Origin: Paraspadella gotoi
Lineage: Eukaryota > Animalia > Chaetognatha
Reading direction: 5' to 3'
NCBI GenBank assembly: GCA_051294375.1
Contig: CM119267.1
Coordinates: forward strand, 7,544,683 to 7,608,682
DNA: 64,000 nucleotides
Shown: piece after piece, positions 1 through 64,000 of the stretch
How positions within the stretch are numbered: the first letter of the stretch is position 1
Layout: each line of letters starts with the position of its first letter
Translations under genes and position numbers: made by a program
The notes under the pieces: generated by a model
Database searches by the model: none
Told to the model about the DNA's origin: nothing
The model's input: only the letters and a program-made list of their open reading frames with translations

Positions 1-712
1 GAAAAGAAAACAATGATGTTAAGGTGACACTCCGCAAGCCAACGCTGAAAAAAAAAAACGTCATTAGCAAACCTTTGAAGATTTTTTTTCGTAGATAAAA
101 TTAAAGTCATTGTCCTACACATTTATATTATAACTTCATATTGATTGGTTATGATTTGACTTGGCAATGAGCGGAGAAAATTTGCCTTATTTTCATTTTC
201 AATTTGTCTAATTTTTATAACTTTTATATAAAAAGCTATCATTATTAATATCTTTTGAAAGCTCTTGGAAATTTGAAGAGAATGAGAGCTTAATTTAATT
301 TAATCAAAAAAAATCAAAAGGATGAAAGACGATTTTTAAAGCAACTTTTCTCTACTCATTGCCAAGTCAAATCATAAGCAATAAATACGAAATTAATATA
401 TATAAATAAATTTGGTTTTTACTACACAAAAAAATGTTTCAGATTTACAAACGACTTTTTTTATAGCGGCGGGTTGTGGCGAGTCACCTTGTACATAAAT
501 ACCAAAAAGAGAAAAAGAAGAGCAGATTCAGGAAAGCAAAAAGCAACAAACTTGACCCACCTGACGTTCTTGGGTCCCTTGGAGGCGTCGATCTTGACGA
601 TCTTGGCGTCGTAAAGAACGCCGACGTGATAGCAAAGGACGAGTTCATTAATGATGAATCTCGTGGGAAACGACGGCGGCTCCACTTCCTGATTCTTGGG
701 CTTCGCAGGCAT
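1..712 (-). CDS. MRG15/MSL3-like chromo-barrel protein, 5' part only; the gene runs off the window
   Basis: Exon 1 MPAKPK...RFIINELVLCYHVGVLYDAKIVKI matches the MRG chromo-barrel start (VLCFHGPLLYEAK). A GT donor follows near 560. Downstream exons are not resolved. Confidence 0.6.
128..398. mobile_element. MITE-like element with ~50-bp imperfect terminal inverted repeats
   Basis: TTATGATTTGACTTGGCAATGAG (149-171) is the exact reverse complement of CTCATTGCCAAGTCAAATCATAA (355-377). Imperfect pairing extends over 131-180 / 346-396. The interior is AT-rich and non-coding. Confidence 0.7.
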
Positions 713-891
713 CGTAAGGGAGGGCGAGGTTCTCGGCTAGGGGAATGAGGCTATATTTATCGTCCGTTTATGTCCAGTTTGTGGTTGTAGCGCATCGAAG
801 GAACTTAAAACTTGATCGTTAAAACTGTAAAATAAAAAATTTAATAAACAATTGTGAAAGGCTCAGAACGCCCATGCGAGCGCACTGTGGA

Positions 892-1639
892 TCAATTCTT
901 GATCTCCAGATAACGAGGCTGGGGTTTGGCCACTTTGCGGAACTGTTTCATCAAAGAAACGGGACACTGAACCTCGCACCACGAGTACGGAACCATGACA
1001 TGGCCGTCGGGGGAGTAAGCGACGACGACACCAAGTTCGTTTTCGGCCGTTGACAAGAGGTAAGCGTGAGCGTCGCCCAGAGACAAGACGCGGGCCACGA
1101 TCAGATCAGTCGGCTGGAAACATTTGTGGATCTCCACCTTGTCCTTCTCCGTGGCTCGAACATCCTCTTTCCGTACGAGGGCCCTGAAAGAGTCCGTTGC
1201 CGAAGCGCCGTCTACGCTAACGATCGAGCATTTGGCAAAGCGGGAGTTGATGGAAGTGACGCGAGCGATCACGATCGAGCCGACGAAAGGCACGACCGCT
1301 CGTTTTTCCCTGTTAAGAATGCAACTGAATTGGTTTCCTAATTTAAGGAAGCGATTTCTTGATTAAAAGAAACGGTTGGAAGCAAAACTGCACCCTCCAC
1401 ATCTTTCACCTCTCTACTGTTATCTCAAGAACGTGACTTCCGTTCCGCCTCGGGGTCGATCGATCCTCGGGGGCTTCCAGCCGCGGCTCAAGCCGTTTGA
1501 CGGCGAGTCGACCCCCCAAACTCGAGTAAATATAGCCTTGATGCTCATAACTTCCTTGTCCTGACGAATAGGGTTCAGTCGACCGACAAAGACGTTGTCC
1601 CGGCAACACGACCCTATTTACCAACAGATTGTCATTCAT
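892..1639 (-). CDS. EXOSC1: exosome complex component CSL4 (2 exons)
   Basis: VVLPGQRL..GQGSYEHQGYIYSSL N-terminus; S1 domain (PFVGSIVIARV, RKEDVRATEKDKVEIHKCFQPTDLIVARVLSLGD); zinc-ribbon end RKVAKP. Confidence 0.95.
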
Positions 1640-1711
1640 AGCGAGAAGCGGTTAACTTGAAACAAAACAAAAAATTGGTTTTATCACAGCAACATGGGAA
1701 CATCAGAAACG

Positions 1712-4154
1712 TTAGCTGTTAACGTCAGAAGATTCTTCTTCCTCTCCCTCCTTTTCTCCGTTCAACTCTCTGAACACAAAGCTAATCTCGAAAAAATCCC
1801 CGGGCGCCGTAGCGTTCACGTATTTCGTGAATCTTTCTGTGTCTCTCTCGCGAAAGACCAACACCAATGCGTTGTGACGCGGTTTCATCGTCAACAGCGG
1901 CTCCTCGTCGTCGGCGGCTGCGTAGACGGTGGCGCCGCCGTGGCGTTCCGTGTCCCACGCGGCGTCGCCACCGACAAAGAGAGTCAAGTCTAAAACGCTA
2001 GTCTCTCGCGTGGAAGAAGAAAGATCGCCCAGAAGAGAATAACAGCCCCGACGCCATTGGCGAATCTCTAGGTCGCAAGTAGGCGGGGTATTCGATGATG
2101 ATATTTCGTTGTCCGCAGTTTTTATTTTCTTAGCGGTCGGTTCCGAATCGTCTTCGTTATCTTCCAAATCCTCATCGTCGGCGGAGTCAGAGTTTTGACT
2201 ATGGTCTTTGGTCGAAGGCGATCGGGTTTTGGGCGAAAGGTCGCCGACTTCGTCGTCGTCCCCCTGGTCGCTCCCTTCAGAGTCGCTATCCTCCATCTCC
2301 ACTTCATCCTCCTCTTCTTCAACCTCCGGGTGCAGCTTTAGTCCAGTCAAGTGCGAGAGAAGGAAAAACATTTCTTCGGAGCGAAAAACGTCGAGGAGTT
2401 GTTTGAGCAGGGGAGTGGCGTCTGAAGGATTCAGGGAAAGATAGCGGCGCCGATTGGCGGGACCGAGGAATCGCCATGAAGCCGAGAAGGAACTAAAAAA
2501 AAATTAACGTATTATAGGAAGCTCGTCCTAACTTTTTAGCAATGCCCAAATTACACATGTACCTCTCTCTCAATTCTTCTAACAAGTCGACGATCTTTTC
2601 CTCGAAAACGAACTCCTCCACTTGTAACTCGGAGGTTTTCACGAATTTTCGTTTGAAAGATTTGGCCAACGAGGGTTCGAAAAATATCGGCGAAATCCAA
2701 TCGGAAATCTCGGGACGAGTCATCGTTGTTGTCGATGGTAACCACGGTAACGAGGGAATCTTTTCTTGTGGATGTCTCGGCGGTCGTTCGGCGGGAGAAC
2801 CGTGAAACCAACCACTCAGGGAGAGGCGTAACTTGTCCTAAAAGAAGTGAGACTTAATTTTTTGCAACAAAGGTATTCAATCAAATCGAATGGTTCACCT
2901 CGGCCAAGACTTCCGCGACTTGATGAAAAGAGGAAGCGCCGACGGGAAAGAAGGCGAACGAGTTAGCGACTGGAAGGAGGGATCGGACAACCTCGGCGGG
3001 TTCGCCACGAGCGTCGACGGAAAACAGGTCCAATGCTCCTCCGTCTACGGACAACCAATTGGGCGGCACCAGATAGTAGATGAAAGCCACGCGTCGACCT
3101 TTATGTATTATTGTTTTACAAACCCTATATCAATTTACTAATACAAAAGGGAACGCCGGAGTACCAACGTATTTATAAAACGAACCTTCAAGCTCGTCGT
3201 CGTGACACAATAAATGGTCGCCCTTTTCGTATCTTCCACAGAAAAGATCTACTTCGTCGGAGAGCGAAATACCCGTGATTTCTGCGACGAGGCTCTTTAC
3301 ACGAGTTGTCAGGATCGACTTGAACTGATTCAGGTGAGGAAATCTCTCGGGATTCGGAATAGAAGTTTTTATCAAGTCGCTCGTCTGGAAGGGAATGAGA
3401 TGAGGACAAATGAAAAAGATATTTCATTCACGTAAAACTTTTTTCCTTTGCAAAATTAACCTGATAAAAGTGATAAAGGTCATTGCTCTTTTCCCCGAAT
3501 TCCAACTCAAGAAGTTCATCCCTGAACTTTTCCAAAAACGAGTATTCGTTTATTTCGGTTGCCTGGAACAACACGAACCCTTCGTTACTTGAAAAATGTT
3601 AAAAATCAAGAAGGTCCTTCTTAATAAGGAACACAAATTGATAATACAAAGTATCAAGCGAGTCTAACTTGAACGAGATTGAAAAACCTTCCAACGGTGA
3701 AAGGGTGATGGTGGAGTTCCATGTTCGTCGTTTTATCGCCTTCGTCGAACCCCACGGTCCTTCCGTTGGCTACAGCGTCTCGCAAAGAGAGTAGGACATC
3801 GGGCTGCTCCAAAGAAGGATTCATCCTCAAGGTGGAGACGGTGGTTTCCTGCGGAGACGAAGCTCGCTGGAAAAAAAATTTTGAATTTTAAACGTTCGCC
3901 GTCGAACGAAGCCACGGAAAATTAATTTACTTCGACTCGAGCACTTTTAACACCGGAAATTCTCGAAGATTTTCCCTTGGCCAGACCTTTGCCTTTTGCA
4001 GGCGAGTCCTTTGAAGTCCCTAAATGACAAATATTAACTGTTAAGACATACATATGGCCGAACATTTGAATTTTGTAAAATCTAAATAGTTACCTTTTTT
4101 GTGTCCCGACTGCTCCTCCCCGCGGACATCGTAATCACTTTGCTGCTTAGTCAT
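1712..4154 (-). CDS. OGFOD1: prolyl 3-hydroxylase OGFOD1/Tpa1
   Basis: [43 protein letters not shown] 2OG-Fe(II) motifs; C-terminal FLLLSHLTGL, RQWRRGCYSL, LVFRERDTERFTKYVN. Confidence 0.92.
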
Positions 4155-4278
4155 TTCTTAAAAAAGAACCATCAGAAATACAATTAATTACACGTTTAAA
4201 CTTAACGGTATATAATTCAGACTAGAGGGGGAAAAAGCTTGACTAATAAAAAGTATTAGCAAATTTAAAAAAAAAAAA

Positions 4279-5281
4279 TCAAAAATGAAGAAATTCCTCG
4301 TCTTTCCCCGAATCCTCAATTCCCCCTTCCGACTTTTTCGGGTGCATCTCTTCTCTGTGTTGAAGGAGACTCTTCCGACTGGCGAAGATGGAGATCGACG
4401 AGCATCGGCCGCACATGAATTGGCGGTGAACGCTCTCCACGTGCCGTTTGATGTTTCTCACTTTTCTAAAACACAGAGGACACTCGACTCTTTCTTTGTG
4501 AATCAGTTCGTGAGAAATTCTGACGCTGCTGTCTTGGAAAGCCTTGGGACAGTATCGACATTTGTAGGGACGGTTTCCAGTGTGATAGTTGGTGTGTATC
4601 TGCGAAAAGAGAGACTCTTTTATCACGTCCGACGGAACATAAGAAATCTTTCCTGTTACTCACCCGCAACGACCCCTTGCGACTCGTGGCGTAATTGCAC
4701 CAGGCACACTTGTACGGCTTCGGGTCCCGCTTTTCAACGTCGACCACGATCACGTCCTCGATGTTGGGCGGCGTCTTGTTGGCGATGGCGAGCCGACGCT
4801 GCTCCAGCCACTCCTCAGAAGGAACAAACTCCGGCTCCTGCTTGATGATGAGGGGAGTTGGCGAGGAGGTAGTGGAGGGGTGGATGGGAGAAGAGGTAGT
4901 GTCGGGCGGAGGGGGCGAAGAGGATGTGGGATCAATGTTGTTCGATTCGAGTTGACGTCGATGTCGTTCGAATAAATCGCGCTTTGAGAAGCAGTCAATC
5001 TCGTTCTCTTCAATGGATTCATCGTAACTCTTGACATCGTTCTTGCATCGTCGACTTCGCTTCTTTCTCGAGGGCGTTGAAGACGCAACGTCCAGCTCCG
5101 GTTTAGTGTCGAAATTGTCGCCCTCGATGTCACAGACTTCCCTTTCACCCCGACTCAGAAAAGGTTCGATAATTATTCGGTTCTCCGGGTGTTCAACAAA
5201 CATCCGCACGCCTCTTAACAGACCCTCGCGCTGAAACACGCCGAGTATTTTGAGAAACAATCTGTCCAGATTGACCGCCAT
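4279..5281 (-). CDS. C2H2 zinc-finger protein (2 exons)
   Basis: Spliced KPYKCAWCNYATSRKGSLR|IHTNYHTGNRPYKCRYCPKAF..H..H, followed by CPLC..H..H and CGRC fingers. Confidence 0.85.
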
Positions 5282-5390
5282 GTTTTTTTTGCTTAAAATT
5301 TAACAAATATGATCATCACAGTAGAATAATAAATAATTACGTAACAGCAATACTAATAATGATTAAAGAGCAATGAAAGAACGAAAGAAA

Positions 5391-8300
5391 CTAAGTTGTT
5401 CTTTGAGCTTCTCTCTGACCGGCGCACATTTCTTCGAAAAAACGAGAGACAGCCGAGGCGCTGTCGACGCAACCGTCAAAATTCGAGGTCGAGACAAAAG
5501 CGTCTCCGGCTAGAATCAAGGGCGGCGTCCTGCAGACCACCAAACAGCCGGGCACGCCTTCGTACGGGCGATGGACCTGAAAGCGACATTTGAGTATATG
5601 TTAGTTAGATTAAACTAGGTACATTTTCCCCATTCTTTCTTCTTGAAATCCCATTTTTTTCAAATTTGGTTTCTCTTCTTACTTGGGAGCATCTCCACCG
5701 CAAGCACTTCACAAAAAGGGGATCAGCGGATTTTAAAAAGGGTACTCTTTCTGACAAACGATCCATGACGATCTTTTTGATCTAAATGAAGTCGAAAGAA
5801 AGAGTGAAAATTTTTTTATCAGCGATGTAAATAATTATAGATTCACCAAATCACCTCGTCCATATCCTTTTCAATATTTTCTAGGCCAAATGGAACGGTA
5901 GTGTGAACGACGATTGAAGTTCCATCTTTGCTCTGACGAAAAAAAAAATAGACGGGTCAGTGTCCTGGACCTTAAAGAAAGTACGACACGTCTTGATGCA
6001 TTGAAGTGTAGTGGATGAATTTGTGAATTATTTAAAATGAGATTGAGTTCATAAATTTCATTTGCATATTGTCGTGTTCTGATTAAGTTTTGATCAATTT
6101 TCATTCTATTGCCATGAAGGTTTATAATTGATATTTTCCAATGGCAAATGATTATGTTTGTTTGTGATTCAATTAATAGCTAAATAATTAATGATTTTAT
6201 TATCATATTTACTTAATTATACTTTTATGACTTTTCTATATTTAGTAAGAAAGAATTATCCTTTAGTCTAGGATTACAAGGGTGTCGGATTGAACCACTA
6301 TATTTCAACACAAGCAATTGCTATTCTTTCACAGGTTTATACTTAAAATACATTGCAACACATAGGAGTAGTAGCCAATAGATTAATAACATGCAATTTA
6401 TGGTTCCAAATGGAACCGGGATTCTTCATGGTTCTTCCCCACCAACAAAGTGAGCATCTGCTCTGCAAACGCGACATCTCCCGAGAGAAAAACGAAGAGG
6501 AAACCTCTTCCCCGCCTTCTCTTCCCCCTCCCGTACGCTACCTCAGTACGCCGACACGAGACAGAATCACTCGTAACCAAGCAAACCAAGAGGGGGGAAT
6601 CCCGCGAAGACTTCCGGTGAAGTGCCACGCCCACTTGACCGGACGTCGTAGAAGGGGGGGATGAGAAACCGCAAAAAACCAGTCCATGGACGAAAACCAG
6701 GTCTGGAGAAACTGACGGCCGGACGAAGCAACGGCCGAAAGAGCTGTCGGGCGATCAGTCGGCGTCCTTGACGTCGCTGGAGCCCCGCCCCTACGCTTGG
6801 GAGGCGGCGAAGGCTTGCGAGGCCAGTAAGGACGGCGAGCGGGACTACGCGGACTGCCACGCCCACGCTTGCGGCTAACAGAACAGGCGCAATAGTGTGG
6901 CGCCCCGGAGCGGAGAAGCGAAGAATGGAACGCTTGAGTGACGTCTGTGGAGCGGTCTCCGAAAAAGAACGACGTGGAGGGCGGAGAACTGGACAGAACT
7001 GTCTTGAAATCCGAAGAGGCAGCGTCGACAACAAAGGCCGAGACTCGGAGAGGGCCCGAGCGAAGGGCCTCAACCATGAGGCGGAGAGCGTCAGCACAGA
7101 AAGGACAGCATGAGCGGACGCTCCGGCATCTCTCATGATGCGCTCAAAAGCCTTGAAAGCGCGCGTCGTCTTGGAGTCCTTCCGAACGGCGTCGAACTGA
7201 GCGGCAAGGCAACTCTCGAGCAGGAGGACGAAAATCCGCCGGCGAAGAGACATCCGACCAGCGCCGGAAACGCGTCTTGGCGGAAAGCACGTCCCACGAC
7301 GGAAAAGAACGTCGTCCTGGCCAACTCTGCGCAAGAACCTCAAATGCTGAAGGACCCACTCCGAAGGCTGTACAGAAGCACGACGAGACAAGAAGTTGTC
7401 AAACCCCTCAGCAGACTCTTCAGAGGAGGAACCCTCCTCTGATCCGGAAACGGAGGCGTCGTCGTCGACTCGCGCAGATGGGGCTCGACGAGGAAGGCGT
7501 GACAGTGTCACCCTCTCGGAGCGTGAAGGCCGATCCGCCGCCGAAGAGGCCACCAAAGAACGCGAAGACTCCAAGTCGCTGGCGTACAACGAAGACCGAC
7601 AAAGAACGGCGAAATGGCGAACAGAGGCGTCCAAGAACCATGAAGAAAACGTACATGGAAAAAAGAGAAATCATTGAAAAATGACAGTCTCAAAAAAAAA
7701 ACCCCAAAAAAACACCCCACCAAACAAGACAAGCGAGCCTGAGCCGCCCTCCACCACCGTGGTGCCAGGGGTGGACGGTGGGTGGTTGTTGGTGGGGAAG
7801 AACCATGAAGAATCCCGGTTCCATTTGGAACCATAAATTCTATCATGTTGTTCTTCCCACCAACAAAGTGAGCCTGTAACAAGACCAGGTGAAGGCCCGA
7901 CAAAAAACAAACAAAGTCGAGTGAGGTGGGGCACAGGAGGAAAACCCCTCTGTACGCCGAATGTACGCCAAAAAAAGGCGAAAAAAAAAAAAAAAAAAAC
8001 GAAAAGAGAAGAACTCACTGCCGAAGACTCTCCAACTCGGAATGAGACGAGCGGCGAAACTCCTAAAATTCGCGACGAACGCTAGAGAGAGCGTTGCTAA
8101 TTTGGAGAAGAACTGCCTCCATCTGAGAGGGCATGACTTTGACCCGATCAGAACAGCCCGGAATGGCTGGCGGTGGAGGCGGCGGCGAAAGCGGCGGCGG
8201 AAGAGACATGAGGGTAGTCGAGTTGAAGAACACGCGCCTCAGTCCAAAAAACGGAGAGTACTGGACAAACAAGGGGGCCGAAAACATAGTTCTTCCCCCC

Positions 8301-10220
8301 TGCAGCCGTACTGTGCGCACTGGGCAAACGAGAGGGCCGAGTCACAGCTCTTCCCTCCGCAGCCGCGCAGGGTGCGTCGAGGGCAAGCGAAAGGGCCGAG
8401 TCAAGGCTCTTCCCTCCGAAGTCACGCACAACGAAGACGAAAAAGATGGCGGTCGCGAAGAGAAAACTTCAAACCGCCACGTGTTGAAGAATATCTGTAT
8501 TCTGAACTCCAAAAAAAGAGAAACGAAAAAATATGCAGAATTATTCAACAAAAATAATCAAAAATATTTTCGAAAAAAACCGGGAGACTGAGCGCAAAAG
8601 CGCGAACAGAAGAAGTGATTCTGTCTCGTGTCGGCGTACTGAGGTAGCGTACGGGAGGGGGAAGAGAAGGCGGGGAAGAGGAGGTTTCCTCTTCGTTTTT
8701 CTCTCGGGAGATGTCGCGTTTGCAGAGCAGATGCTCACTTTGTTGGTGGGGAAGAACAACATGATAGAATTTCTATCCTTTCATAGGTCTATACTTGAAA
8801 TACATTGCAAGCCTAATTATCTCGCTCATTCCTCTTACCAAGAGGTCTGCCAAGTAGCCTTCAAACCAGTTTATGCTATTCATTCTCTACTGAACTTATA
8901 TAAACCGATGTTATAAATTATTAGGATTTATTATTTATTATTTCTTAAACGAAATATAGAGGTAAGGATGATGTTATACATCGGCACACAACCGAAATCC
9001 CCTTTCGCTCTAATTTTCTCCAGCTGTAATACCTGAACGCCGCGCTTTTTGGGATCGACCGCGACATATCTAATGACGGGGTCGTCGTCGATGTACCTCG
9101 CGACCCAGTCCTCAGCATCGACATCCACTTCGGGTCCGAACCAAGCGGCGACGGCGTAGCGGGAAGAGTAGACGACGCGGCGAAGTTTGTGGCCGACGTC
9201 GTCCACGGAGGAATCGAGGATTTCGGGAAGGTCGCCCCCGATCTCGAGAAGATTGCGAATTGGCGTCGTGAGCACCAAGGAGGAAAAAGAGTCGGATTCT
9301 CCGTCTTCGCTCTTTACGCTCCAACTAGGGAATTGACCATTTGTCAAAAAGTTTTAATAGGAAGAAATTCAATGACCAAGTGTCAATTTTTAGAATAAAT
9401 ATATGAGAAAGATACATACACATAGTTAATGTTTACATGGGATCTAGCGGATAAAGCTCAACAACAAAATTGTGTTACCACGAGGTTTTTACCGACCTTT
9501 GACCGTCAGCACTCAAGGAGACGTCGACTATTTTCTTGTTAAAGCCAAGTTGGACGTTGGTTGCGGAGCCGAGGAAATGCTTAACAATAGAGGAGGATCC
9601 GTTGACGGCGACAAAATGGCCAGAGTCATCTGAGTTGATTGATGGCAACGTCATTAGTCAATAGGCGAAACGGACCAAATCAAGTTATTCACAAATTTAA
9701 ACTTCACAAAAGTATTTGAAACTACTAAATTTTTGAGCTGGGAACTACTGTAAAACGGCTTGTCACCTTTTTCACCGGCGAATTTGTCTCCTTTGATGAC
9801 GCCCCTCAGCGGCATCAACACGCCTAAAAACGTCAACGAAAACGTGAGTGAATAGAGTCCGAAAAAATTCGCAAGCTCACTTACATCATCGCACCAGCGC
9901 CTTGAAGCTCTCGGTAAATCTTTCTGTGAAGCTCGATCCCGCGGGGCTCCCACTGCTTCTCAACAGGCGTGAAGTACTGCGCGCCGAGATCTGCGGTGAC
10001 AAAACTTTCCGCAGCGCGCGCCGTGCTCATCCGTCCGCCGGCGCCACGCGCTTTGTCCCAAATCGAGATAGACCTTTGGGCTCCGCTAATAAAAGGGATG
10101 AAAGAAAAGTTATGTTATATTTATCCAAGAAAAGAAAAATTACCTATTTTCAACGCGGGACAAAAAGTTTGCGCACAGAGCGCCGGTGATCCCTGCCCCA
10201 CCGATCAATATTCGATCCAT
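5391..10220 (-). CDS. RNLS: renalase-like FAD-dependent oxidase; its large intron (5933-9030) contains a DIRS element
   Basis: MDRILIGGAGITG Rossmann motif; YSSRYAV, YIDDDPVIRYVAVD; 3' exons SIVVHTTVPFG, KCLRWRCSQ, LILAGDAF..SNFDGCVDSA; TAG at 5393-5391. Confidence 0.9.
6395..8772 (-). mobile_element. non-autonomous DIRS-1-type (tyrosine-recombinase class) retrotransposon
   Basis: Inverted terminal repeats 6395-6571 / 8614-8772 with non-identical outer ends, both bounded by AATTT. Segment 7786-7873 is the exact complement of the right end joined to the left end across AATTT, i.e. an internal complementary region (ICR). Frameshifted gag-like minus-strand ORFs at 6538-7634. No RT or recombinase seen. 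Confidence 0.85.
8263..8418. repeat. three imperfect ~59-bp tandem units inside the DIRS element
   Basis: GG(A/G)CAA.C.A..GGGCCGA...CTCTTCCC.CCGCAGCCG-like units start at about 8263, 8322 and 8381. Confidence 0.7.
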
Positions 10221-10641
10221 GGTTAATGTTTTTCGTTTAAAATCTGAAAAACAAGTTCAAACTTGAAGCAGAAACACATTAAAATCTTCAAAAACTATGA
10301 CCCAAATTCAGTAAAAATCCTTTTAAACATTCTAACACAAGGCATCTTGGCTCGAATTAATATCAAATAGGTGAAGAAACATGAAATTCTCAGTATAAAT
10401 GACTAGAAATACAAAGCACCATGAAAAAGCGATTAAAAACATCAATATCTACTTTTAAAACTAAAGTAGCTGAAAAGCCATAAAAAAGCGATGAAAAAAA
10501 AATAAGAACGAACTGCATTCATCCATCTTAGCTTTTCTAAACTCGGGTTTGGAGAAAATTGCTATCTCCATCGCTAGTAAGCGACGACCCATTTAAAAAC
10601 ATAAATAACATGGTTTTCTAAATAATAAGGCAATTTTAATT

Positions 10642-13600
10642 TCAAGCAATTAGTTTCTTCTTGACCATGACGGGTAACAAAGCAGAGCGATTTCCCCCAA
10701 TGACCGAAGCCTTCGTGTCCGGAAAACAATCGAACGGGGAATCGAGGGCGTTTACTTCGCCCGTCTCCGGATTGATTCGAATAGGGTAAGGAAGCAGGTG
10801 AATTTGGTAACTTTGGTCCGTCAAATTGTCGCAGCGGTATACGTCCCAGAACTGCTCAGCTTTCTCGCGGACCTACATAATAAGTAATTGTAAAATACCT
10901 GACTTCGAGTTCTATAACGATGACAAAAAAATACAAAGAAAATATTTAAAGCGTGGTACGTTACCATGGCGACGCAGGCCGGATTAGCTGGGTCAACGAA
11001 AAGAGGATCGAAAGAGCCCAAGTGCGCCGCCCAGAGCGCCATCCTAAAAGTGGCGATCTCTCCACGAGGCGGTTGATTTCCTGCGAGTTGGTGCCCGGGT
11101 TGCCAGGCGCCGACGGCGATTTCCGAATCTCGGTTCCCATCGAGGCTCCGTTGGTTGATGTTGGCTGAACCAACAATGATGTAGTCGTCGTCAACTATCA
11201 TCATTTTGCTGCGGGTATAGAAAAGCAAGAAAACCTCACAATAAAGAATGAAACTAATTTAAAAGATAAAAGTAAATCGCGATATAACCTATGAACGTAG
11301 ACCGGATGTCTCAACGTCTGTCGGAGAACGGCGGGATTAGAGGCTGGGTCTACGGGCTGTTTGGCGGAGAATTCTCCCTCGAATACTCCGAGCGTTTCAT
11401 CTGGGCATTCCTGTTTACCGAGGCAGAAGAACGAGAGGTAGTCGGTAGGATGCTTTTGGGACTGATGCGTTTTTAAAGCAGACACTATCCGTCTGAGGAA
11501 AAACGGTCAATCATTAGGTGCACATCAATAATGTAAAGTCGTCGATCAAAACGAACGGTGTAGTTAGTACCTGTACATAAAATCTATGGTCCGGTATTGA
11601 TACAAAAGTATTTCTTGTCCCGCTGTCCCATTGGGGTCGCCCTCGGGAAACATGGGGATGAGCACGTAACACGTGAAGTCTTGGCCGGCAGCGATTTTTG
11701 CCAGGATCTTCTGGACAATCTCCATCGGAATAACGTGAGTGGCGCGGTCGGAGACACCCTTCGTCCAAGCGTAAGAGGAGCCCAGGAAATACTGGAAGGA
11801 AACGGTTAATTTTAAAGAAGAAATATTCACAGTTTATTTTTTCTTGTTTTTATTCCACAACGCCGTCGACTTTTAAACCTGGTTTTCGATGTATATGAAT
11901 CTCTCGGCGTTTTGAATGGCCTGGACGTAAGCTCTGGCGATTCCGTCGTCGATCATTTCCGATTTGTGGCTCTTGGTTCCAGAAAAATAAATGAATAAAT
12001 ACATTTTTTAAAAATTTTTTAAAAATTTTTATAATACCTGCAGAAAAGTGTGACGCCCTTCGTTGAGAAATTTGGCAGAATCGCTGGATATGGAACGAAG
12101 AGTCTGCACGTTCCAAGCGTTTGGCGCCGCTATCGGCTGGTTGTAGGAGGCGTAAGCCGCGCTGATATTCAGATTGTATTTTTAAATAGATGCTTTTCAA
12201 TTGAAAAATTAATATCGATTTGGGGGCTCACCATATCGTTCTCGTGACGTCATCGTCGACGATCCGACTCCCCTGACAACGCCAGTACCGTTCGTGAAAG
12301 TTGGCCAGAACTTGTAGGGCGGCGGGGCCACGAACTTGACTATGTATGTCGTGCCAAGGCTCACGAGGGCCGGTATCCTCCGTCACCCCAGGATAGCACT
12401 TGTTGCGAAAGTCGCCACGATGGAAGTTTCGAAGAGTACGGAACAACGTGAATTGGGGGGAATCGAATCGGCCCTGAAAAGCACGATAAAAAGTTCAATC
12501 ACCTCGGGATCGAATCAGGTCAAATGTATTATATTAATACTAATCCCAAACCTCATACCTGCGTGAGGTCAAGCCCACCAACAAAAGCGATCATCTGCCG
12601 GGTGTTTGGATCGTCTACCACGACGGTCTTCTGGTGATGTGTGTACAAAAGACGCGGAGCAACCTCTTTGTTTATCGCGCCCATAATCGACTGTACGCCG
12701 CCGCCGATGGTGCAGAGCAGTCCGCCTCCACCGGTGCTGCCGCCTCCGGAGAGGTCCGACTTAGGTTCGCGTGATTGTTTCAAACATGTTACTTTACAAT
12801 CGGGCTCGTTGAAATACTGCAATGGGTGGAAAATGGTTTAAGCGGTTTTTTCGGTAAACCCAAATTTGAAAGAACTCACCTTATATGTGGCCTCGTCGTG
12901 AGTTGTCATCATACCCTTCTCCAGCAAATCGTGAAAGTAAGGAACGTTCCACGACGACTGATCGTCCCAGACAATCACGGCCACTGTCAATCCTGAGTGG
13001 CAAAGACAGGTGGAGTTAACAATTTAAATAATTAAAATTGATCTAAGTTTTAAAATTGTTTTACCTTCATCGGCCTTCCTCCTCAGCAGTCGTCCCAGGT
13101 GCGACCTTTTCTTCCACTCCTCGTCGTCGCGAATTAGACTCAACTCGGTCCACACCGACCACCCCGCGACAAAGACGAACTCGCGCGCGTTGTTGATGGC
13201 GTTGTAAATGTCTTTCCAGGCGCAGGGGGGCACGTATTGAGACCCGTCGGGAAAGGGCACGCCGTTGAAGCAAGGCAACATCGGGGTGTCAGTGTCCTGG
13301 TAAAGGGTGACCAGATTGCCTTCCGTAATGGGAAAATAGCTGGCAACTTCACGCTGCTTAGAAGGACCTGAAAAAAAAAAAGAAGGATATTTTACAAGAT
13401 CAGCGAAAGTGAGACTTAACAGAAGTGGCAGTAAGCAATACCTGCCAACGGTCTGGGCGGAAGCGGAGCCAAAGGAGCTGGATCCATTCCTTGCAGTGAT
13501 GGATAAATTGGCGTGTCAACACCCGCTATAGATTCAAATCCGATTCCACCTCCGACAGGCGACTGGGGACCAGGTGACCCGTAATGCGTTCCATATTGCG

Positions 13601-14458
13601 GCGCATGACCCGGCGGGGGATAATGATGCGCCGGACCAGGATGAGCAAAGGGCGCACCCCCAGGAGGTCCGTAAGGCTGCATAGGAGCGCCAGTCGTTGC
13701 GTACGGAGGTGGCGCCGGATGAGCTTGGTTATATGGCTGTGACCCTTGCGACGCGAATCCCCCAGAGGGCGGAGGAGGCCGGGATGGAGGCAGGTGGGGG
13801 CGGGGCTGCGCCGTGGGAGCAGACGAGGCGCCACTTTTTTGAAAAATCAGGTGAAGACGCATCTTTCCCGAGCGTTTGGACAAATCATACCACCCGTCGG
13901 GAGAAAGGCGACCCTCAAGTACCCATTGCACGGGGATCTTGACCTGATCCACCAGAGATTCCGTGTTAAGATTCGCGATATTTTTGTTACGATCTTGTAT
14001 CCTGAGATTGTAGTTTTGGTAAATTAAAGGAGTAAAGTAAATTAAAGCGCGATTCTCGGAAAATTTATAAAAAGAATACTAGTACTCACTTAATAACCAA
14101 ATCAGAGGCATCATGACAAAGTAAAAAGGTAAAACTTTGATCCCATGCTGGATTTTGGTGGTCGGCGTGGATCCAATCCGACGTGGATCTAAGCAAAGGG
14201 ATTTCTTATAAGCTTGTTTAAACAATGTTTATAAAATGGGCCCCGTCCTCATCTAAGACAAATGTTTAATTTTTTTAAGTAAACTAACCTTAAATGTATC
14301 TCGTCAAGATAAATTTTTGCATAGGCTTTGATTGAGGAGTTGACGCCCAAGGTCTTTCGCGATATTAGCCCAAAAGGATCAACGCTGCCAGAGTTTTGCG
14401 AGGGCAGATTGGCCGCCTGGATTACCCTCACCGTTAACACCCCCTGGATGAAAGGCAT
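10642..14458 (-). CDS. C2-domain phospholipase D of the plant PLD alpha/beta/gamma/delta type
   Basis: N-terminal C2 ([14 protein letters not shown]) and a Pro-rich linker; [22 protein letters not shown] (HKD1), [40 protein letters not shown] (HKD2), [25 protein letters not shown]. Confidence 0.93.
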
Positions 14459-14697
14459 CGCGTCTCTTTTGATTTTGACCCCCGTTAAACTAAGCCTCGT
14501 TCTCTCCCACGACCAAACTGAAAAAGTGGTTAGACTAGTATTCGATTCCAAAAATGATCTCAAAAAGTATAATGAACGATTTACAAAATCAAACGGACAT
14601 AAAAACTGGCTTGCGGCGGTTAAAAAATATTAAAACCTTGAATGAAAATATCCGAATGATATCGTTCCAGACTTAAGATAATCTCCAAATCGTTCCT

Positions 14698-15921
14698 TCA
14701 AATGAGTTTGTCCATCTTCACCATCTCATCCTCATCTAATTCCCAATCGAAGATCTCCAAGTCCTGCTTCATGTGCTTCTCGTTCTTCGTCCCCGTCAAG
14801 ATGACGATGTCGTGACGCTGCGATAGGAATTTGAACCAGACTTGCGCAGGAGTGACGCCGTGAGCATGAGAAGCGGCAAGGACAGACGGGGACTGCAGGT
14901 GGTGACGATTGGCCGTCAATGTCCAGAATGATTGGTAAAAGATGTTATGACGACGACAAAAATCCCGAATTTCTTTGTCGTAGTGCGAATCTTCGTAGAA
15001 ACGATTCTGCAGCACCGAGGGTTTGACATGAGATTGATCGTAGAGGTCTGGAATTCAACAGGCTAAAGACTGATTAAATTTTAAACTTAAGGTAGTAATA
15101 TGTTTTCGATTCACGTTCAAAAAAAAAAAACCTTTTAAGGTGTGCAGGGAATAGCAGTTCGAAATTCCCAACTGTTTGACTTTTCCGACTTGCACGAATT
15201 TTTCGAACTCCCTCCAAACCTTTTGAAAAACGAAGTAGAAATCGTTTTGTCGACGGATAAATATCCTGTGTTAAAACTATTCAGAATTCGAACCAGCATT
15301 GTATCATCGAAATGCTTCATCGGACTGTGCAGCACCCAACTGTCAAGGTAATCGGTTCCCAGGTTCTTGAGTGATTGCTCCAACGACTGGCGAACCTGAA
15401 ACGAAAAAAAAATTTTAGCACATTTACATTCACAAACAACGGGCATAAGTTAGTACTTGCGTTGCGAGATCGGCTTTCGTATCATACGGAACGTTGTGAG
15501 GATCTTGACCGTCCAAAGAAGTAAATTTAGTTTGAACGAAGAGTTGATCACGCCTGATGGCGTGTTCCGTCGCAAGAATATGCAAAGCCGCGCCAACGCC
15601 TAGAAAACGAACATTGAAGTCAATACGTTATTGGACCTTAATTTCCATTCAAATTCAAAGCAACTAACCAGGCTCGAAATAATGCTTGGGCTGACAAGCG
15701 GTGTCAATGCCTCTGAAGCCGGCGAGAACGGCCTGAACTACGAGCGACTCCGTGGCGTCCTTCTTCCATGCGGTTCCGTATATCATTCGAGGCATGATGA
15801 TTCCTGCGTTTGTCTCCACCGTCTTGGCCCATGTCATCCGGTCCAATTTGGCCGAACTCGGTGCGTCTACTTTTACCGAACTCATTCTCCTCAGTTTGGT
15901 TGCTAAATTGATTATTTTCAT
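14698..15921 (-). CDS. aldo/keto reductase family protein
   Basis: MPRMIYGTAWKK, GFRGIDTACQPKHY, SLKNLGTDYLDSWVLHSP, LQNRFY, YQSFWTLTAN, TPAQV, LTGTKNEKHMKQDL. Confidence 0.9.
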
Positions 15922-16053
15922 GAAGGTCTCTTTGACTCGAGCTTAGTTGCTAAGGTTCTACAAATAGTAAGTAACAAGGATCTCATATTTTAAGACTAAG
16001 ACAGGAATAGCAAAGTGGAGATAAATGATTCATTCCAAGCAAAGACTGACACG

Positions 16054-16754
16054 CTAAACAGGTAACGTGCTCCCCATAGTTTTAGAGGCAGTCTTCCAGC
16101 ACATCTTGGTTAAAAAGTTGAGTCCCCGTTGTCCCCCTGGCACGTAACTGGCAACGTACCAAGCGAGAGCAAGTACTTGAGCAAGGGCGCAGGGAACGGT
16201 GAGAACGGTGCTCTGAGTGACCACCGCGAAGTAGACCGTCGCCAAGAGCGTTGAGAGATAAGTAATGGAGAAGGGGAGGCGTTCCCGAGAGAAGAGGTGC
16301 TTCAAATTCTCCCAAGGTCCGCGGAGAAAAGAAAAGGCGGAGAGGACGAAGACAGAACCGAGGGAGAAAAGGAGGGAAAACTTTCGGGCTTTGAGGAGAA
16401 GGAAGGGGAGATAGAGCGACGCCATCCCGAAGCAGGAAAATCCGGCGACGAGGCAAACCACGAAGCCAATCATTCGCTGGGTCCTCGAGAGAGAATAGGG
16501 CGAGGACGACGAGGGCGCGAACCAAGATGAAGAGCTGGAAAGACATATAAGATTATCTCAATAAGGAAATAGAATCGCATATTAGCTATCTCAAATCACC
16601 TTTCTTCGGTTTCCTTCGAGCTAAACCAAGTTCCCACGCTTTCGTTGATCGAGTTCGGAACGAAATATTCCTGCCGAAAATATGAAGACAATCCGTCGTT
16701 GGATTTTTTGTTAAGGTAAGTGTTAAGGTCGTCGGTGAGTTTGATTGAAGTCAT
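16054..16754 (-). CDS. vesicle transport protein SFT2 (SFT2D3-like)
   Basis: KARKFSLLFSLGS, GPWENLKHLFSRERLPF, WYVASYVPGG; four hydrophobic helices. Confidence 0.9.
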
Positions 16755-16857
16755 TGTTTTAGATTCAGATCTTAAACTTAGTTCAAAAATGAAAAATTCT
16801 ATGAAACGGGGGAGGGGGAAAGGAACGGGATATGAAATGGGTACAACTTTAACTACT

Positions 16858-17447
16858 TTAACGCGAATCAACTGACATATGCTCGTCCTCCAAATCGATG
16901 TACAAGTCTTCGGATTCGAATTTAAATTCGTCCAAAAGTTCGTTGATCTTCTTCGCGTTTTCTCCGATTCTCTTCTTCATGTCCGCGATTTCCCGCCGGC
17001 GCATTTCCGCGTCGAGTTCGTCCCCAGCCTCCGACCGTGTTGTTGTCGTTCCGGCCTCCGCGAGAGTCTGACGAGCGATTTGGAAGGCAGCGGTCAACTC
17101 AAGTTTCTGGGATTCGGCTTCTTGGATCTTGTCCACGATTTCGGCCAACGCTGCCAAAGGATTTCTTTAACGTTTACAACTTAATTTAAACTAATCCTTT
17201 CTTCAGATTGTCGGTTTTTATCACCTTCCTTTTCGTGAACAGAAGACAACGCCTGCCTTTCACAAATTATGAGCTGCGAGATGCGATTGAATTCGGTGGT
17301 GATTTCGTGGACAAGGCGTTTGTAGATGTTAAAGTTAAAGTTTGGGGCGGAGGCAAGATACAGAGAAAAGCCCTCTTCAAAGTCGCGGTACAAGGCAACG
17401 CGTTCTTCCTGCAGACCTCGAAAAGCGCGAACGCTGGCCAGAGCCAT
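16858..17447 (-). CDS. REX1BD: REX1-B domain protein (C19orf60-like)
   Basis: FRGLQEERVALYRDFEEGF..Y..LVHEITTEFNRIS; IQEAESQKLELTA; INELLDEFKFE. Confidence 0.8.
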
Positions 17448-17532
17448 GACGCTTCCGTTATCCGTAAACGTAAAATCGACTCCGTTAAAATCATGTAATA
17501 AGTAGAAATAAAGAAAAAACTTTAAAAAGAGA

Positions 17533-18893
17533 TCAACTCATAACAACTTGGGTTTCCAATGGTTCTCCCCGAATCCCTCTTATCAAGTTTCTAGCGGCCA
17601 ATGAGCTCATAGCGTTTCTCGTCGCCGTAGTGGCGCTTCCTATGTGCGGCAAAACAACGCAGTTATTCAGTGTCAACAATGGGTCATCAAGAGGCAACGG
17701 CTCCGGGGAAGTAACGTCCAATCCAGCGGCAGCTGAAAGGAAAGCCAAATCAGATTTATCAGTTGTAATAAGCACATACAATGCGTAAAAACGCACCTAT
17801 GACACCGTCCCGTAAAGCCTCGTACAAATCCCTTTGCTCCACCAATGCTCCCCTGGACGTATTGACAAAAATCGCCGATTTCTTCATCTTCGCAAAAACG
17901 TTTTTGTCGAACATAGACTTGGTCGCTTCGTTCAATGCGCAAGTGACTACGACGAAGTCTGACTCGGAGAGAAGATCGTCAAGATTCGCTCGAAACTCTG
18001 CATCGAGTGCTCGAACGGGTTCGTCGTCGGATTTATCGCGGCGCCCGTGGTAAACTATCCTCGCGACGCCAAAGGGTTTCAGTCGTTGGGCAACGGCGAG
18101 ACCGATGCGACCGAGACCTAGTTTTTACCAAAAGAAAACGAGGAAAAGGAAAGCAAAAGTCAGAAGAAAGTATGCAGATTTTAGAACTAAACCGAACCTA
18201 CGATCCCGATGGTGGCGCCGGAAATGGAAGCACCACACATCCACAATGGACTCCACGTTCCCCAACCACCATTTTTTACTTCCGCCGCTGCTTCGAGAAG
18301 CCGGCGAGAGGTAGCCAAAAGTAAACCTTTAAAAATTATGAATTTATTTTCTCAATATGTGACCAGACGATGGATTCGTAATGACACTGACCTACAGTAA
18401 GCTCTGCAGTGGCATCTGTCAAAATATCAGGAGTATAGCCTACTGGAATTCCACGTTTTTCGCAAGCTGCTAAATCTATGTGATCATAACCTACATTGTA
18501 GAAAAAGAGTCGTCAAAACACATATTTTCTGACCCTAAATGTTTTTCCCGTCGGTTTACCAACGCTCATCGTAGAGACAACCTTGAATCGCTTTGAATCG
18601 GTGGCGGCTAACAACTCTTCGTCGACCTTATCAGTGAGCAAGCAAAAGAGACCATCTATGTCGGCAACCTTGCCGAGAAGCTCCTCGCGAGGAAGATTCT
18701 CGTCTCTGTCCCACTGGAGAATCTCGAGCCCTTCGTCGCGGAGGAGGCGGAGGCCGTCGGGCGGGATGCGACGAGTCACGAAAACGCGTGGGATGCGATC
18801 CGACATTGCGAGACTGAGAGAAGAGCATCGAAAGCAAAGCGCGAAAGGCGAAAGGCGAGAATTCACGATTCTCAACCGCGAACCAAATAACAT
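17533..18893 (-). CDS. GRHPR: glyoxylate/hydroxypyruvate reductase
   Basis: [70 protein letters not shown]. Confidence 0.93.
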
Positions 18894-19435
18894 TTGGTCA
18901 GAAAAAAAAATTCTTTCCCTGGAGTTTTAAAGGTACATATGAAATTGGTACAACCAATATAAAAATTATAATATAAAAATTATTATTATTTTTTTGCCCT
19001 TCTCATTAGAAACAAAAAATATTGAATTGTCATACGTTAAAATTCTTTTTTTTTTTGGACACAAGCAATTCTTGGGATGAAATTCCAAAATGAAGTTCGT
19101 TGGCTTTCAAATATTTTGGAGGCGATGGATTTGTTTTCCTGAGGAGACTGAGTGAAAATAGAAATAAATCGGGTTTATTTAAAAAAAAGATTTCGAATTG
19201 CTCGATCGCAATAAACAATTCAACGAAATAAAAAACAACTGGGTACAAAACGAGTAAATATAGGAAGATAAGGTTGACAATCTAAATTCTCTAACGAAGC
19301 TAGACTAGAAAAAGCTATCTTGTTTGTAAACTTTCAGATTAAGGACTGTAGAATTTTTGTCATTTTTTATAAATATTTTTTTTTGAATTATGTCACACTT
19401 GATTGCTGGTCTAGTCCAAAAAGATTTAAGATTCC

Positions 19436-19493
19436 TAATAGAAATAAGTTTGAGTTTATTTGCAACAACGATTTTATTAGTACATAAGGACGT
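19436..19493 (-). repeat. isolated fragment of the Penelope pseudo-LTR
   Basis: Near-identical to the reverse complement of 28066-28124 and to 26488-26541. Confidence 0.85.
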
Positions 19494-19562
19494 CCTAATG
19501 AAACTTGTTTTTAGTCCAGTACTTGGGTAGTCCTTTGGTTTCAATTTGCTTAGGCAAAGCAT

Positions 19563-21460
19563 TCAGTCGTCCTTCTTCGCGGCGGCGTCGTCGTCGTCGT
19601 CGTTGTCGTTATCTTCCTCGTCAACGAGCTCCGCGTCGTCCTCGTAGTTGAACAAAAGAGTCGTTTCTCCCTTGAGAAGCGAAAGAATCAAAGGAGCCCC
19701 CAGACAAGCTGGCACCTGACGAACGAGAACGGTCAGTAAAAAACCAAGGACTGCCAGACATTGGGTTCAAAGAAAATTTTAAGGGATACAAATGCCTCGC
19801 TGAAAGAATGAATTGTTGAATAACAACAATCGCATTCGGTCGTAAAAAAACTTCTTTAACTTACCAAATATAGTAGCGCCGGTTGCGCGTGCTTGTACAC
19901 GTGCATGACGAATATCGTAAGCAGCAGTCCCAAAAAATAAGCAAGGAATCCAGCGTAAAAGTAAGGCTGAAAGCAGAATTCGATCATATAAAACCTTTAA
20001 TGAGCCATCTTACCCCTGAATTTAGACAGGCTATGCTGGGTTTCGCACCTTTGAACCGCATTGGTGGCGGCTCTTGTCGAATCTCAGCAACAGCGCGATG
20101 AAGATGCCAGGGATGACGATGTCGCCCAGTCCGAGCATGGCGAAGTCGCTCGCCTCGATGGGCCCCTTCTCGAGCAGGTCCTGAGGGAAAACCAGTTTGA
20201 TCGGGGCCTCGAAAGATTTAGCCACGGTGACCATGACGTCAGTGCCGAAAACCCAGAAGATGTCGTAGAAGAAAAGGCCGCCGAGGAGAATGAAGCCAGT
20301 GGATACGCGAGGCAGCTTCGTAGGGGTTAAGGACGGGGATTATTTATTCTTATTTATTTAATAATATTTATTGTATTTAAAGAAATGAAGCAACCACCGA
20401 CTTGCAAAAATTCGACTCCGTTAATGGCGAAAGCGAGACCAAAAAGGTTGTTGGCGATCCAGTGCTTTTTGAGAAAGTACCAAGAACCAATTAAGGCGCA
20501 GAAGAGGAGACTCACAAGATCTGGACAAAGAACGAACGCGACGAATGAGGGAGACAAGTAGACGTCAACGAAAATGAAAACTACAAAAACGAAACCTTTT
20601 CGATCGAATTCGTAATTCAAAATTTCTTCCGGAAGCGGACGCAGCGAAGGCGCCTGTTCGTCGTTAGCACCATTGGTTGTCTGCCGAAGGTAAATAGCGA
20701 TGTAAAACTGAAAGTCCAACTCGGAGAGTCGCCAGAAAACGAACTCACCTCTACTTCTCCATCATCCGCCCTTTTCATGAAGAGCAGATTGTAATGGGCG
20801 TTGGGGAAGTTGCGCGGAAGCATCTTGGCGATGGGCGGACCCACGATGTGCGCCAAGGCGAAAACCCCGAGGACGAAAAAGTAGGCGGACAACAAATAAT
20901 TTATGTACTCTTTGGAGAAGATCTTGAAAAAGACGTAAAGACCAAAGAGGGTGGCGCTGGCAATCAGCGGAAACAGGGCGGCATCTTTGGAACTCATGCT
21001 CTCCACCTGTCAGGAAGTAGGGGGGGTGTAAAACGAAATGGTCGATGGGGGCTGAGTCGAGAACACAGACGTTTACCGGTTCCCCAGCCGGACGAGACCC
21101 AACGAAAAGACCACCGATGATCCCATCTTCGGGAACTTCGTCCAGCGTTTCTTCAGGCACCTCTTTCTTTAATGATCTAAATATAAATTGTTATCAATCA
21201 TTGCTTAGTACATTTAAAAGGATACACCTTCCCCCCCCCCAAAAAAAAAAAAATAGGATGGAACAAGTTCCTCACCTGAATGACCCAACGAAAATAGGCA
21301 GGATTGCCATGAAAACGAGGCTGCCATAAGCGATGGCAATTCCTTCTGGCGTCGAGGGAATCTTGGTCCCGTTGATGGAGATTACAGTCTCGTTGATGAC
21401 ATCGGCCCCGACGGAGGCGTCGCTCAAAACGTCGGAGGCGACAGTATCAGTTTCTGCCAT
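19563..21460 (-). CDS. HM13: signal peptide peptidase (GxGD aspartyl intramembrane protease)
   Basis: AYGSLVFMAILPIFVGS, KHWIANNLFGLAF, YDIFWVFGT, LGLGDIVIPG, QPALLY, C-terminal KKDD ER-retrieval signal. Confidence 0.96.
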
Positions 21461-21851
21461 GTTTCTTTTCCTTTTTATATCGGAATTTCATAAAATATAT
21501 AAAATAAAAACATCATCATGATCACGGATGACAATATATGAGAATACCATGAAAAAGTAAAGAAGTAAAAAGGTTTACAGAATTATTCCCAACACCAGTT
21601 CGACTAGATTTAGTGGTTTTTATTTATAATTTCATAATTTTTAGGATTTTTTAATACCATTATTTAGAAATACAGTATTATACACTAGTACAATACATAA
21701 TTTTTGGCATCCTGCTTTGCCTTTGTAATTCCACATTCGAACTTTTCCAACTTTACCTTGAAGAAAAAATGAAATCACAATTCTAACTAACGAGGCATAA
21801 AATCAAGTCGTCCGAAGTATATTGAAGGCAATATTGACAACGGAAACCCGA

Positions 21852-23390
21852 TCAGTTGATCCTCATCGATTCCCCCTTCAACATTTCCACAAAAAACTTA
21901 ACAAGCATTTCTGGATCAAGCATTTCCGCGTGGACGTATTTGCAATTGTGACGGAAGCGACAATTGACGAAGAGGTACCCGCACTCCTCTCGGTTCCTCT
22001 TCTTATTCTCCAGATCGGCGAGCTCTTCGATCTCCCTGCAGAGACGATCGTAGGTTTCTACGCCGAGATCGTGGCGGTAGCGGTACAGGATGACGGCGTA
22101 GCTAATGTGCCAGGCGTAGTCGATGCATTTCGGAAATAGCACCTCAGGAAGGGGAAATATCTCCGGTTTATAAAAGCCGTAACGATAGTTGTCCAATACC
22201 CAAATGACAAATTCTGGACCAGAGCTATCCGAGGTCCGTTCGCTGTGGTTGTTCTGGCAAAAATAATTTTTACATTTGACACCCGCGGAGCATTTGCGGT
22301 AAAACTTGCGATTAGCCTCGAATTTGTAGTAGGCTTCGGCAATGCCCAAAGCCCGCTCGAAATCGCCGCGAAGAAGTTGACGGCATTCCCGCAGAAGGGT
22401 GCCGTAATATCTGAGCCGCTTAGGGTGAATTTTGAGCCACTTCGGCACGACGAGCCGGGCGGCATGTTCTTCCAATCGCCGCATGAACAGCTTGTCGGCG
22501 TCGGTGAGGGTGTCGCGGTGCCGGTTGCGGCAAATGGATCCAGAGTAGCACTCAGATCCGAACTTACAGTGCGGCACGCTTCGATCCCTTCGCCTCTCCG
22601 CCTCATATTCGTCCTGGAATAACTTTTTCGTCAGCTTGTAACGCTTGGCTCCAAGTTCAGCAAGATAGTCTCTGCACGAGGAGATCAACCTCTCCGTTTT
22701 TTTCGTCGTCAACTCCATTGAAATCAAGCATGGAGGCAAAAGGTTTTGCTCCGTAACGCTCAGGTTTTGGCGTCGCGAGCGGGGAGGCTCCTGGCTGCTT
22801 CGGTCGCTCGAGCCGCTCGCCCTTCTATGGCGTTTTGTTTTATAGTCGGACTCATCTTCCCTCCCCCTCTTTGCGGCGGATTGTTGACCAGCGAAAGAAT
22901 CAGAGACTAGAATGATCTTTCGAGCGTCGCCCACTCGAGCCCGATTCCTTCTCTCACGGGAAGATTTCTTTTTCAAGCTTTCCAACTCATCGTCGGTCTC
23001 CAAAACTTCGCCCTCTTCGCTCCCGAGAGGAATCACGTCGGAACTCATATCGTCCTCAACGGCGATGCCTTCGTCGACGTCGAATCTTTTCGGGGACGAC
23101 TGGAGACTTTCATCGGCTTCACCTTTCTCGGTCGTCCTTTTAGCTTCCTTGGCGATCCCGAGCAAGCGGCGATGGAATCGTTGGCAGCATTCCTGAGGGG
23201 CGCGGTGTGAGACGAGGGCCTTTCGCTCACAATCGTCGCAGAGCGCGGAGTAATGTTGGAGGAGAGATCGCTGAAGTCGCTCCGAAGTGGAGCGGAGAGT
23301 TTGAAGGACGAAGAAGCACTGGGAAAACCCGGTCAGTTTCGGCATCGAAGGCAGCGATGCCGGGTCAGAATTGAATGATTCGGACGGCAT
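21852..23390 (-). CDS. intronless 512-aa protein with three degenerate CCCH-like zinc motifs
   Basis: Long open frame with exon-like composition; CKFGSECYSGSICRNRH, CSAGVKCKNYFCQNNH and CGYLFVNCRFRHNCKYVH; AG three nt before the ATG. Confidence 0.7.
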   Translation of the reverse strand: MPSESFNSDPASLPSMPKLTGFSQCFFVLQTLRSTSERLQRSLLQHYSALCDDCERKALVSHRAPQECCQRFHRRLLGIAKEAKRTTEKGEADESLQSSPKRFDVDEGIAVEDDMSSDVIPLGSEEGEVLETDDELESLKKKSSRERRNRARVGDARKIILVSDSFAGQQSAAKRGREDESDYKTKRHRRASGSSDRSSQEPPRSRRQNLSVTEQNLLPPCLISMELTTKKTERLISSCRDYLAELGAKRYKLTKKLFQDEYEAERRRDRSVPHCKFGSECYSGSICRNRHRDTLTDADKLFMRRLEEHAARLVVPKWLKIHPKRLRYYGTLLRECRQLLRGDFERALGIAEAYYKFEANRKFYRKCSAGVKCKNYFCQNNHSERTSDSSGPEFVIWVLDNYRYGFYKPEIFPLPEVLFPKCIDYAWHISYAVILYRYRHDLGVETYDRLCREIEELADLENKKRNREECGYLFVNCRFRHNCKYVHAEMLDPEMLVKFFVEMLKGESMRIN

Positions 23391-23639
23391 TGCTTAGAAA
23401 AACATCGAAATACCGAATATCGACCAGCTTAGTAAAATGGCAGACCTAAAATACAAAAAATTTTACCTACTAACTGAAAATAAATTCTAATTCCGGTTGA
23501 AAAAACACGGAGCCATTATCACCACCGACAATAGAAAAAATGTATATAATCAATTAACCATTCTGGACTTGAGTAACAAAAGACTAGGTATTTTGTGGCT
23601 AGTAGTTCATAATTTAAAAAAAAATTAAGTGTCATTAAT

Positions 23640-25394
<1,755 letters not shown>

Positions 25395-25726
25395 TTTTTT
25401 AAAAGTAAATATGACTTTAATCTGTAATAGGATGGCAATCAAACTTACTGAGATGTAATATTACAAATTCATATAATTTTTTTTTCAAGAAACAACTGAG
25501 GAATTACCATTAGGTCAGGTTAGTATCTGCCCTTATATAGAAAATTATAAATCAATTTAGGGAGAGTCAGTTAGAAAATAAAAATAATTTTTCACTTCGA
25601 CAGAAAAATAACTCAAAATAAACTAATGTTTAAAAACTAGAACAATAAATATTCTGGTAAAACCAAAAGATATTTAACAAATTAAGTTTCCCTAATATAA
25701 TAGATTCGCTCTATCACGATAAAAGA

Positions 25727-28700
25727 CTATAAGACACATTCACCCAAGTCATCTTCGTAAATTTCACGATCTCCGTCTTCCTCTGCCCCTTCTTCCTTTT
25801 CATCAACTTCTTCTTCGTCCTCTTCACCCTCTTCTTCCAAGACGAGGACTTCATCGTTACCGTCATCCTTGGCGCACTTTCCGTCATGGTGGTCGGCACG
25901 ATTGCCATCCCCGTCGTTATCGTCATTCTCATTAAAGATCTTCTCGCTCTTTTTCTCTAATTTATTTTCACCATCCTCTTCTTCCTCCAAGTCGATTTCC
26001 ATGATCCGAGGCGGGACTTCTCGCTCGCGATGTTCCGCGCTCTCGACGTGGGGAGGGATATCGACGGCTGCGCCGATCTCCACTTGACAAAGGAAGCAAT
26101 AGAAGCTGTTCTCGCTAGCGTCTAGACGCCCGATCTGCGCGGAGCCGAGTCCATAGGCCGGGCCGAGGTTCGGATCCACGGGTATTAGTTTGCAGGCGTC
26201 GTCACCGAGCTCTGAGACGCCTCGGCGGTGATCGAAAGACTCCGCGTGATTCGCCAACAGCCCCGCGTCTGTCAATATTTAACAACATAATTCAATTGCA
26301 AGTAAAAATCCCGCTCTTTGCCGTAACCTATTTTACATTATAACGAATTTCACAAAGCGATCTGATGGAGACGGAATCGTGAAGAGGAATTTCCAAAGAC
26401 TCTGAACTTTCCGACATGTGATATTCATATTTAAACAATATTAGGCATAGCGAATTTCTTTCATTTTGTATGTGGTTTGGATTAGTAAGAAATAAGTTTG
26501 AGTTTATTTGCAACAACGATTTTATTAGTACATAAGGACGTACATGTTTCGGCTTTAGTTACAAGGGTTCTTGCTGCTGAAGAGCCTACCGCGCCACCAC
26601 AGCGCAACTGGAAGATAAGCAGAAGCGCCCTAAGAACGTGGGTCACTTGTCCCTCCCCTACACCAGGGATCACTGAGTCATTGGTGCGGGTGCTGGCAAA
26701 GCAGGGGATCTCCACCTCAGTGACGACCGCGGTTCTCTACGAGAGCAATTGGTGAAACCGAAAGATAAAATCCCCAGACCGAAAACATCAGGAGCCGTCT
26801 ATTGGGCGGCCTGTGCAGGGGCGGGCAACCAAGCCTGTGCAGCAGCATACGTGGCGAGACAGGCAAGTCTCTAACAGACCGCTTTCAGCAGCACACAAAA
26901 ACCTTATCGCGATGCGAGAGGACATTACCTATCTGCGGTAGCTGAACATACAGTAAATACTGGCCATCTATTTAGAGAGTCAGACTGTCTCGTGCTGTCC
27001 CATGACCCAAACTGGTTCTCAAGAGGTATTAGAGAGGCGATCTATATCAAAGCCCTCGAGCCCTCTTTGAATCGTGATGGAGGACGATTCGATCTCCCTC
27101 CAAGCTATGATACGCTTATCAAAAGCGTGGTGGAGGCCCCGCCACCACCACGTCCGCACAATGACTCCCCCGTTTCTACTCAACGAAAACAAGGGGAGAC
27201 CTTTGCGCAGGCAATGGGCAAACGATGCCTCTCCTTCAACTGCAGCAACTCACTCCCTCTCTCTGTGGAGTAAGCGCCACCAAAAAGGCGGCTGCTGGAG
27301 GAAGGAGAGGAGTCCACCACTCATGTCGCAAAAGCGGCAAGAACGGACAACCACCCATCTCGCCAGCAGACGAGAAGAGGGCAGTCGACAGGCGTACCAG
27401 GCCAGAGAGACATCAGGGTAGCCTTTGGACTCTTCCCGCAAGGAAGCCTACCCAGTCCATCACATACAGGCTCAATCGATATGACCTCTCAGCCACTGAC
27501 GCGCCAATGACTCGACCACATCGTCACTACCTCTCATTTGCTTCAACCAAAGGGGGCCAGCTCATTTTGAGCTCTTTCTTAATTCTTAAAATTTCACTTT
27601 CCACATTAATAACTTCTAAACTTAATTCTCTCTTTCCTTTCACATTTCAATTTCACTGTTTTATACTCAATTATTTATTAAGTAGTTTAATGTTAAAAAT
27701 ATTTATTTCACTGTTAGTTTAAATCATTTATCTTTGTTGTACATTGCACAATGTATTGTTACTAATGTTCCTTTTCTCTCTCTCTCTTCTCTCTCTCTCT
27801 CTGTCTCTCTCCTCTCTCTCAAAATTTTTCACCAATTTAATTTCTTTTCACAGTAAACTCAATCTGTCTTCACCTTGACCTGTCCTCACATCTGACCACT
27901 ATTCTTTTCTCAACTCTGTGTTGAAAACTTTGCCCTGTCTCTGTCTCTCTCTCTCTCTCTCTCCTCTCTCTCTTACTTTTCCTTTGCACAAATAATTTGT
28001 AAAAGTTCACAAAACAATTTTTTCTATGACGCTGAAGAAGGCTTGTAACTAAAGCCGAAACATGTACGTCCTTATGTACTAATTAAAATCGTTGTTGCAA
28101 ATAAACTCAAACTTATTTCTATTAAACAATATTTAAACAATCCGACTCACCTCGAAAATGTCGGTCGCAACCATTGCACCAATAAGCGGGGCGGATTTCA
28201 TACATTGCAACTTCGTAGTCCAAGTACCTTCGCCTTTTGGTCGAAAACTCTCTCGAAGTCATTTCTTTATTGACAGCCGACTCGGATTTTGTCTCTTTGT
28301 CCGATTTATTATCCTCGGTTTTGTCCTTTGTCCCTTTCCACGCTTTCAATGCTTCCAAATGTTTTGCCCCTACGACAGACAAAAAATACGTTTCTGAAAG
28401 AATCAAAACAGACAGACACAAAAAAACCTACCTTCTCCGTGAGCCACCAGCTGTTTCGCAGTGCAAAAAGAAACCTGACACAGACTGCAATTGAATTCCC
28501 CTTCCGAATTTCGCACCGCCGCTAAATGTTTCTTGCCTATGATAAAAAAAAATTAATAAAAAGTTCATTGTTCAAAGCAAAATGATAGTTAATAAATATT
28601 ACCAGAAAGATGCGCGTCCAGGTGATCTTGGGAAGTCATGGAAACATTACATATGGAACAACAGAACAATGCCCCTTTGGTGCCTGAAAAATAGTGAAAT

Positions 28701-30472
28701 TAAATCGAATAATTTACTGCAGTCGCAATTAATATGAAACACACGTTCGACTCACTGGCATCCTTCTTCGGTTTCTTAAGCTTCTTGATATTTTTTTCTT
28801 GAACCTCTGTCGCAATCGGAGGCGTTGACCCGCTGAATCTCCGATAATGTTGTTGTTCCAAGAAGCTCTCCTCCTCGGAAAGTCGAGTCGAACGCATGGG
28901 CCGCATTTGTGACTCGTACTGCCGGGAACCCACGTACCCGGACATGATGCCTCCGGAAAATTCCTCTCTCATCGGAAAACCCCGCTCATCAATCGAACCA
29001 CGTCCGACGAAGCGACCGTACGCGTAATCATAGTCCGGGGGAAAAGGATCTCGCCCTCGGGAAAAACGAGGAAAAAATTCGCGATTCGGGTGGGAAGGGA
29101 AATAATCGGGTCCGCGATCGTAGCCACTCGGGCCATTTAAGGAAGACTCGGAAAAATTAGCGGGAAGGTGGGGACCGGGTCGTCCGTTGAAGCGGCCGCC
29201 GGTAAATTGAGCGGAATGAAAATCAGCGTCCTCCATATTCGACGGAAAGCCACGTTGATTGCGCTCCCTCAATTCCTCATTAAAACGATTGTAATGATCC
29301 ATCATTTCGTATCCCACTTCGAACGGAGCTTTGTCTGAAGGTGCATGATTGGGCTTGTCGAAACGATCTCTAAAGCCGCGATCCATTTCATGGGGAAAGG
29401 CGTTACCATAGTTTGTCCCCGAGGGATGGCAATTCATCGAGCGATCTCTCATTTCGATATCGAATTCCGACGGATTACCATTCATCTGCCTCCTTCTCAT
29501 TTCAAGCTGATACTCTGACGGACCCATGTCGCCGTAACGTTCTCTCATTTCACGACTATAATCGAAAGAGCCCATATGTCGATAACGTTCCCGCATTTCA
29601 CGCTCGAATTCTGGAGGGAAATTTTCATAACGAAGCATCATTTGACGTTCATATTCGGATTGACGTTCGTTTAAAAACTGATCCCCCATTTCATGGCCCA
29701 ACTTTGATGGACGAGCGTTTTTAAAACCCGCATTCGTGTCATTATAATGTCCGGATTGTTGTCTCGCGTAAACACTCGTATCTGATTCACTCGACCGCTT
29801 CGCACGCTTGATGGAACGCTTTGAGAAAGAATTGCCGCCGCCACGCTTTTGAGCCGGCGGAGGTTTCCGAAAATTTGAAACGATTTTGGTTTCTGCTGCC
29901 GAATCAGAGACCGTTGGTTCGATGAGTTCGGCGCTGCTTAATGCTGACAGGGCCGATAACGTGGAGGAAAACGCCCGACCGCTGGAGACATTTTGAATTT
30001 CTTGGCCATTGGATCCTAAATTCTGCGAATGAGTTTTGGCTTCGGTATTTTTATTGACGTGTATTTGGGAATCGGCCCCCGATCGTTGGCCTTGTGGTTC
30101 CGAGTGGTCATTGTCATTGGAGAAAATCAATCCGGACAAAGTCGATGAGAAAGCTCGGCTACTTTGTTGCGTCGTCGTTTCGGGATCAGTTCCGGCTTTC
30201 GACTGGGTAACGGGCCGAAATGGACGAGGATTAGTTTTCGAAGGGATTTTGCCAACCACCGCTGTCATACGAGACAACGATGTGCCAGAAACGCGGGCAG
30301 CTTTGGAGACTGGTTTCGGAGCACTCGGGCTGACGGCGGCTGCCTTGACTACGCCCTTCGTGTTCTTTATCCCGGTAGTTTTGGGTTTCGCATTCTGTTT
30401 TGAAGTTGGCTGAACCTGGTCGTCCGACGGACCAAAGAGTCCAGCCAACGTTGAACTAAACGCGCGACTCAT
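25727..30472 (-). CDS. low-complexity protein with four matrin/U1-type C2H2 zinc fingers (probable RNA-binding); intron 26269-28150 holds a Penelope element
   Basis: First exon of about 580 codons, then CSICNVSMTSQDHLDAHLS|GKKH, CSLCQVSF..H|GAKH, spliced CNGCDRHFR|DAGLLANHAESFDH and CFLCQV..HVESAEH; acidic tail. The exact 3' end is uncertain. Confidence 0.75.
26488..28124 (+). mobile_element. 5'-truncated Penelope-like retroelement (GIY-YIG endonuclease remnant, pseudo-LTR, inverted partial LTR at the 5' end)
   Basis: Frameshifted LPY..GITESLVRVL; LVKPKD..SGAVY..C..C..YV(G)ETGKSL..RFQQH; SAVAEH..TGH; RGIREAIYIKALEPSLNRDGG. Segment 26488-26565 is an inverted copy of 28042-28120. CT-rich 3' region. 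Confidence 0.92.
28026..28075 (+). ncRNA. minimal type I hammerhead ribozyme in the Penelope pseudo-LTR
   Basis: AUGA(C)G-CUGAAGA-A-GGCUU/AAGCC (stem II)-GAAA-C AUGUAC G-UC^-CUUAU; predicted cut after C28070. Confidence 0.8.
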
Positions 30473-30647
30473 GTTCGCTGTTAAATCGGTGGGGATTCTC
30501 AGTCACAAACCTTATTTGGGAGAAAACTGAAATCAAACTGAAGACCGACACGGAAAAAAAAATTAGGGTGGGGGAAAAATGGGGGGGACATGGAAGATGG
30601 GGAAAGGCAAAGTTTAACATGGAGAATGACACGAAAATGGAAATAAA

Positions 30648-33282
30648 TCAATGTAGCAAATCCTCGTAAAAGACGTCCGTCGGCGGCGTTTGTGTCGCCT
30701 CTTTTTCGTCATTTTTCTTCATTCGTTTCCAGGGTTGTTCAGGTTTTTCCTCCTCGACTTCTTCCATGATCACCTGAGAAAAAAATTATAGAATCTAAAT
30801 CCATAGTTATTTACTATTTATTTATTTATTTATTCCGTTTAAAATGTAACGCAAAAATACAACTTCAATTCAGTTTATCAAGTAAATCAAATATCTACAT
30901 ACCCTTGGGGTAAGCATGGTGACTGGTTGATTCTTCTGATACACTTGTGTGTATCGGGGATTCTTTTCGGCATCCTCGGCGTGTCGGAGCATCGCCTCTC
31001 GAGGATTCTCATCCTTGTTGAACCGATTAGTTCGTTCAGCGTAAAGTTTAGAGACGTAAGATGCCAGAGTGGAACCGGAAACGTTGAGACGTCCGCCCTG
31101 ACCACCCTTTCCTTCCAGAGGCGGTTCTGGTTTCTGTTAGTTGAAAAAAAAAAAATAAAAATAAAAGGGACGAGGCGACTTGGGTAGCGAAAGTTTTCTT
31201 TCGATTCCATAAAAGTTGCCATTTAAATCGCATAAAATCTAGCAAAAGCACAGACAGCTCGAGAACCAAAGTCATCTAACGACGAACAAACCTGCATCTT
31301 ATTAGGATCGTATCGATTTCTCCGCATGACGTGGCTCAGCTTAAACTTGCCGCTCATCCTTCCATCCTCCCGGTACATGGGCAGTGAGTAGGGCGTATAG
31401 ACTGCTTGCTCGGCAAACACTTCCATCTTAAAGGTCTTCTTTTTGACCTTCTCCGCACAAAGGAGGATACCCCGGTGGCTAAGTTCTCGGTCAAAGTAAA
31501 AGCGAACGTCGCCGCTGCTGAGACCCACGGCGATCTGGTTGAGTTTGGGATGCCAAGCGCAACGGATGACGCTCGTCGATGGATAAGAGACTTCGGTGAG
31601 AAGTTCCATCGATCCGCTGTCGAAGAACTTTAGTTTTCCGTCGCCGTCCTTCTTAATGTGGGTGCCCGTTACGACAAGACGGTTGTCGGGGCTGAAGACG
31701 CAGTCGGTCCCGTAGTAGCGGTTGTACAAATCACCGGCCTGGGCTACCGGAGATTTGAAGTTTCTTCGCGAAACCAAAATAGAAAAAAAAAATAAAATAA
31801 ACTATTATACTGTGGCGGTATATTCACACCGCCTCACGTCCACCATCCGTCAGCCAAATCCATTGGCTCAGAGGGGGAACACACCATCCCAGGCGTAGTG
31901 TTCCATCCACAGTCCTAACGACTTCCCTCTGCGTTGGCAAAGCGAGACCGTCCTAGGGTAACCGCGCCAGTGACTGGAGACGTCACTGAGGGTCGGAAGC
32001 CCCCAAAGCCAACAGTGAGATGCCCCATCCCAATGGGCATCACAGGCAACCCGGCTGTTGCCATAATACTACCTCGAGGCATTAATGTCAACTTACCTCA
32101 AATCCCACACTTTCAACGTGTCATCAAAGGCGCGTGAAGCGAGGAGTTTGTAGTCGTAAGAAAAGGCGAGTGAGGTGATCTCGGACCCGCTCTGATGGGC
32201 GGTCCGATTTTGCAGTGCCACGTTGACAAAGATCTTTTTAGTTCCGTCCCAGATTTGGATGGAACCGTCCTCGCACCCAGCGGCAATCCACTGCCCGTCG
32301 CCCGAATAAGTAAGGGCGGTGGGATTCACTTGCTGGGCGCGATGACCCTTTAAAGAGCGAGGCTTGATGATGTGACGGAACTTCTTCCCTTCGTCCTCCA
32401 AATGCCAAATCCTAAGACAACAGAGGAAATAAATAATAAATAAATAAGTGGTGGTAAAACAACAAAAATCGTCTCAGTAGGGCGAATCACAGTTTGTAAC
32501 AAAATTCAAACTCGCCTTATGGAACCGTCAATGGAACTCGTAAGAAACTGGCCCTTGCTCTTAGGGTTCCAGCAGCCGTCGTTCAGCATCCCCACGTGCC
32601 CTTTGGTCCGCGCCATGTCGACGATGTACTGGTCGCCCTTAATACACTCAAGAACGGTGCGTCCGTCGCGGTCGACCACTTTGGCCTGCGCGTTGCCAGC
32701 CACGACGAGAATGTTTTCCCCGGTGGGCGAGTATACGAGCTGTTTGATAGGATGCGCTTCGCAAGGGGTGATATCGCGAAAGGGCTTAAAGTCTGAGTCC
32801 ATGGCGTTAAAGTCGTAAAATTTGACTTGGTAATCATGACTGCCGGTTACGAAACGGGCTCCTGCGGGATCGATTCCCAGCGCGGATAGGGGCTTCGTGC
32901 CGTGAGTGAGCGTGGCCGACTCTTTTGCCGGAATACGTTCGTAACGGTTAAAGGCTTCGTCGCCCTCTTCGTCGTCGTCGTCGTCATCACTGTCTTTCGC
33001 AGGATCCTTGTCATCGTCGTCTTCGGAGTCATCGTCCCATTTACTTCGGGGTTTTATAATTTTTTCTTTCTCCGTTTCTTTCTGTTTAGACCCTGAAGCG
33101 ACCGCGGAATCGGGTCCGGATTTTCGCTTTTCTTTAGCTTCTTCCTCCAATCTCTTTCTTTCCTCCTCGTCGGCCTTTGCCTTGCACTCTTCCGATCGAC
33201 CTTTCGCCGTCAAAATCGTCTGCTTCAAAATTGAGTCCAAATCGAAAGTTCGAGCAGTTTTTCCCTTTTTCTCTTTATCCAT
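30648..33282 (-). CDS. WDR70: WD repeat protein 70
   Basis: ARTFDL, HGTKPLSALGIDPAGARFVTGSHDY, VVDRDG..ECIKGDQYIVDMARTKGHV, RCAWHPKLNQI, DPREAML. Confidence 0.95.
31811..32065 (+). mobile_element. 255-bp solo-LTR-like insertion in a WDR70 intron
   Basis: GC-rich block in an AT-rich intron; termini TGTGGC...GCCATA (TG..CA with one change); perfect 4-bp ATAC direct repeat at 31807-31810 and 32066-32069. Confidence 0.7.
31933..32013 (+). ncRNA. twister ribozyme, circularly permuted type P5
   Basis: GUUGGC(P5)-AAA-GCGA(P2')-GA-CCG(T1)-UCC ua GGG(P1)-U^AA-CCGC(P2)-GC(T2)-CAGUGAC/GUCACUG(P3)-A-GGG-UCGGAAGC-CCC(P4/L4)-CAAA-GCCAAC(P5'). Confidence 0.82.
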
Positions 33283-33536
33283 CCTATCGAAAAAAAAGGT
33301 AACGAAATAAAATATAACAACCAACTGCCTGTATATATTTCTAGAAGTAAAATTGAGAGCCTACTACATCGGATCCTTAGAAGCGCCTTGAGGGGGAAAA
33401 CGGGAGAAAAAGGGACCAGAAGCAGAATAAAAATAATCACATTTTGCGAAAAAGTACAAGGCACGTAAATATTTTTTCATAAATTACTGGGGTGAATCAA
33501 AAGAAACAATAAAAAGAAAAACAAAACTCCACGACT

Positions 33537-36087
33537 TTAAAAGTCCATGTCAAAGTATTCGTTCTTCTCCTGAGGCGCAACAACGCTGTTGACCCTCGCC
33601 GGCTGCGGACGATTCGGCGCGGGACGTGGAGGCGAAGCTACTCTGCGTTGCCTGGCGACAGATTCCGTCGAGTTGCCGAAGTCAAAGTCGAATTCGGCGG
33701 AAGCGTCGGAATTCGTGGAAGCAAATCCGTTGATCGCCCGAGTTGAGTTTACGGTGGAGGAAGCGTTGGACTCGGAGGATTCGGGCGGAGCGGAATTCAT
33801 GCTCACGGCCACCAGATCTACAACCATTCTGGAATAATTAATTAATTTTTAAAATTTTTTTTATTAAATGACATTTTATATTAAAACATTACCTCGATGG
33901 ATCTTGGAATTTGTTACGATTTTTCTTGAACCTTTTAAAATTTTTCTTCAACGGATTATGGTTCGCGGGAGCATCGTTCTCCCTCACGTCAAAGGCGGTT
34001 ACCCTCGGTCGTCGCACAACCAGCACCGTTTCCTCCACCATCATCCTGAGTCTTTCCAATCCCGCCTCGTTTTCACTTTTACCACCGAATTTTTTCGCGG
34101 ATCTCGATATCCAACCATCTTCGGATGGGACCCGCGAGTCTTCGACAAATACCTCACGTTTAACGGGAACCGCATTCTCCGAAGCAGTCGTGGCCCGCGA
34201 CTCGAGCGACGTTGATCGGTGCTCACGCGTCGATTCTGATAATTTAACGGCGACTTGGATTTCGGCCTGCGACGAACCGTAATCCTCTTCGTCGAAAGGG
34301 TCGCCCTCGTCGTCTTCGAAATAAGTGGAGATGTCAGCGTCTTCGTCGAGGGTTTTCGACACGGTGGAGGATTCTCCGGACTCAGCGCTCAAATTGGAAC
34401 CGGAATTCGACGTCGTTGTTATCGTTTTGTTACCGGAAAGAGTCGACGCAACACTCGCGTCAGTTCTTTCTCTCACAGCGAATTCCGAAGATTCCGTTTT
34501 GTTTCTTTTGCTCGTGGGTTCTTCCTCCTCGTCTTCGCTGTCAGAAGCCAACAGCCGTTTTAACTGGAACCGCGAAGGTTTTGGATTCGAAGACGATGGA
34601 ACCTTCGTCGCTGGCGCAGAAACAATAGGTTGTTGGGAGGAAGAGGAAACTCCACCCTTTTGAGAATTTAAAGTCTCGAGTGAATTTTTCGAAGAAGGAT
34701 TCTCTGGCGTCAATGGCTCAAAAAGATCAAAGCCTCGTTTCGAAACCGAAACGGCTTCTGCCGGTTTTGACTTTGATTCAGAGGAAAAAGTTTTCACAGC
34801 ATTTGAGTTCGTAGCCATCGCGACTGGTTCAGACAGAGAAAAAGATGGAGAATCTTCGCGATCGCGTTTCGATGAAGACTTCGTCGCTTCAATCGTAGAG
34901 GTCGTCGTTGTCGTCGAGGTCTTCCCCGGTTGGCTGGTCGTTGCCTCGCAGTTTCTCGAACCCCCTCCGCACTGTCCCGACTCGCTCAAGTTCTCTTTCG
35001 TTTCCTCATTCTCCGCTCTCCCCAACGCCGACGACTTCCCTGCTTTTAAGTCCTTCAACGGATCCCCGACCTTTGGATTCGTGAACTTTTCCGCGGAACA
35101 ATAAATAACAGCAAAGCCTATTTCAGGCGTGTCAATCCAGCGCCTGCTGTGACGCCGCAATGTAGGCAGCACTTCCAACGCATGACTCTGCGATGGGTCG
35201 CCCACAGCGGGTTGCATGACGACGACCTCTTCGCGAACGAGAAATTCGGAATTCGGCGCGCCTGTCTCTTTCTCGACGAGCCTCGTTGTGGCGCCTCCCA
35301 TTTCGGCCACAGCGAAACACTTTTTAAACTGTTTCCGGTCAAAGAAGACGAAGGTTTTGCCGGCAAATATTCGGCGTCGTTTTTCGTTTATATCGAAGGA
35401 AAATCCCGTTTTCCCCGCCAATTGAGAGTCAGTCACGGAAGGGAGAAAAGCGGAAACATCGACCATCCCGTCGCCGCCTGCCTCCGCGTCACGAAGACAT
35501 ACCTCCAGGAAATCCGGCGTGACGATGGGCTTGAGGGCGACCATGGCGGATATTGTCTTGATGGTAACGGAGATCGTCTCCATGCAGAGGTGAGTGGAGA
35601 CGTCGCGCCGCCAGTCGGAGATCACGTGGGCTCCGATTCTCAAAGCCGCGGTTCGGACGCGCGCTTTGGAAGCATCGCTGACGGCGGATAGAGAAACGAT
35701 GGTCGTTCGGCGCCGCAGGTAGAATCGAGCGAGGCGGTTACCGCCGAACTCCAACAGGTCTCCCTCTTTCAACGTTCGCGACGTATCCTTGCATGGCACG
35801 CCGTTGACCCAACAACCAAAACGCGACTGATCTCTTAGAGTGACGGCGGAAAGAGCTGGGGGAGACTCTAATCGAGATTCGTCGTGCGAAAAAGTCAATA
35901 TGGCGTGTGAACCGGAAATAGATTCTTCGAAAATACGAACGGGACGATCGCCACGTGGGCTTCGACCGATGACATTATTGACATTGGCTAAAAGCACTAT
36001 CGATTTAGTCAGAGGAAAGTTGGCGTTCCTGGCTCTCGTGGCGATCAGGGGGGAAGCGTATCCATCGTCAGGACAAAGAATCCACAT
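33537..36087 (-). CDS. NBN: nibrin / NBS1
   Basis: FHA (IGR..SISGSHA..DQSRFGCWVN), tandem BRCT (STHLCM..TIKTISA..KPIVTPDF; RRRIFAGKTFVF), MRE11-binding KNFKRFKK, acidic-aromatic C-terminus EYFDMDF. Confidence 0.9.
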
Positions 36088-36217
36088 TCTAAATCTCTAG
36101 CAATTAACTTTCAAAAGCTGTAAAACAACAATTATGAAAAAAAATAAGTATCAAAATCTATTAAATTTTGGTTTAAAAATATTATTCCTAGAAACATATG
36201 CAACAGTTACAGCAAAA

Positions 36218-39200
36218 TCATACGTCATCGGAATGCGATCCGTCTCGCCGGCTCCGCTTTCGTCCGTCCTTTACGAAACAGTAACCCGCAAAAACGGCGA
36301 GGAAAATCAAAAAGCCAAAAACGAGAAACTCGAGCCGACGTCGCGTCGCTTCAAACTCGCGCCACTCCGAGATGTCTGCGAAGCGATTTCTCGCGCCGAG
36401 CGGAAGTTCGAACTGCGACCGAAACGGAAAGAACGTCAGGTAAAAGTCTTGCAAAAGCATACGCACGAGAGGCGCCTCTTTAGAGGCGTGATCAATATTG
36501 TCGTTGAGGCAGACAAACTTCTTCGGGTTGCGCCGAACGTCGTCGAGCTTCTTAAGGACGACGCTGGCGTTGGAGTCGATCATCTTAAAGGCGACGACAT
36601 CGTCGCCGACGACATCGAACGGCCAACGAGTCGAGATCGACTCGGTGGAGAGGTGATCGCGCACGCGGGCGAGTAGGGGAGCGCAAGAGATAAAGAGCGA
36701 CTTGCGGACAGGCGGCATTGAAGGATTGAAATACTTGACGGTGAATGAGGTCGCGGTCGGAGAATCGCGCAAACTCGACGAACAATTGACCAGCATGGCC
36801 TCCATCTCCTCGATCGCCCGTCCGTCCAGCGGATCGGGAAACACCCTCGCGGCCAAAACGCGGAGCTCGCGATCGTCGAGAATTCCATCGAGGTTGATGT
36901 CGAGAGCGTCGAAAATGAACGACGGCGATGAAGAGTTGGACGAAGTTTCCGACATCAAGAAGTAAAAATAGGCGAAGGCGAACTGAAGGTCGTCGGGGCG
37001 GCGGAAGCGATGGGACGAAGTCTCGCGGACTTCGGAGGGAAAGCGACGATGAAGGGCAGAGAGGATGGAGCGCTGAGCCATGTGCGGCATGTGGGCAGGA
37101 ACTGAGTTGGTCAGGAGTTAGAAATAAAAATCTCGGGTCGATGAATGTGAGCCGAAACAATTATCACCTTTGCGAGGCACGAAGCCGTAAGCCCCGTTAA
37201 GGATTCGGTTTGTGTGCTTCAAAGAATCTGCGTACGCCTCCAAGAGGCGGCGACCGGTCGAGACAGTCGTTCCATTCACAAAATTGTCGTCTAACAAAGG
37301 CCTGTATGAAAATTTGACTGGTTTAATAGTAATTCTTTTTTAATTGCGTACGTAGTATAAAAAGTTTTATCTTACTGAGACTCATTCGACAAAATCTCCC
37401 ATACGCCCACGCTCTTCTTTTCCCAAACGCCGAAAACCTCCGCCAATTTTTTTCTAAATCCTTTACGGCTCAGGAACCCCGCGTCCAAGTCTTCCTTTAA
37501 CGCTCGCGCAGACCGCATGACGTCCGCCGGTAGGACGACGACCGATGGCAAAGTCGAGTTCAAAAAGCCGCCCATTCGTTCGGCCGCTTCGAACAGCTCT
37601 GGGCGAATCGAGGAGGAATTGAAGCGGCGCGGGAAGAGGTCGGCGAAGGCAAAGTTCGCATATGGCTGCGCGAAAGGGTTGGAGGAAGATTCCGTAGCGG
37701 TAGGCGTGAGGTGTGAGGCGAATGAGTCGGTGTATTGGGTAGACTCCAAATCGGAAAACATAGAAACGTTGAAAGAGAAGGAGGACAAATCGGAGGGGAC
37801 CGCACTTCTATCGGCCGACAACGAGTCTCGCATCAGATGGAATGGACGCAATTGGTCGGGTGTCTGAAAACAGGAATAAGAACGAATAAGAAAGAGGACT
37901 CAATTTAATAAATATAAATATACTACCGTCGAAGTAACTGTGGGACGAGTCTCTGACAAAGGATTTTTCTTTGGTTCGGAGATTTGAAGGTTCACTTTCA
38001 TAGAAACGTCCGTCCGATTTTGGTAGAAAACAACGAAGATGAATTTGAACTGAGAGCGACAAGAGGATGTTAGGCTACGCCAGTCGTTCCTTTTTGATAA
38101 ACTAATCTACCTGGACTGCGACCGAAACGGTTCTAATCCAATCGTCGCGTTCGGTTTCGTAGGAGGCTTCGACGATTTTGTGTTCATCGTCTGGAAAGAA
38201 AGAACTCCAATCGAAGGTAGCAAAGACTGCGCCTTAAAAGTGGAAAAAGACGCAAGTCAGGAAACAAAAAGTTAAAGCAAGAAGCTACGAGGCTTTTTCA
38301 TATCTTACGAACCTTGCGGAATGAAATAACTTTGGACTTCTCTCCGCAGCCTGGTCGCCTTCGGCCCATGACGCCGAACGTCATCGAGGCCGCAGTCGCC
38401 GGCGTCAAACCCGCATTCGGCCACATTGCAATTGGCGTCGCAATACCGGTCGGCGAGCCAGGAATTGGCGCAGCCTTTGTGGCAGTGATCCGCAGACGGC
38501 AACGAAGCGCCGTCGTGACTAGAGTAAGGATCGGGACGACCAAGGTATGGATGAACCGGTTGATTCCCCAGACAATCTCCTCCATCCCAGTCGCAATCGG
38601 AAAAGTTGCAAGCTGAAAAAGAAACAAAGCGAAATCAGTAATTTTCGTCACAAGCGAAGTTTTTTTTTCTCAATTTTGCTCACGTTTGTCGCAGTACGTG
38701 TCTTTAATCCAGGACTGCGGACATCCTTCTCGACAACCGGGCACCGGCCAGGATAGAAAAACTTTCTGACCACCCGCAGTCGTGAAAAAGTCGTCGGGCC
38801 AAACGGGAAGTCCGAAAAACACGTCGTCGTTAAGATAAATAAACTTTTCTGACAAGCCTGTCGGGAGTTAATTAGTTCGCAAATTAAGAGAACTGAATAA
38901 ACTGGACAAATGATATTTTCACAGAGTCCCTCACCCGGGATGCGATGAAGGTGCATCTCGATAGCAGGAGAGCTGAACGTTGGAAGGTGTTCCGACGCGT
39001 TGTCTTTCCCGAAGATGTCCCCGTGAGTGACGAGCGTGAGGCGGGGGTTTTCGAGGTTGAGCCACCACGGGATTTGACCGTTGGTCACAATGAAGACTCG
39101 GCGAATCTTCGTTATAAATACGTGAGGTTGAGTGTAGTAATTATTTTTAATGAAGAAACCCGCAATAAATAAAAAATAAGTAACAGTTGACAATCAAATA

Positions 39201-40731
39201 CATGAAAAAGAATATTCTTTATTCCATACCCAAGGAGCATTTTTCTCCAATGACCGAAGAGAAAACCTCAACTCGTCGTTGTCTCGGAACCGAGAGGGCG
39301 CGGTGTCGTCAGCGTTGGCGCGCGGTTGTGGCGCCGACAGAAGCAAGCGCGGGTAAGAGATCGATGGACGACGACCGGAAATAGTGACATTTTCCGTCTG
39401 GGAAGTAACGACGACGCTTTTAATTATTTTAACGATTTTATTTATTTTTTTTTTTAATTTAAGACCTGTTTCATAAAGTCTTTAGCGTCGGAAGAGTTGC
39501 GGAATTTTAGAAGCAGGCATTCCTGATCTTGATGAAAAGTCGCCACTTTTATTTTTTCACGGGATACGTCGGGGAGAAGGTCAACGATTTCCTGCGCTAA
39601 TTTTAGCGCGACGGTGAAATGAAATCCTTAATTCGATGCCTCATTCCAACTCCATATTCTGACTTTCTTCTTCACCTGAGCTAAACGTTCGCACGAAACC
39701 GGAAATCAAAATCCACGAGGTCATCCGACGAGAGAGAAATCTGTCGTCGTCCCCGCCGCTGACGAGGAGGAGGCCGACGTCGATGGAATGATTCGCCATC
39801 GAGGGATAAGACTGGAAAGTTAGAAGCAAACACGCGTTTAAATCACTCCCAAATCTCTTAATTCATTAATAATATTTTTAATCTATAGTTCGTCGTTCGT
39901 CTCGCCTTTATCGCCGTCAAAACAGCGTTGGTCTCGCCCTCCTTAGCAACGATCACCGTCGCTGTCTCGTTGTCCGTTCTAGTCTCGTTGCGATGGAAAA
40001 CTTCTTCGACCAACGAAGGATCTAGGAAAGCAAGGGAGAGCATCCGGGGTCGAACGACGAAGACGCGCGTCTGCGAAAGGCGTAAGTCGCGTTTAAATAA
40101 CTCAAATCTCATCAGAATACCCATCGAGCTCGAGACCTCGAGGCATTCCGCGTCCTCGGGACATTTCAGACTCTTTCCATCACGGTCAGTTTCCTCCGAA
40201 GTGCTATTCGCTGTCGAACGTTTAGTCCACTCTGCGAGGGAGAGGAGCAGCTTCGGGTCTGACCCGTTGACCCAAGTATACACGGCATCGATCGGCGTCG
40301 GGGCGCAGAGACGTTTGGAGAAAGAGGCGCCGGCAAGGTTGTCCGCAGAAGAGCTGAAGAGATAGGAAAAAATTTGATATGATAGATTTTTGACAGTATC
40401 AGCATTCAGTTTCAGTATCGAGACGAGTATATGCTCGCTCGTGCCTGTATAAAATGCTCCCAAAAGCCGAGAATGGAGGACCTATTTTTAGGATCAGTCC
40501 TTCGCCCTTATTTCGACAAACTCACTCGAAAATATTTCTCCGCCAAGACGCCTCGACAAACTCTCGGCCGACGATGGCAAAACTCGCCAGTCCGAAGAAG
40601 GTGAGGCAGCAAGTGAGGCACAAGCAGATAATAAGGCACTTGTTTTTCGAGGCCAAGTCTAGAATTCGTCTCTGCATCATTTTGCAAATGGAGACGCAGC
40701 AACGGCGAACGAAGCGACGGCAGTCGGTCAT
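36218..40731 (-). CDS. GNPTAB: GlcNAc-1-phosphotransferase alpha/beta precursor
   Basis: Stealth motifs [66 protein letters not shown]; Notch/LNR repeats; EF-hand; N- and C-terminal TM helices. Confidence 0.95.
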
Positions 40732-40929
40732 TGCCGACCATATCGACGTCGTCGTTCCTCAAAGACTAGAAGCAAAAACGTCTTGAAAGTATTAAACAGA
40801 AGAAGAAAAGAACAAAACAGTAAAACGGGGGGAAGGGGGGGGGCGATCCAGCACGGAGAAAGGGAGAAGACGAAGACGCCACGGTTGCTTGGTATCGACA
40901 AGGAGAGAAAAAAAAGTTTGTGATAACCG

Positions 40930-42659
40930 TCAACTAGAGTCTTTCAAAGCAGTTTTATCAAGACTCTCTTTATCTTCCTCCTCTTCCCACGCTTCCTCCG
41001 ACCAATCGTCGAAGTCGTTGAAATCTTCGTCCGCCGCCGCCTTCTTCGTCCGCGCGCGGATGGAGAGTGGATCGAACTCTTCGCCTGAAAATAAGGACGA
41101 AAAATTATTAACAAATCAAAAGGGGAATATGCTTTTAGTTAGAATTTGGCAAGTATAAATTATTAACATTATGTATGAAAGAAGATGTAGTTCAATCTCA
41201 TTTGCGTACGGTATTAGTTAGCTTCTATCAATGATTCAAAAACGTGAAGATAATCCCTGAATTAAACAGCACAGTAGCCTAACATTTTAACCGACCTAAA
41301 CACCAGAGAGACTCCAGGTCGTAGCTCTCCCTGGTCTCCTCCATAAAGAGATGCAGGACGAGGTTCCCCATGTCGGCGACGAGCCAGTCGCCAGCCTCCA
41401 ATCCCTCCACCGTCACGTGACGGTCTTTCTTGCCCCTCTTCGCCTTGTGGAGTTTTTTAATGTATTCCATGGTGGACTTGAGGTGACGAAGGGAAAACCC
41501 GTTACCGATGACGAAGTAGTCTGAATAAAAGATGAGAGTCTCAGTTGAATCAATAAACGCCTTCAATATATAGGGAAGGAACTTTTGATACAACCAAGAA
41601 TGAGATTGAGTTCATCAATCTCATTTGCATATTGTCGTATTGACATTGACTTGTCATAAATTCTGTTCCTGTGTCATTTCATGTTCTCATTTCACGAATT
41701 CACTTTTGTCATTAGTGTAGCTATTGATGATAGTAATTGATTAGAGAGTTTGGGACATTTATTAATAATAATTATCAATTAAACTAACTTAGAAATATTC
41801 TTATTGGAACCCACTCTTAGGTATTTCAATTATAGTTTAAAGCTTCAGGATGAATTCTATGCTTTGACTTGGAACAGAGTTGGCTTCCAATATGGCAGTC
41901 CCATCCTCTCTGGTCTTAGTTCTTACTTATTGGGTTAGGAATTATGTTAAAAGCATTTTATATATGTTTATTAATAAAGACTTTCTTTCCTCCATAGGGT
42001 ATCTATGCTTATGACTTACTTCCCTTAAGCTAGCTATATGCTTCAAGCATTCTACCACTGAACCATAGCAAGTTAGCATCTCTTATTCTAGCTAAGTTTA
42101 CTGTTATTTTAGGACCAAATAGCTCGCTTACAAATACACAACTTCCAAGTTTTTACGATGAAAATTTACAACGATCGAAAACCCAAAAGGTTAACTTAAA
42201 GAAAAGAAAATTACTTCATCGCAAAACAACTAATACACCCTCACCCGCGTAATTCATTTCGGCCGGAAGTCGAATCACGCAAATGTCTGTGACATTTTCG
42301 AACTTCAAGACGTCGACGATTTCCTCGAGATCGAAGACGCCTTCGACGCCGCGTCGGCCCAACATCTCCATCCAACGGACGTCGCGTTCATCGTCGCCGT
42401 CTTTTCGCCAGACCTCCTCGGTGAAGGACTCGTAGTATTCCTTGAGCAGCGCTTCCTGGTCGACCGTCACGTCCGCGGGCTCAATGGCGTCTGGCGGAGG
42501 CGATGACGCCGAGTCAGCGTTTCCGGTGGAATAGCGCAGATTAGAAAGCAGCACCGAGGTTCCGCGCGCGGCGATGGAGAAGGCATCGGGAAGAGTTTTC
42601 GGTGGGAGGGTCGTCGTCGGCAACGACCCGCTTAATCTCAGAAGTGCGGTCCTTAACAT
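40930..42659 (-). CDS. MALSU1: mitoribosome assembly factor (RsfS/Iojap family)
   Basis: Transit-like N-terminus; RRGVEGVFDLEEIVDVLKFENVTDICVI, DYFVIGNGFSLRHL, DWLVADMGNLVLHLFMEETRESYDLESLW. Confidence 0.93.
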
Positions 42660-43784
42660 CTGAAAACCAAATAGGCGGATCTAACCACAAGTCGAGGAAC
42701 CAATTTTGTGAGAGGAGAGTAAAATCGAATATCGGTTCCTTTGGCAATCGTACGTATTTACAAACGTGATTGAAGAAACTAAGGATCGCTAGAAACGACA
42801 AGACGTGCCCGGCCGCTTCCGCAATGTGTCAAATGTGATAAATTTGAAGCTGATGAATTTCATCAATTATCGATGTTTTTGAAGCGATATTTTTTTTCGC
42901 CAAAACCTCTGCTAGCGAGTTTCATCTTCCATCTTCCTCTTCATCCTCCTCCTCCTTTCTCGCCATGTTCCTTCTCAGCGCCTCGTGGCTTCTTTTCTGC
43001 CAGAAGCAAAGCCAACGTCCCTTTTGTTTTTTTTCTGGGAAGGATACCATATTAAATAGATTAAATATTAAATATATATTAAATATCAAAACTTAGACGC
43101 GAATTAAAATAAATATTTCATGAGAGTCTTGAATAAAGCTTTGAATAAATTTGCGATGAAGGCATAAAACTTGCCGTGACTCTTCCAAATAGTGAAAAAT
43201 AGCCTTATGAATTGTACTTTAGCTGCAAAGATCGGAGGGTCGTCTATCGTCTTTCTGCTCTTGACCAAAATCACAGGAGGCCAGAGGACCGAGCGAGCTC
43301 GATCACAATCCACGGATCCACACATTCATATCAGTTTGACTTCGCCAGTTTTAGTCGACCATTATTAATCCGGCATCGAGGCGTAAGTCGAGAAATAATA
43401 ACAAATTTATCAAATCTCACAAAATGGCTATATTATAGAATATAGACCTTCAATGAGTAGTTGCTTCGTAAGTTTCTTTACTTATTCTGACTAAGCTAGC
43501 TGTATTACCTGAAGATTCAGAAAATAACTAAATTGAAAACTCCCAATATAGTATTTATCACTATAAATAAATAATTAGCTACGCGATTAGACTGTCAACA
43601 ACATAACAATGAATTTATTGTAAAAATGTAAACGATTTCAAAATTTTACTCGAACTCTGTTGCAACAAAGAAAGTGTCAACAATTCAACAAATTTCATAT
43701 AACATGATTTACAAAATAAATTGCATTGGTGAATAATTCGTATAATTGGTAGTATCTAAAAATTCTACGTATAATTTTATTATT

Positions 43785-49841
<6,057 letters not shown>

Positions 49842-50929
49842 TGGCCAGAGAAGGAACGATGCGGCGGGTTTTGAGATTTGTATTTGATTTTTTGTTGTTG
49901 TTGTATTTGTTGAATTTTTCTTCCCTTTTGTTTATCGAATATTGTGTGTAATTAGTTATAAAACGAATCAAGAAACTCGTATAAATTTATTTGATTTCCA
50001 ATTTTCCACCCATTTGAATGCTAAATGAGATATTTTTTTTTGCGATATTACAAAACAAAAATGAACGATATGCAAACATGGTTTGCACGATGACTAAGAG
50101 AGTTCGCAAAGATGCAACTAAAATTAATACAAGTATAACTTAAGATGCCCTCGAAATGCTTTCGACGGTTAAGAACGTAAGGAGACAAAAAGAGTTGCTA
50201 CATTAGAAAGACCGCATAAGAGAACGAGTTTGTTACATCGATTATAAGGAAATAATATGGTTTGGTAATTATTATCAATGTTATTATCATTTAACTGAAA
50301 TTCATCGCTGCCTTTATTTCTAGTTTACATATTATAAATACCTCGCTCTTGAAATAAAATCTTACCCTATCCCCTTAATTTTTTTTTATTCAGGTGGGTT
50401 CCATCCGTGAATTTGTTTATATACAATTATGGTATAGGGAGACGAAGAGCGAAAAAATTCTGGGTGAATTGAGAGGAAAAAGAGTCAATGTATCAGGCGA
50501 AATAAAAGGGAAGCCGATGATAACGAACAGAAAATGGTCAAAACCGGAAACACGTGATGCAAAAAACGAACGAAAAAAAAAATGCGAAAAGGGGCTAAAA
50601 ATTATCATTGGAGACGCACACGCACACATGGTCGAGACAATTATATTTTTTGTACAAATTTATTGATGCAAGAAGAGAAAAAATAAAAAAACCCTGTGTG
50701 CTAAACGACGATTCCCCCCCCCCCAATTTCAATTAAAAAATCGATTAAAAATCTGATGACTTTTAACAAATAATGAGACATCCTTAAGAAACATATCAAT
50801 TACTGGCTACAGACGGAACCCGCCCCCTCGGGGGGACACGAAAATGAATGTCAGGAGTAATGAAACAATTTTTTTTTTAACTTAAAATTTTATTCCAACA
50901 AAAAAATAGGAAAGAAAGAGAGAGAGTTT

Positions 50930-52020
50930 CTACTCGTCATCGTCCTCGCACTCCTCCTCCTCTTCCTCGCCGCCCTCTTCGTCTTCCTCCTCATATCTGA
51001 AACGAAAAGGTTTCGGCGGTGAAATTACTGCCGCAACCCAATTGATGTCGATTCGTTACCAAGTTTGGACTCGAAATCGAGGCTGACAAGACACTCACCC
51101 ATTTTCCGCCTTGACCGCAACACCCGCCTCTTGGTTCACTCGAACGGCGGGATTCACGATGAGACTCCGTCTGTTTACATGAGAAGGAAAAATGCCACAT
51201 TCTTTGGAATTAAAATGGATTAAAAACTACATGTTTTGGCCTGAGAATAATTACGTAAATTCTTACACTAAGCTTCCCAACCGGCTATATTTAATTCTGT
51301 CACTTTCGTCGGTTATATGCCTCTGATAAGAGTAAAGTCTTTACTAAAGATATCATTCCAGCTCGCCTGTAAATTTCCATCTTTTTGTCGTACTCCTCCT
51401 GCTGGGCGTGCTGTTTCTCCAGGTAGGGCTTTTTTTGTTCGTCGGAGAGACGCTGCCAGGCCTGACCCGCTTGGCGGATGATGTCCTTGTGGCTAATGTC
51501 GGAGCCTTTCATCTTCGCGCGGAAGTCAGCCATAAAGTGGAAGTAGGCCGTGGAGGGGCGTTTGGGCTTGTTAGGATCACGCGGGGGCCTGAATATCGTC
51601 ATCTCCTTCTCGTAGCGTTTTCTAGAAAAAGAAAAGAAGAAATAAAACTTAAACTATAAAGAAAATTAAATTAGAAGAAGCAGGGTTGCTCTCACCTGTC
51701 TTCGGCCGCTCGCTCCTCGAAGGGGGTGCGAGTCGTCTCGTCCATCGAGTTCCACTTGACGGCGGCTTCCTTGGCTAAGTCTCCGATTTTGATCGACTTA
51801 CCTAAGGACAAGGACGTCGGCAATCATTAAATATGGAAATTATGTTGGTACCAGGGGTCACCTTGTTATAGAGACGAAAGGGAATCAGTCACTCACCCTG
51901 AGACTTCATTTCCTCCCTCAAATGGGAGAGAAAATAAAAGTAGGCGGAGGAGGCGCGCTTGGGCCGCCCCGGCTGACGCGCGCGGCGCCTCCTCACGCCC
52001 GACATCCCGGCCTTGGGCAT
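50930..52020 (-). CDS. HMGB-type protein (two HMG boxes and an acidic tail)
   Basis: RPKRASSAYFYF..KWNSM..PFEERAAEDRKRY; RDPNKPKRPSTAYFHFM..AGQAWQRL; tail EEEDEE..DDE*. Confidence 0.92.
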
Positions 52021-52297
52021 TTCTCGCGAAGACGACAAGGTTGAGGGATAAAAATTCACGATTAAATTTTTTAGAATTTGGCTTGAAAAAAATAATTAAC
52101 GAATAAAGATGATAAAAAATTTAAGGAGCTGTTTAAAATAATAAAAAATCAACAAACAAGAAATTATACTTGAGCGTTTTCGATTTTTCTTCTCTACAAT
52201 AAGTAGGCCGAAAGAGTGAACAAAAAAAGTTTATTGCAACACGAAAATCGTGCCTTTTCACGTTGCAGAAGTAGAAAACAAAGTTCCATATGGACTG

Positions 52298-52762
52298 TCA
52301 CTGTTTTTCTGGACAGATCGGATCATGCATTGCTGCGGAGAGTCCAAGCCAGTCTACCACTCGGTTGAAAGGGTCTTCTGACGAAGGGGTTTTGTCGAGA
52401 TTCCAACTCGTCACGGAGGAGAATTTCCCCGTGACACTTCCATTGTGCATTATCAAGCCCTGATAAATAACAAAAAGAAACAATAAGTAACAATAATAAG
52501 CAATGGAAAATTTTAAAAATTGGGCGACCTCATAATCGTTCGGGAGATCGACGCTCTGCCCGTTGAGCGATCTCCCACGGAAGGACGCGTCAAGTAATTC
52601 CTTTCCCCCTTGCAAGCTGCTCCTTCGTACAGTTGTCTCGAAATATTCATCTATTTTGGCCGGACCCGAGTAGTCAATCGAAAAAGGCATGTGTTGCACC
52701 TTTTTTTCCGCAACTAAAGAAGGATTCAAATCCAGTCGCGCTTCAGTCCGTTCCTCGTTCAT
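52298..52762 (-). CDS. RNASEH2C: ribonuclease H2 subunit C
   Basis: HMPFSIDYSGPAKIDEYF, ASFRGRSLNG..LP.DY.G, FSSVTSWNLDKTP..D..WLGLSAAMH. Confidence 0.92.
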   Translation of the reverse strand: MNEERTEARLDLNPSLVAEKKVQHMPFSIDYSGPAKIDEYFETTVRRSSLQGGKELLDASFRGRSLNGQSVDLPNDYEVAQFLKFSIAYYCYLLFLFVIYQGLIMHNGSVTGKFSSVTSWNLDKTPSSEDPFNRVVDWLGLSAAMHDPICPEKQ

Positions 52763-53225
52763 CCTTTCTTCTGTGACGAAACAAAATAATTGCAATAATA
52801 TACAAATCAAAGGTTTTCGTTTAGAAAGATGGAATCGCAGAAAAGTAGAATGAAACCCTATAAAACTGATAACATAACTCGACTTTACACAAGATATAAA
52901 TTAAATCACTTCAAAAACTACTCCAGGATCAACCGCGAATATAAAAAAAAAAAACGAACGTGCAATGTACGGAAGATTAAATTTAGGCTAAGTGTTATGT
53001 TTCCATTGAGCCAAGCTCTAAGGGTATATCAAAACTACACACGACCAAGACTTCAATTTTCATAAGGAAGGAGGGAAAAAAGATTGGTTGCGACGGTTTT
53101 CTTCCTTTTCTGCGCAATCTCTCTCTCTCGGAGAAAATATCGAGGGGGGGGAGGGAAAGAGTCATAATTTGTTGACAAACGTATAAAAAGAGAGCGGGCG
53201 GCGCTGGAATTGGGAGAGATTTTAA

Positions 53226-54105
53226 GGGGACCCAGTGATAAAAATGATATCATAAGCTTAAGGGTCTATCATCAAAGGAATTTGAATGGTGATAGTCATT
53301 AATTTTTCTTTGCACGGGAAAGTGGCAAAAAAATTCCTATCTCTTATTGTAGCGGAAACAAAAATTTAATAATTATGAAAAAAAAATTTAGTTGACTCTA
53401 CCTAAATATTTATATAATCCATTATTTTATTTTTGCATTAGAAAGTATTTTTTACTAAATTCCAATTTTTTATTTTTTACTGTACAAAGCTATAATTTTA
53501 GGTTTAAGCCTCATTGAACAAAGGCTTTACAAGACTAATATTTTTATATTTTTATATTTACTTAAAAGCAGATAAATCAAACCTAAATTCTATTCTTACA
53601 GAAACAAAACTGTAATAATTATTAATTAATATTCATATTCATCCCTTAAATGTATAATTAAACTATATTGATTCCTAATTATAACAATTAAAAATTTAGC
53701 AAAAGTACAGAATCTTTCTCTTCTTTTTATATTTATATTACTTCAAAGAGTTTTATTTTTATCCAATTAACAGAATCATTTGAAAAGAAAGTTTAAATAA
53801 AATCAGTCGATACCTTAAATTTTGATTCATTCCTAGTTTTTTTTCTTATAAATTTTTTGTTAAAAGCTGAAAATCTTTTTAAAATTAGATCTTACCCTTT
53901 TTTGGAAAAAAAAAATTTTAAACTTGAAAAAGATTTTCTTCTTACCGATTTTTTAAAGAAAATTAAGCTCGCTGATTTTATCGAATTTTTTAACTACTTT
54001 CCCAAATGATTATAGAAGAAAAAATTATATGATCAGAACCAGCTTAAGTTAAAGGGTCAAACGTTATGTTTTCAGCTTTTTACCCCCCCTGTTCACTTGG
54101 TCCCC
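53226..54105. mobile_element. non-autonomous DNA transposon with TTAA target duplication (Kolobok-like)
   Basis: TTAA|GGGGACCCAGTGA ... TCACTTGGTCCCC|TTAA: 13-bp TIR with one mismatch. Purine-starting ends fit Kolobok better than piggyBac (CCC). The interior is very AT-rich and lacks ORFs. Confidence 0.75.
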
Positions 54106-54264
54106 TTAATAGGAGAGATAAACGTGAAGAGCCAACTCAGTTCCGATGCGAAGAAACCCTGAGATTTTTTTTTTCTCGCTCGAACAGAAGCCGAGGTGCC
54201 CTTGATCACAGATGACGAACCCCGGTGAAAAAAGGGGAGAAAATAAGCATGACAACGAATCAAA

Positions 54265-57200
54265 TCAGTTCAAGAATCCGCGGCAATTGATGGCGCCGCA
54301 GAGGCACTTGATCTTCTCCTCCTCAATGGGGAACTTGTAGTCGTACGTGATTTCCTCGTTAACGTCGATGGCGACCTTGGAGTAGATGACGATCTTCTTG
54401 GCGCCCTCCACGGAGATGACTTTAGCGTAACACGTCGGATCGCAACAATGGTTGATGAAACGGGCCAAGTTTCCAAACTTGGTCGCGTCGATCACTGAAA
54501 GAGTGACAGTAAAAAAACTTAAACACAATTTTTGTCTTCGAACCTTGGGATACTTTTGAAAGTTTTTGTCCTAAATTAAACCGATAAACGTCTTAAGCTT
54601 GCAATTTTCGAAAAAAAAAAAAGGTTCAATCATCTCACTGACCCGTGTCCCTTTCGACGCGGAAGAAGTAGCTGCTCCCAATGCCCTGGCGCCCGTATTT
54701 CTTTTCGCGCATATCGGCGACGGGCAAGCGTATGACTTCACCCGTGTATTCTATGATCATCTCCTCGGGCGCGATCGGCTCCAGAGCAAAAAGGCCCCAG
54801 TCGTGGATTTGACTCCTAGAAACGGTTAAAACTCAAAATGGTAAGTTGTCCCTAATTATTATTTACTAATTATCATAAAACTCATCTTACCGAGCGAACC
54901 GCAGGTGTTTTTTCCTCAGTTTGAGTTGACTGAATTTAAACAGTTCGTTGAAATCATCGCCCAAGACGGAGGCGTATCGCCGCTGATTGGACCGCGCCTC
55001 TCTAGAAATGAGAGCCACAGACCTAGCCTTCTCTTTAAGCAATTTTGCCTCCTCTTCGGCGCCCATCTCATCGGCGCCCATGCCGATCATTGTCGGCACG
55101 GCCGAATGAGTCACGTATGTGGTCTTATCCTGTTTACGCTGCTTGTAGTATCCCTCTGATCTCGCGCTGCCGGTTGAATGCTTAAGGATCAGCCTTTCTT
55201 TACGTCGTTCCTTTCTCGTAGGATCAGGGACAAGCGTAGGACAATGGGGTACCCAGGTGACCTCGTTGAGCCACGGGGCGCGGTTGAGCGCTTCGTCTTG
55301 CGAGAGGAACATCTCATAGACTCGATGAAGGAATTCAGTGTCCTCCGCGTCGATGCCGCGGACGAGAAAGTCGTAAAATATTTTGAGCTCTTCCTCCAAT
55401 GACCGTGGCTTGTAGATAGGCTTTGGAAGCGGCCGCGCAGCGACTTTGTTAGAAAGAAGCCGGGCAACAGCCGCCGCTTCCGATCGCGAGGATGAAAGGG
55501 CGATGGCGGACGGTTCTACATAACTTCGCGACGGCTCTCGTGAAGAAGGTGCCGGCGACGGAGAAGTCCACTCGGAAAACTTGGGCGGCGTTTTCGAAAC
55601 AGTCTGTGCGTCCCATTCGGTGAACACTTCCAGTTTGACTGTCTTTCGAGGTGGAGTGCCCGCTGAAAAAGCGAAAATTCTTTGATCAAGAAATGCCTAA
55701 AAGCAAGAAAGATCAATAAAACTCGTTATTACCCGTCGGGAAAGGAGAGTTTTCTTTGTTGCCCGTTCGTGTTTCTTCCTTCCGCTTTCTCCCGCGCGAC
55801 TTTTGATGCGCAGCCTGCATCTCGGAAGGCGGATCCGGATCTGCAGGCGGGAGGCAGTAGGCGTGATCCCAGACAACGTTGGGCTCTTGCTTTTTTCCAG
55901 CGTCTGAAGAAGAACAGAATAACATTAGTCTCGGTATTTTTAAAAGAAAATCGGTAAATTAGTTTTTTTATGCGATCACTTATTTTATCGTAAAAATTGA
56001 AAGAAAGAAAACGTAACTAACCCGTTGATTTTTTCACGCAGCTATCAACCTCCGACGCGCTCTCATTTAAATCGGACGAGGAATCTTTCACACCAGAGTA
56101 ATCGTGATCCGTCATTACCGGTCGCCTGTCTTTCTTGACATCCTTCTTGTTCGTTTCTCGCGAAGAAGCTGCGGAGGTACCCTTGATCTCTTTTGGCAAT
56201 CCGCTTTCCTTCTCGGAAGCGTCCAAGTGCTGGAAATGCTGAGATACCCATTTGCCTTGGTTTTCGACAAATGACTCCAGTTTCTGCCCTGGTTGATCCA
56301 AATTGGATCGCTGATCGAAAGAAAACTTAGAAGGCAGGTCTGAAGCTGTTGAGGCAGTTAAGGCGGCGTTGGGATGAAAACCGGGAGTAGTTGGAGTGGG
56401 GGGTACAGCATTTTCGCAGCTATCCACAGCAGCGGAGACCAGCGACGGAACGGGGCTGTTCACCGGACTGGCGTCGGCCGACGGTTTTAAAGAAGAATCT
56501 GCCGCATCCGAGTCGAATACGGCTTCATCGCGATCGGCATCATTGGCATTTGGCTCATTCGTCGGGTCAGCCCGATCCTCCGCTTTGTTCGTCTCCAATG
56601 CCTCCAATTTGGATTTGACTCTCTCCGGCTCTTCTTTTTCTTTTTCATTCAACACGTCTTCTTCCGCCTCTTCTTCCGACTCTTCCACTCGTCGCTTACT
56701 TGGAGTTGACTCCTCAAACTCTTCGTCGCTCGAGGAAACGCTTGTAGCTTCATCCTCTGAAGATGACGAAGATGATGATGTAGAGGAAGCCCTCCTCCTC
56801 AATGGCTTTTTTTCGACGAGGGGTTTCGACGTCACCACTTCCTCTACCGGTTCATCCTCCTCTTCCTCGCTACTACTCGCGCTGCTTTCGCTTGAATAAA
56901 CTCGACGTCGCTCTCTCGTTCTCCTCTCTTTCTTCGTTTCTTTTTCCCTCTCCGCCCTTCTCTTTTTCCTCTCCTCCCTGTCAGACTCCTCATCCGACTC
57001 TTTTCTCGCCTCGTCGTCGTCGACTCGCTGAGGCGACGCCGGTCGTTTACGAATTCGGAAACTTGGGAGTTTGTTGAATCCGGCACCTCGCAGACCCAGG
57101 AATCCGCCCGCGGCCTGTTGTCCTCGAAAAGGATCGACCGAGGACCAGGCGGTGCGCGTTGAAATATCCTGAGAGGACTCGAGGCGATCAAGGGACTGAG

Positions 57201-60200
57201 AAAGCGAGGTAGTCCTCTCCGCTGGGGCCGTCGTCGTCGACTCCGAAGGCGTCGTCGACGTCGTCGTTGTTGTTGTTGTTCCCATAGAAGCGCTCGTGGA
57301 GTTTGTCGTCGACGATCGTTTATGCGATTTTTCATTGTCGTCGTACCACACGTCGAGCAGTTTGTAAGCAGCGTTCTCGATCATTCGGCGGTTAAGGTCT
57401 TTGTTCATGACGGCCTTAAGATCGACGGCAAGCAGAGTCACCGCTTTGTCGATCGTCTTTTCCTGAGGATCGACGGAAGGCACTGACAGAGGTAGGCGCG
57501 GAAGGGTCGGCGGGGGCGGTTGCTGTGTGGGTGGAGGCCACATCGGAGGTTTAGGTGGAAAGTAACCGGGCTGATGGTGATGGTGCCCGGCGATGCGCGC
57601 CTCCATGTTTTGCGCCCATGTGGCGTGGTAAGACATGTAGTCTGTGGCCGAAGGGGGCGTCACGGTTGTTGAGGATATGTGAGGTACCGGAATAGGGGGA
57701 ACCGGGGGGAGGGGAGGGTGAGTGGGCATAGGCGGAGGTTGGGTGCCGGGAGGGACGATTGGGCTCGGATGGTGAGGTTGGGCGGGGGTAGATGAGTCAC
57801 AGGGCGTAGTAGTCACGTGGGGGGAGACGGAGGATGCTAACGAGTCTGCCTCGGCCATCGTTGCGCAGCCCTGTCGTTGTGGCGGCGTCATTGTCTTTTG
57901 CTGCGGTGTTAAACCGCCGCGAGGGGAGGAGGACGACGAAGACGCCAGCGCGACAATCGGAGGAACTGGTCCACGTCGTATCGCCGCGGGCGGTGGTGCC
58001 TCCCGCTTGTGCATTTCCGCATCACCGTCGGAACTCATTCTGTCTTCGACGTCCATGTCACTTCCCGACATTTCGCCATCCTCTCGCTCCGACGCCGACC
58101 GGAAACGATCGCCGTTGGGAGTGGAGACCCGCGTCGAAGTGTCTGCCGCGCGGCGCCTCACTTCCGATTTTGGCATTGGCTCCTCGTACCTCACAGAAGA
58201 TGATACCTCAGCCGAAGCGACAACAATACCTTCGGACGCTCTCGTTTCCGACGGGGTTCGCCCAGATGTATCGTCCCTATGTCGAAAATCGCGGTGGAGT
58301 ACCGACTCCGGCGTCGTCGTCGTCGGTGAAAACGCGGTCGTTGCCGAGTTGTTGCTCAACTTGGGCCGCATCTCGCATTTCCCAGGCGGGGACGAGAAAT
58401 CGTCCAATGTTGTATCGGCGACGTCGCCCCCGCCCTTGACTCCCGCCCCATCGCTGTCGCTCCGATTCAAAAGACTTGCGATCCTGGAGGATGAAAAATC
58501 AATTTTGTACAAAAACAAATTTTCTAAGAAAACACGTATTTTTTTATATACCATCATTTCACGCGCAAAAACTCGGAGTGTAAAGTTTTGATTGAAAAAA
58601 AAAAAGTGTCAATTTAATTAATCCTAATTCCAAGACTCCCAAGAGACACCGACCTCGATTCGAGGCTCTCATGCCTTTCGTCCTTTTCCTCTTCGCTGCT
58701 GACGCTGGGGTGGGAGTCACGGGTGGGACGTCGTCCATCCCACGAATCTTTAGGGGCGAAGCCAAGTCTGTAAGAGGGGGTGAATTAATTACTACTATTC
58801 TAATTATTTCTTCATAGATTTAAAAAAAAAAGTCGGGAATGTTTACCTATCTTCGGGACTTTTGCCCCTCGCGTATTCTTCGTCTCGAGTGATGAGATCT
58901 CGATCACGCTTCTTACGGTACTCCATCTCTTGTTGAATCATTCGTTGCCGATTCTCTTTATGATTGGAAGAATAAACGTCGTTTCTGGTGAGGGAAAGAG
59001 GGGGGAGGGAGAACTTTAATGGGAAATTCTTTCAGAAAAATTTATAGAATAACAATAAGAAATTAAAGCATTGTACAGTGTAAAAAGCATAATATCGAAC
59101 CTGTCGGACTCCGGTCTCCGATCCGATCTTTCAACGTCTCTTCGATGATGATAACGATCCCTGTCTCTTCTTCTCCGCTCCGAATCGTAATCTCTGTCTC
59201 TCTCCCTCTCCCGCTCTCTTTCCCTGTCTCTGTCTCTCTCCCTCTCCGCGTCCCGATAGCCCCTGCGATGATAGTAGTCGTCTCGATCGACCGGGTACGA
59301 CTCTTCGTGGTGATTGTAACGCGAAGAATGGTAGGCCGGGGGTTCAGACGGCGGAGGGCGGTAGGGCTGAGCCATCGGGGGCGGGCCGGGCGGCGCACTG
59401 GATGGCGGTGGGAACGAGTTTGGAGGAGGGGGAAGTGGATAAGCGTGGGAAGGGGGTGGCAGGTGCGTGGGAGGTAAGGGATAGCCGGGTGGTGGGATGG
59501 CAGGGTGAGGTATGGGCCCAGAGGCAGGGGGCGGAGGATGAGAAGGAGGATGGGGAGGCGGTGGGTGTGGCTGAGAAGCGGGATAGACGGGAGGATAGGG
59601 AGAGTATTCGCCACCGTAAGGCGGAGGTGGAGCCGCCGTAAACGGAGATGGCATCGGTTGAGGAGGAGGAGCTGGGGGCGTGGCGACCGTATTCGCAGGA
59701 TAGGCGGACGCGGTGGAATATCCAGAATCTGTAAAAAAATACAAACAAGAATGAAAACACTGTGTATTATGTAAGTAAAAAAGTGGGGACAACATTCGAA
59801 ATTGAACGTAGTATCTAAGAAAAGAATAAAGTTTGAAATCGTAAACGGACAAAATATCACAAACCCGAAATCTGAGACTGAGGAGTGATCTGAACAGAAG
59901 GGATCGGAGGCGATGGGGGACGAGCGGGCGGCGTCTTCTTCGACGTCGATGACGACGATTTGGACGCGAGCTTCCGAGGGCCGACGCCGCCTTCTCGCCA
60001 CATCGGAACCGGCTCGTACTTCTTTTCTTGACGCATCAGTTGATCGTAAAGCGTCTTTCGTTTGGCGCCTGTTGATATTACGAATAATTAATTATTAATA
60101 TTATGACAAAATTAATAACTTTCAAACAATTTGAAGTAGCGAAACTCGTGCGAATCACCGAGGATTTTCGCGGATCCACCAAAGACTCTTTTGAACTCAT

Positions 60201-60225
60201 ATCTATAAACGTTTCCGTTTTCAAT

Positions 60226-60292
<67 letters not shown>

Positions 60293-61344
60293 TGATTATT
60301 GATTGTTCATTTATTCGTTTCTATTTCAGGCCTTTTAGAGCACCGTTATTATTTGCCATTAAGCTGGTGTAAGAATGCGATGATCATTTGACCGGCCCTG
60401 CCGTCGCTTTGTGTGCCTCTCTCTCGTTACAGATCCACTCATTAAGGTTGCCTTCCGTGGTCGACCCGGCCGCTCGCACAGAACTCCTTTCGTGGCTGGC
60501 CCTGTGGGCAATCACCGATGCGCTGTCGCGCCGTGCAGCCTCACAAAAAAAAAAGACAAAAAAATCCTTACCCCCCGTGTCGATGTAGACACGCATAACG
60601 CTTCCCATCTTTTCCTGCTGGTCCAATTTTTCGGCACAATGACGGGCCGACCGTACGCTCGTAAAGATGGCCTGGCAAGCGAGAGAGAAAGTCTGGAGTA
60701 GACGACATCTTAAGTCCCTCTCTCGGTTCAAACGACGCAACCCAACTCACTTTCCCCAAACCGATGCTTTTCCCCGAGAGAGTGCTGTGGTAGATCTTGA
60801 CTTCGTCGAGGCTCCCGAATTTGGAGCACATCTTTCGCAGGAAAACGTCGTCGATGTTGTCGTTGAGATTGGAGAAAGTGAGCTCCCGCGGAGGAACGTG
60901 ACCGATGTAGTTGACATCAATCTACAAATAGGGCGAAAAAAGAAGTATTGGAGAAAAACTAATTCAATTTCAGAGTTTAATAATGAACCTTAAACTTTGG
61001 CAGCGGTAAATCCATAGACGACTTGTGCGCGAAATGCTTCTGAACACGAGACCGAGGGTCTCTCAGGACAGGGGGCGCCTCCATGGGGTCCGAAGGGAGA
61101 CCATCGTAGCGGTATATCTTAGAAAATCCTTTCCTAAATTTGGTTGAGACGTAAAATAAAGTTGAAAAAGTTTAACCCTAGACGAAAAAGGAAATAGTAG
61201 AACGTAGGATACGTCCTAGCGCTCTTACCCGCGCAATAGGGGATCCGTCATCAGTTTGTATGCCGCGAATTTTCTGGCGCGAGACAAATTTTGGCCGAGG
61301 GCGTGATGATCCGCCGTCAGTCCGTTGTGACCTTGATGCTCCAT
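54265..61344 (-). CDS. SETD1: histone H3K4 methyltransferase SETD1
   Basis: YKLMTDP, IYRYDG, DPR N-terminus; RRM ([11 protein letters not shown]); [16 protein letters not shown]; WIN motif GSARSEGY; SET ([25 protein letters not shown]); post-[16 protein letters not shown]. Confidence 0.96.
60132..60545. mobile_element. copy B (longest) of the intronic repeat family; TG..CA termini and an internal (AAT)n microsatellite
   Basis: Shares about 200 bp with 45979-46180; (AAT)n at about 60229-60291; a GC-rich right arm ends CCTCACA. No clear target-site duplication. Confidence 0.65.
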
Positions 61345-61721
61345 GGTAATTATAGCAAACACAACGAAAAAGTTGATTTTTACGCGCGAAAAAAGTGCGT
61401 CCCTTTATTATTATTACTATTGACTAGTTATGTTGAGGATTTTTATCATAGTTTCAAAGCCGAACGCAAAAAAAAGCGATAAAATTTCATCATCGACGCG
61501 ACCCACTGAGATCCAGCGTCGGCTGATCGTCACCGAATTAATGAGTCAATCATCTGAATGCGGAAGGAAAATGAATATTATTTTTATTTTTGCGTTTTTT
61601 TTTTTTAAACAAATTTTTAAACAAATTTTCAAACATTTCCAGGGAAAACAACTACTGTAGAAATTCTTCGTTTTAATTCGTATGCACACTCGAAAAACAG
61701 AGGGTCTCAAAAATGACGATT

Positions 61722-62624
61722 CTAAGCGACGAGCGCCGACGCTGTGGACGATTCGTACTTCCACGTGGGCGGCAGAACGCGTTTGGTCTTGAAGTAACGC
61801 GCCAGGCGGTGGATTCGCGATTCGACCAGGATGAGGCGAAACTTTGCATCCCGGTCCTGACAATAAGACGGGAGTGGCACGGTGGGGCGCGAGGGCGACG
61901 GAGGGTGGTGGGGGGGGGAAGAAGGAAACGCGTGTTAGTATGGCCGTCTCTGGTCGTGAGCCATTCGACAGTGGCGAACTGGGAATCGTTAGCGTACACC
62001 GTCGTAACGCGACGCACCAGAGAGGCCTTAGCTTGCTCATGAAGAGATATGTATATATTATATCTACCTCGACCCCACCCGCGATCTTAATGTATCTTGC
62101 GTGGATAGAGTCGGGTCATTTAATAGAATTTTTTACGCCGGACTGATTATGTTATTAACTATCTCGTGCAAGTCCAAGAAAAAGCCTAACCCGCACCTTT
62201 CTATTCCGCTCGAGATGCTTCCTGATCGAGACGGCCTTTTTGATCATGTGATATAGATCTTCGGGGATTTCCGAGGCGAGACCCTTGGCCTTGAGGATGC
62301 GAAGAACCTTGGTGCCAGTGACGAACTTGACCTGGGCGACGCCGTGAGAGTCGCGAAGAATGACGCCTATCTGCGACGGCGTCAACCCCTTTTTGGCCAA
62401 CTTGAAGATCTGTTCCTTGACATCGTCCGAAGACAGCTTGAGCCAGTTGGGCACGGAGCGCCTAGTTGGAGATTGAAAACGGGAATGTTGTTGCGAGATT
62501 TCAGTTATTAGAAGAATTTTTAACAAGTTCTTTTTCACAAAACGTACACGTATATAAACCAGAATTACCTGTAAGGCAGAGCGCTCTGCGAAATACCTTT
62601 TCCGGGAGCGTGCATACGACCCAT
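61722..62624 (-). CDS. RPS13: 40S ribosomal protein S13 (uS15), 3 exons
   Basis: [18 protein letters not shown]; [18 protein letters not shown]; [34 protein letters not shown]. Confidence 0.98.
61934..62116 (-). ncRNA. candidate structured intronic RNA in RPS13 intron 2
   Basis: Hairpin 62066-62116 whose G-U pairs work only on the sense strand; branched stem 61942-62027; TACTAAC at 61940-61934. Confidence 0.4.
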
Positions 62625-64000
62625 TTTAAAACTTTAAAAAATATATCTAAAAAGGAAAAGGAAATACTAAGATTGGATACGCTTAATATTTAAACAATTT
62701 TAATGAACCCTACGGTTAGAAATTAACATTCCAACTGTCAATGTAATATATGGATAATTTAGTTGAAACGAAAAACGTCCAAGTTTATATTCCATTACAT
62801 TTGACACAACTGAAGAATAGAACGCGGTCACCTGGGAGATTACAAATAAATAACGACAATAAGTAAACAAAGTTATATCACAACTAAAGGGGCAAGGGAT
62901 GGAATGCATAAATTTATGAACAGACGGGTTGTCAACGACAATTTTCTTAGTACAATTCTTAGCCGATAAAAAATAAATACGCCTCCATTGTTATGTTTTT
63001 AAGCGAAGAAATTTTATTTACTACATTCACCGAGTTAAGAAATGAATGGGATATGGAAAATTAATTAAATAATCAGCGGTTATTAAAATAAAACTTTCTT
63101 CGTCTATATAACTAAACTCAAAAACAAACTTTGTCAATAAATACGTTAAGATTTAAATTTGACTAACGAGAAAAAGCGGGACTCGTTAGATGCAATTGAG
63201 AGATGAAGAAATTCAGAGTAATGAAGTTAAAATGGACTGTTTCCGTCAAAACCACCGTCAGAATAGCAAATTGTCACTGTATTGACTCGTAAATACATAA
63301 CGAAACCACCAATCAAATAAAACTTTTAGTGACGTTAATACGCGAATAACATGTAGAAGTGCTATAAGAGTAAACTGGAAAAACGAAGGGAATGGAATAT
63401 TGTGAGTATCAGTATTGCGAAAGAGTGGAGTAAATATGAACTGGAGGGAAGAATGACTCGAATCAACATGTAGAATCCTATGGACTAATAGGAAAGGAAC
63501 TTGTTCTCCGAGTAACATTAAAATGTTAAGAAATTATTTTATCGCGAGAAACACCAGAAAACGATATTCCTTGATTATGTTTCGCTGAAAGAGATCAGTA
63601 ATCGTCTATCAAGTTGGAAGATCAAGTTCAAAAGAATTTTATAATAAACTCGAAAATATAAATGAGCAATTTGTCCATGGTCTCTTTTAATATAACACAT
63701 GATAGCTATTATCAACTAAACTTATATACTATTTCATCAGAGAGCATAAACGTTTTCCTTGTAAAAAAAAATACCATGGCACACATACCTCTAGTTTTTT
63801 GACTAAACTATCGTCATTTATTTTCAGGTTCATTACCGAACCATTTTCGATGACTGTAACAAGTGAAGCTGACATTCTCTAAATGCCAGCAACTAGTAGG
63901 AAAAATGTTAGAAAGAAACCAAATTACGGGAGTAAGCGTGAATTGTTTATGGCACGTGATTGTGAAGAACGAGAAACGTGTCGAAAATGCGACCAAGTTT

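Follow-up and report, generated by a model that had tools for sequence, protein, structure and literature searches.

How do closely packed animal genes on one strand obtain separate messages, and, above all, how is the 3′ end of an upstream message formed in an animal operon that has no AATAAA hexamer there? The latter is the main question raised by the locus studied here. In the window (the whole stretch of DNA that was analysed, 64,000 nt), the minus strand carries every one of the 23 annotated genes, and these are tightly packed: 13 of the 22 stop-to-ATG spacers measure 260 nt or less (12 are below 250 nt), and from MALSU1 to MRG15 there are 18 co-oriented genes in 42 kb with a maximum stop-to-start gap of 756 nt. 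According to our analysis, these are packed genes, probably of a chaetognath, whose clusters would be operons, the downstream members receiving their 5′ ends by spliced-leader (SL) trans-splicing at polypyrimidine-AG acceptors; we give this reading a probability of roughly 0.85. The putative operons, labelled A to D, are listed in Table 1. Co-transcription of operon A is putative, and operon D may continue beyond the end of the window. A Pfam search of two mobile-element-like inserts in the window gave no match.

A chaetognath origin of the window is likely, judging from one marker. Its RPS13 is identical to that of Spadella cephaloptera at 148 of 151 residues (119–135 in 13 other named animals), and the clade that it forms with the chaetognath has a support of 99/95 for this marker. 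In the published chaetognath system, the leader is 36 nt long and ends in AAA, and RPS13 relatives are trans-spliced (PMC2481426, PMC2566580, PMC12460157); the sequence of the leader ends in TTGTTTAAA. All six chaetognath-type RPS13 sequences with an N-terminal extension start with a leader-like translation, which is found in none of 47 others. In these relatives from other chaetognaths, the translated leader ends 25–37 nt before the ATG, and one copy is identical to SL3.2. A metagenome scan for the SL pattern yielded at least 120 loci among the matches listed. One of them (L054), from another chaetognath, has an exact SL2.0 exon (35/35) with a GTATGT donor and a second copy; the remaining 119 of the loci listed had leader scores of 20 or less and were treated as chance matches. 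None of the at least 120 loci listed resembled the window proteins, and a metagenome scan for the chaetognath-type RPS13 motif returned no matches. The window itself yielded neither an SL-like sequence nor a hit to an Rfam family. Among 281 relatives of EXOSC1, GRHPR and WDR70, none showed a leader translation within its first 40 residues; the closest ones inspected start at Met, which makes this negative uninformative.

The preliminary description of this DNA had named seven polypyrimidine-AG motifs before start codons (EXOSC1, OGFOD1, 5281, RNLS, 23390, WDR70 and MALSU1). All are present as written, with AG-to-ATG distances of 16, 2, 10, 23, 2, 1 and 0 nt, and they rank between the 14th and 87th percentiles of intron acceptors. 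The scoring matrix was built on introns of the window, 70 in all, of which 10 have RNA support and 60 are predicted; the gene-model script is rough, with MALSU1 unsolved and several long introns wrong, and was used solely for acceptor examples. In 18 of 23 genes, the top-scoring AG at most 70 nt from the ATG reaches 5 or more, a level attained in 45% of the 543 non-coding windows examined (P about 0.001 by shuffling). The start Met of WDR70 is backed by a relative (P0267). No acceptor-like AG was found within 70 nt before the ATG of HM13, SETD1 and PIWI.

Evidence on transcripts comes from run X1, the one run out of three that contains the stretch, no run with it being recorded as RNA; the material consists of assembled contigs, in which 5′ ends are not visible and precursor and mature RNA are indistinguishable. 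The RNA alignment covers positions 14200–18945, and all seven AGs named above lie outside it. A spliced X1 contig of 4417 nt spans 18940 to 14289 and continues into the next PLD exon. It covers five genes, contains one inter-gene splice, and all 11 of its joints are GT-AG; it starts, at its 5′ end, within the long spacer that precedes GRHPR and not at an AG. The inter-gene joint runs from 16669 to 16876, with 206 letters skipped, CT..AC borders and one letter of overlap. Its acceptor scores 8.9 and its donor 1.3, the splice is out of the SFT2 frame, and the predicted product has 210 aa. The last exon of an upstream gene, REX1BD, can thus itself serve as a donor, and by this joint REX1BD and SFT2 are co-transcribed. 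The single contig further suggests that all five operon C genes share one precursor.

Table 1. Coordinates of putative operons, candidate acceptors and other features of the window.
Feature	Position	Strand	Remarks
Operon A (putative): MALSU1, GNPTAB, NBN, WDR70, zinc-finger gene 30472	25727..42659	-	spacers 202, 130, 254, 175 nt; Pfam
Operon B (putative): ferrochelatase, uncharacterised gene 23390	21852..25394	-	spacer 249 nt; predicted
Operon C (putative): GRHPR-like, REX1BD, SFT2/Got1, aldo-keto reductase (AKR), phospholipase D (PLD)	10642..18940	-	spacers 85, 103, 168, 239 nt; X1 contig; Pfam
Operon D (putative): RNLS, zinc finger 5281, OGFOD1, EXOSC1, MRG15/MSL3-like	461..10220	-	spacers 109, 124, 72, 179 nt; predicted
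Candidate acceptor AG, EXOSC1	1656..1657	-	16 nt from ATG; score 12.0, 87th percentile; spacer without donor
Candidate acceptor AG, OGFOD1	4157..4158	-	2 nt from ATG; score 6.2
Candidate acceptor AG, gene 5281	5292..5293	-	10 nt from ATG; score 7.8
Candidate acceptor AG, RNLS	10244..10245	-	23 nt from ATG; score 10.5
Candidate acceptor AG, PLD	14518..14519	-	59 nt from ATG; score 6.8; inside colinear X1 piece 14289-15047
Candidate acceptor AG, AKR	15958..15959	-	36 nt from in-frame ATG 15921; score 7.4; inside colinear X1 piece 15668-16534
Candidate acceptor AG, SFT2	16777..16778	-	22 nt from ATG; score 6.6
Candidate acceptor AG, GRHPR (operon C head)	18814..18815	-	7 nt from ATG; score 8.0; inside colinear X1 piece 18558-18940
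Two candidate acceptors, gene 23390	23393..23447	-	named AG 2 nt from ATG, score 4.8; stronger AG 55 nt, score 13.3
Candidate acceptors, WDR70	33284..33342	-	named AG 1 nt from ATG, score 6.6; stronger AG 58 nt, score 8.8
Candidate acceptor AG, NBN	36118..36119	-	30 nt from ATG; score 9.5
Candidate acceptor AG, MALSU1 (operon A head)	42660..42661	-	adjoins ATG; score 6.0; upstream spacer 1125 nt
Candidate acceptor AG, RPS13	62647..62648	-	22 nt from ATG; score 12.7; outside the range of the preliminary description
Read-through intron, last REX1BD codons to SFT2 exon 1	16671..16876	-	GT-AG; deletes spacer 16755-16857
AATAAA after HM13	19174..19179	-	upstream of X1 contig 5′ end; candidate end of the unit preceding operon C
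AATAAA after gene 23390	21619..21624	-	candidate end of operon B
C-run, MALSU1/GNPTAB spacer	40827..40843	-	ends 45-53 nt before best AG; post hoc
C-run, NBN/WDR70 spacer	33392..33396	-	51 nt before best AG; post hoc
C-runs, WDR70/30472 spacer	30570..30587	-	43-54 nt before best AG; post hoc
C-runs, REX1BD/SFT2 spacer	16808..16818	-	31-37 nt before best AG; post hoc
C-run, 5281/OGFOD1 spacer	4227..4231	-	70 nt before best AG; post hoc

The proposal of SL trans-splicing made in the preliminary description can be judged on this basis. It is favoured by the precedent in the phylum, by the leaders of RPS13 relatives, whose distance from the ATG agrees, and by co-transcription seen as a spliced read-through. 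It is countered in part by the X1 contig, in which 5′ ends are invisible and which runs colinearly through the acceptors of GRHPR, AKR and PLD, without a loose end, the colinear passage over the AKR and PLD sites being the pattern expected if the proposal were wrong; no leader was seen in this single contig. Colinearity without a leader would also fit genes that each have their own promoter, the AGs then belonging to T-rich 5′UTRs or marking the ends of cis-spliced 5′UTR introns, and the contig being a product of leaky read-through combined with UTR overlap. Trans-splicing is reported to leave out about half of the genes of chaetognaths (PMC12460157), and donor-like GTs are available above some genes. 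The claim that an upstream donor would have little room is correct for EXOSC1, OGFOD1 and 5281, which have no usable one, and fails for RNLS, 23390, WDR70 and MALSU1, where spacers of 249–1125 nt contain donor-like GTs scoring 4.6–9.4; the spacer above PLD has one as well. However, the PLD donor-like GT and AG are left unspliced in the X1 contig, spacers of 72–130 nt would have to accommodate a 3′UTR, a promoter and a 5′UTR, and neither the excess of AGs over shuffles nor the leaders on RPS13 relatives would be expected, so we consider separate promoters very unlikely. We rate as highly improbable that some junctions remain dicistronic in the mRNA and are translated by re-initiation or leaky scanning. 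The foremost candidate is GRHPR/REX1BD, across which the contig is colinear and where no good acceptor AG was found between an out-of-frame upstream ATG and the REX1BD start; yet contigs blur precursor and mature RNA, weak acceptors are possibly used, and published chaetognath operons are described as resolved by trans-splicing (Piovani et al.; PMC12460157). SL trans-splicing of the operon genes is well supported by indirect evidence.

Under the operon reading, one polymerase would transcribe several genes, as demonstrated for REX1BD and SFT2, suggested for five genes and predicted elsewhere. A leader of about 36 nt, encoded by an SL RNA gene located elsewhere, would be joined by the spliceosome to the AG that precedes each start codon. 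The 56–196 nt that separate an upstream stop codon from the following AG would contain the end of the upstream message, mostly without AATAAA. Where resolution fails, the precursor could be cis-spliced across the junction to give a chimeric RNA, as was observed once.

The preliminary description had reported AATAAA to be missing from spacers 1640–1711, 4155–4278, 5282–5390, 16755–16857 and 36088–36217; the coordinates and the absence were both confirmed. None of the 13 short spacers (260 nt or less) contains the hexamer, and shuffles predict 1.06 copies in their 2089 nt (P=0.33). This absence taken alone is within chance; only the contrast between short and long spacers exceeds it: four to five of the nine long spacers have AATAAA (Fisher P 0.005–0.03 against the short ones), and with repeat-derived copies removed the first 160 nt give 0/13 short versus 4/9 long (P=0.017). 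With a cut-off of 400 nt, the contrast is gone (2/17 versus 2/5, P=0.21). In the RPS13/SETD1 spacer, AATAAA lies 34 nt before a strong AG.

Tentatively, and with somewhat less than even odds, we suggest that the downstream acceptor determines upstream cleavage or is coupled to it, by analogy with tunicates and trypanosomes. It is possible, albeit doubtful, that AATAAA is missing merely as a consequence of spacers that are short and poor in A and of weak variant signals, so that no special mechanism would be needed. The short spacers contain 24% A, several have variant hexamers, about one copy would be expected anyway, and the contrast shifts with the cut-off. Nevertheless, early AATAAA in long spacers, repeat-derived copies included, occurs in 5/9 versus 1.64 by shuffling (P=0.008), only 2 of the 17 spacers from MALSU1 downward contain the hexamer, and tunicate operons show the same gap (PMC1488885). 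We hold equally unlikely that trans-splicing is real while upstream 3′ ends are formed without involvement of the acceptor, through ordinary cleavage and polyadenylation directed by a signal other than the hexamer, such as C-runs together with U-rich sequence. C-runs were found in five of the 13 short spacers, ending 31–70 nt before the best AG (0.78 by shuffling), and in 5/70 introns (Fisher 0.007), and alphaCP-bound C-rich elements boost 3′-end processing in mammals (PMC5546720); yet the C-runs were noticed post hoc on 13 spacers and are missing in eight of them.

The fullest version of the acceptor model, namely that operon-internal 3′ ends lack AAUAAA and are set by the acceptor with the help of a C-tract 30–70 nt upstream and perhaps of CTAGTC, and that MALSU1–MRG15 may form one or two units, is a long shot. 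CTAGTC in the spacers could pair with GACTAG downstream of the L054 leader (6-mer pairing P=0.04–0.08; none with 7-mers), and is kept as no more than a lead, because the GACTAG motif may fall outside the mature SL RNA. If acceptor-set ends proved true, they would represent an independent animal origin of acceptor-coupled 3′-end formation besides tunicates.

SL trans-splicing and operons have already been published for chaetognaths, and therefore our finding is mostly ordinary; its core adds further examples of a known system and as such matters little. Similar operons of same-strand housekeeping genes less than 250 nt apart are described from Spadella cephaloptera and Paraspadella gotoi (PMC2481426, PMC2566580, PMC12460157); in the latter, 10,197 of 21,072 genes are trans-spliced and 18% are in operons (PMC12460157). 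In the RPS14–PCNA operon, a poly(A) site is separated by 3 nt from the acceptor that follows; the leader of that system measures 36 nt (PMC2481426). We found no treatment of 3′ ends of chaetognath upstream cistrons without a hexamer, and no analysis of AATAAA or spacer motifs in the available parts of the chaetognath papers (PMC2481426, PMC2566580, PMC12460157). Since Logan contigs merge operon genes and may mask leaders, there is a risk of misleading annotation.

Like the window, Caenorhabditis elegans SL2 operons have short spacers and a polycistronic precursor resolved at the downstream AG, but they need the operon-specific SL2 and a Ur element (PMC7668243, PMC1488885). The Ur motif TAYYTT is not enriched upstream of the acceptors in the window (7/12 versus 6.1 by shuffling, P=0.41), and an operon-specific leader is reported to be absent in chaetognaths (PMC12460157, PMC2481426). 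Trypanosomatids share the long one-strand gene runs, and their polyadenylation sites are set by downstream splicing signals, which is the mechanism put forward in the preliminary description; every mRNA there is trans-spliced, whereas several genes of the window retain AATAAA (PMC9380746, PMC2335281). The tunicates Ciona intestinalis and Oikopleura use, as would apply here, one SL class for all positions (PMC1488885). Most of their upstream cistrons have no AATAAA (in Ciona 16 of 18), comparable to its absence from the short spacers here, and the 3′ end was proposed to be a product of the trans-splicing reaction when the missing hexamer was raised as a question in 2006; however, Ciona operons have no intercistronic DNA (PMC1488885), whereas the stop-to-AG intervals of the window, in which the upstream messages would end, measure 56–196 nt. 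The longest published chaetognath operon has nine genes (PMC12460157), a maximum that would be surpassed if the MALSU1–MRG15 run of 18 co-oriented genes forms one or two units.

We consider the gene clusters of the window to be operons resolved by spliced-leader (SL) trans-splicing, with a probability of about 0.85. Reading of both strands delimited 23 protein-coding genes, all of them (23/23) on the minus strand, with a median intron of about 80 nt in the gene models. Spacer length delimits four putative operons: MALSU1 to 30472, FECH-23390, GRHPR to PLD (operon C), and RNLS to MRG15 (numbers denote genes named by position). The preliminary description had proposed SL trans-splicing at polypyrimidine-AG sites before start codons, and this interpretation is probably correct. 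SL trans-splicing is already established for chaetognaths, and the window is not new in that respect. According to earlier papers, chaetognath leaders are 36 nt long and one operon has three bases from the poly(A) site to the acceptor (PMC2481426); SL genes were located in the 5S cluster (PMC2566580); and about half of the genes are trans-spliced, with 18% in operons, the largest of nine genes, and no operon-specific leader reported (PMC12460157).

The affinity of the window is likely chaetognath, judging by one marker, RPS13, which is identical to that of Spadella cephaloptera at 148/151 positions and to those of 13 other named animals at 119–135/151. In a tree of 18 rows, hand-picked out of 135 hits, it clusters with Spadella and three relatives (support 99/95). 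Pfam backs EXOSC1, OGFOD1, C2H2 fingers, an MSL3-like chromodomain, PLD, aldo-keto reductase, Got1/Sft2, REX1-B, 2-hydroxyacid dehydrogenase, signal peptide peptidase, ferrochelatase, WD40, nibrin, Stealth, RNase H2C, HMG box, SET, RsfS, and Piwi, as well as the Rossmann fold of RNLS. Orthologue names such as WDR70, MALSU1, GNPTAB, and RNLS are presumptive, being taken partly from the preliminary description. The phospholipase D gene (10642–14458) has a long proline-rich N-terminal part, the PLDc motif alone being confirmed; we assume a likeness to plant-type C2-PLD. An intronless 512-aa open reading frame at 21852–23390 has Cys/His-spaced repeats and no Pfam match.

All seven polypyrimidine-AG motifs named previously (before EXOSC1, OGFOD1, 5281, RNLS, 23390, WDR70, and MALSU1) are present, and the observation as a whole is largely real. 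Their description as unpaired applies strictly to EXOSC1, OGFOD1, and 5281, but not to the other four, which have longer spacers with donor-like sites. An acceptor matrix was trained on 70 window introns, 10 of them with RNA joints and 60 from predictions that were in part imperfect. By this matrix, the highest-scoring AG no more than 70 nt from the start scored at least 5 in 18/23 genes and at least 7 in 12/23, against 45 and 23% of 543 overlapping non-coding windows (shuffle P = 0.001 and P = 0.003, respectively). The gene model recovered all 10 RNA-supported introns. SETD1, PIWI, HM13, REX1BD, and AKR fall below a score of 5; AKR reaches it if an upstream in-frame ATG is taken as the start. 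In the 85-nt GRHPR/REX1BD spacer (17448–17532), the acceptor is at best a weak AG, which lies 13 nt past the stop and is followed by an out-of-frame ATG. At 21757 (minus strand), 296 nt before the HM13 ATG, a very strong acceptor (score 12.3) is immediately followed by GTAAAG and then by 10 upstream ATGs; it could regenerate a donor.

Relatives of RPS13 provide evidence of a leader. Chaetognath-type sequences make up 20 of the 135 proteins, and six of the 20 have an N-terminal extension (at least five residues before the canonical start motif; P0011, whose N-terminus does not match this motif, was excluded). A leader-like in-frame translation opens 6/6 of these versus 0/47 other extended RPS13 proteins, and in one of them, P0033, the N-terminus equals the SL3.2 translation over 10 residues. 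In five of these relatives the leader-to-ATG distance is 25 nt, and in the sixth it is 37 nt; the strongest acceptor of the window RPS13 (score 12.7) lies 22 nt before its ATG. No leader translations were found among 281 relatives of EXOSC1, GRHPR, and WDR70. One of the at least 120 loci matched in a metagenome scan for the SL pattern, L054, contains the SL2.0 exon (35/35) followed by a donor, with a second copy upstream (see table), and shows a leader gene of some chaetognath other than that of the window. Similarity between the copies extends from about 70 nt above the leader start to 120 nt below it, and the gene has a fold z of −2.2; no canonical Sm site was seen by eye in the copies, and no Rfam match reached the gathering level.

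Co-transcription was addressed with X1, the single run among three listed that covers this region, available as contigs of presumed RNA origin that contain 0.61 of the words of 14000–23500. One 4417-nt record over 14200–18945, with 11/11 GT-AG joints on the minus strand, runs from its 5′ end at 18940 through GRHPR, REX1BD, SFT2, and AKR into PLD. Three spacers are crossed colinearly, and the fourth is spliced out (16876 to 16671, one-letter overlap). This REX1BD-SFT2 joint requires a single RNA with both genes, and thus co-transcription is shown at that junction; SFT2 is out of frame in the product. Colinear passage through acceptors, which had been named as evidence against trans-splicing, formally occurs here, in a stretch that includes none of the seven named AGs. 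No leader overhang was found at the acceptors along this contig, and contigs cannot reveal transcript starts. Logan contigs are simplified de Bruijn paths (k = 31), reported only above 150 nt (10.1101/2024.07.30.605881), so that short leader branches would presumably be clipped. The contig starts at the head of operon C without extending as far as HM13, the 3′ region of which contains AATAAA. Relative to the window it carries 14 substitutions and two one-letter indels, as from another allele or individual. A TATAA at 18966–18970 (minus strand), 26–30 nt above the contig end, is possibly the operon C promoter; the region is AT-rich, and contig ends are not equivalent to start sites.

As noted previously for the shortest spacers, AATAAA is absent from all 13 spacers of up to 260 nt, but chance alone predicts no more than about one copy (1.06 in shuffles, P = 0.33). 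It occurs within 160 nt past the stop in 5/9 longer spacers (1.64 expected, P = 0.008; Fisher 0.005 versus short, the 260-nt cut being picked post hoc with the data already seen). Two copies of the long spacers sit in a repeat fragment; after removal of repeat copies, the comparison is 0/13 versus 4/9 (P = 0.017), 0/12 versus 4/10 with the published 250-nt rule as cut (P = 0.029), and 2/17 versus 2/5 at 400 nt (P = 0.21). The gap in short spacers is suggestive, not firm. In the RPS13/SETD1 spacer (61345–61721), AATAAA lies 134 nt past the stop, with a strong acceptor 34 nt beyond and a short uORF directly after; this is possibly an operon junction retaining the hexamer. The leader 3′ end AATTTGTTTAAA occurs twice near 61600–61625 in this AT-rich spacer, perhaps by chance.

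That the 3′ ends of upstream operon genes would be tied to the downstream acceptor, as the preliminary description considered possible, is a tentative reading by analogy, held at somewhat less than even odds. Such coupling has precedent outside chaetognaths: AATAAA is absent in 16/18 Ciona operons and also in Oikopleura, the tunicate upstream 3′ end being proposed as a product of trans-splicing (PMC1488885), and coupling is stated for trypanosomatids (PMC9380746, PMC2335281). The chaetognath literature searched, in the main texts and supplements available, yielded no analysis of operon poly(A) signals and no occurrence of "polyadenyl," and the chaetognath papers among the matches listed did not contain AATAAA. 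A separate non-hexamer signal seems somewhat less likely; a post hoc lead in its favor is that runs of at least five C occur in 5/13 short spacers (0.78 in shuffles, P = 0.0006), 5/70 introns (Fisher 0.007 versus short spacers) and 1/9 long spacers (first 260 nt), ending 31–70 nt upstream of the best AG in the short ones. CTAGTC is the top non-homopolymer hexamer, with eight copies in 22 spacers versus 0.86 expected (four in short, 0.29 expected; four in long, 0.59 expected) and one antisense; both enrichments come from the same spacers in which they were first spotted. The absence of any special mechanism we regard as about as likely as a separate signal. A joint reading, in which AAUAAA-less 3′ ends would be set by the acceptor with help from C-tracts and perhaps CTAGTC, within one or two very long units (MALSU1-MRG15), is improbable.

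Spacer hexamer sites in the window and leader gene copies in the metagenome locus L054.
Feature	Coordinates	Strand	Details
CTAGTC sites	61427, 40769, 23587, 21607, 19308, 14538, 10406, 4225	minus	spacer hexamer count
SL RNA gene copies, tandem	L054:215-250 and 910-944		SL2.0 and one-letter variant, GTATGT donors

The window also contains several repeats. An RNLS intron carries an insert (6380–8757) that lacks a Pfam match and has terminal repeats that are inverted and split; we take it to be DIRS-like from this repeat layout. An inverted-end insert in an intron of gene 30472 (26488–28124), also without a Pfam match, is presumably Penelope-like; a 54-nt copy of its end at 19436–19493, in the HM13 3′ region, is the source of two AATAAA. 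One short repeat is shared, at 92–96% likeness, by a Piwi intron (45975–46180) and a SETD1 intron (60129–60393).

What the first reader, a model, noticed from the sequence alone, without database searches (positions are those of the whole stretch)
31807..32069. Twister ribozyme embedded in a solo-LTR-like element: a candidate twister-based LTR retrozyme
Seen: a 255-bp GC-rich insert with TGTGGC..GCCATA ends and an ATAC 4-bp target duplication lies antisense in a WDR70 intron. Positions 31933-32013 show every twister element in P5-permuted order: U^AA cleavage loop (predicted cut 31959/31960), P2, the GC pseudoknot, a 7-bp P3, A-GGG-UNNNAAGC-CCC, GA followed by CCG complementary to loop CGG, and a closing 6-bp P5. 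Defects are one C.A mismatch in P2 and a very short P1. Known: described LTR retrozymes (plants, fungi) carry hammerheads and produce circular RNAs, and animal twisters are mostly linked to non-LTR elements or tandem repeats. Inference: this may be an LTR family that uses twister cleavage in each LTR to release unit-length, possibly circular, RNA. I do not know of such a family, but could not search.
Basis: partly seen in the sequence, partly recalled or inferred. Interest (0 to 1): 0.9.

Follow-up and report, generated by a model that had tools for sequence, protein, structure and literature searches.

The report
Twister ribozyme in animal retrotransposon LTR
This 255-base insert is one copy of a very abundant repeat in an animal genome; it is likely the end-repeat (LTR) of a small non-coding retrotransposon, and it carries a twister-type RNA motif predicted to cut itself, which would let the element copy itself through an RNA circle as plant "retrozymes" do with a different ribozyme.

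Summary
Window 31811-32065 (255 bp, ATAC on both sides) lies in a WDR70 intron that is spliced out. It contains a P5-permuted twister motif: both pseudoknots and the catalytic bases are intact, and a looser descriptor hit only 2 times in 578 random windows. Rfam gives only a weak partial twister-P1 match.

New evidence supports an LTR. In one DNA run 13,138 contigs lay on the stretch, with ends piling at both termini and unrelated AT-rich flanks. One contig continues from the 3' end into antisense tRNA-Trp starting at its CCA (a primer-binding site). Several contigs share a purine-rich run before the 5' end. tRNA-like A and B promoter boxes lie upstream of the twister. Common variants within the twister break no pair.

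Against: no two-LTR contig, circle or cleavage was seen, and the monomer is predicted to prefer an inactive fold by 10 kcal/mol.

Best reading: solo LTR of a Gypsy-dependent, likely Pol III-driven mini-retrotransposon working like an LTR retrozyme, but with a twister. I found no such element in print. Two published wasp Helenus LTRs show the same layout with an unremarked hammerhead.

The parts
31807..31810 (.). left target-site duplication ATAC
   Evidence: sequence
31811..32065 (+). 255-bp element, likely solo LTR (TGTGG..CCATA termini)
   Evidence: loose ends of other copies pile at 31807/31811 and 32065-32068 with unrelated flanks
31811..31836 (+). 5' terminal hairpin, upstream of the inferred transcription start (U3-like, inferred)
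   Evidence: inverted repeat I4; fold
31864..31876 (+). Pol III A-box-like motif
   Evidence: matches TRGCY of Helenus box A
31896..31912 (+). tRNA T-arm-like hairpin holding a B-box-like motif (31900-31908)
   Evidence: 4 of 5 stem pairs; A+B pattern in 31 of 200,000 shuffles; only such site in the window; no Rfam tRNA hit
31933..32013 (+). P5-permuted twister motif: P5 31933-38/32008-13; P2 31942-45/31962-65; G-A 31946-47; T1 31948-50/31994-96; T2 31966-67/31999-32000; P3 31968-74/31982-88; P4 31989-92/32001-04
31951..31958 (+). P1 segment: 2-3 bp hairpin in a monomer; self-complementary octamer that could pair between two copies
31959..31960 (+). predicted self-cleavage site U^A
   Evidence: position by analogy to the twister consensus; untested
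32016..32062 (+). two hairpins between the ribozyme and the 3' end (32016-44, 32045-62)
32066..32069 (.). right target-site duplication ATAC
   Evidence: sequence
31764..32096 (-). host WDR70-like intron (333 bp; 74 bp without the insert and one TSD)
   Evidence: splice joint 31763-32097 in run X9; length

Best explanation
The insert is one copy of a very abundant 255-bp repeat that is likely the solo LTR of a small non-coding retrotransposon mobilised by a Gypsy-type partner, and its LTR holds a twister motif predicted to self-cleave, which would release a unit-length, probably circular RNA from two-LTR copies. Inferred cycle: Pol III starts just upstream of the A box in the 5' LTR, runs through the internal part into the 3' LTR; the twister cuts at the same site in both LTRs; a host ligase joins the 5'-OH and cyclic-phosphate ends; tRNA-Trp primes reverse transcription at the site just 3' of the LTR; going round the circle rebuilds both LTRs; the partner's integrase inserts the DNA with a 4-bp duplication at AT-rich sites; most surviving copies are solo LTRs. 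Shown: the motif, the fixed ends, the abundance, the TSD of this copy, one PBS-bearing contig. Inferred: Pol III use, cleavage, circles, partner, non-autonomy.
For: Twister parts all present, both pseudoknots perfect; P1, P2 and outer P4 imperfections are tolerated in natural twisters. 13,138 contigs of DNA run X2 laid, summed depth about 1.3-1.7 million inside against about 100 in the flanks, sharp at both ends, flanks heterogeneous (agreement 0.41-0.44). One X10 contig, 190 of 192 letters identical, continues 2 nt past the end into a stretch matching the printed antisense human tRNA-Trp at 24 of 29 letters with one 3-nt gap, beginning at the CCA complement. X9 contigs share a purine-rich run just before the 5' end (8 contigs, 5, the same run). 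A+B boxes in 31 of 200,000 shuffles. Shown variants at 2% or more: 16 of 96 positions upstream, 0 of 65 constrained twister positions (Fisher p 2e-4). Wasp Helenus-2_SyJa/SyUm LTRs have the same order with a hammerhead and a tRNA-Trp PBS (read by eye).
Against: No contig with two LTRs, no go-back joint, no gag-pol partner seen. The PBS rests on one contig of depth 6 from a run labelled as another organism; only 30 of its 84 loose letters were shown. The PPT-like consensus comes from 5-8 contigs of one run with agreement 0.57-0.65, little above random small groups (0.52-0.62). In DNA the flank consensus is random sequence. The nested native fold lies 10 kcal/mol above the minimum, with P2 and P4 pair probabilities 0.11 or less, whereas 4 of 4 Rfam-matched control twisters have gaps of 2-6 kcal/mol. 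Rfam score far below threshold. A-B spacing is short (36 nt start to start; about 45 in tRNA, recalled) and Rfam sees no tRNA. 18 variant rows were hidden. The 3' end is TA, not CA.
Confidence: 0.6

Rival explanations
1. It is a solo LTR of a Helenus-like TRIM or of an autonomous Gypsy element that replicates by the ordinary linear LTR route; the twister is inactive, or only trims RNA ends, and no circle forms.
For: All LTR evidence above fits. Inactive alternative fold predicted at 0.84-0.97 pair probability. No circle seen.
Against: Common variants avoid the twister stems and core while the upstream part varies freely. A cut at the same site in both LTRs would remove the terminal redundancy that linear strand transfer needs, the argument made for plant retrozymes.
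Confidence: 0.25
2. It is a non-LTR element: a tRNA-headed SINE or a twister-headed RTE or Penelope derivative.
For: A/B boxes; twisters are known at the 5' end of Perere-3 RTE elements.
Against: 53 bp lie upstream of the A box and 149 bp upstream of the cut, yet the 5' end is fixed and DNA depth shows no 5' truncation gradient; no A-rich or simple-repeat tail; TSD 4 bp; PBS after the 3' end.
Confidence: 0.05
3. It is a MITE of a Ginger2-type DNA transposon that happens to carry a captured twister.
For: Ginger2 has TGTNR termini, 4-bp TSDs and AT-rich targets, as here; most flanks are random.
Against: Ginger2 TIRs are 50-180 bp; here 5 of 6 terminal letters pair and no long terminal inverted repeat exists. 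DNA transposition gives no reason to keep ribozyme stems, and does not explain the PBS.
Confidence: 0.06
4. The twister resemblance is chance.
For: Rfam E 0.61 only; unfavourable predicted fold.
Against: 2 hits in 578 random windows for a looser descriptor; 0 of 56 pattern-matching loci pair this way; variants spare the pairs.
Confidence: 0.04

Closest known systems
Plant LTR retrozymes (Cervera, Urbina, de la Pena 2016, PMC4918200, passages; review PMC7761336, passages)
   Same: Ribozyme inside a ~300-bp LTR, 4-bp TSD, PBS and PPT of Gypsy type, many solo LTRs.
   Different: They carry type III hammerheads, use tRNA-Met and are primarily in plants; here an animal, a P5-permuted twister, tRNA-Trp, and A/B boxes. 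Circles are shown there, untested here.
Helenus / TRIMp3 (Kojima 2024, PMC10886601; main text parts 1-4 of 6, supplement parts 1, 9, 10 of 11)
   Same: tRNA-derived A/B boxes in the LTR, 4-bp TSD in animals, PBS to a tRNA 3' end including Trp, thousands of LTR copies, some LTRs ending in TA.
   Different: No ribozyme is described (the word occurs once, in the references); none of 14 'aagccc' hits in its sequence file reads as a twister by eye. Boxes here are more degenerate and closer together.
Helenus-2_SyJa and Helenus-2_SyUm of Synergus wasps (same supplement)
   Same: TGTGG start, A/B boxes, then a ribozyme-like motif, tRNA-Trp PBS, G-rich PPT.
   Different: The motif reads by eye as a complete type III hammerhead, not a twister; not computed here and not remarked by the author.
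Type-P5 twister ribozymes (review PMC5408937, passages; Rfam RF02684)
   Same: Strand break in P5, U^A site, G-A, T1, T2, P2, P3, P4.
   Different: No Rfam P5 hit; CGG/CCG pseudoknot; P1 a very short hairpin or self-complementary octamer; sits in a mobile element.
T-variant twisters of Perere-3 RTE elements (Liu 2021, PMC8501958, passages)
   Same: Twister in an animal retroelement.
   Different: There the element is non-LTR, begins at the cut site and the TSD forms P1; here the whole ribozyme is internal, 149 nt from a fixed 5' end.

Membership tests
Twister ribozyme class | U^AA cleavage strand and opposing G-A (general acid and base) | tested here: met
   31959-61 and 31946-47
Twister ribozyme class | Pseudoknots T1 (3 pairs plus A.A) and T2 (GC/GC) | tested here: met
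   CGG/CCG and GC/GC
Twister ribozyme class | Stems P1, P2, P4 can pair | tested here: inconclusive
   P2 3 of 4, P4 3 of 4, P1 2-3 bp; such flaws tolerated but an alternative fold is predicted
Twister ribozyme class | Self-cleavage | not testable with these tools
   needs a bench assay
Rfam Twister-P5 (RF02684) / twister-P1 (RF03160) | Gathering score | tested here: not met
   no P5 hit; P1 partial 15.7 bits against 67.2
LTR retrozyme (Cervera 2016) | Type III hammerhead in the LTR | tested here: not met
   no hammerhead core in the window; twister instead
LTR retrozyme (Cervera 2016) | 4-bp TSD | tested here: met
   one copy only
LTR retrozyme (Cervera 2016) | Two LTRs around a non-coding core with PBS and PPT | tested here: inconclusive
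   PBS in one contig, PPT-like run in 5-8 contigs, no two-LTR contig
LTR retrozyme (Cervera 2016) | Circular RNA between the two cut sites | not testable with these tools
   only assembled contigs were available
Helenus / TRIMp3 | tRNA-derived A and B boxes in the LTR (TRGCY, YGG, GGTTC) | tested here: inconclusive
   TRGCY met, RGG for YGG, 4 of 5 of GGTTC, T-arm present, p about 1.6e-4; no Rfam tRNA hit
Helenus / TRIMp3 | PBS complementary to a tRNA 3' end, 4-bp TSD (animals) | tested here: met
   tRNA-Trp, one contig; TSD
Helenus / TRIMp3 | Short non-coding two-LTR element | not testable with these tools
   no genome held; internal part at least about 84 nt if the X10 contig is genomic
Ginger2 MITE | 50-180 bp terminal inverted repeats | tested here: not met
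tRNA SINE / twister-headed RTE | 5' end at the promoter head or cut site; A-rich or repeat tail | tested here: not met

The most novel reading that the evidence does not exclude
The first LTR retrozyme built on a twister, in an animal, driven by an internal Pol III promoter; together with the hammerhead-bearing wasp Helenus LTRs it defines an unrecognised class of animal Pol III LTR retrozymes in which the ribozyme is an exchangeable module. The self-complementary P1 octamer and the inactive monomer fold may make cleavage depend on two LTR copies in one transcript, so that the many solo LTRs stay silent.
Probability: 0.5. Interest if true: 0.83.

Novelty: new variant of a known kind. Interest (0 to 1): 0.72.

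Why it matters
LTR retrozymes are described as hammerhead elements found primarily in plants, and eukaryotic twisters have a shown role only in non-LTR elements in the papers I read. A twister in a very abundant animal LTR would show that the circle-based LTR life cycle does not depend on ribozyme class or kingdom, would give twisters a second biological job, and would supply many natural variants for testing how cleavage is controlled. It also points to a cheap screen: TRIM and Helenus libraries for hidden ribozymes, where two wasp families already seem to hold one.

Tried and rejected
No genome was held. Rfam at 3-kb scale found nothing relevant; no tRNA gene in the window. Exact-core pattern: 0 matches in viral and metagenome contigs. 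Relaxed pattern: 2, 34 and 20 loci in viral, metagenome and prokaryote collections; none pairs in this permutation and the 36 viral/metagenome loci have no BLAST similarity to the element; four of them, chosen because they looked like twisters, carry Rfam twisters and served as fold controls. No RNA holder is on record; X9 and X10 are only guessed to be RNA, so nothing is claimed about expression. Summed X9 depth is higher 3' of about 32000 than 5' of it, but contig depth cannot show RNA ends or levels, so it is not used. I laid 4 of 14 listed runs; no empty-site allele appeared among the joints shown (63 hidden). An alternative boundary (TG..CA ends with a 6-bp one-mismatch TSD) was rejected because loose ends begin at 32065, not 32063. 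A P1-swapped dimer closes only part of the energy gap (-55.8 against -63.2 kcal/mol, additive estimate), so it stays a hypothesis. A paper search for the 10-letter PBS start gave only unrelated listings. The host could not be named: best named WDR70 relatives are vertebrates and spiders at about 42-50% identity over most of the query, the three closest are unnamed. Earlier findings: nothing by sequence or place; word searches gave only non-LTR twister or hammerhead cases.

Full report
1. The observation. The insert runs from 31811 to 32065 (255 bp, 58% GC), starts TGTGGC, ends GCCATA and has ATAC on both sides; it has no second copy in the window. It lies antisense in a 333-bp intron of a WD40 gene whose named relatives are WDR70. 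A contig of run X9 joins 31763 to 32097, so the host splices the insert out. The host is an animal of a poorly sampled lineage: the three closest proteins are unnamed, and named ones are vertebrates and spiders at about 42-50% over most of the query.

2. The twister. Rfam gives only twister-P1 positions 11-56 at 15.7 bits, E 0.61, and no Twister-P5 hit, so it is not a member of either Rfam family by score. A loose descriptor hits the real window once, here, and 2 times in 578 random windows. Of 56 public loci with the same letter pattern, none has P2>=3 and T1=3 in this order. A high-throughput study of natural twisters (bioRxiv 2024.07.11.603121, passages and part 1 of section 31) found flaws in P1, P2 and most of P4 well tolerated and the pseudoknots sensitive; here the flaws are in the tolerated places.

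3. Evidence against easy cleavage. The pseudoknot-free native fold is -21.4 kcal/mol against a minimum of -31.6; P2 and P4 have pair probabilities of 0.11 or less, and an alternative hairpin that sequesters loop 4 has 0.84-0.97. Four Rfam-matched control twisters have gaps of 2.1-5.8 kcal/mol. Two mitigations are inferences: P2 forms with probability 0.8-0.96 in transcript prefixes before loop 4 appears, and the P1 octamer is self-complementary, so two copies could pair, though an additive estimate still leaves 7 kcal/mol.

4. The family. No genome was held, so I laid 4 of 14 listed runs. In DNA run X2, which may be the source sample, 13,138 contigs were laid; summed depth is about 1.3-1.7 million inside and about 100 in the flanks. 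This is not a copy number, but with the loose ends it means many hundreds to thousands of copies. The loose-end rows shown pile at 31807 (27) and 31811 (96), and at 32065-32068 (99, 81, 40, 57), with unrelated AT-rich flanks (agreement 0.41-0.44; 389 rows hidden). Both ends are fixed and depth shows no 5' truncation. Diverged copies occur in a biofilm metagenome (X11, 7 contigs). Among the 40 variant rows shown (18 hidden), positions varying at 2% or more in X2 are 16 of 96 upstream of the ribozyme and 5 within it: 31955, 31975, 31979, 31980 in loops and 32004 at the P4 mismatch, where the natural variant is a standard pair. None breaks a pair or touches a catalytic base (0 of 65 constrained positions, Fisher p 2e-4; I classed 32004 as unconstrained after seeing the data). 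X11 deletions at 31975 and 31980 also fall in the P3 loop. The C.A in P2 appears to be the family state.

5. LTR signatures. One contig of run X10 (labelled another organism, depth 6, 190 of 192 letters identical) continues 2 nt past the 3' end into a stretch that matches the antisense human tRNA-Trp printed in PMC5737633 and bioRxiv 400127 (one passage each) at 24 of 29 letters with one 3-nt gap, the last 12 exactly, starting at the complement of CCA (compared by eye). CCA is added after transcription in eukaryotes (established knowledge), so this reads as a primer-binding site, not a neighbouring tRNA gene. In X9, contigs ending at 31810 share a purine-rich run directly before the element (8 contigs at 80% likeness, 5 at 94%, median overhang 24 nt), as a polypurine tract would; this is suggestive only. 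No contig held two LTRs and no go-back joint was seen.

6. An A-box-like motif at 31864 and a B-box-like motif at 31900 inside a T-arm-like hairpin occur together in 31 of 200,000 shuffles (6 with the stem) and nowhere else in the window; the + strand has no T run longer than 2. The pattern was set after seeing the sequence, the spacing is short, and Rfam finds no tRNA. This matches Helenus TRIMs (PMC10886601), which in animals have 4-bp TSDs and Gypsy-type PBSs including tRNA-Trp. In that paper's sequence file two Synergus wasp LTRs show, by eye, A/B boxes followed by a complete type III hammerhead, with a tRNA-Trp PBS; the main text never mentions it.

7. Mechanism. An RNA started near the A box and cut at 31959/31960 lacks the first 149 nt of the element, yet copies keep a fixed 5' end. 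A single-unit retroposon cannot do that; a two-LTR element can, and if both LTRs are cut at the same site the RNA has no terminal redundancy, which plant retrozymes solve by circularising (PMC4918200, passages). I therefore commit to a Pol III-driven, tRNA-Trp-primed, Gypsy-dependent LTR retrozyme with a twister (0.6). My odds for the steps: twister fold real 0.95; LTR 0.88; active cleavage in the family 0.75; circle about 0.6 overall. Rivals: ordinary linear LTR element with an idle or trimming twister (0.25), Ginger2-type MITE (0.06; TIR test failed), non-LTR element (0.05), chance (0.04).

8. Comparison and novelty. It works like a plant LTR retrozyme but fails that family's hammerhead criterion, and it resembles Helenus but adds a ribozyme. 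It differs from Perere-3 twisters (PMC8501958, passages), which sit at the 5' end of a non-LTR element. A 2026 preprint still defines LTR retrozymes as type III hammerhead elements primarily of plants (10.64898/2026.07.22.740005, passages). Paper searches, with passages read in PMC7761336, PMC6765202, PMC11722881 and bioRxiv 2022.07.19.500677, showed no twister-bearing LTR element. Roth et al. 2014 and Repbase were not seen, bioRxiv supplements are closed, and I read 3 of 11 parts of the Helenus supplement plus motif searches, so an unremarked deposit may exist. Verdict: real feature, new variant of a known kind, interest 0.72.

Noticed in passing
PMC10886601 supplement DataS1, Helenus-2_SyJa-LTR and Helenus-2_SyUm-LTR: Both wasp LTRs hold what reads by eye as a complete type III hammerhead downstream of the A/B boxes, with a tRNA-Trp PBS; the paper does not mention it. 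They may be animal LTR retrozymes in their own right.
   Followed up: partly
run X10 contig, loose end behind window 32066: The match to tRNA-Trp runs at least 29 nt, past the usual 18-nt PBS (recalled), with a 3-nt gap near tRNA positions 58-63; it could be a genomic extended PBS or a primer-cDNA chimera.
   Followed up: partly
window 31951-31958: The P1 segment is a self-complementary octamer (predicted duplex -11 kcal/mol); earlier scan notes describe palindrome-armed P5 twisters in Naiad elements (unchecked).
   Followed up: partly
window 32065-32068: Many other copies also have A, AT or ATA right after the 3' end, which suggests a target preference like ATAN; counts may be capped.
   Followed up: no
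window 6316-8810: About 2.5 kb bounded by long inverted repeats (6431-6571 against 8614-8757) with internal partial copies at 7786-7873; low-complexity ORFs without Pfam hits. Possibly a rearranged or foldback element.
   Followed up: partly
window 19436-19493, 26488-26572, 28035-28124: Three copies of an AT-rich 55-90 bp repeat.
   Followed up: no
window 45975-46180, 47535-47568, 60129-60393: A ~210-bp dispersed repeat; the copy near 60200 holds an expanded (AAT)n tract.
   Followed up: no
window 49331-49689: Tandem array with a period of about 21/42 bp inside an ORF.
   Followed up: no
L005 323-400 and 1161-1228; L006 1518-1576 and 1948-1998: Metagenome contigs with two twister motifs each, about 430-840 bp apart, on the same strand.
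   Followed up: no
window, whole: Gene-dense animal sequence with short introns: Pfam hits for EXOSC1, Ofd1_CTDD, ferrochelatase, WD40, nibrin, Stealth CR1-4, RNase H2C, N-SET, ribosomal S13; no reverse transcriptase or integrase among the 29 of 96 ORFs scanned.
   Followed up: partly
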